A stretch of DNA of 64,000 bases from Octopus vulgaris (lineage: Eukaryota), in assembly GCA_951406725.2 (NCBI GenBank), contig OX597814.1:20894001-20958000 (forward strand). Reading direction: 5' to 3'. The notes beneath the pieces were generated by a model, which was not told the origin of the DNA, did no database searches, and worked only from the letters and a program-made list of their open reading frames with translations. The position numbers and the translations under genes are program-made. This document shows positions 1 to 64,000 of the stretch, piece after piece (the first letter of the stretch is position 1; the number at the start of each line of letters is the position of its first letter).

Positions 1-334
1 TTAAATTGAGGCAAGATATTTACAAAACATGCAATATTATATTTCATTTAAAAAAAAAAAAAAATAAATAACGAATATCAAATATGTTAAATCAAAACTT
101 AAGAAATTGGAAATGTTAGTAAAGAAATATATTTCCTAATTGTTTTATACTTTATTCGTGGTTCTTTTTTTTATAAAAATCAAGCAAGACCTTAGGCTTT
201 TTTAATTTTTAATAAATATAATCTTATATATAAATTTTTGTCATTTTCTAAACCCCACTTTCATAGACTTACACATTTCATAATTAGATAAACATAGGTT
301 TATAACTATATTTGAATGTCGAAACTTTACTCAC

Positions 335-561
335 CTAATATTTTTTATGGTAGTCTGATTGTTTTTATCTAAAGTACCTCCATCATCATCTTTAACACTA
401 TAACCTCTAAGATATCTTACAAAAACATCAGAAATACTTTTACGATGAATGTAACGGTTTTTATTATTTATCTGGTTTTCATTTCTTTGCGAATAGCAAT
501 GACATTGAGCGACAAATACACACATTATTAATCCAATGGTGAAAAGTGAGTGCCGTGCCAT
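335..561 (-). CDS. First coding exon of an unidentified secreted/membrane protein gene; continues off the left edge of the window
   Basis: ATG at 561 gives MARHSLFTIGLIMCVFVAQCHC (basic N-region, hydrophobic core, small residues at the cleavage site: signal-peptide-like), then YSQRNENQ...NQTTIKNI. It ends at a consensus donor AG|GTGAGT (GT at 334-333, phase 2). In-frame upstream ATGs at 570 and 600. Confidence 0.7.
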
Positions 562-700
562 GTTCACCATTACAAGAAACTTCCGACACAGCTGAACCAT
601 TGGCTTGCAATGACGTCATTCATCTGCCTCGACCCCAAAATGAGGCTACATGTCTCTTAGCCATATTGTTTGTTCATTTTAGTCGTCGTTTTGAATATTT
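562..700. promoter_or_regulatory. Putative compact bidirectional promoter with CRE palindrome and YY1-like motif
   Basis: Perfect palindrome AATGACGTCATT at 609-620 (CRE core TGACGTCA 611-618), GCCATATTG at 660-668, and local CpG enrichment between a minus-strand start codon (561) and a plus-strand splice donor (789). Confidence 0.55.
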
Positions 701-788
701 CAGAAATCTTTATTATATGGTGAAAAAAACCTCAATAATTTATTAGATAAAACACGCTCTGGAATTATCGTGTCCGTCTACGATAACA
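660..788 (+). other. Probable non-coding first exon (5' UTR) of the NKRF-like gene
   Basis: Strong donor ACA|GTAAGT (GT at 789-790) downstream of the promoter motifs. The start is approximate and linkage to the acceptor at 15744 is inferred. Confidence 0.45.
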
Positions 789-1209
789 GTAAGTAGTTTC
801 TACTTTCATAAATCGTATATTTGACGTTATTTTAATCGGTTAAACTTTGAAAACACACACAAAAAAAAAAGGGGGAAGGAGAGAAAAAAAATCGTTTCGT
901 GAGGATCTGATTTCTTTATATTTCCTTCCACTTGCTTTTTGTTTGTTATGTCAATTTCAGCAAGTTATTATGTTTAAAAACTGTATGTTTTTACTGCTTG
1001 GGAAATATAAAATTTAATTAGCTTACTGCTTAGGCATTAAGCTTTTTCAGAATTTCGAAAGAGCAGTCTTTTGCCCTATTTATGAAATAGCTATTGGCCA
1101 TCGGAGTGGTGCTTGTCAAGGGAACTTATGTCATGAAAGATGGCCATTAAAACAAAAACACACATGCAAACGCGCACACACACACACACGTGTGTTTGTA
1201 TGTGTGGTG

Positions 1210-1245
<36 letters not shown>

Positions 1246-1389
1246 CACGGATTTTTTTCAGTGAACAAGTCGCGGATTTTAGCGACGAAAATATTTTGAC
1301 AAATTAAAACTTAAATGTTGAAGTGAATCGATCGAACGGCTTTTGTGTGTTTCTTTAAATGGCTTATAAACACCTTCCACGCTGCAATT

Positions 1390-1428
<39 letters not shown>

Positions 1429-1849
1429 ATCACTTTTTTATTTTGAGATTAATGAATGATATGTAATCTAATAAATATGGACATAACAATGCTTGTGTTG
1501 TTAGTAATGGCGATATATTAATCGTCTCATGGAGGAAAAATCTCATTGCACTCGCCATTGCAGCCAACTGCTTCCTCTCTGATAAAGGATTTTCTCGGCT
1601 ATTTTAAAGAAATTTTGTACCAAGATTTCTTAATTTTACAAAAAAAAATTTTTTCAGAATTTTCCGCTTTAGAAATTTAAGCTGTTTACATCAATTAAAT
1701 TTCGGTTAAGCCTTCCTTATTAAAAAAAAAAAAAAAAATAATAATAATTTTTAAAATGTATGAAGTGATCAATTCTTCAGTTTATCGCTGTTTCGCAATA
1801 CAATTATTTGGGCAAATTTTCGGTATTCGTCGATTGCCGATTTGTTGTT

Positions 1850-2660
1850 TAAGCAGATCAATATAAAAGCATTCCACCTCTGATCATCCCATCTCTTAGG
1901 TGTATCTGAGGTCGGTAGGGCGTGATTTAAGCTAAATTCGGCTGCGCTTTCTAGCCGGTTAACCAGGTCAATCTGATCTATGATCAGGTCCTGTCGTTTT
2001 TATTCATTGGAAGAATGTCAATAAAGATTGCTCGATATCTCTCAGACTGTGATTTGAGGGAGGGGAGAAGCAAAATAAAATCAACTATCAAACACAGCAG
2101 TAGCCATAAAGCATTGTTTAATGTTTTCTCCCTTTTTTAAACTGCTAGGGGTGTGATCGAGGAAAGATTAGCATCTATTTCTAGTGGTTTGAGCGACCAC
2201 GTAAGGTTCCTCTTTGGCTCGTAGATGACCTGACATTCGCAGCTAACTCCCTAATATTTGAAAAATAAAATCAGATATATTGGACAATGTTATATAAAAT
2301 ACGGAATGGCTACGGTTGGAATGTCTTTGACCATCTCGATTAGGACTGAGCTGGTGCTAAGTAAAACTATATCCCACAAATGAACTCGAACCAGCGATGT
2401 AGCTTATATGCAGTTGTTCGATCTGCTAGAAAATGCAATCAAATTTCCCTCGTATCACATCCTAACCCTCTTGGGTTAGGATATGTCCTGCTTTCCTTGC
2501 ACATAGGAAAAAGCTGATCACGACTGGAATGCCTTTAATCATAAGTGTGTTCGATCAGGATTGGTTGACCTATGACTAAACGACTCGAGAAAACGGGGAA
2601 CCTTTCTGTCTTTTGATCTGCTGGAAATAGCTGCAAGCCTACACCTTACACACTTGAAAA
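1850..2660. repeat. Cluster of degenerate copies of a short interspersed repeat in both orientations
   Basis: Recurring blocks GCATTCCA..TGATCATCC / GCTGCTATTTCTAG (1850-1960, 1965-2195) and their reverse complements CTAGAAAT-GCA / GGAATG-CTTTGA-CAT (2215-2360, 2415-2570, 2610-2650). Further copies near 6330-6540, 7135-7210 and 56290-56440. Confidence 0.55.
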
Positions 2661-2990
2661 AAAGGTTTTTTTGCGAGCGTATTTTCCTTCCTATATTTGC
2701 TGGGTCTGTCAGGTTGGACATAAGACTGAATAACAGCGCTGTTAACAAAATGTGTTGTTTTAATTATAAAACATTTGTTTTTGCCTCTGTTAACTACTAT
2801 AAATTTAATCTTATCCCAGTTCATTTTATTATGGGTGATATTTGTTCCGAATAATGCTTTTTTTCTTTTTTCAGAATATCCTTATATGATTTGAAACTTA
2901 GTCAAGTAATTTCATTGAAGACGAAGCAACCTTAATTTCCTATCGTTTCAATATTTCTATATATAACTTGATTGTAAAGATAATATGGAA

Positions 2991-3154
2991 TACAGTAGTA
3001 TCTCGGTTTTCGAACACCTCTGACCAAAAGCACGATTTATTCGCGTTCGTAAACCGAGGTACTAAACCGAGGTATTAAATGAATATGAGAAAGACAGGAG
3101 ATAAGGCACGATTTATTCGTGATAAGAGGTGTTCGAAAACCGAGGTGCTATGTA
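2991..3154. mobile_element. Tigger/pogo-like MITE
   Basis: ~30-bp TIRs TACAGTAGTATCTCGGTTTTCGAACACCTCT / AGAGGTGTTCGAAAACCGAGGTGCTATGTA, TA flanks, CAGT terminus, no coding capacity. Confidence 0.75.
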
Positions 3155-3429
3155 TATTACAAACTTGTTTTCCCGCTGTTTTTAGTTGATATAATATTTG
3201 TTCACTCCAGCTCTAATTTTTTACATAGCAGTGTCAGAAATTGTTAGAAAGGAATCAGTTTGAAAAATTGAATAGCAATTTTAACATTAACTGAAACTTT
3301 TCAAATGTAAAATCAAAATTTATTTTGCTTTACATAAATTTAATCTCAAGTTTAACAAAAATTAACTGTCCATCGTCTCAGCTCAATACTAAAAGTACAC
3401 ACACTCAATAACCTAATTAGTCCTAAACG

Positions 3430-4718
3430 CTATGAAGGAGATTCCACACTGCCGCTCAGCTTTTAGAGCAAGCAACCGAATTCATACATGCATTCCAGAA
3501 GTTTTGGTTGTTTTTTTTAGGAGACACTGTTGCACGAGTTTGATCGGAATAGTTCGTACGTCGACTACGAAGGAGTGTTGTGAGATCTTGTATGCATTAA
3601 TGTCAGTCCTTCATTATTTATTTCTCGGTAAACTGATATCTGAGTGTTCAAAGGAGACTTCGAAAGTAACTAGTTGCGACTTTGGCATCGTGGTATTAAC
3701 CAGTAACTGCAGAAAGAAGGATATAGCCCCCAAGGACATTCATGCTGACATGTTGCTACATCACAGGATGACGTTCCAGCTTTATCAACAGCGCGAAAGT
3801 GGGCAACTGACTTTTAGGAGGGGAAGAGATAGTCTTGAAGATGATTCAAAGTCTGGACGTCCTGCAACTGCCACCCTCTAGGAAAACATTAATCGTATTC
3901 ACCACATGGTGATGGATGACAGGCGATTGGCTATAAATCAAATAACTAATACTATTAGTATATCCCATGAGAGTGTTGAGAATGAACTTGGCATGAGGAA
4001 ATTTTCTGCTTGGTGGGTGTCACATCTGACACCTGATAAAAAGCTCATCAGAGTCATCACATCATTAGAAAATGTTTGAGGCAGATCCAGCTGGTTTCCT
4101 TGAATGTTTCCTTATCCAAGATGAGTATTGGCTTCATCACTTCGACTCAGAGACAAGGAGATAATCCATGCAGTGGAAACACTCCTCTTCACGTACTCCA
4201 AAAAGGCCAAAGTCATTCCATGTGCAAGAAAGGTGATAGCCTCAGTTTTTTTGGGGATGCAAATGGCATTGTGTTTATTGACTATCTTCAAAAGGGCTAC
4301 ACCATTGATGGAGAGTACTGTGCCATCTTGCTGAGACAATTACGAAAGGCTATCAAGACCATGTGCTCAGGAAAACTGATGAAAGGGGCCTTATTTCATC
4401 AGGACAATGCTCCAGAACATTGGTCCTTGGTTTCAGTGGCTGCTGTGCATGACTGGGCTTTGAACTAGTTGATCATGCTCCCTATTCTCTTAATTTGGCC
4501 CCATCTGACTATCATTTGTTCCCCAACATGAAAAAACATTTGACTGGGAATCAGTATTGTGATGATGATGACATATCTGCTGTTAATGACTTTTTTGAAC
4601 AACAGGATGAAAGAAGTGTGTGGACTGCAAGGGAACTATGTTGAAAAATAAACCTCATTTGATCACATTCCTTGAGAATATCTTGGTTAGCCTATGAACT
4701 TTTCAACCAACCCTTGTA
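3430..4718 (+). mobile_element. Decayed mariner (DD34D-type) transposon
   Basis: Frameshifted transposase pieces SLEDDSKSGRPAT, GIVFIDYLQKGYTIDGEY, FHQDNAPEH, HAPYS-NLAPSDYHLF; right TIR-like end AACTTTTCAACCAACCCTTGTA. 5' boundary approximate. Confidence 0.85.
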
Positions 4719-4799
4719 GTTGTCTGAGGTTATTGTAATTTTAGTATATCATTACTATATATCTAATAACTTGACCTGCCAACATTTTTTTATTCCAGA

Positions 4800-5640
4800 T
4801 TGAAGAAGACAGCTACTTTGAACACACCCTACTAAACACTGCTTCTGACTGTTCACTAATTTGTAGAGCGCAGTCAGGATGTGATGATAGTTTGAAAGCA
4901 TGCTATGCCATAAAATTTGGTGTTAAACTGGGCAAAAACATAGCAGAAACTTATGAAATGCTTCAGACTGCTTATGTATTAATTTGTATGAGCTGAGCAT
5001 CTGGTTTTTGCTGGCACAAGATGTTCAAGGATGGTAGATAAGTGATGGGAGGGAGAGGGATGTTAGAACGTCAGTGTTAGTTGAGAAAATTTGCAATTTT
5101 CTAGATGAAGACCATCATGTATCTATAAAGAAAATAAACATGCAATTTGAAGTTGGTGTGGCAACTGCACACAGTTGTTCAGGAAGATCTGAACATGTGC
5201 AAGTTTGTTCGCAGGGTGCTCAATGATGAACAGAAAAAAAGGTATGTAGGTAATAGCAGGGCAAAGGTTGACCTCATTACTTCCCAATCGAAGAGTACTT
5301 GTGTCTTTGGTGACCAGTGATGAAAGCTGGATCCACTGTTATGGTCCAGAAACCAAGAGATAGATGCCTAATGGAAGCATCCTGGTTTCCCAAACTTGTG
5401 ATGGTCCTCTTTTTCGGCAGCAAAGGCATCATCTACATCCACTATGTTCCTTCTGGCCAGGTAGTCAACAAAGTGTTTTGTGGGTGTTTTGAGGGAGTTA
5501 ACGAAGAGATTTCATTGTAAAAGGCCAGAGCTCTTCCATTCAGGTTGGCACCTGCACCAGGACAATGCACCAATCCACAATTCCATCCTGATAACCTACT
5601 TGACAGAGATGGGCATCAAAACTGTCCCTCATCCTCCCTT
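4800..5640 (+). mobile_element. Second decayed mariner transposon fragment
   Basis: YAIKFGVKLGKNIAETYEMLQTAY, SDESWIHCYGPETK and WHLHQDNAPIH...TVPHPP in shifting frames. Confidence 0.82.
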
Positions 5641-7229
5641 GTATCTTAAGAGGAGGGACCAATGAGACAATGGCAAAGTTATTAGAGCATCAAATAAACT
5701 ACCATTCAATATTTGTTCCAATCCTCACATTTTCAATTCTCATCAATCTGATCTCTGCTTTGACTCTCAGTCTTCCCTCTGAGAGTTGATTTAATTATTT
5801 TGCAATGAAGTGAAAATCTTGATACACTTTTTGGCAATGTCTATCCAGGCGAAAATGTTGAATATGCCTACCCCATTTTTTTTTTCCAAAAATTTCTTCG
5901 GACTTCTAAATTTTCAACTATGAGGATTACAGTTTTACCATTTCTTCTGCAGACCACCGTTTTTTGTCTTTTTAACTTATTCCAAAATTTACTTTTTTCT
6001 GAATTTCATGTTTAAAAATACAGAAATTGGTTCTGAAAAAAAATTTTTTTTCCAGTATTTCAATTTTTTAATGTGGATAGCTTATAATTTTCCACTTTTA
6101 TTTTACCATAAAATGAAAGATCATCACAATTTTCTTCAAAATGTTTTTAATGGCAGGATTGCAATTTCAACTATACAAAAGTGAAGGTGACACTGATTTA
6201 AAAAAAAATTTTACTGCAAAGAATGTAGAAAATTTAATGTGCTGGGTTCTTGCCCCTCATCTAAAAATGAGGAAGAAAGAAGGGGTATGCGTATATTTTA
6301 GTTACAATCTAGGTAACATTGGCCGCCCTTGACCAAACAAATCGATGACATTAGTAATTGGCTGTTATTTATCTCCAAAATGACCCTGATTAAGCAGACC
6401 TATGACCAGAAGCATTCAAGCTCTGATAGTCATCTTATTTTCATAAGTACTTCATCTAAAATGCCCATTTTCAAAACAGTAGAAGATAGTTTGAAGAAAA
6501 TTTGGCTGCTATTTCTAGCAAGTCTAGTATCTTTTTAAAAGCTTCCGTTTATACATTTGGTATAATGACTGGGTTGTGTTCAAGGGGTGGACAGTTTGTC
6601 AATTGGCACATAACTGTTGCTGTTTTTTAAGCACTTCAATGATACATATCCTTGCAAAATGTTGAGGACAGATATAATGGGAGGGTTTTGCAATAATGTG
6701 ACCAGGTATTTTGGTAGTTGTGCAAGGCTGGAGGTGCATGACTGTGTTTTGGAAATGAGAGAAGGAGATAACTTGGCTAGTTGACTTAATTTGATGGTTG
6801 GGTTAACACCATTACTTAACTTTTTGGTATTTTTATCAGAGACTGCTCTTTTGCAAGCTTTTGAACTAACACTTTGGTCTGGGAATAATCAATGCTTGTG
6901 GTTATCTCCTTCCTCACCAGTCTTGGAGGCTGTGTAAAAAAGCCATAGGAGTTGATTGTCCTATGACCAAACTGTTGAAGAAAAAGAACAAAAATCAACA
7001 GTACTATTATGATGTCTTTTAGTGGGTAGATATTATTTTGTCGTGTGGCCTTAGGTCAGTTCTAACTGAACGCAGCATTTAGTATGCAAAACTTAAACAA
7101 CTGAGCACAATTATGTTTTCTGGTCATTCTTACTGTTTAACCTCAGGTTGCACTTGATTAGGTGGACCTCTGATTAAATGCCTTCCAGCTAAGACCACCC
7201 TATTCTCTGCTGCTCGTTTTGTTCCAGTT

Positions 7230-8550
7230 ACAGCTAAAAGTGTTCCAGCATGACACCTGATATAGTGCATTCAGCGTTTGTTTCATTTTGTGATAGCTGT
7301 GTGTGAAAGAAGTTATAGCTGTTGTTTCCAAGAAAACATTGACCCTCACTGTATTTTTGCACACGGCTTATAGTGACCACCAAGTTACTGAACATTGTAC
7401 TCTATCTAATGCCTTCTCCGAGTCAATGAATGCTAGAGATAGTGGCTTACTCTTAGTCAAGTATTTCTCCAGCAGTTGCTCAAAAGGAAGATTGCATTTG
7501 TGGTATCTCTTTTGGACATGAAGCCTTACTACTTCTCATTTAGATCTACTCTGTCCAGATAGTTGTATGACTCTCCATGTGAGCTTCATAACCAGATCTA
7601 GCAGTTTGATTTCTCTATAGTTGCTTCTCTCTAAAACATCTCCTTTGTCTTTGTAACAATTTACGATGATACTATGTCAGTCATTGGATATAACTCCTTG
7701 TGTAACTTGATTAACTATCTGGATAGAAGTTGTGTATCATGCCTCACTAGATAATTTGAGTATTTCCACAACTATCCCTGATAGATCCACAGTGATCTGT
7801 TTCATGTCCTTAATTACTTTGTCTACCATTGTCTACCATGTTGCTGTCAACATGATTTGCAGGTCCTTCTGTAAGTTCAGCTGAAGTAGCCCCTTTTTAT
7901 CCCATGAATTCTCTGCAGCTTTTTATAACAACACTTCTAAATCACTTTCGATATCGATGTCAAGTTTGATTTCATTATTCTGAATCTACTTCTCACCAAT
8001 GACATCTTGCTTCTCTCACACATTGTCTTGCATTCCTGAACACTTCGTGCCTCTGATCCTTGTATTGCAAGACATGTGCAAATCTTTTCTACCCATTTGA
8101 TAATGCTTCCTACTACCACCTCCTTCCATGTTTTTCAAACACGTTTCTTTGCCTTTTCTGATCTATCAACTGTGTCATTCCATTACCACATTATCTTTGA
8201 TTGACTTGCAACCTTAAGCATGTTATTTCATATAAATTCCCAGTTGTCATCCATGCTACAGAAATCTAAATGCTTCTCCCTGGTCATATGCATTAATTAG
8301 TGTTTCTCTAAACCTATTTTCAACTGTAGGATCTTTTACTTTCTGTACCTTCCTTCTTCATATTGTCTTGTTTCAGTCTCTGCCTAGCTGCAACCCTGAA
8401 GTTGCCATTTATCTGTGTTGTGTAATGCATTCTTTACCAGGGAAGGTTTTGGTATTTACCATTCTCCCACTCCTCATTCCATTTCCTGGTGAGAATGTAA
8501 TCTCCAGATTGCTGGATGCCTGTTGTCTTAAAGTGTGTGTTGCCTATCAT
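7230..8550 (-). mobile_element. Old, degenerate RTE LINE fragment related to the 17.5-21.3 kb element
   Basis: Minus-strand remnants VNCYKDKGDVLERSNYREIKLLDLVMK and QLLEKYLTKSKPL parallel the motifs of the 840-aa ORF; many stops. Confidence 0.75.
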
Positions 8551-9362
8551 AGAACTCAAGAAGTCTTACACCCTCCTCATTTTATCTAGCCCTAGGATGG
8601 TAGGTTATATGCTTTTAATATTTTGGACTTCCAGACTTCTTTTCTAGGCCATGTTTTCTTTCCTATTCCTTCCTTTTGTTTATTTTGGATGCTTCTGTTT
8701 TACTCTGATGAAGCACCGTGCTTGCCCTAATTCAAATGTCCTATGAAGATGAGGAATTTTATTTTCGCAATTATTTGTAAACATTGATCAGCACCAGATA
8801 TGGAAACGGCCATAAGATTTGTTATGCCAAATAAATGTTATGCCATCGTTTGTATTAAATAATAAACTATAAATGTGGTCCAATTGATGTGCTTGTTGGT
8901 CTGAGGTTTTCTCCATTTTCTGATTATTTATATATATATGTATTTCATTGATCATTTGATTTGATTTCTCTGTGAAACACACACACATAATGGGTAACAA
9001 TATGTCAAAAGGCATAAAATAGATACAGCTGGTGGTGTTCAGTGTAGGGTCAGATACCTAAAATCCAACTTCACTGTTGATAGATGGAATCCAGACAAAC
9101 AAGATTTAACTTTGGCTAATGTACTGATCAAGGTAATGAAAGTATAATAAAATAGCTGGACAAGCAGTTGTTAACATCAAAGTATTTATTTACAGAAGTA
9201 AGTATAAATACACTTATGGTTATAATTATGTTTTGATGTGAATTAAGAGCCTGTTCAACATTTTTTTTTTTTAAATTTATTTTATCATATGCACATATTT
9301 ACATAGATTCATACATGCTTGTATTGATGTACACAAACATGTGCACGACACATGCAATCTCA

Positions 9363-9406
<44 letters not shown>

Positions 9407-9947
9407 TAGGTGATTAGTGAAATAGATGCAACAAAGAGAGAGGAAACTGTGTAACAGTTCCTGTGTGGTTACTGGGCCAGTATGTGAAAATGTGTTTGTG
9501 TATGTATGTTGTATATACATATGTGCATGTGCACATGCTTGTTTGAGCTTTCACCATTTTTTGGAGTATTTTTGTTGTTATCCTTTGTGCTCTTTAAGAT
9601 GGAAGGTTGAGATTTGATTGCAGTTTCTTGCAGGTTGAACACCCATATTCTATCTTTCTGTCCGTCTGTCTCTCATTTGCCATTGCTGTATTGTCAGTTG
9701 CAAATAAATGTAATTTTTTTTTTTAATACTATTAACAGAACTATGTATGTGTATTATGAAAAGAAACTTCAAAAAAGCGACAGGCAGGCACAGTGGAAAT
9801 ACTGTGATGTGTAACAATGAAAGTCCTTGCTGCTAATTCATTAATCCACTTCAGTTTTGCAATATAAAAGTTTCATTTCATTTGTGGTATTAAACAAAAC
9901 AAACATTTTGTGTGTGTGTATACATATATATATATATATAAATATAT

Positions 9948-10720
9948 ATCATTATTTAACGTCTGCTTTCCATGCTAGCATGGATGCCCTTCCTAACACC
10001 AACCACTCCTGTGTGCTTTTACGTGCCACCGGCACATGGCCAGCTCAAATGGTGTTTTTTATGTGCCACCTGCACAGGAGCCAGTCCAGCGGCATTGGCA
10101 ACAACCTTGCTTGAATGTGTCTTCATGTGCCACCGGCACAAGTGCCAGTAAGGCGATGCTGGTAATGATCACGTTCAAATGGTGCTTTTTATGTGCCACC
10201 GGCAAGGAAGCTAGTTATATATATATCATCATCATCATCGTTTAACATCCACTTTCCAAACTGACATGAGTTGGATGGTTTGACTGAGGAATGGCAAGTC
10301 AGAAGGCTGCACTAAGCTCCAATCTGATCTGGCAAAGTTTCTACAGCTGGATGCCCTTCATAACGCCAACCACTCAGAGAGTGTAGTGGGTGCTTTTACA
10401 TGCCACCAGCATGAGGGCCAATTAGGCGGTACTGGTAACGACCACACTCAAGAGGTGTTTTTTTATGTGCAACCTGTATGGAAGCCAGTCTGGCGGCACT
10501 GGCAACGAGTATGCTCAAATGTTTTTTCACATACCACTAGTACATGTGCCAGTAAGGCAACGCTGGCAATGATCACGCTCAAATGGTGCTTTTTACATGC
10601 CACTGGCACGGGTGCCAGTCAGTGGCCCTGGCAACAATCACGCTCGGATGGTGCTTTTAACATTCTACTGGCACAAGTGCCAATCAGGCGGTATTGTCAT
10701 TGGTCACGTCAGCAATTTTG
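9948..10720 (-). mobile_element. Two adjacent non-autonomous elements with the RTE 3' tail and internal ~65-bp tandem units
   Basis: (CAT)n tail and GGATGCCCTTCCTAACGCCAACCACTC shared with the LINE 3' UTR at 17548-17740; repeated unit GGTGCTTTT-ATGTGCCACCGGCAC..GCCAGT..GGC. Confidence 0.75.
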
Positions 10721-10959
10721 ATTTCACTTATATATTAAGTTATAGAAAATGGATATAAACTAGTAAAAAAAAAAGATCTCTATATATTTGCTTATGATAG
10801 CATAATACCAACATCTGTAGTCAAAATTATATATAATACTATTGTATTTTTAATGCAGCACATCCCATAAGTGATGTTGTCTCAGGACAAATACAGCAGT
10901 AACAAGCCTAACAATGGTGTATATACATTAAGTATGAAACAACTATATAACACTACGTT

Positions 10960-11174
10960 TCACCCTCTAGTATTCAGAAAAATCAGTCAAATGTACTGTT
11001 TATATTGTTTTGAATTAATCATGCATTATATTATAATTTAGTGATTTCGTTGATGTGATTGTTTATTTTTAGACTGACATTGTAGGGTAGGTGTGAGAGG
11101 CCAGATCTGGCCATTTTGAACAAAACGGGAAATGTTTTGGCCTGATATGGCCGGTTTGAATGCAAAAGGGTTAA
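10960..11174. mobile_element. piggyBac-like MITE (family also at 29374-29589 and 49669-50313)
   Basis: Ends in AAGGG-TTAA; reverse-complement homology to the TTAA-flanked copy at 29370-29593. Confidence 0.6.
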
Positions 11175-13319
11175 ATTATTTTACAGACATGGGGAAGGAG
11201 GCATATGTTGTGACCAATAAAGTATTGGATAAAAATTAAATATGATCTATTCCAAACTTAGAGGATATTTAGTAGCAGGAAAGAAAATTAAATTTTCTTA
11301 ATTTCTTAGATTTAAACAAGTCAATATAATAGATGTAAATTAACAATGTATTGCGAAACCTTTAGGACAGTTTGAACACAAACCATTGAGTTATTTGCAG
11401 GCTTTGCAGCTAAAAGTAAGATGGCAATAATCACTGGTTTTATTAAAATACTTAACAGATTAAATATGTTGAATGATTGTTATGTACTTACCTGATAAGA
11501 AGACAACAACAACTGAATTTATGATAGAAAACCAATGGATCTGTACATTACTCATGGCCAAATACGTATCCCATCTGGAAGCCTACTGAATATCGTTGCT
11601 CTGCCAATCCTCAGAATATGAGAAATCACTTTTGTTTCTCATAGAGAGAGAGAGGTAGCTAACATCCATGCATTATCCATCATCTCTGATTGGCTGTCTG
11701 CAAGAAATTTGATGAGTTGGTTGCTAAATTGTGAGGCTTGAATGATGTTAGAGTTCCAGAAGTTCCGTAGAATTTCATCAATTTAGCAATATGGCTACTG
11801 AGATTAACTAGACAAGTATTAACAAGTGATGTGTAATTGCCCTTTATGAACAGAGGAATAATGCTGATAATAAAGCAGAATTGGAAGAATAGCGAGTATT
11901 GGTGCAGTAGAAAGAGCTCGCCACATTTGAGAAGCAGATAAGTAACACCATCAAGATAAGTGGAAGTATAGTTGCACTTATACTTGAGATAGCATTGCTG
12001 GAGATGTTATGGAATTTAGGGGTGAAGATGGTACATTTGGATTTTCAACAGTAAAAATGGTAACATAACATTAGGCAATAAGTCCTGCACTCTTCTGGGA
12101 TCATCAGTAATCTGATGTGTGGGGCCTCTGTTTCAAATACACATATTTTCAAACCACTCTACTATCTGCATTGGTTAGTAATGCTTTCAGTTTAGTCACA
12201 TGCATGATATGGTTGGAAACTGTTGCAGCTTCTATTATCCTCTGTTCCATGAATCTGTGTTTATGTTTAGAATCCCATTATTCTTTCCTGATAAAGTGGA
12301 CTGCTGCAATCTTTCATGCTGAAATTTTGGGTTTCTAATATGTATATATGGTACTGATGTTTTGAATGCAGCTCAGATTGAATTAAGAATGTGATGAAGG
12401 ATAGTATTGACATCTCTGGAATTGTAAAATGGAAGCCAGTTTAGCTGTTGTAACTCAGTACATATATACATACATCTGCACATGCACACGCATATACATA
12501 TGTATATGTGTGTAATGTGTATATGATGGCTGTCAACTCATGATAAAGGAAGACAATGCAGACCTGCTGGTTCATTTACCATGCTCAAGCAAGCAAAAGT
12601 GATGTTTTTTTGGTTAGTTGTCCTAACAGACTGACTGACAACATAAACACTAGAAATAGTTTACTATAATCATCGATAAGTGTTATCAAATCACTAAGTC
12701 TCAGATGTGCTCATACAGCTAATGGTTTTCACTGAATATTGCATGCGCACACACACATCAATATCATCTTCCATTTAACAGCTCATTTGCTGCAATTGCT
12801 TTCCTTTCTACTCATTCTGATAATCATGTTTACCATAACGAACAGTGACAACATTCAACATTGAGAATCCTTTTGTTTTCTAGGGAACAAGTCAACCTCA
12901 CTAATGTTAGTACTAAATGAGCAGAGAAATAGTAATGTCGAAAGTACTTTTTAGCCTTGTTGTGTCAAGGGCATGACAGTCTCTTTTATGTAGATGCCAT
13001 GATGTACACTTTATAAAGTGATTGGTTTCAGGAAAGACATTTAACCATAGAAACCAAGCTAAGATGAAACATGGTTCCCTGCCCCATCTCACAGGATAGT
13101 TACTCCAAATAAAAACTGGCTGATAATCCAACCAACTTGTACCAGCATGGAAAGTGAATATATTGTGATAAAAATGATACTCGTGTGTGTGTCATCTATA
13201 AACATTTTTTCTTAATGTTTTCTCTCTGACAATGTATATTTATTATGCATTTTATATATATCTGTGCACATATTTAGTCAAATACACTTGCACATATTAC
13301 ATTACTTTACATATCCCTT

Positions 13320-13536
13320 ATTCTGGCTGACCATTGGGGCACCACTGATGACTTTGCAACCAGATCCTTCCATCTGTCTTCGTTGTTTGCCTCTTGTACT
13401 GCATCTCCCATCTTTAGGCCTGTCCACTCACAGATGTTGCTTTCCCACCTCTTTCTCTGTCTGCCACTTTTGACTCTTCCCTGAAGGATTGATGAGCGGG
13501 TGACATGCCCAAACCACTTGAGCTTACATTTCTTAA
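13320..13536 (-). mobile_element. RTE LINE 3'-terminal fragment
   Basis: Minus strand reads KKCKLKWFGHVTRSS..ILQGRV..GRQRKRWESNICEWTGL..NEDRWKDLV. Confidence 0.8.
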
Positions 13537-13884
13537 TTGAAGGAAATGTAAAACTGTATGTTCAACAAACAAGCTGTGCAGTTAGATGAGAACCACAAGT
13601 CTCATGGATGAAACAACTATGTCTGATATGAATGATGGACACATTTTCAAAAAGTCCAAAAAATGAATATTTCAAGAAATGTCTGATCTTCCTAGCTCTC
13701 TGCTTCTATAGGCATTGTCCTTCTCAATGTAAGAACTTGAAAATTCCTGATTTCAACTAAAAACCAGCATCAAGATGTTATAATATATGTTATAGCACAC
13801 ACACACACATATACACATACATATATACACAAACACACACACACATATACACATACATATATACACAAACACACACACACATAC

Positions 13885-13922
<38 letters not shown>

Positions 13923-14149
13923 GAACTTATATATATGCACATATACAACACAAAAATGTCATAATGATATGCGAACATGTTATCTGAATATAAGCTTACA
14001 ATATACCATGATAATTTTTTATTTTAGTCATTTTTCTAGCCAACAACATTGGCCTAACCCTAGTTATTGAATACAGTTCTTAATCCCTCTGTATATTCAC
14101 ATCTGCATACATCTATAAGTATCTGAAGCCCACAAACAAATGTATTTAT

Positions 14150-14607
14150 TATGGAGATAAGCACAGAGAAAACAAAAGTTATGACAAACTGCCCAAACAG
14201 AATCAGTATCATCATAAGCATCAGTGGAGATGAGCCTAGCAAGTTCAAAATTTCAAATATCTTGTAATGATAGTGAGTGACCAACATTCCATGCCTGAAG
14301 TGATATCCCACTTTGCCAAAACAACAGCAACAATAACCAAATTCAGAACACTATGGAAAGACAGAAATATCTCTGAGCTGCAAAATTAGGCTAATGGGAT
14401 CACTAGTGAGCTCAATATTCCTGTATGCCTATGAGACATGGACACTGACAACAGAAATCAAAAGAAAAATCCAGGCTACAGAGATGAAATATTTCAGGAG
14501 ACTTTAGGGAATATCATATAGAAATCATGTTACAAATGAGGAAATGAAAAGAAGAATAAGGCAGGCATAGGGCCCTATAAGGAACTTCTTACCACAGTAA
14601 AGAAATG
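14150..14607 (+). mobile_element. RTE LINE internal fragment; inverted partner of 13320-13536
   Basis: Plus strand reads MEISTEKTKVM...KIRLMGSLVSSIFLYAYETWTLT...HVTNEEM...ELLTTVKKC. Confidence 0.8.
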
Positions 14608-15766
14608 CCAATAATGCTGTCTGTGAAGCATGTTTCTTACCGTATAAACAATGTGTGTATAACGCATGTGTTTATTGTACTTGTAGATGTATGCAGGTTT
14701 GCAGCATATCCTATGCATACATTTTAGTAATGATGTAGCACCCATCGACAGATGTATAGTACTCGTTATTAAATGGTGTTTTACTATAAGTACCAAGCAT
14801 TCCACCTATAGAGCAGGCTAGTGAGGTTGCCACATAATTTTGTAACACTGTTATTTCTACATGCAGGATAACAGAGTACCTCGACCCACCAATATTATCC
14901 TGTTGTTTGTGAAATATTAGGGTTAACTTTTATATGGGGTCTATGGAAAATTCCCAAAGTTTTGGCCAAAAATTGGTTGACTTTTACATGATATTGACTA
15001 TTACTTGAGTATATATGGTATTTCCTTTTAATGCTTTTCTCCACAAAGCAATGGAATCTTTGTGTAACATTGATAATTTCACCAGAGGTTGTTTTGATGA
15101 CAAAGGAAGTCAATTTCTTAGTATGTATAAGGCGAAAATTTTAGTACTAGCAATATAGAAATAAAGATTTTGTTGCAGTGTATGTTGTTGAATTATTTAA
15201 GAATTTCAACCGACTTGTTTTTTCCCTTGGGGAGTAAAAGCCAAATTGTAAAATGTAGCGATATTTTAACAACAAATGCAACTTAAATTAGAAATCGCAA
15301 GAAAATATTTCAAGTGGTTTTGATTGTTTTATGAAATATTAAGGATGAAATGTAACACTATTATTTAAATAAAATTTGTGTGTTTTAAAGGGTATATCCA
15401 TTATCCATACACTTTTCTTTAATAAATATTCTCGATACCAAACTGTGCGAAAACGCTCTTGGTTCTATAATTCAAACTTTCACATCCATTTTCAAACCAC
15501 CGGCTTAATGATGACACACTTATTTTACAAAATACTTCATTATTTTCAAAATTAATTTAAACAAAGGCTGTGTATTTAACAGAAATATAACAGAAAGGAA
15601 TTAATTTAGTAGTAAAGGCTACTTTTATGAACTTGAGGGGCAGTTTTTATAGCTTTACCATGCTTTTGTGAATAGTACGACAGACTTTGATCTATGTGGG
15701 TACAAATAAAGGGGAACATAAAAATTTATTGATTGTTTTTTCAGGCAAACTTACAATTGTGTAAGA

Positions 15767-15947
15767 ATGTATAAGGCGAAAATGTTTCAAAGAGGATTTC
15801 AAATGCCAAAGATGTCTCTTGGACAACATCAGAATTACCCGAAAACAAATAGCAATTTGAGAATGCATATTACCAATTTAAAAAGCAATAAGAAGTTTAA
15901 AAAAAAGTCAGATGATATATTAATGGATATTATTAAAGAAGCTAAAG
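15767..15947 (+). CDS. NKRF-like gene, coding exon 1 (exon starts 15745; basic NLS-like KSNKKFKKKS)
   Basis: Acceptor TTTTTTCAG| ends at 15744, ATG at 15767, donor AAG|GTATTT at 15948 (phase 1). G+AT from 26050 makes GAT in frame with the 26052 ORF. Confidence 0.7.
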
Positions 15948-16464
15948 GTATTTAGATTTATTTCATTGTAATGAAAAAGTTTAAAAAAGATATTTTATTG
16001 AAATTTTATTAAATATTTTAGAACTCAGTATTTATTTTGCTGAGTTGGCAGTATACCAAGTATATAAATTTTCTTTTTAACCTGGAAGTCAGCCAACTAT
16101 CAAATATATTTCACAATGATTATACATGGTAATTTTCTGTGCCTGCATGCATGCATATGTGTGCATGTATGTATGAGAAATTTGTATAGAGGGCTTGTTA
16201 GGGTACTGGTTAACCAATTAGCAAGACCGATTTGTAAAGTATTTTGTCTGTTTACTAAAGTCACCTAGCTGTTAATAGATGTTGCAGAGCAGGAAAATCT
16301 CGTAATTTTAAATGGTGTCAATAGAGAAATTTAATATTTAGTGTTGAGTTTTGAACACTTGGAACATTTGGAGATCAATGAAAGCTCTCACTTATTTGAT
16401 ATCAAAACTAAATTGCTAGTTGTCTTCAGTGACAATGCATCATATAATTGGAAAATATACAAAA

Positions 16465-16832
16465 CACACCATTCGAGCGTGATCATTACCAGTGTCACCT
16501 TACTGGCACTTGTACCAGTGGCACGTGAAAAACAACATTCGAGCAAGGTCGTTGCCAGTGCCGCTGGACTGGCTCCTGTGCAGGTGGCATGTAAAAAAAC
16601 ACCATTTGAGCGTGGCCGTTGCCAGTACCACCTGATTGGCCCTCGTGCCTGTGGCACATAAAAGCACCCACTACACTCTCGGAGTGGTTGGTGTTAGGTA
16701 GGGCATCCAGCTGTAGAAACTCTGCCAGATCAGATTGGAGCCTAGTGCAGCCATCTGGCTCGTCAGTCCTCAGTCAAACTGTCCAACCCATGCCAGCATG
16801 GAAAGCGGATGTTAAATGATGATGATGATGAT
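16465..16832 (+). mobile_element. Non-autonomous element with RTE-type 3' tail
   Basis: Reverse-orientation copy of the 9948-10720 family, ending GGAAAGCGGATGTTAAA(TGA)n. Shorter tail copies at ~17143-17310, 21935-22065, 42812-43010 and 44470-44645. Confidence 0.75.
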
Positions 16833-17547
16833 TGCTGACTTAATAATTGACTAGCATTGAACTTCGTATCATTATATAAATGAGTTAGCTGCAAGGAACA
16901 TACTTGTTTACATTTTGATAAGTATTTCTCAGTTGTGTGAGAAGAGGATGTGAGCAAATCGTAATGTATTAAATTACATTGAAATTAGTAGGTTCAATCC
17001 TTATCTCTGACTACTGAAAAGGTGCTCATAAGTCTAATATCTTTGAGACTTAATACATATAGACAGAAGTTCATTTACATATGACTTAATACATATGAAT
17101 GAGTTCATATTTTTAGGGGGCCATATAATTGTCCCTTTAACTCATCATCATCATCCATCCAGTTTTCCATGCTGGCATGCGTTAGATGATTTGACCAGAA
17201 CTGCTAAGGGGCTCCATCAGGCTCCATTGTCTGTTATAGCATGGTTTTTTACAGCTGGATGCCTTTCCTAATGCCAGCCACTCCACAGAGTGTACAGGGT
17301 GGTTTTTATGATGTCAGAATGTCCGAGTAGTCTAAAACACCAAACTGAAGATACATATAGTTCACCTTAACTGGACAGCCGAAATTGCAAAGGTAATCTG
17401 GAACTCGACTGAGGAAAGAAAACTCCAAATAACTTGTCCTTGTTTTCTTTGTATCGTCTATCTGGATCTTTTGTTGTCCCTTTTTTGTATCACCTAACTT
17501 GTCTGGATGTTTTGCATTCTAGTCCTGTTTTTGTATTATATATATAT

Positions 17548-20500
17548 CATCATCATCATCATCATTCAACGTCCGCTTTCCGCGCTAGCACGGGTTGGAC
17601 GGTTTGACCGGGTCTGGGAAGCCAGGGGCCGCTCCAGGCTCCAGTCTGAATCTGGCAGAGTTTCTACGGCTGGATGCCCTTCCTAACGCCAACCACTCCG
17701 TGAGTGGATTGGGTGCTTTTTACGTGCCACCTGCACAGGGGCCGGAGGGTCCGGCATCGTCACGATCGGTTCGAGCATTTTAACGTGTCAGCGGCACGGG
17801 GGCAACGAGGTCCGGGGTACTTTGGGGATCCAGAGGTCCAGGGTAGGGGATCGGGGTACTTTGGGGATCCAGGGTACTTTGGGGATCCGGGGTACTTAGA
17901 ATGGGTAGGGGGTATGTGGAATTGCTGCAGAAAGCAGCCCGGGTCTTTGTAGTCACAGCATATCTCCAGAGATCTCGGTCCTTCGCCATTGCCTCAGTGA
18001 GGCCCAATGCTCTGAGGTCATGCTTGACCACCTCATCCCATGTCTTCCTGGGTCTACCTCTCCCCCTGATACCCTTAACTGTTTGGGAGTGGCACTTCTT
18101 CACACATCTCTCTTCATCCATCCGCAGCACATGACCATACCATCGCAAGCGTCGCTCTTGCACACCACATCTGATGCTTCTTATATCCAGCATTTCTCTC
18201 AGGATACTTACACTCTGTTTTGCGTGCACACTGACACTACACATCCAGCGGATCATGCTAGCTTCATTTCTTTCAAGTCTACGCATGTCTTCTGCAGTCA
18301 CAGCCCATGTTTCATTACCGTGAAGCATGGCAGTTCGCACACATGCATCATACAATCTACCTTTTGCTCTGAGGGAGAGACCTTTTGTTGCCAGTAGGGG
18401 TAGGAGCTTTCTGAACTTTGCCCAGGCTATTCGTATTCTAGTGGTGATACTCTCTGTGCATCCACCTCCGCTACTAACTTGGTCTCCCAGGTAGCGGAAA
18501 CTATCAACTACTTCTAGTTTCTCTCCCTGGAGTGTGATGGAATCTGTTTTCTGAGTGTCTGTTGTGTCTATTGTTCCTGTGCATCTGCCGCACATGAAAG
18601 CTATCTTATCTGTTAATTTCCCTTTAATGTTGCTGCACCTCTTATGTGTCCATAACTTACATTGGGTGCATCTTATGGAGTTTCTACCTGTACCTTTCCT
18701 ACAGGTTGAGCAGGGCCACCTACCCGAGGGGATGTGTGCTGAGTACCTCTTGCTGCTTACTAATACTTTGGTCTTTGCTACATTTATTCTAAGGCCCTTT
18801 GATTCCAACCCTTGCTTCCACACCCGAAATTTCTCTTCTAGTTCCGGTAGTGATTCTGCTATGAGAGCTAGGTCATCGGCATAGAGGAGCTCCCAGGGGC
18901 ATCCCGTTTTGAATTCCTCTGTTATTGCCTGAAGGACTATGATGAATAAAAGGGGACTGAGGGCTGAGCCCTGGTGCACACCTACTTCTACTCGGAATTC
19001 TTCACTATATTCGTTGCCAATCCTAACCTTGCTGACAGCCTCTCTGTATAGAGCCTGTACAGCCCTTATTAGCCATTCTTCAATCTCCAGTTTCCGCATC
19101 GACCACCAGATAAGGGAACGGGGAACCCTGTCAAAGGCTTTCTCCAAGTCTACAAAAGCTATGTAGAGGGGTTTATCTTTAGCTAGGTACTTCTCCTGCA
19201 GTTGTCGGACCAGGAATATAGCATCAGTGGTGCTTCTACCTGGTACAAAACCGAACTGCATTTCATCTAAACAAATTCTCTCCCTAATGAGATTGGTTAT
19301 GACCTTCTCTGAGACCTTCATCACCTGGTCCAACAGTTTGATACCTCTGTAGTTATTTCTATCTAGAGCATCACCCTTACCCTTGTAGCAGTTGACTATG
19401 GTACTGCTGCACCAGTCATTGGGTATGGCTCCATTGTGAACTACCTGGTTTACAATGCGGGTGACTATGGCATGGCCCACATAGCCAGCTGTTTTAAGCA
19501 TCTCAGCAGTGATTCCTGATAGGCCAGGGGCTTTGCCTGGTTTCATATCCTTAATTGCCTTATCTACAAGGGAGCTGTCTATTCGGGTAGCTGGTCCCTC
19601 TACTGGGTCAACATTTGGCAGGCTCTCCTCCTCCCATTCATTCTCCTCATTCAGCAGTCTTTCATAATGGCTTCTCCAAGCCTCTTTCTTTTCACTAGTA
19701 GTAAAAGCAAGTGCCCCATCATCCATGCGGACACATTTCTCTCCTATAACATCGCTATTTTCTCTGACACACTGTCTGGCAATCCGAAATACTTCAGCTC
19801 TTTGATCCTCGCGACGCTGGACATTGGCAAACTTCTTCTTTTCTGCTACATCTTTGGCAATGTATACCTGCCGCCCAGCCTCCCTTTTGGCTATCTGGTA
19901 CAGTTCCCTGCTGCCCCCATCCTTCCAGGCTTTCCAGGCCCGTCTCTTTTCACAGATGGCTTTATCTACTGCACTATTCCACCACCACGTAATTCTAGGT
20001 CTGGAAGGGACTTTGCACCATCCACAAACTTGGTCTGTGGCACTCAACAAGCTGTCCCGTAGGAATTTCCAGCTACCTTCTATGTCTGACGTCTGAAGCT
20101 CCTCTTCCCTCTCATCAAATTTCTTGATGAGTATGTCCCTAAATTTCTGACCATGCGAAGGGTTCTTTAGCCTCCAAATCCTTCTTTTCTGGATTGGTTT
20201 GTTTCTTGGAGTCCTTCTGGCCTCAAGCTTAAAGTCACTGATGATTAGTCTATGCTGAGGGATACATTCTTCACCCGGGAGGGTCTTTGTATTCAAGAGC
20301 AACCCTGCATCCCGTTGTCTGGTGAGGATGAAGTCTATTTGGCTAGCGGAGTCTCCTGACTGATAAGTTATAAGGTGGCAGACTGGCTTCTTGAAGTTAG
20401 TGTTGCAGATTGAAAGGTTACATGCATCACAGAATTCCAGCAGTCTAGTTCCCTCATCATTTCTGGTGCCAATACCATAGCCACCATGTACCCCAGTGAA

Positions 20501-21343
20501 GATACCCGATTCCCGCCCAACATGCCCATTAAAATCTCCCCCTACAAAGATAAGGTCCTTGTTACTAGTCTTTGAAGTAGCCTGCAGAAGGGTATCATAA
20601 AAGTTGTCCTTCTGTTTGGTAGTCCCGCTTGTGGGGCATAGGCTGAGATAATCATAGCTGTGCCACTCTGTAGGACCAACCTGAGCTTAAGCACTCTATC
20701 ACAAACCCTGACAACCTCTATGACCTTATCCACCCATTCCTCCGCAAGGAGAATGCCTACACCCCCTACACCTTCCGCGTTACCTTGCCAGTAGAGTTTG
20801 TATCTAAGTGCCTTGCCCGTGAGGACCCTAGCCGAAGCATCTCTCCATCTTACCTCTTGTATGCAGCATACATCAACCTGTCTTCTCTCTAGCATCTCTA
20901 CAATCTCACTAGACTTGCCTGTCAATGTACCAACATTGATAGTGCCAACTCTGAAAACTGGGAAGGAGATGTGGGGGGGACGGGGGGATTCGGCGCCTGA
21001 GAAGAGGAGGGTTGTAGTGGTGGTGATAGTTTTCGTGGTATTTTTCTTTTGATCTCTCTTCCAACCTGACCACGCCGTGGGCAGGAGCTGGTGTTAGCAG
21101 TGGACATTCGTTATCGTCACTGAGTAACGTAATTAGGTAGAGGAAAGAAATACAGATATTCTAGAGTTGAGTTGGGGAGGGGGGGGTCCAGTTGAGGCGG
21201 GTAATATAGGGGAGCAACCAGTGGGGAAGGTTGGGGTAAGGAGGAACGATGGCAGGAAGGGTTGGTGTAGGTTCCTAAGAAATAAAAACGTAGGATATTA
21301 CGAGGCGGGAGGGTACTAAAAGGGGATGGTCGGATTGAGGCAG
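17548..21343 (-). mobile_element. Near-full-length RTE-clade LINE (APE endonuclease + RT + PHD finger) with two frameshifts
   Basis: Endonuclease motifs RVGTINVGT, CCIQEVRW, GGDFNGHVG, SQIDFIL; RT motifs KAPG, QFGF, FVDLEKAFD, GVHQGS, YADD (18872-18883); C4HC3 finger at 18581-18718; (TGA)n tail at 17548-17565; (TA)n on both flanks. Frame breaks at ~20615 and at the G7 run 20973-20979. Confidence 0.95.
17780..21107 (-). pseudogene. RTE ORF, interrupted; open without stops from ~20614 to 17780
   Basis: ORF-track pieces 20922-21107, 20542-20925 and 17780-20302 join into one EN-RT polyprotein via two frameshifts. Manual translation of 20614-20303 is open (QKDNFYDTLL...GGDFNGHVG...SQIDFILTR). Confidence 0.88.
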
Positions 21344-22472
21344 TATATATATATATATAAATGTGTGGTATGTGTTTGTATGTCTGTTTATGTGCCTGCA
21401 GTGTTCACCTGTTTTTCATTTGTTTTTGTAATGACATGCTTTTGTCTTGTGATGGTTCAATGTGCAATGGTGTGGAGTAACGGCTTTTATTAGAAAGGGC
21501 ATCTCACTGTAGGATAGTGACACAGGCAGTGTCATTCAACTAATATCAGCAAGGAAAGAAAAATGAATGTAACAATGATGATACACACATATGTGCACAT
21601 CCCACATGTATGCACATGTGTGGGTTTATATGTATGTAGACAAACACACACACACACCTATATGCACATCTAATTAAATCTAATTTTGAGTATGTATATA
21701 TATATATATATACATACATACATGTGTATTTACATGTTTGTGTATGTTTTGTGTTTAAAAATGTTTTACTCATACACGTGTACATGTTTTGTATTTTTTA
21801 CCTGCCTCTTGACTGTGAAGGGAGCCTGTGAAAGAGGTAGACCCAGTAAGACAAGGGGCATGGTGGTTGAAACATGATCCTCAAATGTTGGATCTCACAG
21901 AGGCGATAAATGATCAAGCCGAGTGAAATTGCAGTCCTAGTGGTTGGCATTAGAAACCAAGCCAGATCAGACTGATACTTGGTACAGCTCTCTGGCTTAC
22001 CAGTTATGGTCAGACCATCTAACCCATGCCAGCAGGAAAGTGGATGCTAAAATGATGATGATGATTACTTTCACAGAACTCCTTAATTTACCATTTGGTC
22101 AAAATACTGAACTTCTGTTGCTGTCCTTTTTTCTTCATGTCCATTTGTTTATACCCCAGCAGCTCACATGTTGCTGGTACACTCAAATTGCAGAATTTTG
22201 TTGGAAGGAGTTGAAATTATGATATTTCGTCAATAACTGACAGAGGGTTGGAGCATGTTTGTATTGGTTTATGCAGTTCTTTTTTCTTGTAAATTTCTTT
22301 GTTGCACTTCTGTGCCATCTTTTTCATTATTATATATACATAGATACCCATTCACCCATCTTTGCCCACTAGTCTTGGGAAGGTCATGAGGGTAATGTCC
22401 TCAGACACCTATACATACATGCATACATTCATTAATTTTGCATGTTTTTCTGTACAGCATGGGTAGAAAAAT

Positions 22473-23168
22473 ACACACAGGCACAGAATTTGAACATTAT
22501 ATTATTGATGAACACAGTTAAGTGTTTCTGATTTTTCTTTTTTCTTTAATGGCATATTAAACTAAAATAAAATAGTACTGAACTACAAGATTTTGTTACT
22601 GATCACTTTATTTACAGGAGAAAATTGTGTAATTAATGTTGATTTCCATCACAGTCCAAAGCCTTAAATTGCAGTTGGAAACCCTTCTTGTGACTAGTTT
22701 TTCAAGCAAAGAATTTTTTAAATACTTTTTCAAAAATGCAGAGCTAGTGTACAAATTTGTTAAAAAGGAATTGTCAACTGAATTCACCATTTGTAGAGAA
22801 TGTAAACATTCACACGAACATGTGTGCGCCTGCTTGTGTGTGTAATATATATATATATACACACATTCATTAGAAGCATGTTTTGTGTTAGTACATGTGC
22901 ATCTCTACATAAGCATATATTGGCTCTTTTTTTAAATCAAGTATCTTATTGTTACATTTTACATTTTTTTATCTATTCACACAGACACAGAATTTGAACA
23001 TTATATTGATGAACACTGTTAAGTGTTTCTTACTTTTTTTTTTTTTTATTAGCATATTAAACTAAAATAAAATAGTACTGAACTACAAGATTTTGTAGCT
23101 GATTGCTCTATTTACAGAAGATTGTGTGATTAATGTTGATTTCCATCACAGTCCAAAGCCTTAAATTA
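22473..23168 (+). repeat. Local direct duplication of ~195 bp (22473-22670 and 22979-23168)
   Basis: Near-identical CACAGAATTTGAACATTATATT...AACTAAAATAAAATAGTACTGAACTACAAGATTTTGT...CATCACAGTCCAAAGCCTTAAATT in both copies. Confidence 0.85.
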
Positions 23169-23301
23169 TAGAGAGAGCGGTTGATTAAAGCAATATCTGC
23201 ATGTGAATTTAACCCACAAATATTATATGCTATTGTAGCTACTAAGTCTTTCCAGTCTTAAGCTATTCATAGTTACTTAACCCATTTATTATATTTCTAA
23301 T

Positions 23302-23517
23302 TAAGGTGGTGTCCTGGCAGAATTGTTACCATATTGGACAACATGCTTAGTGGCATTTCTTCTGACTTTATGTTCTCAGTTTAATTGCCCCTGGGGTTGA
23401 CTTTGCTTTTAATCTTTTTGGGGTTGTCAAAATAAGTACCAGTTAAGCACTGGGGTCAATGTAATCGACTTATCCTCTCTCCCAGTATTTCTGGCCTTGT
23501 ACCAAAATTTGAAACCA
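23302..23517 (+). mobile_element. SINE family B copy (others at 40132-40349 +, 55945-56140 -, 62005-62190 +)
   Basis: Shared head AAGGTGGTG-CTGGCAGAAT and core GACTTTGCCTTTCATCCTTT-GGGGT-GATAAAATAAGTACCAGTT. Confidence 0.75.
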
Positions 23518-24099
23518 TTATTATATTTCTAATTAAACACTCTGTGTTCTAAAATAACTTGAACTAGTTTCATAAAACAACTATAACTTTATATAAATAT
23601 GGGTTTTGGAATACAAAAAAAGTTCTTAAATAAATTTATTGCATAATTTTTCTCTCACACCTGACTTTATTACTTGAAGATATGGGTAAATTCAGTAAAA
23701 TATGAAATTATTAAAATTTTGTTTTAAAATCACTATAGAAAATAAGTTGTTAGATAAAATTCATCTGAGTGGTAGACAACTAAAAAGAAACAATAATGCA
23801 GACTATGAGTTTTCAGTTATACTAAAATGCACATAAAACAAGTCTGTCATAAAGGTAGAATAAAACAAGCTACTGGAATTTATGATTGAAGAAAACCTAG
23901 CGAATGAAACGTATATGCATATACATAATAATTTAAAATTATGCAAAATTACATGCAAATACACAATGATTCACAAATATAAATTACAAATTGTCACTCA
24001 TCTTACTGATAAATTAAAATTACTGGTGAATAAAATATATATAAGGAGGTAAATTTGAAAAAGTATTTTATAAAAATTAAATTCTCTCTCTCTTTCTAC

Positions 24100-24132
<33 letters not shown>

Positions 24133-24169
24133 TACACACACACTCTCTCTCTCTCTCACTCACTCTTTC

Positions 24170-24204
<35 letters not shown>

Positions 24205-24210
<6 letters not shown>

Positions 24211-24840
24211 AAATAGAAAGATGAATTTTCTTGTTACAGATTATTCAAAAGTTTAACCGATACCTGGGTAGCAAAAATCACAGCAGAAAATACTTGACAA
24301 GCAGGCCGAGGCGAACACACGAACACAAAAAATTCTTTCATCCGCCTGACAGGTTTTCTCAGCAGTGGTCATTGTGTAGCCCCCCTCGCCAGCACACGGC
24401 CGCGCACACTTAGGCCAGTATACACATACATGCTTTTAGGTAGTTTTTTGTCTCGCCCCCAAAAATACACCCAGTATTCTTAAATTATTCAGAACATTAG
24501 AGTTGGTCACACAGAACATCTCCACTCCCCTTGCTCTCACCCACTAGAACTGACCGCCGCCTGATCTGTAGATATCTTCAACGCACCAAATCCCCGATTT
24601 CAGCGTACATTGATAAACAGTTCAGCCATGGGCTCTTAAAGAGCCTCCTCGTTCGAATTGCTGCGCCTCTGTTCTGTTTTGTTCTGTCAACGGAATTCCT
24701 GTTTTTTCCTGATGAGAAAGCCACAATATGGTACCCTTATTTAATCAGAATTTGGAAATTTGTGGCCTTTGAAACATGTGTAGAATGTAATAAAAGGAAT
24801 TCTGTACAATCTTCGTTCAACTCCATTTCTTCCATTCAAT

Positions 24841-24842
<2 letters not shown>
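24205..24842 (+). mobile_element. Non-coding ~640-bp Penelope/retrozyme-like insertion in a (TA)n microsatellite
   Basis: CpG-richer island bounded by (TA)n on both sides and carrying a hammerhead motif near its 3' end. Confidence 0.6.
24690..24805 (+). ncRNA. Type I hammerhead ribozyme motif
   Basis: CTGATGA at 24709-24715; stem II GAAAGCCACAA/TTGTGGCCTTT (10 of 11 pairs); GAAA at 24771-24774; minimal stem III AC-ATGT-GT; cleavage triplet GTA at 24780-24782; stem I TTC/GAA extended by ACGGAATTCCT/AGGAATTCTGT. Confidence 0.7.
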
Positions 24843-24881
<39 letters not shown>

Positions 24882-24883
24882 TA

Positions 24884-24973
<90 letters not shown>

Positions 24974-24998
24974 CACACATATATACACACATACACAC
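24843..24998. repeat. Compound (TA)n/(CA)n/(CT)n microsatellite, representative of many (e.g. 1213-1243, 13795-13935, 24083-24204, 29961-30045, 63094-63190, 63824-63875)
   Basis: Directly visible dinucleotide runs. Confidence 0.95.
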
Positions 24999-26049
24999 AA
25001 ATTATATAGTCTTCCTGTCTGGAAACTTGTATAGCATACCACTCTGTATAGAGCAACTCTTGTAGAATACACATTGGAAAGGCATTTCAGCTGACTACAC
25101 ACTAGGCGCTTTCCTTTTGATGTTGGCATCCATTCTTTTTTTTTCTTTCTAATATCTATTTATAGAGATTAGCTGAATTTCGAGGATTATCCCACTGGCA
25201 AGCTTTTGCCTCTCTCTCTCAAAGGCTATTTATTTTTGCTGAATAGCCTGTCTGTAATTGCTTTCTGCATCTGTTCAAGCTTGCAGTTGGTTGCATTGCT
25301 TTCATTATCATTATCAGAGCTGTTGTTGGAGTCACTATTTCCACTATTGGATATTAATTTCAATTCTCTATCACACAGTTATGCTTGTATATTTTGGTAA
25401 TCTTTCTGCTACTTCAGAAAATTGTGTATCAATTGTTTATCTAATGAAGCATTGGATTTTCATGAACATAGTAGTTAGATTTCTATTGAAATTCTCATTT
25501 GAGTTTGCATAGGTTATTTTGAGCATTTTGGGACAGGTTGGTAAAAGAAGCCAAAATAATTTTTGGGTGGTTTTGGTTGGGTTGGTATTGAAAGTACCAA
25601 TAGGGGATCCCAGATCCAGTGGTCAGATGACTAAAACAATTAAGGGCACAGATCTGAGATCAACTGATAGCCTTCTCTTATTTTGCTTAGTTCCTAGAAG
25701 TTACGTTGCTAACTCTGCAAATTAGCGCATTTATTGATTATGAAGTATGTCCATACATTTGGGAGCCCTACATTTATTTACAGCTTCGTTGAGTGGGTGT
25801 CAGTGATATCAACCAACAACTGTTCAGTTAGTATTTGACACCCAATCAATTTGACAAGGTGCTTTTAAAAGTTAGAATGTAAAAATGATAAATAATGTAA
25901 GTACCTTGATAAGTCAGCCAATTGCAATTGTCTATGTTAGAAAATATTTTGTTCATGCTAAGAATAAACAAATAACTTATTCTAATTTTTGCTGTATTAT
26001 TTGTGATAAGATATAATTCATCCTCTTATTTTTATTTATTTATTTGTAG

Positions 26050-26779
26050 ATATGCGCTCCAGTTTTCTTCAGTCTAGAAATGATGGGATGAAAAGACCAC
26101 TTGATACCAGAATTGTACGATCTTCTTATAATCTGCCACCTGAAAATAAATATTTTAAAAATGAGCATCGTGACTCATTATATGCAAGCGATCGCTTGAA
26201 TGAAAAGTATAGCTACCCTGTTGAATATCCTCCAATGAAGAGGGACTCTTCTGAAGCCAATTCCAATCTAGAAATGGCATCTTTGAGAGTCTCTCTCAGA
26301 AAGTTACAGCATTACTTAAGTGACAAAGAATTTACATACAATTCAGCCATTATGTGTCTTGATCGAGCTCTTCATGCTACACATTGCACTTTCTTTTTGG
26401 ATTATAATGTTAGGAAGGGCTACATTGAAAAAGAAGGAATACTTAAACTTGGAAGTTTAGCCATTGGTTTTGGAAAATCTGTTTCTGAAGAAGAAACTCA
26501 GAAGTTGGCATATATTGATGCTTTGAGATCCTTAAAGTATAAGAGAATTGAAGAAATCTTAAATTCAAGTGATTGCAATGAAACAAAATATTATCAAGAA
26601 CCAAATAAACCAGCCATACTGTTAATTAAAAATAAATCTATTTCTGAACTTGTTATTATAGAATCAGATTTGTTTGCATCAGATCGTTTCAAATTCTCGG
26701 TATCTATACTTCACAACAGTGTGGTAGCTAACAAAATGAAAATAAAATGGGATCATGCTGTTGAACTGGGTACACACAA
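26050..26779 (+). CDS. NKRF-like gene, coding exon 2 (dsRBD-like domain 1 and N-half of dsRBD-like domain 2)
   Basis: Acceptor TTTGTAG| at 26049; 243-codon open frame; donor CAA|GTAAGG at 26780 (phase 2). Motifs NSAIMCLDRAL...IGFGKSVSEEETQKLAYIDALRSL and ELVIIE...SVSILHNSVVANKMKIKW resemble the NKRF/CDKN2AIP-type dsRBD repeats (recalled). Confidence 0.85.
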
Positions 26780-27304
26780 GTAAGGCACTTTCTATTATAA
26801 TTCATGTATGTAAGAGAGAAATTACTATGCTTGTGTGCACGTATTGTAAATGTATAATGAGTGTTGAGTGAAAATATGTTACATGATGACAGGGGAAGAC
26901 ATATTCAGTAGATGTGGAGGGAAGTAATGATGCCAGATCTGTGATTAATGACCCGACTCATGGATGAGATTATTTGGAATCATAATGGGTAGTGAAAACC
27001 AGTCAGTCCATGCCAGCATTGGAAAGATGCTAAAATGACAAATTTTGTTTGTACAACACAGAAGTGTACATTATTTTTAATATATTTTTGAGAAATAACA
27101 ACAACAAAACTAGTAAAGGAAGTGATGGAATTCAGGTTTCCAATTAATAAAAATGGAATTAAATTACAGATGATAGAAATAGAAAAATTTCAGTTTGGAG
27201 AAACATTTACTATAATTCAAAGCCATAAATAATGATAGACATTGCATTATGTTGAAGAAATGGGATTTGGTATTTGTGTGTGTATGTATATATATACATA
27301 CAGA

Positions 27305-28517
27305 CAGACGGTGCGTAAGATATTTGAGGACAGATTTATGTGTATAAAAAAAACATAAAATAACATAACTTTATTTATCAAAAAATGCTATGAGGATAAT
27401 AAACCTTCTTTTCTATAATGTTATTCAATAAAGCCATCTTCAGCTTCAACATCTGCTTCTATATGAGATCTAAATCATCTACATGCTCGAATCAAGTGGT
27501 CCTGGTTCATTTTGGACATTACTCTGACTATGGCTGCTTTCAAAGAATCTTTGGTGTTATGGGTGTGCTCATTGACCTCTCTCTTAACAATGCTGCACAT
27601 ATAGTCCACTAGATTGAAATCTGGGGAATTAAGAGGCCAAATGTTAGGGGCTGTGTGATCATGAAAATTTTCAGCCATCCATTCTTGTGTTACTAGAGCC
27701 ATGTGTGATAGTACAGAGTCTTACTGAAATACATATGGCCTTCCATTGCATACACTGTCTATCCAGGGCTTAACAATTATTTTCAGGACCTCAATGTAGG
27801 CAGCAGAGTTAACTATAAGGCCTTGTAGAAAGAAGTAAGGAGGTATTACATGTCCTTCATTGCTGACAACCAATAAAACCATGACAGTTGCAGGAAATTA
27901 GGTATGCATAACACTTGGAAGTTCAGAAGGGTCTACACAACTATCTGTCATTTCTTCTGTTAACTTTTTGATCTTGGTTGGCGTTTTTCTTGAGAAAAAC
28001 CAAATCAAATCTACTGGAATTTTCAGTTTGTTTAAGAGCCTTTTAGATCTGTTGTAGTGATTTCCTTTTGCTTTTTATGATAAATTGACCTTTCCTCATC
28101 ATATAAAACATATCTGATGTCTCCGTGGACAACATTTCTGATTGTCCTTCTGACACAGAGAAATCTTTTGCAATTGACCTCATGGACTTTCTGGTCTGTT
28201 GATCTTGCTGGATAAATTCAAGTGTTCTGATGATTTCAGAGTGTTTAGAATGCTTTTTATGCTTTGATACTGGTGATACATTTCCATCTTCAGTCTCTAG
28301 CTCCTTACGAACTTTGTAGATGAAACATCTGGCAACTTTTAAAAATTGAGATATTTCTAAATCACTATGCTCAGCCTTTATAACAACATCCACTTCCTTT
28401 CTTGATTAAGCTGAGGGTCTACCATTATTATTTTCTGAAACAAAGATTATACAGAGTTAGCAAAAAATGCAGCAATGACCTGAAAAAGGTATGTTCTCAA
28501 ATATCTTATGCACCATG
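27305..28517 (-). mobile_element. Decayed Tc1/mariner element (maT/DD37D-like) with both TIRs
   Basis: TIRs GGTGCGTAAGATATTTGAG / CTCAAATATCTTATGCACC; transposase remnants KAEHSDLEISQFLKVAR, VMVLLVVSNEGHVIPP, WPLNSPDFNLVDY. Confidence 0.85.
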
Positions 28518-29373
28518 TATATAAATAGTATAGCTTTGTGTTAAAGCTCAAGTTAGAAAGAGAATGTAGTCAGCCACTGGACTATTATGTCATTCAGTAT
28601 AAACTGAACATGCTCTCTCTCTCTTTCCCTCTTTGAAGATTGCTTTATGTTAAAATCAAAGCTAATGCAAGCATAACTGAACAATCATATTTTGTTTTCA
28701 AGAGAATGAATTATGTACTCTTTTCTTTAGGTGTATACATCCAAAATAATTGTTATGGGATAGATCCTGCACAAATCACTATTTCCAATCCTTCCATCTC
28801 AAATGTTAGCCCTCTAGCAACTCCTTTCTTAGTCAAATTTTTCCAGTAGTTGTTGACTTTCGAAAAGTTCAAGAGGAGCATTAGTAGTATCAGTCTTACT
28901 AATCTAGGAGTGTTTGTAAAATTTTGAGTACTGTTCCTTCCTCCACATCCAGCAAGTAAAAAAAAAAAAATCCACGGTTTATAGTAGTAAAGATGGGTGG
29001 TGATAAAGAGAGAGTGAGTGATGACTGTTGATATAAAAAAGTTAAGGTTGGGGAGATTGAATATAGTCAAACCCAGTGTTTTCCCTCATTATACTACTGG
29101 TGTGATGTGATAAAGGGTGATGGTAGATCAAATAAATGTACATTCCAACCTCCGTCGCCCACTATTTCTACATCAGTTATTCTATACTTCCATGTGTTGG
29201 ACAGGTCTTTGACATAGCATGTTGCCGCTTGATTACAGTGTGTTGTTTGTGTGCGTCAAATTTGAATGAGAGAGGTTGTGAAAGAGCATGCTTTTATGAT
29301 TCTGTTTTATTCAATTTTCATGGGGTTTTTTGCATCAAACAACAAAAATGTACCGATAAAATTATAATCTTAA

Positions 29374-29589
29374 CCCTTTAGCATTTAAACCAGCCATATC
29401 TGGCTGAAATATTGTACCTGTTTTATGTTCAAGCTGGCCAGATCTGGTTTCTCATACCACCCCTACAATATCATTCTAAAAAAAGTTACCTCATCAAAAT
29501 CTCAAAGCTACAAGATAATGTGTAATTAATTCAAAACAATGTGAATGAATAAGCATTACTTTTGACAAAATAATGTGAATGCTGAAGGG
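29374..29589. mobile_element. piggyBac-like MITE with TTAA target duplication
   Basis: TTAA|CCCTTTAGCATT ... AATGCTGAAGGG|TTAA. Confidence 0.75.
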
Positions 29590-29957
29590 TTAAAAAATAA
29601 AACTCAAATATTAACAGAATGTACCTTTAAGGAACCTTTGTTCATGGAAAGAAAACATTTTGACTTGTACATTACATACTGTGGCATTGTTCAATTAATT
29701 TTGATATATGTATATATTATGATCATCATTGTCACCTAATGTTCACTGTTGCATGGGGCAGACGGAATTTATTGAGACCAGTTTTCTATGTTTAGATGCC
29801 CTTCTTGTCACCTACCTTCACATGCTTTCAAGCAAGGTAATATTTTCCCATAGTTAGATATGTTTTTCTTGAGAAAATAAAAACTAATCATCTTGCTTGT
29901 TAGATAATCATATACAACCATCACATGATGCCTAGGCAAGGGTACATACATATGAAC

Positions 29958-30024
<67 letters not shown>

Positions 30025-31463
30025 TATATATATATATATACATAATACACATGCACACACAATGGGCTTCTTTCAGTTTCCATGTATTAAATCCTCTAAC
30101 AAGGCTTTGGGTTATAGTAGAAGGCACTTGCCCAAGGTGCTGTGCAGTAGGACGGAACCCATGACCACATGGTTGGGAAGTAAGCTTCTTAACCACACAC
30201 ATACACACACACCCTTGCTTTTGTTTAAAACCAAAGTTTTGATTATTCTTATGATATCAAGCATACTAAAACTTCATCAGGCTATATAACAGAGAATATG
30301 TACAGAGTGTGCTGACATTCTAACACTGCACTACACATTATATAGCAATACATTATTCACACTTTTATTACTTCTTCCACCATTGTGTATTCTTCCTATC
30401 ATTCTCTCTTCCTCCCCATCTAGCTACAAATACTGTTTTTCTATTCAGTCTCCATACCAACAACTGATGTATAGAGATATTGTATCATTATCTCCTCCAT
30501 TATTCCCTTTTTTTTAATCTCCTTATTTCTATTACTCTGGTTCTCTTTACTCTCTTGCCCTGGCTCTCTCCTTTAACACTCTAAATTGTTACTTTGAATG
30601 AATAGAAGCAACATAGGGTAGAGATGACTTAGTCTTGCCAAAGACAAGAGAAATCTCTAGTGCTGTGCATCCAGTATAGTTTGTAAAGTGGTTGAATTTA
30701 GGAAGGGCATCCAATGTATGAGCTGTGTCAAAAATGGAATGTCCAAGTGTGATGTGGTCCTCAATCTGTCTAGGAGAGGATTAACTCCAAATGAATAGAC
30801 ATGGATCATGATGACCTGTCCAGCCCATGCAAGCTTGGAAAGGAAAATTGAAATTAATGATGATAGTGATGATATTTGTTATACAATGCCAAAGTTATGT
30901 ACTGTGTACCTAATTACTTCTAATGAATTTCAAAGAATCAGGAATATCATAAAGTGGCTAAGTTCACCTTGTCTAACTCCACAATAGTCGCCATCAGGAT
31001 CTAGAATGGATATTTGTCAAAAGAAAGCTGCTTTTATACAAGCTACTCCATACCCTGTTGTCCTATTTTTAACTTTAATAAACTTCCTTTACTTATTGTC
31101 TCTGAGTTCACTCAACCCACATTTCAAGGCAAGGCCTATAAATTTTAATGCAATTTGCAAGCCTTATATATAACCCTCCATGTCATAGGTTATTACTTAT
31201 TTAACTCTGCTTTTCAGTGAGTTAATGCAAAGCACTAATTCCACATAGCTATGGTAATATTTATTCATCCAGTAACATAGTCTGTCTAGTGTCTAAAGTT
31301 TTCATAGCATCTATATCTGCCTAAATTTTGCCCAACTATTGCATACTCTTGAAAAATATTTTCTTTAATAGTTTTGGCTTGTTACTATAAAAATAATTTA
31401 TTGATTACATCACATACTCCATATTATATTTATTTCTACTTGTATTATTTATTTCATTTTCAG

Positions 31464-31590
31464 GATGAGTGTATATGTACAGGAAAAACTTGTGGGAACC
31501 GGACGTGGTACCACAAAACCTGATGCTAAGAAACATGCTGCTTGTGATGCACTCTTCAAGTATTTTTACAAAAATAATGTCATCCTTCAG
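31464..31590 (+). CDS. NKRF-like gene, coding exon 3 (C-half of dsRBD-like domain 2)
   Basis: Acceptor TTTTCAG| at 31463, donor CAG|GTAATA at 31591. Translation (K)MSVYVQEKLVGTGRGTTKPDAKKHAACDALFKYFYKNNVILQ fits the dsRBD G-x-G-x-[ST]K-x-x-A-K-x-x-AA-x-x-AL signature. Phases match both neighbours. Not in the ORF track. Confidence 0.88.
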
Positions 31591-32628
31591 GTAATAAATT
31601 CTGTTATTACTAGTTTTTAATGTTCATTTTTCTAATCAGAGAAATTCACTTGAAATAGATACTATTTCAATTCAACCTACCAAATCATCATCTCTTTTCA
31701 TCAAATGCTCAAATTAATGCTGTTCATTGTATGTGCCAATGGATATCTATAATGAGCTGTCGATTTTTTTTTTTGTTTTGTAGTAATTTCAAAATTTGAC
31801 ATCTCCCTGTTCTAGCATATAAATTTGCAGTACAAGATCACATTTGTGAAGAAGTTCTGAGATCTATTTTTTTTCGAGCTATTGTCCTTACATCCATCAC
31901 CAGCATACATTTATTTCACTTGAGTGTCAGTCTATTTTCTTTGGTAACTAGTCTTCTGAATATTCCGGAGTTGATTCTTCTGCTAATTGAATGCATATCT
32001 GCTCATAATTTTATAGTACCTTGTCAGTTTTCCATTGTCTCTTTATTATACCTGTTGTTTACACTGATTTCTTTGTTTCTGCTTAGTTAGATTGAATAAC
32101 AATTTTTGCTCTTCCAACATTTTTGTAAATTTATTAAAGGAGCAAGCATGGCCATGTAGTTAACACTTCAAAGCCATGTGGTTTTAGGGGCAATCTCATT
32201 GTAAGGTCCCTTGGGCAAGTATCTTCTATCATCATGCTGGCCATGCTTTGTAAGTGAAATTAGGTAGTGTGGAAACTGTACAAAAGCTCATATATGCATG
32301 TTTGTCCACCAGTGGCGAATGTCAGGAATGGCATTTGGCCATAGGATCTCTCGAGAAGCTTTGTCAGCATGGAAAAGACAGACATAAAAATGATGATGGT
32401 TTTGCAATAAGAACTTGATATTTAGTTTAGAACTGTTCAAATCCTTTATTACCAAGTGTCTAAGTGTTCCTTAACTTGGCTTTCAGTATAATCATTAAGA
32501 TAGACTAAATGATTTAAAAAAATCATTCTACTACACTCAACTTTCTTTAGAGCACTAAATGCAAAACCATTTGCTCTTAACTGAGTTTTATTTCATCTAA
32601 TCCAACCCAACTAATTATCTTGTGTTAA

Positions 32629-33855
32629 TCTCTCTATATATAAAACTGAGAATGTGTGTCTGTCTGTGTGTTTCCCCAAAACTTGAGAACTACACAACCA
32701 ATTTCATTCAAATTTTACACATGCCTTACTTAGAGTCCATGTAGTGTCATGGGCAAAAAAAATGTTTAACTTCTTGCCTAGAGCAATATCATATCTTCTC
32801 CACTATTTCAGTATTACGTGTTAAAAGTGAAACAAAAATATCTCTCTATTGTATATGGATGTATATATATATATATATATTACAAAATATAAAGTTATAT
32901 CTTGAGATTGTTAGTGACAACAACGCTCAAAATATATAACAGACTGGAATAGTAGTGTTCCAATGAGCTGTATACACTTTTTAATCCGAGGGGAGGCAAT
33001 GCGAGCAGCAACTACAAGAGCACTACAAAATCCACAGAAAGATCAAACACATACATATATTCATATATTCATTTATATCTACAGAACAGACATAAAGCCC
33101 GACATTTAGAAATATATAGTAATATATAAACATCATATAAAAATATATTGTACGCATAAGATCCACTCGACGTTCCATAAGAAATTTAGAAATAAAAATT
33201 GCAATAAAAGTTAGAGGTAATAATAACAATTGAATTAAATATAGTAAGTAGTAATTAAATATATTTTATTTTATTAAAATGGTAATTAAATCGTAATATA
33301 ACAATTAAAAGAAAAAATAGCAATTAGTATAAAATGTATCAAGGACTTGAACTCGAATATGTGGCTTTGCATGAATGGGAGAAATTAAAAGATGAAAAAT
33401 TTAATTGGGTGCAGAAGTGAATTAGTCCAGATGGAGCTGTGCGCATACCATTTACTATAGCTGCTAGATTGAATTATATGCTTATAAAGTAGCATTCAGT
33501 ATCTATGAAAATTTTGGGGAGTACATAATGTCTGGTCTTTCGCATATAGCCGGTATGTAAATGTGGATTTGTTTCCGTGTACTATGTGTTGTGTGTAAAA
33601 AACATCCTGACGAGGGGAGTGTCAATTTTAAATATATGATATGTTTCATATTAATTGGTGCACCTCCGAAACAGCCCGTAGATGAACTTTTATGTATTTT
33701 TGTAAATTTGTATGTTTATCTTCTATGTATTTTTCTCTGGAATTTTAATTCGTCATTTTATATGTCGTTGTATGTTTTATAAACCCAAATTTTTAATTTA
33801 ACAAATTTATACCAAACTAGCACTATGACCCAGCAATGCTGGGTCATAATGCTAG
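32629..33855 (+). mobile_element. Non-autonomous Helitron with nested Penelope-like DNA
   Basis: A|TCTCTCTATATATAAAAC 5' end; 3' hairpin ATGACCCAGCA-A-TGCTGGGTCAT (33825-33847) followed by CTAG|T; A/T insertion site with no TSD. Confidence 0.8.
33590..33697 (+). ncRNA. Type I hammerhead ribozyme motif
   Basis: Stem I CATC/GATG directly flanks CTGACGA (33607-33613) and GTA (33678-33680); imperfect stem II GGGGAGTGTCAATT/AATTGGTGCACCTCC; CGAAA at 33667-33671; minimal stem III AC-AGCCC-GT. Confidence 0.68.
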
Positions 33856-35628
33856 TTTTGCTATATTTCTTACATCTTCATAACTTGATACATTCAATCT
33901 TGGAGTGATAGATGTGATATATGTCAATTTATTCTCTTTGGTATCTCACTGACCACTCATGAAGGGTTAAAGCTTTCTTTGTTTTCATATCCTTAATTGC
34001 TGTACTTAACTCCTGATTGTTTTTTGTAGCTAGCACCTGTTAGTTGCATTGTGTTAGACTCTGTCTCTATTCCATTCAGTATTTATCATTGCCACTGAAA
34101 ACTATTCCATCTGTATAATTTTCAAACTTCTCTCTAATAGCTCATAATTTATAATACTTTATACTCTCTCATCATTATGACTTAGAACTTTGTTTTCTTT
34201 AGATATTCAAATTTCTGTATCACCAATAGGCTGGAATTAAAAGGGTATGCATTTGCTCATTCCATTTTTGCAATCCTTTCCAAGTTTGTTGCATATCTCT
34301 TACTGTTACTTACACTTAACACTCTTTCATTGCATTCTGTCTGGTTTGTAGCTCTCTAGTTTGCTTAGTCTATGTTCTAGCATGTGTTATTCATTAACAC
34401 TGACAAGTCATTTATATTTTAATGTGTATTTTCTTTTTAAACATATTTATACTATTTATAAGGATAACATTTTTTATGTCAATGACTTAGTTAAACATCA
34501 AATCAGTCATTTTCAAATGATGTTTTAAAAGTTGAGTGGTGTAGATGTTACTATACATTGTTGATATCTTTTTTATTTGATTTCTGTACAATTTGGGACT
34601 TTTAACATAAGATTTATAAAGTATATTAATTTCCTCCCTTAGAATTCATTGTCAGCTATTTCATTTCTTGATATGTTTGAATAGTTGGTGTATCTCATGA
34701 CATGTTTGGAGATATATAAACTGAAGTGGTTGCAGTTTTAAAGAATGCAAATACTCAATAAAGCTTTACTACAATGCAAAAACATTTTATCATTGGGAAG
34801 CAAAGCAATGGATGCTTTCAGGATATTCTTTAATTTAATGATACATCTTTATTGCTTTGTGAAGTGAAAGCAAATATATATCTATATAATTTCAGCTCTC
34901 TTCTACTTTTAAAAAGTTTACTTTAATTTCTTAATGAAGTGTATCAAGAATGCTTTGTCAAACTCTTTATGATTTCTTGACACTGGTGTGTCTTTTGATT
35001 GAGGAGTGCTTTTTGTTGTTATCTTAGTTGCAGGGTTAATGTATACATGAACTTAAGAATAAGCCAAAAGACAATTGTTTTGTCAAATCTGTTGGGGTGA
35101 TTATGCAGCTCCTTGAAAACTTGTCCTTTCATCTTTAGGAATCTTTGAAATAACTACTCCATCTACAGTGTCCTTTGATTTGTCTACATGTTGCAACATT
35201 CTTCTGCATGAAGTGATGCTCTCTTTCAATTCTATGCAGTGTTCCTGTACTTGATGTATAGTTTTTATATATGTGTATAATATATAATGAACACTTTTCT
35301 AGATTTTGAGTCTATGAATTATGAGGCCTTATGTATACATATGAATGAACTGCTTCCCAGTTTTCCCTGGCCATATGTTGGATGACAGCTGGTTATAGAT
35401 TTCACCACATAAAGCATTTTTGCAGCGTGTAGTTTTTCCCTAAGATATTAAACTCAATAGGAATATAGAAAATTTTCTATGATCATTGAGACAAAAGAGG
35501 TTACCTTTCAAATATTCATATCCTCCTCCTCATAATCGTCATTATTATTATTATTATTATTTTAATGTCTATTTTTCTATGCTACTTATATTTAAATGTG
35601 TGTGTATATTATATTTTTTATACATCAG

Positions 35629-37767
35629 GTTGCTTCAGAAGTTGAAAGTGAAATCTGTATTCCCTATTCAAATGTAATGTATCTTGTTGGTGAAGTTAAA
35701 AGAAGAAGGAATTCTTATTCCGGTGATGAATACGCAGATGATGGTCCCTTTGCTACAGTAATAGAAAACCTGATTGACAGCTATTCATGGAGTGTATTGA
35801 ATAATGAACTCTTATTTGGCCCTGGGTTTTTTGGTGACCAAGTTGTATTGATTAAAAAAATTGGTGAGAAGAAAAATTTACTCATGCGGAAAAAAAGATA
35901 CAAAGATGGACATTACTTCTCTTTACATACTGGTGAAGACTATTCTGATATCGTAAAATATCTCCTAAAGAATGGTGGACGTGGTGGTAAATATCGCATT
36001 GTTCCGAAATCAGATATACCTGAATTAAAATCTGCAAAATGGCAATATTATCAGAAAGGAGTTAATACTTCTAACCAAATGACAGGAAATATGAATGAAA
36101 TGTCAGATTATTATAGAAATTATAATGATGGCAATTTTGTAAGGAGAGATGACCAATTATCACACAGTGAGAATGTTCGTAAAAATCTTAGTGATTCCTG
36201 CACAAATATGAGCCAAGATCCTTATGATTATAAAGGCTACAATTATGGTAAACATTCTGACAACAAAAGAGACTATGATCGCCATTTTTCCAATCCTAAT
36301 TTTTCCAAGTCAAGCGTAAATTTGGTGGAATCAAAACAGATTTCAAACATGGGTGCTAAGCACATAAATTCAAATTCCAGCTATTATGATAGGCGCTATG
36401 TTCCAGATGATTATGAAAGAGAAATAAATGTTTGTAATCGGATTAATTCTGATGCTAATCATAATGAAAGAGGATTATATTCTCACAATCAAAGATCTTC
36501 AATGAATGATGATGGTAGATATAATTCTATGGATGACCAAGATAACAGTTTTCATCATTCAAAGCCTGGTTATAGTCAGAGGTCTTATGATTTGGATTGT
36601 AACCCTGCAAGGGATCGCATGCTTTCAACAGATACAAACACTTATGACTCAAGGTATTTCAGAAAAAATTTTGACTCAGCGACAGATGAGAAAATGGATG
36701 ATTTTACTTATAGTTGTAATAATAGAGGTTTTGATTTAACTGAGTCTAATGATAATTATCATTCAAGAACTGTTTATGAATACGATAATGTTCAAAACAG
36801 AGCTGGTTTTAATCCTTCATCAATGTATAATTCTCGTGATATCACTGCTGCACCGAAAGAGCATACTGGTTTTAATCAAGAATATGGTGCGGGAAACCCA
36901 GTTCCAAATTATGACAGGGAATTCTCCCGCTTACCTGACCAATATAACAAGCCATATATGTATGCATCAGGAAATGAAAAAAATTTTCAAATGGAAAGAA
37001 GAGAAGAAATGTTTGATAGAGATTTTCATCCAATGTCTGGAAGAAAATTCAATGAAACACCTAGTTTTCAGAATAAACCAATTCGCCAAAACTCACTCGA
37101 TATGTCTTTTAACCAAATTGACAATAAAAATGTTAATGTTAACAGAATGGATTTAGCACATGGGTTTGGAAATACATATGGCAATGTCAAAAGAAACAGT
37201 GGAAATAATGCATATAACAGAGAATTGAATCTCAGAGAAACTGCCAGAAATATTGGCAACATCAGATCTGTTGGAAAAGATGTTCCCAAACCTTGGTTAC
37301 CAACAAATAATAAACTCGCTGGCAATCTATCTATGACTGCAATACAAACTTTAAATGTGCAAAGATTGGGACTCAGCAAATTAAGCAATAGAATTTCATC
37401 ATCTCTTATGAACATGACTCAGTCACCGAATAACAACCAAATAATGCTTTTGAAATTTCTTACCAAGAAAATTGCTCAGAATGCTTTACAAAACAATGTT
37501 AAGAACATACTTGCAAATGCAAAACGGTTGTCAAATATTGCCAAAGCCCGTCAAATGATGGAACAGGCTAAAAAGCCTTTTAATGTTCAAAAGAAGCCCA
37601 ACTTAAAAAACAAATCAAAAAAAGCGAAAGCTGTCCAACCTCCACGCAATCAAGCAACACCTAAACAAGCAGCACTGAAGCAAGCAGCACCCAAGCAAAC
37701 TTCAAATACTCCAAAAGTCACAAAAGTTAAACAAGCCAGTGTACCTCCAAAAAAAGTGAAGAAATAA
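35629..37767 (+). CDS. NKRF-like gene, terminal coding exon (degenerate R3H-like domain plus ~590-aa low-complexity tail)
   Basis: Acceptor TACATCAG| at 35628, phase 0, in frame with the 723-aa ORF; TAA at 37765-37767. IENLIDSYSWSVLNNELLFGPGF...DIVKYLLKNGGRGGKYRIVP resembles the NKRF C-terminal R3H region (recalled). Total CDS 181+730+127+2139=3177 nt = 1058 aa plus stop. Confidence 0.88.
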   Translation, partial: VASEVESEICIPYSNVMYLVGEVKRRRNSYSGDEYADDGPFATVIENLIDSYSWSVLNNELLFGPGFFGDQVVLIKKIGEKKNLLMRKKRYKDGHYFSLHTGEDYSDIVKYLLKNGGRGGKYRIVPKSDIPELKSAKWQYYQKGVNTSNQMTGNMNEMSDYYRNYNDGNFVRRDDQLSHSENVRKNLSDSCTNMSQDPYDYKGYNYGKHSDNKRDYDRHFSNPNFSKSSVNLVESKQISNMGAKHINSNSSYYDRRYVPDDYEREINVCNRINSDANHNERGLYSHNQRSSMNDDGRYNSMDDQDNSFHHSKPGYSQRSYDLDCNPARDRMLSTDTNTYDSRYFRKNFDSATDEKMDDFTYSCNNRGFDLTESNDNYHSRTVYEYDNVQNRAGFNPSSMYNSRDITAAPKEHTGFNQEYGAGNPVPNYDREFSRLPDQYNKPYMYASGNEKNFQMERREEMFDRDFHPMSGRKFNETPSFQNKPIRQNSLDMSFNQIDNKNVNVNRMDLAHGFGNTYGNVKRNSGNNAYNRELNLRETARNIGNIRSVGKDVPKPWLPTNNKLAGNLSMTAIQTLNVQRLGLSKLSNRISSSLMNMTQSPNNNQIMLLKFLTKKIAQNALQNNVKNILANAKRLSNIAKARQMMEQAKKPFNVQKKPNLKNKSKKAKAVQPPRNQATPKQAALKQAAPKQTSNTPKVTKVKQASVPPKKVKK

Positions 37768-37806
37768 TTTAATTCCTCTTTCAAATTTTCATGTATTCAG
37801 TATTCA

Positions 37807-37812
37807 AATAAA
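37807..37812 (+). terminator. Polyadenylation signal candidate of the NKRF-like gene
   Basis: AATAAA 40 nt after the stop codon, followed by a T/GT-rich downstream tract. Confidence 0.5.
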
Positions 37813-38829
37813 TGTTCTTGTCTTAAAAAAAAAGCATCTCATTTTTGTTAACTTTTGTTTAAAACTTATTTACTCTGTAAGCACATTTTCTATTGGCTGT
37901 TCATTTTACATTTACTTGGGAGAGAAGCTTTATGGAAAGTCTCTTCTCTCTTCTCAGAGTAAATTAAAAAAAAAAAAAGAAAGAAAACCCAAAGAAAAAC
38001 TTTTCTTCCTACATTTCATTTTGGCTTCAACATTTAATTACTTTATATTTGCTGACAGACTGATTCAACATGGTATGAGACTGTTATTAAAATGTAGAAA
38101 GCAAACTGTTTAAGCTGATAGAATATTGGACTATCAGTAGAATGGCCATGAATTCAAATTTCTTGCTGGTGTTTTGTTGTGTTTTTGAGAATTCTTAATT
38201 CATATATTGCTTAAGTTAATTTAAAGGCTAAAAATATGTAGCAAGCTTTCCAAGGAAATTTAGTTGCAATAATATACTAGTAGAAATTTGTTTTCCATTC
38301 ACATGATTCTATGATGACTAGAGTACATGTATATATGTACATGGAGCACCTATGATTCATTAAAATACATATTACATATTATCTTCAGTTCAGTATGATT
38401 TTATATATTTATACTGATTATCAAATGATTTGGATATAATGATTATTTAACTATTTTGAATCCTAAGAAAAATACTCAAGTTTATTTGAGGAGTAATTGA
38501 TAAAAACTAAAAAAAAACATTTATTGTGTATTAGACCTATTTTTATACCCTCCTGGTGTATAAGACCTGATAAAATAATAAAGGGAATGCAAACTAAAAT
38601 TGTTCCATATAAATTGGCACAAATAACAGAACATTGCCTGTTAAGTATTTTTTTAATATTTAGAGAACGCATGAGGTTCTGAATAAACTGAAGTTAAATC
38701 AGACCCAAGTAAGTTGAAGACACTATTTGATTGTTGAACCCTCATCTTTCCTCTGGTGATTACAATCATAAAATATTTTGGAGAAATATTACAGGTGTAT
38801 TTATATATGTTAGCAGAAACTGCCTTCTG

Positions 38830-39780
38830 ACTGGTTTTCCTTCAACTCCAGCATGTATCCGAGCATTGGGTTTGTCAGTCTCCTTGGCAGATGTTTGTGC
38901 CGAATGTGACTTTGGAGTCCAAGTCGGTGGTGAAAGAGTCGTGGGCAGAATTTGCACAGGATGGTTGGTGCGGGTCGAGGATGTTGAAGATGCTCCTCTC
39001 TTCAGCGTTTTACCTCCTCATTCTGTTGTCTGTTCTGCTTGAAGGAGCTGGTTTCAATGCAGATAGCAGTCCTCCTGGCTGTCCTATCCATGGCAGTCTG
39101 TTCCCATGAGGATGGCTGGATGTTAGTTTGAGTCAGGGTCTGTGTGAATTGGTCTTTAAAACAATTTCGGGCCTCCTCTGGGTCTTGTTCTGATTGCAAG
39201 TGCTCTAAAGCATGATCATTAGGAGATGAGAGGGTTTCATACACTGGATGTGACCTGCAACGGAGATGGTGGTGAAGAATAGTAGCTTTGCTTGGTAGTG
39301 AGGTGCAGTGAATAACCTCATTGTTGGTAATGTGATTTTCCCATCGAATATTGAAGATCTGTCGTGCCTTGGATTGCAGGAAGCATTCAAAGTGCTTGAA
39401 GTGATGGTAGGTACAGCATCCAAGTCTCACAAGTGTAGAGAAGAGTTGACAGGACACAAGCATGGAAGGCCATGATATTTGTCCAGATGGTCAGTGCGTG
39501 ATTGAAGAATACACATTGGCTGAGTCTACCGAAGGCGGAGTGGACCACCCTGATCTGGTTCTCCAAGTACTTTTCACATGGGGTGTGGTCTTTGAAAGAA
39601 TACTCCCAATGTATGAGAAGTATTCAACTTCTAGGGGTTGGCTGTTGATGCTAATGTTCTTAGGTGAACTGTTCTGGCCTGGTGCAGGTTGGATTAGTGT
39701 CTTGGTCTTTATGTTTACCTGCATCTCAAAGCATGAGATGCAGTATGCCACCCTGACTGTAGATGGCCTACAAAGGACAG
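38830..39780 (-). mobile_element. Degenerate RTE/BovB-like LINE 3' half
   Basis: NIKTKTLIQPAP, LEVEYFSYIGSILS, IFNIRWENHITNNEV and WEQTAMDRTARRTAI in shifting minus frames. Confidence 0.78.
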
Positions 39781-40045
39781 CTGATATATATATATATATA
39801 TGTACATTACATTATTTACATTTGATGGATATTTGTCCTCATCTTGTTTATTGTTAACACATTTCGGCTGTTATACTCTCTAGCCTTCATCAGGTGTCTT
39901 GGGGAAATTTTGAACCTGGGTTCTCATTCCTAAGGTATTTTTCGATGTTACTATTATTCAATCGAACTCGCAATCTTGGGGTTAGTATATATCACTTAAA
40001 TTACACCACATGTGGTCTTTTTTTCCTTATGACTTGTTTCAATTT

Positions 40046-40079
<34 letters not shown>

Positions 40080-40783
40080 GGTGTGTATATATATCTCAGT
40101 ATTTCATCATTATTTATTATTTGCATTTCATAAGGTGGTGAGCTGGCTGAATCATTGGCATACCGGGTAAAATGTTTAGTGGCATTTCAACTGTCTTTTC
40201 GTTCTGAGTTCAAATTCTGCTGAAGTTGACTTTGCCTTTCATGCTTTCAAGGTTGATAAAATAAGTACCATTTGAACTGGGGTGGGTGGGGGTCAATGTA
40301 ATCGACTTTCTTTCTGAAATTGTTGGCCTTGTGACAAAATTTGAAACCAATGTTTGCATTCCCTGCTGGATTGAGTTGGATGGTTTGACAGGATCCAATG
40401 AGCCTGAGGATTACATTGAGCTCACATACACATCTCAGTAGTTGAGGCTACATAAACATTTAATCAGTTGTTATTCATCCTCCTCCATGGCTGCAGTCTA
40501 TTGTCTGTGTGACTGATGGATGCTGCCTTTATGTATCATCATCATCATCATGTCTGCTTATCCATCGTTTCATGGGCCAGATAGATTTTTTTTTTTAATG
40601 ATTTGATGCTCTCCCTGTTGCCAACCTTTGCCTGTTTCAAAGCAAGTAATATTTTTCCTTAGCTGGACATATTTTCATGGGAAATTGGAATTAGACCCTA
40701 CTTGTATGATAGTGATGTTTATTTACAACACTCATGTGATATCAAGGCAAAGATGTATACACACACGTGTGCAAATATATGTA

Positions 40784-41348
40784 TTGGGTTGTCCGGAAAG
40801 TTCGTGCTGATTTTTAAAGAAAGGGAAAGGTCAATAAATACTTGCCATTACATTTTTAATCAACCAGATATGAACCATTTTGTTGCACAATGCGTCTCCA
40901 TCTTTCCTTTAACTTGAAAATACCCTCTTCCCAGAACTGAGATGGTTTCATGGTAAAGAATTCATCAAGGTATCTTTTTACGTCATCCAAGGAATTGAAA
41001 TTTTTGCCATTAAGACTGTTCTGCAGAGACCTGAATAAGTGGAAATCTGAAGGAGCAATATCTAGTGACTATGGAGGGTGGGGTAACACATCCCAGCCAA
41101 GCTGCAGCAATTTTTGTTTGGTTCCCAAAGCATCAAGTGTCGAAAATGAACTTTCTTATCTTCCATTTTAAAGGGTTACAGAATTAACACAGGTTATAGG
41201 AACATAAACTTTCTTCCACGAAAAGATAGCTTAAACTGTGCTCTAAATAGAGGTGTAGTCAAATCCTATTTTATGGACTCAACCTTGTTCTAAAATAAGT
41301 TGAAAGGTAAGCTACTATAAATCGGTACAAACTTTCCGGACAACCCAA
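40784..41348 (-). mobile_element. Internally deleted non-autonomous mariner, copy 1
   Basis: TA|TTGGGTTGTCCGGAAAGTT ... AACTTTCCGGACAACCCAA|TA; minus strand MEDKKVHFRHLML fused to GWDVLPHPP-SLDIAPSDFHLFRSL. Confidence 0.9.
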
Positions 41349-43202
41349 TATGTACATAATGGGCTTTTTTAGTTTACCCATGGTTTTGGTAAAGACATTT
41401 GTTGTCCAAATCATCTTACAGTAGTACTGAACTTACAAGGGAGGGAAGTGAACTTCTTCACCACACCCCACCCCACCCCATATATATGACATCATAAGAA
41501 TTTTATAAACTCTTGAGAAAATGTGAATTCTTTTTGGGAGCAGTGAATCTTGAAGCATAATAAAGCTGTAAAGTCTCTAAGTCCTCCTCTCTGCCACCTC
41601 AACACCCTCTTATCTCTCCCTCTTCTCACAGCACCTCTTCAAGTTCTCATCACCCCTTTCTGTTTTACTCTTTTATGTTCTCTCCTCTCACATCTTTTAC
41701 CTATATTCACTCTTATAATGTGGGATAGTACTGGATCCTCTTACCTACCCATCCCATCACCCTTACTACTCTGTCCTTTTCTTTTATTATTAATCTTTTT
41801 CTTTTTCTGTCCTGTCTATACACCCCTCTCAACAGTGTCTCCTCTCTTATTCTCTCCATTACTAATATTTCACAACAATAAGCCTGTTCCCATTATACTT
41901 TACTCCCTCTCATCAGCTTGCCTGAAGTTGTCACTCTCTCTTCTATTCACCTTTCAGCCATAGAGGTTTTTCAGTCTTACATGCTGCAAGGCTGGTGCCA
42001 TGTGTATAAAAAAAAAAAGCTAAGTACTTTACATAAAGTCATTGGTAAATCAAGTTGAGATGATGATGTAGGGTTGAGAAGACTCTGCAGTCTTGCCAGA
42101 GGAAAAAAAAAAAAAACTTCCTTGATGATGATGATTCCATGGAAAACGCATGCAGTACATTCTGTAAAGTGATTAGTGCTAGGAAGGACATCTAGTTGTA
42201 GAAACCATATCAAAACTAAGGCTTGAACCTGGAAATGTAGTTGCAAAGCAAACTACCCAGCCATACCTGCACTTACAAACAGTATTTAATTTTCAGCAAC
42301 TGTGCAATATGATTTACTTGATGCCATTTAAAAAAAATATTTTTGTTATTCTGTAGTCAGAGATGAAGGGCTGGGTCCTTTACAAACTCTGCTCAACTAA
42401 TGAGATTGATGTAATTAATGTTCGTTTTGAATATATGTAGACCCATCTGCAGTAAAAATCTAGGTGGAAGTTTAAGAAGATTGCAGTTCTGAAGTATAAT
42501 GATAGGTAGTTGAACTTATTGAAATGAGTTTTATTTTCTTAGTTTCTGTAACTGACCAATACTAAAGTATTTCCTAGTCTTGAAAAGGAAGGTGGGGTCT
42601 TGGGAAATATAATAGGTATTGCTTTATCAAATAATTTCTTTCTGAAATGTAGATTTTTGTGAAAATATATTTGTTTTTTTTCTACAAGTGAATTAATTAG
42701 TTATCTTAAGATTAGTAATGTAGTGCTGTTGGTTACTAACTGGTCTTCATGCAAAGTATATTTTGAATCAAGATGAAAGATTATTATTAAATGTAGAACC
42801 TACATTTAATTACATCATCATCATTGTTTAACATCCGTTTTCCATGCTGGCATGAGTTTGACATGGATCTGTCCAGGCTCCAATTGTCTGTTGTGGCATG
42901 GTTTCTACAGCTGAATGCCCATCCTAATGCCAACCATTTTACAGGGTACGCTGGATACTTTTCATGTGCCACTGGCATGAGTTCATTTTACATGGCACTG
43001 GCACCTGTAAAACACAAGCCTGTATGTATGGAGGAATTACAACTGTTTCGTGGTCTGCTACCACAACAGCTCCTTTATAGGATCCAGTTAGCTCAAGACA
43101 TCATCAGGAGAAACCATGTCCGGTTTCGGCCCCTACTCCTCTACCGTTTTGACGTGGTGGGGCCCCCACTTTCGGAGGTGTCTTCAGCTCTGGTGTTGGG
43201 TG

Positions 43203-43800
43203 TGTAATGAAACTGGTTAATTCTTTACACTGTTCGGATGCAACCAATTTCCTTTCTTTAATTTCCAGAATCTACCAGTCAGGAACAAAAACACAACCTT
43301 GAAAATATATATACTCTTTATTTCTTATTTACAAAAGAAGTATGTTGGTATATTGGTATCCACTTGGTTCGGTATAGCAAGGCTGAACTTTAACATTTGT
43401 AAGATTCTTACAACAAATTCAGCAGCAACAGAGCAGGTCAAATTCTAAGCGTCTGGGACAGGAGAATGGCTGATCACATGTTTAACACGTCCTTTCTCTT
43501 CAATAGCCATGTCTCAAGTCAAAGACGCTAACAAGGAACGCGATAGAATTTTTTTCCCCAGCCTCTTGCGCATGTACATGAGGGAACTTCCTTAGGCCTT
43601 GCCAGAAGGTTCCAGCCCTGCACACGCACACTGAAGAATGACATTGCGTGTGCGCACACTGGAAAATGACGTCACTACAGGTGCATGTCTTCTTTCTTCT
43701 GTTCCCTGGCCTCTTCGATGTAGCGTCAATGAGTGTCAGCGGGCGACTGACTGACTTGTCAAATTTTTCCCCTTTAAATACAGTGCTTACCGTCATCATA
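43203..43800 (-). mobile_element. Solo-LTR-like element
   Basis: TGTAATGA...TCATCATA imperfect inverted termini, CpG-rich, minus-strand TATTTAAAG and AATAAA, CRE TGACGTCA near 43667. No TSD recognised. Confidence 0.4.
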
Positions 43801-43809
43801 TGACAAACT

Positions 43810-44270
43810 GCCAATATATTGAGAGAAAAAATTAGTTGTAAGAAGAAGCAGATGTATTGTGTAAGGGAAATGACTGCATTGGTTTGGTCATAATGTGTAT
43901 TAATAAGGACAGTAGCATAAAGAGGTGATGGCTGCTTAACATAGATGGAACTTATGGAGGAATGAGACCATGGTAAACATGGGATGAAATAGTGAAGGTT
44001 AATCTGAAGATGCTGAACTTCATGGAGGAGATGGCAAAGGACAGAGAATTGGTAATTTGCTGTGCCCAAGAAGACCTGTCTATCACTGCAAAAATGAAGT
44101 ACAAAAAAAACATTCTGTTTATGCTTGTAAGTGCCAGGCTCTTCCCCATCAAGCATTTCCTACATCTCACCCTTCTAACACCATTCCCAACAGCCATCAC
44201 TCTATGGCACTTCTCAAGGGCTGAATCTGTCAGTATTAGCCGGTCATGTATGGAAAAATGAAGACCACCT
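43810..44270 (+). mobile_element. 5'-truncated old RTE copy (similar pieces at ~21810-21940 and ~30550-30870)
   Basis: VKVNLKMLNFMEEMAKDREL parallels VKHDLRALGLTEAMAKDRDL at the end of the 17780 ORF. Confidence 0.55.
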
Positions 44271-44758
44271 CCCACTGTGGGATGAAGTTAGAATAACCGA
44301 CAGAGAACACCAGTGGAAAATACCAGTTACTCCATCCTAATCTTATAAAACTATCCCTCACCCCCATCATACTTTAGACTCTCAACACCAGGCATAAAGT
44401 CCTCTTCCCCTCTCAAACAACTTGTCAATGGGACTTTTTCCTGTTTTGCAAGTTACATAACCTCATTAGTGTTTGTGGTATGATAAAGCGTTCAGTCTAG
44501 TGATTAGGATTAGAGAGGGCATTGAAACCATGCCAAGCTGACATTGAAACTTGGTATAGCCTTGTGGTTTACTAGATCCTGACAAACTGTCCATCCCATG
44601 CAAGTATGCTAGAGTGGATGCTAAATGAGTAAGATGATAATGAAGAGTATCAGGATTATCATTTTAATGTCTAATTTTTTCATGTATAGGTTGGACAGAA
44701 TTAATTGAAGCAGATTTTCTATAACCTGATGTCCTTCCTTTCATCAACTCACCTAATA

Positions 44759-46178
44759 TCAGGGTCAGTAAGAACAAGTGTATTGAAATAGTTATTATAG
44801 AAGATTGACAACACATTGAGACTAGATATATTTAGATATATCTAATCTTTGCCTTTAGTGAAGATTTCAAGTGAATGGAATAGATATTTCATAAGTTATG
44901 AGGAAACATTCAACTGTCAACAGCAGCTTGTGGGAGACAACCAGTGTCCTGTGATGAAAAACAAAGGATTGTGTGCCTTCACCAAGAGGCTAAGTCAAAT
45001 TCTGTGATAGCAAATACTGTAGGAAAGTCTAAAAGTGTTGTGCAGCGAATTGTAGCTCGTTTTAAATCATCAGGATCGACAGATGCTAAACCCCAAACAG
45101 GTAGACCTTGCAAAACTTCACCAAAGATCATATTATGGTTAGAATGTCACTGAAGGATAGGTTTAAGAGTGCTGCTGAGATATTCAGTGAGTTTAGCTCC
45201 ATTTCCAATGTCAATGTATCACACAACTCGAAAGTTATGAGGTTCTGGGTTGCTTGCTTGGACAGCGACAAAAAAACCTCTGATCTCCAAGAAGAATCAA
45301 AGAGCCTGTCTTTGTTTCGCTCATAAATATGTTATTTGGACAGAAGAACTGATTGCAGGTTCGTTTTGGTGATGAATTGAAGTTAAATGTGATTGGTTCT
45401 GATGGTGGGATGTCCATCCAATGAAGAAGTGGCAAAAAGTTATTTTGTGCATGTGTGAAGAAGACAGTGAAATATGAAAGAGGCAGTGTAATGGTATGTG
45501 GAGTGATCTCTGTTGCTGGTCCTGGTCCACTTATTCACCTACAAAGGGCTGTCAATGCTGAAATCTACAAACAGATTCTTAAACAGCATGCCCTTCCATA
45601 TCTCTGATCCTTGTCAGTTCAATCTCCTATCTTCATGCAGGACAATGCACCCTATCAGACTGCAAAGAGAGTCAAAGATTTTTTGAATGATGAAGGGGTT
45701 TATCTCATAGACTGGCCACCTCAAAGTCCCGATCTCAACCCTGTAGAAAATGTTTGGAAGATTGTTGGAGATGGGGTGGAAAGGAGAAATTCAAAGAACA
45801 AAGATGAACTCTGGGAATTATAGAAAAATGAATGGAACAACATCACTCCATCATTTTGCAAGAAATTAATTCAGCCCTGTGATACCAGATTTCAGGAGGT
45901 CATTGATAGTAAAGGGATGTTCACAAAATATTAATAGTAAAGGTTTCTTTTTAGTTCTTGTTCCATTTTTCATTGTTTTTCTAAGTGACTCTTAACATTT
46001 GGCCATTGTATTCTGGAAGATTATTTGTCTATTTCCTTATAACTTACGAAATATTTATTCCATTCACTTGAAATTTTCATGAAAGATAGATATTAGATAT
46101 ATGTAAAATGTCTAGTCTCAACATTTTGTTAATCTTCTATAATAAATATTTCAGTACACTTGTTTTTACTGACCCTTA
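44759..46178 (+). mobile_element. Decayed full-length Tc1-like transposon
   Basis: TIRs AGGGTCAGTAAGAACAAGTGTATTGAAATA / TATTTCAGTACACTTGTTTTTACTGACCCT with TA flanks; HTH KQRIVCLHQ..IANTVGKSKSVVQRIV..GRPCKTSP; FMQDNAP, WPPQSPDLNPVENVW. Confidence 0.9.
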
Positions 46179-46289
46179 TATTACGGCCACTTCTGTATAT
46201 GTATGTATGTCCATAAATTATCTTTACAACTTACACAATTTATTGTATCTATTAAAGTTGAGATCCATCAATCAACTTCTTTGCATGTT

Positions 46290-46640
46290 AAATGTGCCAC
46301 TTGCAACCGGCAATTATTTTCCGCCAAGATGATGTGCCACCCATTTGGGGTCGAGTGTTCAAGAGTTTCTTAATGAAACCTAATGAAACTAACCCTAACC
46401 CAAACTGGTCGATTGGAAGAGGAAGCCCAGTTACTTGGTCACCTAGGTCTCTAGATATAACCCCTCTAAGCTTCTTATGGAGCTACATTAAAGACAAAGT
46501 CTATTGTACACAAGTTCAAAACCCCAGCAGTCTCAAAGAAAAAGTACATCAAGTTATACTCAACATTGATGAGGGGATGCTTTAACACTGACGATTAGAA
46601 ATTTAGTATCATTTAGACATGTTGTGTGTAACCAATGGAG
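46290..46640 (+). mobile_element. Tc1/mariner (rosa/DD41D-like) transposase 3' fragment
   Basis: IIFRQDDVPP..WSIGRGSPVTWSPRSLDITPLSFLWSYIKDKVY. Confidence 0.75.
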
Positions 46641-46664
46641 TCAATGTGGCAGTGTTCTGATATT

Positions 46665-47970
46665 TCTCAGGTCAGGTGTGGGGAATGCACCATTGTAGTG
46701 CGTTGCTGCAATCTCCATTTGTATATTCCTGGGTCCTCCTGAGTGACCTGTCAAGTAGAATCCTAATCAGTCTCCATCTCTGCAAGATACCTCTTCATCT
46801 GCTATGACCATGTGGCATGTGGTCAACCAGCACAAGCAGTCAACCCAACTGGATCTTTTAGCTAAGAACAAGCAGCCTGCGCTGGTGCTCCAGAATCATG
46901 TTACAGTATACATCTGAGTAGAGTTGGATATGAAATCCAACTAACGGTAACCCTTAATCCTGTGAAGCAACCCACTTGCTGAACTGGAGTCTTAGACTCT
47001 GATGGCACACTTCTGATGGAGGAACCCAAGGTGGTAGCTCACTGGACATCATAGTTTGAGTGTATTAAGTGGACCCACATAGTACTGAGCTGAATACCAT
47101 GATACCTTCAGCACTGGTGACTGACCAGCCAGTCAGTTGTGATCTGCCATCCGAAGAAGAGGTTTGTATGGCAGTAAATCAGCTGAAAGACAGGAAGGTG
47201 GCTGGTGTTTGTGGCTTCCTTGGGGAAATGATCAAGAAAGGTGTGCCTGCTGTAGTCTTGTTCTTCTGGCAGATAATCTACTCAATCTGGAGCAGTGGCA
47301 CAATACTGTCTGACCGGATCAGAGGCATAATAATCCCCACTGGAAAGGCAAAGGTGACATCCACAACTGCAACAACTATAGGGCTGTTGTACTCCTCTCA
47401 ATGCCCAGTAAGGTCTTTGCCAGAGTCATCCTTAACAGAGTGTGAAATCATTGACTTGCATCTCAGTAGTTGGAGCAGTCAGGGTTCATGCCAAAAGAGG
47501 TCAACAACTGACAGGATCATGGCTCTTTGTGTACTTGTTAAATGCAAATGAAGCTTTTGGCAGGGCTATTTTCAGTCTATGGTGACCTCTGCAAGGTGTT
47601 TGACTCAGTGGATAGGTATGTGCTTTAGAGGAATCTGGAGCTGTGAGGTATATCTCCTCAACTGATTGGGTTGATGATGGCCTTGTATACTGGAACAGTT
47701 AGTGCAGTTTGGATTGGGGGCTCAGTATCAGGACTTTTTCCTATTTAGATCTGGGGTCCAACTTCTCTCCCACTTTGTTGAATGCCTGCATAGATTGAAT
47801 ACTTGGCTGAATGGTGGCTTAATTGAGTTGTGGTAAACTCATTGGTGAAACTAGGATTACAGATCAAGATTTTGCTGATGATACAGTTATTCTTGCTTAG
47901 TCTCTGGATGTCTTAAAAAGTACTCTCTTTTCACTCAGTGAGGAAGCAGAACCACTTGGCCTTGATGTTT
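46665..47970. mobile_element. RTE LINE insertion with internal inversion (3' end on minus 46665-46900; RT core on plus ~46940-47970)
   Basis: Minus: PHATWS-QMKRYL...CCCCACACCTGACCTGA tail. Plus: PSEEEVCMAVNQLK, WKGKGD..CNNYR, RSTTDRIMAL, DFADD. Confidence 0.72.
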
Positions 47971-48509
47971 CTAATAAAACTTTATTTGTTTGCCTATGCT
48001 TTCCAATAAACTCTGTTGAGTTACCTTTATTTTTCATTTTTTCTGAATGTTTCAAATTGCAAAGGTAATTTATGGGCATCCTGTATGATAAACTTCTTTC
48101 AGTTTCTATCTACCAAATCCACTCACAAAATTTTAATAGGCCCGGATTCTACAAAAAGAGATTTGCCATGTATTAGGACTAAATCACAAACTACATAGTT
48201 GGTAACTTAGCATCTTAAGCACACAACCATATTACTATATCATTTTATAGCATTATACATGTAAACATTTGGTCAAAATGTAAATAAAGCCAACACATAT
48301 TGTTTGCAATAAAGTAGAAAATTTATCAACTTCTATTTCCAATAACTAGAGAAATTTCATTTTCCTTTTTAATTTGATTTTAGTATAACTATCTTTGACA
48401 TATTTGAGAAAAATCTTGATTTACTATCAATATATTTTAACAAACATTCCTTTTAAGAGACATTTCTGTTCTTTAATTCTATTTTTGGTTAAAACCAGAA
48501 CATATTGAT

Positions 48510-48656
48510 TTATGTAATTGTTTTTAGTACATTTTCAATCATGGAATCATCTTCAGTGCTGTATGGTATCGTCACTTGAAGACATGGGTTGTCCTTCATG
48601 GTCAGCTTAATTGTCTCTCGAGCCTTCAAATTACCTGACCAACTGCGACGAGCAAC
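48510..48656 (-). CDS. UROC1: Urocanate hydratase terminal coding exon (VARRSWSGNLKARETIKLTMKDNPCLQVTIPYSTEDDSMIENVLKTIT*)
   Basis: CTTATAG| acceptor; VARRSWSG continues WDVSNG as in eukaryotic urocanases; TAA at 48512-48510. Confidence 0.93.
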   Translation of the reverse strand, partial: VARRSWSGNLKARETIKLTMKDNPCLQVTIPYSTEDDSMIENVLKTIT

Positions 48657-48789
48657 CTATAAGGTGAAATAGATTCATTTTACTTTCTTAGATTATAACT
48701 ATTAAAAAAAAAAAGAAAATATTTTACTTTGTTTTTGTAGCTAGTTTGTAAGATTCTTTATGTGAATTTGTGTGTTGAAACAAATTTTG

Positions 48790-49045
48790 TTGTCTAGAGA
48801 GAGTCATTATGCTGGTTCAATTCCACTCCTTTATCATTAATCAATTAGTTAAATGTCCAACTAACTAATTTTTATTTTTCTATTTATTTTTGCTTGTCAA
48901 AGTTCTTTCGTTGCTACTTGCTACCTTTTCAAACAAAAACAAAACAAATTAGTTAGTTGGATATTTAACCAATTGCCTAATAATAAAGGAGTGGAATTGA
49001 ACTAGCATGTGTCAATTATATTGGCATAATGACTCTCCCCATACA
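48790..49045. repeat. Imperfect inverted repeat / MITE-like hairpin
   Basis: ATGCTGGTTCAATTCCACTCCTTT..GTTAAATGTCCAACTAACTAATTTT pairs with AAAATTAGTTAGTTGGATATTTAAC..AAAGGAGTGGAATTGAACTAGCAT; outer GAGAGTCATTATGC/GCATAATGACTCTC. Confidence 0.8.
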
Positions 49046-49157
49046 CAAAATATTTTGTTTATGTGAAATAATTAGTTTTTTAATGGCTGAACTATTAACT
49101 TTATCTGCTTAAAGTTTAATTGACAAAATATTTCATTTGTTTGAAACTATCACATAT

Positions 49158-50053
49158 TTACTCTTTACTTGTTTCAGTCATTTGACTGTGGCCATGCTGG
49201 AGCACCGCCTTCAGTCGAGCAAATCGACCCCAGGACTTATTCTATGTAAGCCTAGTACTTATTCTATCAGTCTCTTTTGCCGAACCGCTAAGTTACGGGG
49301 ATGTAAACACACCAGCATCGGTTGTCAAGCAATGTTGGTGGGGACAAACGCAGACACACAAACATATACACATGCGCACATATATACATATATATACATA
49401 TATAATTGACAGGCTTCTTTCAGTTTCCGTCTACCAAATCCACTGACAAGGCTTTGGTCGGCCCAAGGCTATAGTAGAAGACACTTGTCCAAGGTGCCAC
49501 GCAGTGGGACTGAACCCGGAACCATGTGGTTTGTAAGCAAGCTACTTACCACACAGCCACTCCTATGCCTTGAAAAATTTTGTTAGCTTCTATAAACTTG
49601 AATTAAATATAATTTTTTTAAAAGCATACATAAAATATTCTGACTTAACGATCAGAGAGAATCTTATTTAACCCTTTAGCATTCAGATTACTCTGCCAAA
49701 TGTAATGCATATGAATTCACATTGCTTTGAATTAATCATGCATTAGATTGTAGATTCAAGAATTTGATGATGTGATTGCTATTTTTAGAATTGCATTGTA
49801 GGGTAGGTGTGGAAAGCTGCATCTCTTTTACTCTTTTACTTGTTTCAGTCAATTGGACTGTGGCCATGCTGGAGCACCGCCTTTAGTTGAGCAAATCGAC
49901 CTCAGGACTTATTCTTTGTAAGTTTAGTACTTATTCTATTAGTCCCCTTTTGCCAAACCGCTAAGTTACGGGGACGTAAACACATCAGCATTGGTTGTCA
50001 AGCGATGTTGGGGGAACAAACACAGACACACTAACATGTACACACGCACATAC

Positions 50054-50086
<33 letters not shown>

Positions 50087-50544
50087 CACATACATATTTA
50101 CGACGGGTTTCTTTCAGTTTCCATCTACCAAATCCACTCACAAGGCTTTGGTCGGCCCGAGGCTATAGTAGAAGACACTTGTCCAAGATGCCACACAGTG
50201 GGACTGAACCCAGAACTATGTGGTTGGTAAGCAAGCTACTTATCACACAGCCACTCCTACGCCTAATCTGTCTATTTTGAAAATAAAACTGGTTGAAAAT
50301 TTGGATCAGACATGGTTTTAGTCATTTGACTGCAGCCATGCTGGAGCACTGTCTTAAAAGGTTTTAGTTGAAGAAATCAACTTCAGGACTTATTCCTTGT
50401 AAGCTTAGTACTTATTCTATTGGTCTCTTTTCCCAAACTGCTAAGTTATGGGGATGTAAACACACCAACATTGGTTGTCAAGTGATGGGGGGGGGGGGGG
50501 TCAAACACAAAAACACACCTACATAAATAATTACACACACACAC

Positions 50545-50585
<41 letters not shown>

Positions 50586-50730
50586 ACTTCTTTCAGTTCC
50601 TGTCTACCAAATCCACTCAGGCTGACCAAAACTTGAGACTAAAGTAGAAGACACTTGCCCATGGTTCTATGCAATTGGACTGAACCCAGAACCATGTGGT
50701 TGAAAAGCAAGTTTCTTACCACACAGCCAT
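49158..50730 (-). mobile_element. Three tandem copies of tRNA-derived SINE family A (49158-49570, 49825-50263, 50316-50730)
   Basis: Minus-strand head GGAGTGGCTGTGTGGTAAG (A box) ... GGTTCAGTCCC (B box), body CCTTGG-CAAGTGTCTTCTACTATAGCC, central (TA/CA)n, tail GACTGAAACAAGTAAAGAGTAAA. Confidence 0.88.
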
Positions 50731-50987
50731 GGTGACTACTCTTTTGAACATAACATTCCATATTCCTGTTGGCACCCCCAAATTTTGCTTCATTAGAAAA
50801 TTAGAGGTTCCCTAAGAATGAATCTGGTAGAAATCTAATATCTGTATGGAGACCATTTTTACTTTTCAGAAAACTTCATAATCATAAATGAGCACTTTCA
50901 TTTGTGTTTACTTTTCCCCATAAAATTTTCTTAAGAAATTATTTACATTATTTTTCTTAACTACAGCAGTTGTAGGAAACACATTAA

Positions 50988-51209
50988 CCCTTTTGATACC
51001 AACCTGCCTGAAATCACCTCTGACTCTGTAGTACAAATGTCTTGTTTTCAAAAGTTCTGAATTAAAATCTTCCACCAAACCTTAGTTGTAATTTATGCTC
51101 CTTACACTAGCTTAACAATAACTAAACTATTTTACTAACTTCTTTGTTATATTTAAAATTAATTGAAAGAAACACAGAGTATCTCAACAGTAATATAGTA
51201 ACAAAATGG
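50988..51209. mobile_element. piggyBac-like MITE, second family
   Basis: TTAA|CCCTTTTGATAC ... GTAACAAAATGG|TTAA. Confidence 0.6.
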
Positions 51210-51407
51210 TTAAAAAAAACCATGCAATCCACAAATGGAATTGTTAGTGAATTAAAATAAAAGTTTCTTCTGATGCTAAAAACATAAATAAGACTTAATA
51301 AGTCATCTATTGTAGCACATGATTTCTTTGCAACTAATCTTTGAGAAGCATTTTATAAACATATATTAATAATGTTTTGTTTTATTTAAATATTAAAAAA
51401 ATCTTAC

Positions 51408-51458
51408 TCCGTTTGAAACATCCCAAGCTAACATAGTCCTTGCTTGGTTTTCAGCTCT
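51408..51458 (-). CDS. UROC1: Urocanate hydratase internal exon (RAENQARTMLAWDVSNG)
   Basis: TTGACAG| acceptor, |GTAAGA donor, 51 nt, phase 0/0; conserved WDVSNG. Confidence 0.93.
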
Positions 51459-53083
51459 CTGTCAATAGAGGAAAGACAATTACACTTACACTTATAATTT
51501 TCGAAAGCAAAAGGATTTTTAAAGACTAGCAGCAAAATTCTGAAAAACTTAGTTTATGAAAGTATTTGTCAGCAAGGTCAGATTCATATGAATTTGAACC
51601 ATCAACGTTTTGGGTTGAGCATTTCTTACTGCTTTTGACTGGAAGTCAAAAATTATGTAAAAAATGAGCAAGCCCAAATGATGGACTATTCAAAGCATAT
51701 GCAACTATAACAAGCAAGAATATGTTCTTGCCAGGATAGTGCTTCCACTCACTTGTGTAAATTACTGTATGACTCATTTCTTATTACTTAGAGCCCATCT
51801 TTTCAGTAAGAAACAACAGTACTATTTACAAAATTAATTCTGGTATATTAATTAGAGAAGAGTAGATTACTGGTAATTTCCAGAAAATATTTATTATGAA
51901 GAATTTGAAGGTAGGCATAGAACCATATCAGCTTTATTCATCTAATGTAGTTCTGTTGTATATGGTATAGAAAGGCCCCTTTTATTTTGGGGGAAGGGGT
52001 ATTAGTTAAGTTATGTTACCAGTTTGGTTTCTCTTGATAAGAACTGACTTGGACCATGACAACCTGCGTAATCTATACCAGCATGGAAAAGCAGAAGTAA
52101 AATGATATGGTGCAAGGATGCATATCACCAGAGATGAATGTAATGGTATAGCAGTTGTTTTCCTGAACAACCAAAGTGAAGGCAACTAAATTCTAAAACA
52201 AGTTATAATCTCAAGTTATAATAAACAAAATAAAATAGTCCTTGATTCTTGGATGCTCATTCCAGAAATAGGTGTTTGAGAACAGTGACTTTCACACTTT
52301 GACTCAGCCACAGCAGTGAGTGGTGAGTAGGTGAATTACACTAACTGTAGGATCTAATATTATGTAAGAACCAGCTGGACAGAGGAGGACATGTAACATG
52401 TCCCATGCACAGTAGGATCTTCAATCAGAAAGATGCTGGTATATTCAGATTTCTGGATCTGAATTTCTACCTGTCATTCAATAGAGCACAAATTTTCTTC
52501 AACAAGACTGACAGGAGCTACATGACAATAATGTATGCCTTGCTTGTAATACAATAGCTGTAGTAAGATTTGAACTTATGACCATGTGGTCTGTAGACCA
52601 GCATTTTAACTCAAAGCCTTTATGTTTCAGGTAAGTAACAGCTAATATAGTACAGTAGTGAGGTAGACGTGTTTAATAGAAGTATGTGATCTGATTAATG
52701 ATAATATTTTTTTTTTTGGTTAGTATCATCTCTTTTTAGAGACCATACAAATGTTTCCAAAGTCATCACAGAGGTGTTGATTTTGCAGTACATGGTGCTG
52801 AGGATAGCCAAGAAGCTAGAAATGCAGTCCTCACTTCCACTAGAGCGCACCTTGAAATGATTGTTGGGGTTTTTCAAAACCTAATGCCTAAAACATGAAA
52901 TGCTCTCTGGCAAATAGCAGTAAATACGGGTCAAATATGTTCTAAGAATATTTGAATTGACCTAGATGTTTGTTTATGCACAAGACTGCTTTCATGTGCC
53001 TAATACAATATCTTTTTAGAGTGTAATAAAAATATAGACAAAAACACCCCACCCCACAAAAGAAAATATGTGAATGTATTTAC

Positions 53084-53132
53084 ATCAGAGCCATCCAGCA
53101 TAAGACCAAAGCCACCATTAGTAACTTCTCCC
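53084..53132 (-). CDS. UROC1: Urocanate hydratase internal exon (GEVTNGGFGLMLDGSD)
   Basis: TTTCACAG| acceptor, |GTAAAT donor, 49 nt; completes the TGG codon begun in the previous exon. Confidence 0.93.
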
Positions 53133-53278
53133 CTGTGAAATATAAAAGCAGCAGACAATTTCATGTATAAAATATATGATTCATTTAGAATTTTCTTTAT
53201 GTAACAATAAAGCAACATTTGTTTTTTGTTTTAACAATTCAAGGCTTATAATTTTCATAATCAGACATTTATTAACAA

Positions 53279-54930
53279 CTAACAGAGATACCCAGCGTTG
53301 CCCGTGTTACATGCAATTGAAGAATTAGGCATTTCTGTTATATTTTCTCTAATGAACAGGAATACCTATGATTCGAATTTCATCATAATTGCAGATGAGG
53401 GTTCTTTCCCTCTTTACACACCATAAAAAAATTCTAATCATGACGCATGTATCCCATACTACTGATCTTTATGTGCAGATTCCAAAATTCTAGTCTTATG
53501 GAACCTGTTAAAAGGATTTTGCTCCTGAAAAATGGAGGTCATGGAGCTCTAAAATGTGGTTGGTATCTTAATGTCAACCAGAGAAGTTGAATTGTTGAGG
53601 ATCTTTTTAACTTGGGTCTTATATCTATTGCTTGAATTTCTTTGAAATAGGAAGTATATGTATGTTCACTGGGTTTGTAAAAGAGAGTAAAGATGAATGA
53701 TCACAATAAGCAGTCAGCTGACCCACCCTAGTCATTACCACTCCCAATGTAGGATTCCTCAGCATACAGGCGACAGGCACAGCTGTAAGATGCATTACAG
53801 ATCCATAGCAATTGGAAGGGTGTGACCCAACTCAAATAAACATCAATAACTGTGTGACGTGAAGGCTAAGGAGAAATGAAAGTGTCACCTCTGAAGTTTG
53901 CAAATGACCACTATACCAATAGGCAACTGGACAGAATAAATTTACAATCTATAAATGTTTTTGAATAACCAGTCACTCATCTGGGAAGGCCTTGAAATCA
54001 ATGTTACCATCTGGGGACTATGTGTGACCCAGTGATAATAAAAAGATTGAAAGGATATCTGCAACGAAATAACTTTACTCAACACTTTGCAACTGAATCA
54101 GTGGAGGCAAATATGCCTCTCATTTACTTGACATTTTATGCACCACATTGCAGAAATCACAATCTGAGTATATGTCAAAGCAAACTCTTACACTGTTGTA
54201 CCATTGAATTACAAATAATCCTCATCTTTTATGCTTGGGTGACCCTATGACTTCCAAGAGTACAACTGTATTTGTCTTTGCTTAGATAAAATGAGTAAAT
54301 TGTGGGTGTTAGGTCCCCATTAAGAGGTCTTACTGAGCACTAAGAAGTGGAAATTTTAGAAATATTACTTCATTTGTGTCTAATATCTATGGTTAAAATT
54401 TCATCAACAGCCAAAATATATGAATTTTCATGGGGGTTATGGCCCTTACGCAAAGAATATAATTTCCAAATTTCATAAAGATCCATTCAGTACTTTTGAA
54501 CTAGTTTTGGATCATTAAAAAATGACTAAAATTTGGGAGTTAAGGCCCCCATTAAGGGGTCTTAGAATCCTCATGAGAAGTGGAAACTTTGAGAATAATT
54601 CTTGATGTGTGTCAATTACCCATGGTTGAAATTTCATCAACATTGAAAATTTATGAATTTTCATGGGGGGTTCTGCTCCCTTTAAGCCATCTGAAATTCA
54701 AACCAAACATATTGCATTATACCCGCCCTTATGCATTGAATCTAAGTTCCAAATATCATAAGGATCCATTCAGTAATTTTGGTCCATGAAATTGTATGAA
54801 ACACACAGCATTACCCTTCTCCCTAGGCTTGGATTTTGTGTTCCAAATTTCATTAGGATCAGTGCAGTTGTTTTCTAATGTATAAGTAATACACAAACAC
54901 ACATAAAGACATTGACTTTTATATTATAGA
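53279..54930 (-). mobile_element. Non-autonomous Helitron
   Basis: Minus strand A|TCTATAATATAAAAG 5' end; 3' hairpin CGGGCAACGCTGGG followed by TTAG|T; subterminal ~230-bp tandem duplication at 54310-54790. Confidence 0.72.
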
Positions 54931-54949
54931 TATGAATATGCTGACAATA

Positions 54950-55344
54950 TATGAGTGCTTGTGCCTGGCTGTTGTTCAACCGTTTCAAGCAAGGCCTCAA
55001 CTTCCACAACAGAAAGTCTCTGATCTTGGTTTGTCTTCAAGACTGGTGTTGCCTTCTTTGAAATGTCTGAACCAATTCTGTGTCACATGTCATTGACAGT
55101 TCCTGGATCGTCCACCTCCTGAATTTCTTTTGCCACTACCTTTGCATTCAGTCCTTTTTTCCACAGGTAGCATAAAATGGTTCTAATTGCAATTTTTTCT
55201 ACACTCATTATCAAAGTTGCAAAATAAAAAAATAAACAATTCAGCAATGATTGGACAAGTTGTATCAAATCAATGATATAGCATGGAGATAGAAGTTGCC
55301 AAAAATCATCAGTGGACTGAAAAATCTTTTGACTCAACTTGATA
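54950..55344 (-). mobile_element. Mariner 5' fragment
   Basis: MSVEKIAIRTILCYLWKKGLNAKVVAKEIQEV..GTVN and QNWFRHFKEGNTSLEDKPRS. Confidence 0.78.
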
Positions 55345-55564
55345 TATCTACACTATATAAGTGAGGGTGTATGTGGTTATGTATGGGTGTTTAACCCCAA
55401 AAGGTTTTGAAATAGTGCAACTTTGAGAAAAACGAATTTGATTTTCGGAATCAGCATCTCAAAGAGAAGGTTGTCCATAAATAATCAAAAAATACAATTT
55501 GCTATGAGAAATAGCTCAACTTTGAGATTGACAATCTCTTACTCTGTCACCATTAAGCTCCCTC

Positions 55565-55658
55565 TCTCTCTTTTACACCCTCTTGCCGAACCACTAAGTG
55601 ATGGGGACGTAAATACACCAGCATCGGTTGTCAAGCGATGTTGGGGAGACAAACACAG

Positions 55659-55702
<44 letters not shown>

Positions 55703-55866
55703 GATGGGCTTCTTTCAGTTTCCGTTTACCAAATCCACTCACAAGGCTTTGGTTGGCCCAACACTATAGTAGAAGACACTTGCCCAAGGTGCCACGCAGT
55801 GGAACTGAACTCAGAATTATGTGGTTGGTAAGCAAGCTACTTACCACACAGCCACTCCTGCGCCTA
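55565..55866 (-). mobile_element. SINE family A copy
   Basis: Same A/B-box head and body as 49158-49570, with central (CA)n. Confidence 0.85.
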
Positions 55867-56442
55867 CTTGATGCTCTTCAAAAATTTATTAAAGCTGGCG
55901 TTTATATATTAGAGACACACTGCTTAATATTCTTTATACTGTAGACACAAGGCCTGGAATTTGGCAGGAGTGAGAGGCCTAATCAATTTTATTGACCCTA
56001 GTGCTCAACTGGTACATATTTTATCAACCTTGAAAGGATGTCAGATGAAGTCAACCATAGTAGAATGTGAAATCAGAATGTAAAGCTGAAAGAAATACCA
56101 CTAAGCATTTTGTCTGGTTGGCTTATGTTTCTGTCAGCCTCTGCAGTCTTGATACACTGCTTAGTATCAATAACATATCAATGAAGTGCAATAGATAATT
56201 TTTTCAAAAGAAATTAATGCACTGTGGTAATAGTTGAAATTATTAATTTTTTTTTGTTTCATCTTAAGCCAAATATAGAGACTTTCACATGATTGCTCGA
56301 CTTGCTTTAAGTCATGCCTTACTGTCTTAAGAAAGAAAGAACATATTGTAGTACAAGATACAATATAACTGAATAAAAGATAGGAATGCTCACTGCTGCT
56401 ATATCATTACTTATTTATTGTTTGGAGGTAACTAGGAGCTAA

Positions 56443-56678
56443 TCTGTTTCTTTACTACCCACAAGGGGCTAAACATAGAGGGGACAAACAAGGATAGACA
56501 AACGGATTAAGTCGATTACATCGACTCCAGTGCGTAACTGGTACTTAATTTATTGACCCCCGAAAGGATGAAAGGCAAAGTCGACATCGGTGGAATTTGA
56601 ACTCAGAACGTAACGATAGACAAAATACGGCTACACATTTCGGCCGGCGTGCTAACGGTTCTGCCAGCTCGCCACCTT
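56443..56678 (-). mobile_element. SINE family B, well-preserved copy
   Basis: Minus strand AAGGTGGCGAGCTGGCAGAACCGTTAGCACGCCGG...GTTCAAATTCC...GACTTTGCCTTTCATCCTTTCGGGGGTCAATAAATTAAGTACCAG; CpGs retained. Confidence 0.85.
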
Positions 56679-57579
56679 TTGCTAATTAGGAGCTAATCAA
56701 CAACAATACATTTCAACTCTGTCTCTCCTCTCTTAAAATGTATTCTAAGATACTTTGCTTTGGTATACAGCAAAATGTATGAGCTAAAAGTTATGCACAA
56801 ACCCATGGGATTCAATCACTCACTCTGTCTTTCTCTGTCTGTCTCTGTCTATCTGTCTGTCTGTCTGTCTCTCTCTCTCAAATATATAACTCCAATTAGA
56901 AACAAGATTGTAAACCTTAGACTTCCAGAATAAAGAAGTGTCTCTCGTCTCTTTTTATTAAATGAGTGATACCAAAACAAAAGGTGACTGTAAACTTTAA
57001 ACTTTTAGAATAAAGTGGATTTAAATCTAACTTGGCCAATAAAGTTTTTTCATTTCAACTATAAATACTGATAAAGTGTCTAAATAAAAGACAGCTAGAT
57101 ATCATTGTCACAGCTGCAAAATCATATATTGATCAGAGCTATCATGGAGCATATCAACAACAACACCATTCACCTCTGTGTCTCCTCTCTTTTGACATAT
57201 TGTAATATGCTTTGGGATATAGCAAAATGTATATGGATCCAACGACTCACTCTCTCTTCCTCTCTCTGTCTCCTTTTCTTTTTCTCTCAGTTATGAGTGA
57301 AACACTTGGAAAAAAAAAAAAAAAGAAAAAAGAAAATTGCAAACCTGGTCTTTTGGAATAAAGAAGGATTAGTTGTAATTTGGTCAACAGACCTCCCTCA
57401 TTTCAACAGTGGTTGCTGCTAAAATACATGGTCAATTATAAATGACATTGAGAAAAGAAAATCACCAGCAAAAATTGAGTTGTTAGTAAAACATTTGATG
57501 TAATATACCAATTATTTTGTCTCTTATTTGTCTTTTAGATGCATTAGTTAGTTTGGATATAGAAAGTTTACAAACATAC

Positions 57580-57661
57580 CAGCCGACTCCTCCACCATTG
57601 TGAATGGATACCCAAGTGGCTCCACGGAAACTGTCACCAATGACATTTTGAATAGCCATAT
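57580..57661 (-). CDS. UROC1: Urocanate hydratase internal exon (DMAIQNVIGDSFRGATWVSIHNGGGVGW)
   Basis: TACACAG| acceptor, |GTATGT donor, 82 nt, phases 1/2 match neighbours; urocanase signature GATWVSxHNGGGVG. Confidence 0.96.
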
Positions 57662-57734
57662 CTGTGTAAATATATATTTATTTTGTTAAATCTGGTTATG
57701 CAAACAGGAAAATAGAAATCAAAACATGGGAATC

Positions 57735-58540
57735 TTTTATCTTTCACTTGCTTCAGTCATTGGACTGTGGCCATACTGGGGCACTGCCTTGAAAGATTTA
57801 GTCAAATAAATTGACTCCAGTACTTTTTTTAAGCCATTGGCCATTTTTGCTGAATCACTAAATTATGAGGATGTAAATAAACCAACATCAGTTGTCAAGT
57901 AGTGGCGGGAGACAAGCACAAATACAAAGACACACATACACAGATATATCTCTTTTTCTCTTTCTCTTTTACTTGTTTCAGTCATTTGACTGTGGCCATG
58001 CTGGAGCATTGCCTTTAATCAAGCAACTCGACCCCGGGACTTATTCTTTGTAAGCCTAGTACTTATTCTATCGGTCTCTTTTGCTGAACCGCTAAGTGAC
58101 GGGGACATAAACACACCAGCATCGGTTGTCAAGCGATGTTGGAGGGACAAACACAGACATACAAACATACATACACACATATATATACATATATATGACA
58201 GGCTTCTTTCAGTTTCCGTCTACCAAATCCACTCACAAGGCTTTGGTCGGCCCGAGGCTATAGTAGAAGACACTTGCTCAAGGTGCCATGCAGTGGGACT
58301 GAACCCGGAACCATGTGGTTGGTAAACAAGCTACTTACCACACAGCCACTCCTGCGCCTATATATACATACACATACATATATATGACAAACTTCTTTCA
58401 GTTTCCAACTACCAAATCCATTCACAAGGTTTTGGTCAGCCTGAGGCTATGATAGAAGACACTTGCCCAAGGTGCCACACAGTGAGACTGAACTTGGAAC
58501 CATATGGTTGAAAATCTAACTTCTTACCACACAGTCACAT
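57735..58540 (-). mobile_element. Nested SINE family A copies (young copy 57960-58360 inside an older copy split into 57735-57945 and 58365-58540)
   Basis: The older copy's tail half and head half flank a complete younger copy inserted at its central microsatellite. Confidence 0.78.
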
Positions 58541-59706
58541 GCAACTTTTATTGATTGGCAGAAATTACAGAGTGATTCAGGGCCAAGAGTTTTGTTCATT
58601 GATAAGTGCCAGTACATGAAATTCTTGGCTCTTGGGTCACTCTTGAGTAATGCTGATTAATAAACAAAAATATTTATTATGTTAGAAATTTTATCATATC
58701 TATTTTGTTAGAAATTTTATTAATTTGTTTTCCAATGTTTACCATCTAAGAAGCATTAATACAGATCATTAAATTCTGCATGAAGCAGCTATGTTACATT
58801 TGGTAAACTGTACAAGATTTAATTAAAGCTGCAGGAGCATGTAAATGACAATTTTCCGACACTAACATATTTGTGGGGTTTATAAAGCCATTAGCTTTGT
58901 ATTTATATGTATCCAGGAAGAGATGAACATGGTCTCTGAGAATGGTTCTAAACAGAACTGAAACCCACTTCAGATTGCTTGTTTTTTGTTCAAACATAAA
59001 ATACCTCTTTTTTAAAAATAGTTGTTTGCTTTCACTCTCTCAAGCAAGCATGCGTTAGTAAATATGCACCATGGTTTTCATAATTGTTTTAGGTCAACAT
59101 GTTGCCACACATAGACATTGAAACTCTCTTGGTTCTCACTCATGATTCAGTGGAACATCCAAGATATGAGAGCTGGAGAGAGAGAAATCTGCACCAGCAT
59201 CCAGATGGTACTCATTATAGTTGAATAAACTGGAACAACATGAAATAAAGTGCATTGTTGAAGAACACAACACATCACCTAGCCCTGGAATAGAACCTAC
59301 AACCTTATGATCATGATCTGAATTCCCTAACCACTAAGCCACATGTTTTCACCAGACATGTTTATATATCAGTACAAATCTTTGGTTAAATCCTTTACTT
59401 TTACAATATGGATATCCCTCTCTCACTCTTTCGGAGAGGCACTGAGCAGCTATACGCACACATACACACATGGCAGTAACTTCCACCTACCTAATTCAAT
59501 CACAAAGCTTCGGTCGACTTGGGGCTATAACGGAAGACACCTTCCCAAAGTGCCACGCAGTGGGACTGAGCCCGAAACCATGTAGCTAGGAAGCAATCTC
59601 CCTAACCACACAGCCATGCCCGTGCCCACATGTTTATTAATTCTGTCTTAAAATAAGATTTTCTTGTGGCTCTGAAAAAATGTAAAAAGAAACTTTTTTT
59701 ACTTAC

Positions 59707-59806
59707 CTGCGCACAATGCAGATCCATCATAGATGTTGGAAGTTTCTCGGAATGGACTATCAGTTCCACTGACATCATGATGGTCTCGACTTATGACAAC
59801 TGGGCC
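59707..59806 (-). CDS. UROC1: Urocanate hydratase internal exon (GPVVISRDHHDVSGTDSPFRETSNIYDGSALCA)
   Basis: CTGTAG| acceptor, |GTAAGT donor, 100 nt; hallmark urocanase motif RDHHDVSGTDSPFRET. Confidence 0.96.
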
Positions 59807-60220
59807 CTACAGGTAGTAAATTCACAAAAAAGTTGCAAATCACTTAGAACTTCACAGAATTTGACCACTTAACAGTTATATATATAAGACTAACTTGGAA
59901 TATCCTTATTGTAGTTCAAATGAGGAAAACAACGTTTTTTTATAGTAAACCTTAATATATTGTCACAGAAGTAATTTACAAAATATTATTGCTACTAAAA
60001 GCCTCAAGCATGGTTGTGTGGTTAAGAAGCTTGTTTCCCAAACATGTAGTCTTGGATTAAGTCCTACTGTGTAGCACCTTGGGCAAGTAGGCTTCATGAA
60101 CTAAGGTTGACTTAGAGCTAAACAATAGCAACAACTTCTTGATTAAATCTACCCCACCCCCACCTGCAATAACAAAACAAAAAACAAAGCTCTGCAAGCT
60201 ATCACAAAAAACCATATGTA

Positions 60221-60786
60221 TTGGGTTGTCTGGAAAGTTCGTGCCGATTTTTAAAGGAAAGAAAAAGGTCAATAAATACTTGCCATTACATTTTTAATCT
60301 ACCAAATATGAACCATTTTGTTGCACAATGCGTCTCCATCTTTCCTTTAACTTGAAAATACCCTTTTCCCAGAATTGAGGTGATTTCATGGCAAGGAATT
60401 CATCAAGGTCTCATTTTATGTCATCCAAAGAATTGAAATTTTTGCCATTAAGACTGTTCTGCAAAGACCTGAATAAGTGGAAATCTGAAGGAGCAATATC
60501 TGGTGAATATGGAGGGTGGGGTAACACATCCCAGCCAAGCTGCAGCAATTTTTGTCTGGTTCCCAAAGCATCAAGCGCTGAAAATAAACTTTCTTATCTT
60601 CCATTTTAAAGGGTTACAGAATTAACACGGGTTATAGGAACATAAACCTTCTTCCACGAAAAGATAGCTTAAACTGTGCTCTAAATGGAGGTGTAGTGAA
60701 ATCCTATTTTATGGACTCAACCATGTACTAAAATAAGTTGAAAGGTAAGCTACTATAAATCGGCACAAACTTTCTGGACAACCCAA
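60221..60786 (-). mobile_element. Internally deleted non-autonomous mariner, copy 2
   Basis: Same TIRs, TA flanks, length (566 vs 565 bp) and deletion junction as 40784-41348. Confidence 0.9.
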
Positions 60787-62516
60787 TATTTCAATGTTTA
60801 TTTAGCATAAATTATTTGTTTGGAGGAGAATAGTTGATTAAATATACCCTAATACTTGCCTGCTACTTATTTTATTGACCATGGAAGGATAGCAAGGAAA
60901 ATCAACATCAGTGCAATTTGAACTCATGTTCTGAGTTCAAATGTTGCCAAAGTTGACTTGGATTTTTATGCTTCCAGGTTTGATAATATATAAAAAAAAT
61001 GTCAAGTTGTTAGTGAGGGGCATCCAATTGAGTATATACTTTCTCTTGCCATATTTGTGGCTTTGTGCTTTGTTCACTCATTTGATTTTGCTTCTGCTTT
61101 TCTGTGCTAGTATAGGTTAGACAAATGTGTGATTGAAGCATTGTTTAGCAGCTGGATACCCTTCCTGTTGCTAACTTTTCAAGTAAGGAATATCATAATT
61201 CATATGTCTTCAAAGTCTTCAAAGATATAAAACCAGTAGATGATGATATGTAGACAGGAGAAATGACAACAACATTGCTGCTGTGACTTGTGATGTTCAC
61301 AGAAGAGCAAATGTAAGCAAATACACAGATGCACTATATATATATAGTGATTCAGTGTAGATGGGTACAAATCCAGGAAAATCATACAATAATGATATTG
61401 ATGTAGTAGAAGAGGATTGAAGAGATCCTCTATGTTGATTCAATCTGGTTAGGTAAGTAAAATTAATCATCACTGGTGAAAATCTCTCAAGCAATAGATA
61501 GGTTCTTTACAGCTGTTTCTGAGGTAAGTGCACAGTATAAATGGATCTGAACATTTTACTTACATATACATAATGTAGACTGGTGCAATTTACTGTGCAT
61601 GAAGCAGCATGATATAAGTAACATGAGTGGTTTTGCCCATTGCCAGAAGATAAATTGACATCAAGCTGGCGTGACCTTTGCCTTTCCCTAATACAACATT
61701 AGTGGCATGGAGTGGGTCAAGACTTGCATGCATGAAGAACGACTGGTCTTCTATAAATAGTCTTGGAAGAGGAATGCTCCAAGTGCTGATCCACAATCTC
61801 ACAAGACATACACAGGCTCTGTGGTTTGAAGGAATTTGGCTGCTAATATTGATCTGTTTGAGTGACCTTACCCAAGCTCTCAATGCCTTCTTATGTTAAA
61901 AGCCATTTCAAGTTTATTAAAATGACAGTAGTATCTTTTGTAGAATCAGGCTGATGAAATATTAGAGTTATTGCATGAAAAAGTAAATTTAATATTATAT
62001 CGGTGCATACTGTGCAAAATGCTAAGCAGTATTTTATTTGTCTGCCTGTTCTGAATTTAAATTCCATCGAGGTCGATTTTATCTTTCATCCTTTTGAGGT
62101 TGATAAAATAAGTACCAGTTGAGCACTGTGGTTGATATAATTGATTTACTCCTCCCGTGAAATAGCTGGCCTTGTGCCAAAATTTGAAATTGATATTTAT
62201 ATTGGTTAATGAAATCGCCTTCAATCTTTTTTACATGCCCTTTTTTTTGTTGCTGGTAAAAGTTTGATAGATCTTCAAAGCAGTAGTTTCTTGGAGTTTA
62301 AATTAAACTGGCACTCTGTTGGTTATGACGATGAAGGTTCCAGTTGATCTGATCAAATGGAACAGCTTGCTCATGAAATTAATGTGCAAGTGTCTGAGTA
62401 TTCCACAGACCACATGTACCCTTAATGTAGTTCTCAGGGAGATTCAACGTGACACAGAATGTGACAAGGCCAGCCCCTTGAATTGCAGGCACAACTCATT
62501 TTTGCCAGCTGAGTGT

Positions 62517-62718
62517 AGAAGAAGAAGAAGAAGAAGAAGAAGAAGAAGAAGAAGAAGAAGAAGAAAAAGAAGTGGACGAGGAAGAAGAAGAAGAAGAAGA
62601 AGAAGAAGAAGAAGAAGAAGAAGAAGAAGAAGACGATGAGGAAGAAGAAGACGATGAGGAAGAAGAAGAATGAAGAAGAAGAAGAAGAAGAAGAAGAAGA
62701 AGATAATGATGATGATGC
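62517..62718 (+). repeat. (GAA)n purine microsatellite grading into (GAT)n
   Basis: ~185 nt of GAA repeats with a few GAC/GAT/GAG interruptions. Confidence 0.95.
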
Positions 62719-62838
62719 TGATGGGGGAAGAGGAGGAGATCTATGTAATACAAAAATAATTGGTCTCATTTTCTATATAAATTTCATAGTTTTATTATAA
62801 TAAAGCCATAAAGTAAAATGAAAATTTGTTCAACCTAC

Positions 62839-62937
62839 CTTCAGTTTTCCTTCTTTCACAGCTTTATTGAATTCTAAAGCAATTTGTGATCTACCATTTT
62901 GGTCAGCATATAAAATCCTGGCTTGAGAACCTACAAC
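62839..62937 (-). CDS. UROC1: Urocanate hydratase internal exon (VVGSQARILYADQNGRSQIALEFNKAVKEGKLK)
   Basis: TATAG| acceptor, |GTAGGT donor, 99 nt, phase 0/0; conserved urocanase motif VGSQARILY. Confidence 0.93.
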
Positions 62938-63462
62938 CTATATGAACATAAAAGGTATTTTGCAAAAATATATTAAAACTGTCACTAAAATTTTAATTAC
63001 AATTTTTAAGAACATTTTTCTAATTTTATTACATTTTAGAAAATGAAGTTTTAAATCTAAGTCCATTGCTGTAAAGTACCATAAAGTAATGCTGTACACA
63101 CACACACACACACACACATATGCATGCACACACATGCACACACACATGCACACACACATGCATACGCATGCACGCACACACACACACATGCCATATTCAG
63201 TTTCATAAAAACAAAGATATTGTGTAATCAGAGTAGGAATTTTACAGCTAGTTGACGTTTTTCTTTGACTTCATTCATTATTATATCCCTTAAGGTAGAA
63301 GTATAGCTGTGTAGTAAAGAAGGTTGTTTTGCAACCACATTGTTATGGGTTCAGTCCCATTGCACTGTACATTGGGCAAGTGTCTTCTACAATAGTCCTA
63401 GGCTGTGAGTGATTTTGATAGATAGAAACTGTGTAGAAGTTTGTCATATATATACATATATA

Positions 63463-63744
63463 TATTAAAATTATAATTTAGGGTATCTAAGAGATACCAC
63501 CACGCTGGAAATAGCAGCCAAAACCTAACTCTAAAACCACATTAAACGTTCATACAGCACCAGGGGAGAAGACAAAAAGACAAAATAAACTAGCAAAAAA
63601 ATTATTTTTGCTAGTTTATTTTGTCTTTTTGTCATCTCTCCTTGTGCTGTATGAACATTTTTTTATGTGGTTTTAGAGTCAGCTTTTGGCTGCTATTTCC
63701 AGCATGGCAGTATCACTTAGACACCCTAAATTATGATTTTAATA
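63463..63744. repeat. Long palindrome, ~140-bp arms with almost no spacer
   Basis: Left arm TATTAAAATTATAATTTAGGGT...GACAAAATAAACTAGCAAAAA mirrors right arm TTTTTGCTAGTTTATTTTGTC...ACCCTAAATTATGATTTTAATA; centre near 63602. Confidence 0.92.
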
Positions 63745-63820
63745 ATAATTATTACCTTTGAAGGTTTTTATTCCTATGCTGGCCACTTGATAAAATCGAT
63801 ATTTAAATTAACAATCTTAT

Positions 63821-63879
<59 letters not shown>

Positions 63880-64000
63880 AGTTAGCTGAGTTAGAGGTTA
63901 AAATAACCATCACAGGGATAGAAGTATCCATTACACTACTGGTATACCAGCATATCATCTATGTTTAAGCATGGGCATAATTATTTATGCCCATAAATTA

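Follow-up and report, generated by a model that had tools for sequence, protein, structure and literature searches.

Organization of the locus

The window analysed here, a stretch of 64,000 nucleotides from Octopus vulgaris, contains a gene of four exons connected by GT-AG introns of phases 1, 2, and 0; this gene and its features described below lie on the + strand. The coding sequence comprises 3177 nt and specifies 1058 amino acids plus a stop codon. Exon 1 (15746..15947) follows an acceptor at 15745/15746, and its coding part, from the start ATG at 15767 to position 15947, encodes a basic N-terminus of 61 amino acids. Exon 2 (26050..26779), in which the annotated shorter isoforms begin at M62, carries a first dsRBD (dsRBD-1) and the first half of a second one (dsRBD-2). 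Exon 3 (31464..31590) has a length of 127 nt, while exon 4 (35629..37767) encodes a linker, an R3H-like domain, and the entire tail through the stop codon. Rfam and tRNA scans gave no matches.

In the first-pass annotation, which was made from the letters alone, these four exons had been joined in phase to a protein of 1058 amino acids and interpreted as a rewired NKRF-like gene, noteworthy if the host should be a coleoid, which it is. Splicing reproduced this exon structure, and the NCBI protein CAI9714850.1 (P0001, Octopus vulgaris; 1058 amino acids) has the predicted sequence. The junctions 26779/31464 and 31590/35629 were joined within one contig in all four of the four runs examined, which are presumed to be RNA, and three Octopus species have X1-type annotations that support junction 15947/26050. 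The window gene is genuine and is spliced in octopus.

Two dsRBD folds with altered RNA-contact motifs

The domain dsRBD-1 (26262..26561; amino acids ~132-231) has an extra N-terminal helix, and dsRBD-2 (26652..31590; amino acids ~262-346) is interrupted by intron 2. Both dsRBD folds were recovered in a structure model of residues 140-480 (pLDDT mostly 70-94, with dips in the linkers), and a structural search gave best Z values of 7-8 to dsRBDs. On the sequence level, Pfam dsrm matched the second domain only, under its cut-off (E 0.0025), and comparison of P0001 with PDB sequences yielded a single weak dsRBD match (E 0.086). A structure prediction from 4 close sequences was set aside (mean pLDDT 30), and a homodimer prediction for amino acids 130-350, run without alignment, scored 0.00.

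In PMC11309768, KKxAK is described as the RNA-contact motif of dsRBDs, and type-B dsRBDs are described as stabilising complexes. Where this motif is expected, dsRBD-1 has the acidic EEETQ (amino acids 207-211, nt 26487-26501), and dsRBD-2 has KPDAK (nt 31516-31530), retaining two of the three lysines. In a comparison with HMMs built from the repeats of the four-dsRBD mollusc family described below, dsRBD-1 matched repeat 2 (31 bits), and dsRBD-2 matched repeat 4 (50 bits). For repeats 1 and 3 the HMMs gave nothing above 8 bits in the window protein, and a tblastn search of the introns with four-repeat proteins led to matches to known exons only. The initial statement that the dsRBDs were kept thus applies to the fold; it does not apply to the motif of dsRBD-1 or to the number of repeats, since two of four ancestral ones were lost. 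For the same reasons, together with the incomplete lysine set of dsRBD-2, the proposed binding of dsRNA is only half supported. The last dsRBD of other family members likewise has no full KKxAK, and from these sequence features and the absence of repeats 1 and 3 the window protein may have no dsRNA binding whatever.

The top structural match of dsRBD-1, with Z 8.2, was TRBP from the RPAP3 complex. Since RNA-binding dsRBDs scored equally well, a type-B reading of this domain draws on its sequence only. Tandem-dsRBD cofactors were also the best Foldseek matches, and the Drosophila XTBD protein CG31301 binds siRNAs (PMC10511037), which would suit a small-RNA pathway cofactor of the R2D2, Loqs, or TRBP type whose acidic dsRBD docks on Dicer or Drosha. 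We regard such a role as quite unlikely, because any two dsRBDs would give Foldseek matches of this kind (rmsd 13-38 Å over both domains) and because the ancestry lies in NKRF, the family repeats being DSRM_CARF in Pfam.

An R3H-like domain without XTBD and G-patch

At the position of the G-patch of NKRF, the window protein has a linker of 38 amino acids (35632..35745) with a predicted helix at residues 359-373 and no Gly-Trp motif. In PMC7132122, an invariant Gly-aromatic pair is given for the G-patch; the linker contains no G[WYF], Pfam gave no G-patch match in P0001, and no hidden G-patch exon was found in intron 3 (six frames scanned) or in the window. The absence of an XRN2-binding N-terminus was borne out as well: XTBD (PF11952) had no match in P0001, and a genome-wide search detected 2 loci, neither of them at the window gene.

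The R3H-like domain (35746..36015; amino acids 386-475) ends in the GKY strand of the family. It aligns with octopus NKRF without gaps, with 19 of 92 residues identical (~21%, E 2e-4), a score reached by 0 of 1000 shuffles. QVVLIK (amino acids 417-422, nt 35839), already noted before at the R-x3-H position, is paired in this alignment precisely with ERAIMH of octopus NKRF; the signature arginine is replaced by V418 (nt 35842) and the histidine by K422 (nt 35854). Model region 373-455 matched the R3H structures 2cpm, 1whr, and 1ug8 over 68-77 aligned residues (rmsd 3.8-5.6 Å) with middling Z values of 6.0-6.5 in a search with the whole protein. R3H (PF01424) had no Pfam match in P0001, and the ESM Atlas, queried with the R3H-like region, returned only sub-0.9 matches to unrelated phage clusters. 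The R3H fold is present in the window protein, and the R-x3-H signature is absent.

Relatives of the window gene

The canonical octopus NKRF is located at 151.31 Mb of chromosome 1 (G000:C1:151.31 Mb) as a single-exon gene with XTBD, dsrm, G-patch, and R3H. Besides it, a G-patch-less family with four dsRBDs and an RGG-rich N-terminus was found in 12 or more bivalve species and in cephalopods; examples are Ostrea LOC130052317, Pecten LOC117321995, and Mytilus LOC143064217. Its conserved four-dsRBD member in octopus, here called gene A, lies at G000:C1:52.56 Mb. With canonical NKRF elsewhere in the same genome, the window gene is an NKRF-derived paralog, as had been proposed. Altogether, octopus has canonical NKRF and three G-patch-less derivatives, one with 4 repeats, one truncated with 3 repeats, and one with 2 repeats and a tail; further weak paralogs are possible. 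Protein P0009 has the same two-repeat layout as the window protein, yet its basic motif is intact.

Several lines of evidence connect the family with NKRF and the window gene with the family. The family profile aligns with NKRF from the last dsRBD through the C-terminus (hhalign 96.6%, E 5.9e-10), and the family repeats carry Pfam DSRM_CARF matches. Among 28 proteins analysed with Pfam, XTBD, G-patch, and R3H matched NKRF only, while dsrm matched 27. The window core is much closer to family member P0011 (E 4e-18) than to NKRF (E 2e-4). Like the family, the window protein has neither XTBD nor G-patch and no R3H histidine, which is missing from 19 of 19 family rows, and it shows the family hallmark of a last dsRBD followed by a short G-patch-free linker and a His-less R3H-like domain. 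Introns 2 and 3 of gene A, the two testable ones, share aligned codons and phases with the window gene (phase 2 for the intron within the last dsRBD and phase 0 for the one behind it; comparison with gene A only), and the gene A exon homologous to exon 3 has 124 nt and is likewise flanked by introns of phases 2 and 0. Because the window protein has only repeats 2 and 4 and no RGG, it represents a derived subfamily. The losses of G-patch, XTBD, and R3H histidine, initially taken as lineage-specific, are shared with this family of bivalves and cephalopods.

An origin by direct rewiring of canonical NKRF in octopus alone would be in line with the two dsRBDs and R3H that octopus NKRF and the window protein have alike. 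In a tree including one canonical NKRF as outgroup, the long branches of both also meet, which the tool flagged as a possible artefact. This origin is already largely refuted and has only a slight chance of being correct, as introns and motifs are common with gene A while NKRF is single-exon, and similarity to the four-dsRBD family is far higher than to NKRF.

In the main texts of openly accessible papers, nothing was found on mollusc NKRF paralogs, octopus NKRF, or six family locus IDs, and the mollusc four-dsRBD family is apparently undescribed.

Rate of evolution and the C-terminal tail

The stem branch leading to the window gene has a length of 2.2-2.3 substitutions/site, versus 0.85-0.95 for the pair of gene A. 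The folded domains are still 62-77% identical to Argonauta, which indicates that the protein is under constraint. The AU test gave p=0.47 for a cephalopod clade, and the date of the duplication is not fixed by the tree.

The region beyond the R3H-like block, which had been noted as a large new tail, comprises ~580 amino acids. It starts with a predicted disordered part rich in N, S, D, R, and Y (36031..37425; amino acids 481-945) that occurs in octopod-type sequences only. RGG was counted 0 times in the tail versus 9 times in the oyster N-terminus. A long predicted helix follows (37432..37569; amino acids 948-993), which is conserved (Argonauta has the identical residue at 35 of 45 aligned positions) and which as a genome query gave no second copy elsewhere in the genome. 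The Lys/Pro/Ala-rich end (37570..37764), with 20 K+R and zero D/E in amino acids 993-1058, is a candidate nuclear or nucleolar signal.

This very basic C-terminus, in combination with the dsRBD and R3H-like scaffold of NKRF, could suggest a nucleolar dominant-negative competitor that occupies the same pre-rRNA structures without bringing XRN2 or DHX15 and thereby dampens rRNA processing. CDKN2AIP is a precedent of a relative opposing NKRF (PMC10511037), but it acts via the XTBD missing here. In view of the weakened RNA motifs and the R3H identity of only ~21% to NKRF, such competition appears unlikely.

Proposed function

We consider the window gene a spliced, fast-evolving duplicate of an NKRF-derived mollusc family without XTBD and G-patch, whose product is likely a non-catalytic, probably nuclear RNA/protein scaffold and not a helicase activator (probability about 60%). 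In an early mollusc duplicate of NKRF, XTBD, G-patch, and the R3H histidine would have disappeared, while four dsRBDs and an RGG-rich N-terminus came to be present. As the shared introns and motifs suggest, a second duplication on the DNA level would then have produced the window copy, which presumably lost repeats 1 and 3, exchanged the RNA-binding motif of repeat 2 for an acidic one, and gained its long disordered tail when the last exon was extended. In the protein, dsRBD-2 (KPDAK) is predicted to make weak, structure-specific RNA contacts aided by a basic R3H-like surface, while dsRBD-1 may serve as a type-B-like domain for protein docking. The Y/R/N/D-rich tail and the basic end are putative drivers of condensate formation and nuclear targeting, and the conserved tail helix is a predicted site for partner binding. 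Recruitment of XRN2 or bracing of DHX15 should be impossible via the known modules of NKRF.

For a role in ADAR editing, which had been hinted at, no supporting evidence was found. A coleoid-specific dsRNA-binding regulator of editing would agree with the octopus host, the dsRBD folds, and the fast divergence, but since bivalves have the family as well, the main ground for suspecting this link falls away; moreover, dsRNA-binding determinants were lost, not gained, in the window copy, and the four-repeat gene A would be the better dsRNA binder. We therefore hold such a regulator to be highly improbable. Only marginally credible, too, is a bolder version in which the NKRF-derived multi-dsRBD family, with three genes on octopus chromosome 1, contributes the window protein as a two-faced adaptor, with an RNA-binding dsRBD, an acidic protein-docking dsRBD, and a condensate-forming tail, controlling whether ADAR or Dicer can reach duplex RNA; if true, this adaptor would be a lineage-specific regulator of coleoid recoding.

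Comparison with known systems

The analysis brings to light a dsRBD family in molluscs derived from a ribosome-biogenesis factor and provides a clean example of domain loss after duplication, with no new mechanism. For cataloguing cephalopod dsRNA-binding proteins, the octopus NKRF derivatives are concrete candidates, gene A being the better one.

With canonical NKRF, the window protein shares a homologous last dsRBD, the R3H fold, the terminal strand, and their order, whereas it has no XTBD, no G-patch, and replaced R3H Arg and His; its gene differs in having introns and a C-terminal tail of ~580 amino acids. In common with the four-dsRBD mollusc family are the G-patch-less linker, the His-less R3H-like domain of the xIFGPG type, and the GKY end. 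Unlike that family, it has two repeats instead of four, an acidic motif in repeat 2, and no RGG N-terminus, its disordered region is placed C-terminally as a long tail, and its evolution is much faster. CDKN2AIP/CARF is not known to have a G-patch either. It is likewise NKRF-related, and the family repeats match Pfam DSRM_CARF; however, CARF is defined by its XTBD and acts through XRN2 (PMC10511037), and the XTBD is absent from the window protein. Type-B dsRBD adaptors, such as TRBP, Loqs, and the protein-binding repeats of Staufen, resemble the window protein in the dsRBD fold and in the degenerate RNA-binding motif of one repeat, but their ancestry is unrelated, and the window protein, for which protein docking is a prediction, has in addition an R3H-like domain.

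Gene structure and transcript evidence

Splicing of exons 15767-15947, 26050-26779, 31464-31590 and 35629-37767 yielded a reading frame of 3177 nt (1058 aa, single terminal stop), with GT-AG borders at every intron. The identical protein is deposited as CAI9714850.1 (Octopus vulgaris), and uncharacterised orthologs were detected in O. sinensis (99%), O. bimaculoides (95%) and Argonauta hians (60%). Four of 20 listed runs from four studies, whose RNA status was guessed, were examined over the stretch 25900-38300, and in all four the joins 26779/31464 and 31590/35629 lay within one contig per run, in support of two of the three junctions proposed by the first-pass annotation. The extra G-patch exon in intron 3, which that annotation had named among the observations that would speak against it, was present neither in the joined contigs of the four runs nor as a motif upon six-frame inspection of the intron. 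In three of the four runs this contig ended at the exon-2 acceptor, which would fit the annotated alternative 5' ends.

Coding differences among the runs occurred at 26184, 36715, 36863 and 37646, and two of the four had 12 nt inserted in frame into the basic repeat of the tail (37642-37646); telling the A>G differences from allelic variation would require matched DNA. Intron 1 harbors a LINE-type retroelement (17783-21093, minus strand) with two long overlapping frames encoding an endonuclease, a reverse transcriptase and a PHD-like finger, while DNA-transposon remnants with DDE and HTH Pfam hits are located at 4040-4465, 27478-28405 and 44902-45150. Among 76 other open frames scanned in the window, three had a Pfam match.

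Domains and relation to NKRF

Using a 28-row alignment, AlphaFold2 modelled three regions (aa ~135-231, 260-375 and 385-480) and a helix at 948-993 with confidence; elsewhere the score was below 50. Structural searches with both first domains returned dsRBDs (Z about 7-8, middling), and the model of aa 373-455 matched the R3H domains 2cpm, 1whr and 1ug8 (Z 6.0-6.5, middling). Sequence comparison agrees with these middling values for the predicted R3H-like region: it aligned without gaps to octopus NKRF (19/92 identical; score reached by 0/1000 shuffles), QVVLIK pairing with ERAIMH at the signature position.

Searches of the octopus genome detected two XTBD loci and three R3H loci. At C1:151.31 Mb, a single-exon, intronless 646-aa ORF annotated as NKRF-like contains XTBD, dsrm, G-patch and R3H. 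This canonical NKRF occupies a separate locus and so makes the window gene a paralog, which the first-pass annotation had surmised. The second XTBD locus (C8:59,243,577-59,243,790, plus strand) is CDKN2AIPNL/PAXT-1-like by domain content.

A G-patch-less family in molluscs

An exon-2 query had three matches among 1.84 billion representatives, one of which led to the database protein P0011, aligning across the entire dsRBD-linker-R3H core (E 4e-18). P0011 retrieved 16 proteins among 1721 candidates, and a 9-row profile retrieved 21 among 7996 scored (12 named bivalve, 2 octopod and 7 other rows). These and further searches also found members in Mercenaria, Mytilus and Crassostrea; the word-based, non-exhaustive searches found none in gastropods or non-molluscs. 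The proteins share an RGG-rich N-terminus, four dsRBDs (repeats 1-4) and a G-patch-free end as in the window gene, and in profile-profile comparison the family matched NKRF at 96.6%. Among 28 proteins scanned, NKRF alone had XTBD, G-patch or R3H matches. The R3H His is missing in 19/19 family rows examined, two of which keep the Arg, and the measured linkers span 70-100 aa without a G-patch motif, versus 111 in NKRF. The losses of G-patch, XTBD and R3H His are common to the bivalve and cephalopod family and thus probably old. A table of PMC11817969 lists a separate bivalve 'NKRF-like' accession, the name of which suggests that bivalves retain both NKRF and the G-patch-less gene. In Dreissena, a single chromosome carries several loci of the family whose locus numbers lie near each other, which suggests a separate local expansion. 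Our literature search found no published work on mollusc NKRF paralogs, on loci of the family or on octopus NKRF; supplements, which lay outside it, may list these loci.

Origin of the window gene

An oyster repeat-1 query hit the octopus genome at C1:52.56 Mb (52% identity), at C1:30.27 Mb and, weakly, at NKRF. The first locus, gene A (C1:52,560,300-52,568,500, plus strand), is a G-patch-less NKRF derivative with four repeats and an R3H-like end, and is the parent-type, conserved octopus counterpart of the bivalve family. The second, gene B (C1:30,273,648-30,275,219, plus strand), is an open frame of 524 codons that comprises repeats 1-3 and ends at a stop; no repeat-4 or R3H exon was found in the 50 kb examined. 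Gene A and the window gene share intron 2 (phase 2, identical lysine codon) and intron 3 (phase 0, aligned position), their middle exons measure 124 and 127 nt, and intron 1 is in phase 1 in both, its position not being alignable. As these introns are common to the two genes and NKRF has none, the window gene probably arose by DNA-level duplication inside the family.

Core trees of 20 and 19 rows, excluding P0009, gene B and near-duplicates, gave the window gene a stem branch of 2.2-2.3 substitutions per site versus 0.85-0.95 for gene A's pair, and were compatible both with a cephalopod-specific duplication and with an older one (AU p=0.47). P0009, a 262-aa fragment in an ENA record, has the window gene's two-repeat layout with the basic motif intact, stops at the intron-2 position and is possibly a deeper ortholog.

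Changes in the window-gene copy and possible function

Repeat-specific HMMs assigned the first dsRBD (dsRBD-1) to repeat 2 and the second (dsRBD-2) to repeat 4. KKxAK is described as the RNA-contact motif of dsRBDs, and type-B dsRBDs as stabilisers of complexes in place of RNA contact (PMC11309768). Oyster, scallop, Potamilus and gene A carry KKDAK or KKETK as the repeat-2 motif, where the window-type copies of O. vulgaris, O. bimaculoides and Argonauta have EEETQ; in the window gene, the motif of repeat 4 is KPDAK. A function as ADAR regulator is unlikely, being opposed by this loss of RNA-binding residues and by the presence of the family in bivalves. Judged by its three near-canonical basic motifs, gene A would be the better candidate for dsRNA binding. 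The tail, in frame within the last exon, is rich in N/S/D/R/Y and has no RGG. Of its 386 residues aligned with Argonauta, 209 (54%) are identical; the tail helix, followed by a basic end, is better kept (35/45 residues), and the folded domains reach 62-77% identity.

Beside the gene structure, predicted folds, missing modules and family membership established here, a working model can be proposed in which dsRBD-2 would contact RNA weakly, dsRBD-1 and the tail helix may dock proteins, and the tail might target nuclear condensates. Less likely alternatives are that the product acts as a competitor of NKRF or as a small-RNA cofactor. Compared with the described systems, in which the XTBD provides the route to XRN2 and the G-patch braces DHX15 (PMC10511037, PMC7132122, PMC5435916), the window-gene product is devoid of both known means of engaging these partners, because XTBD and G-patch are missing.
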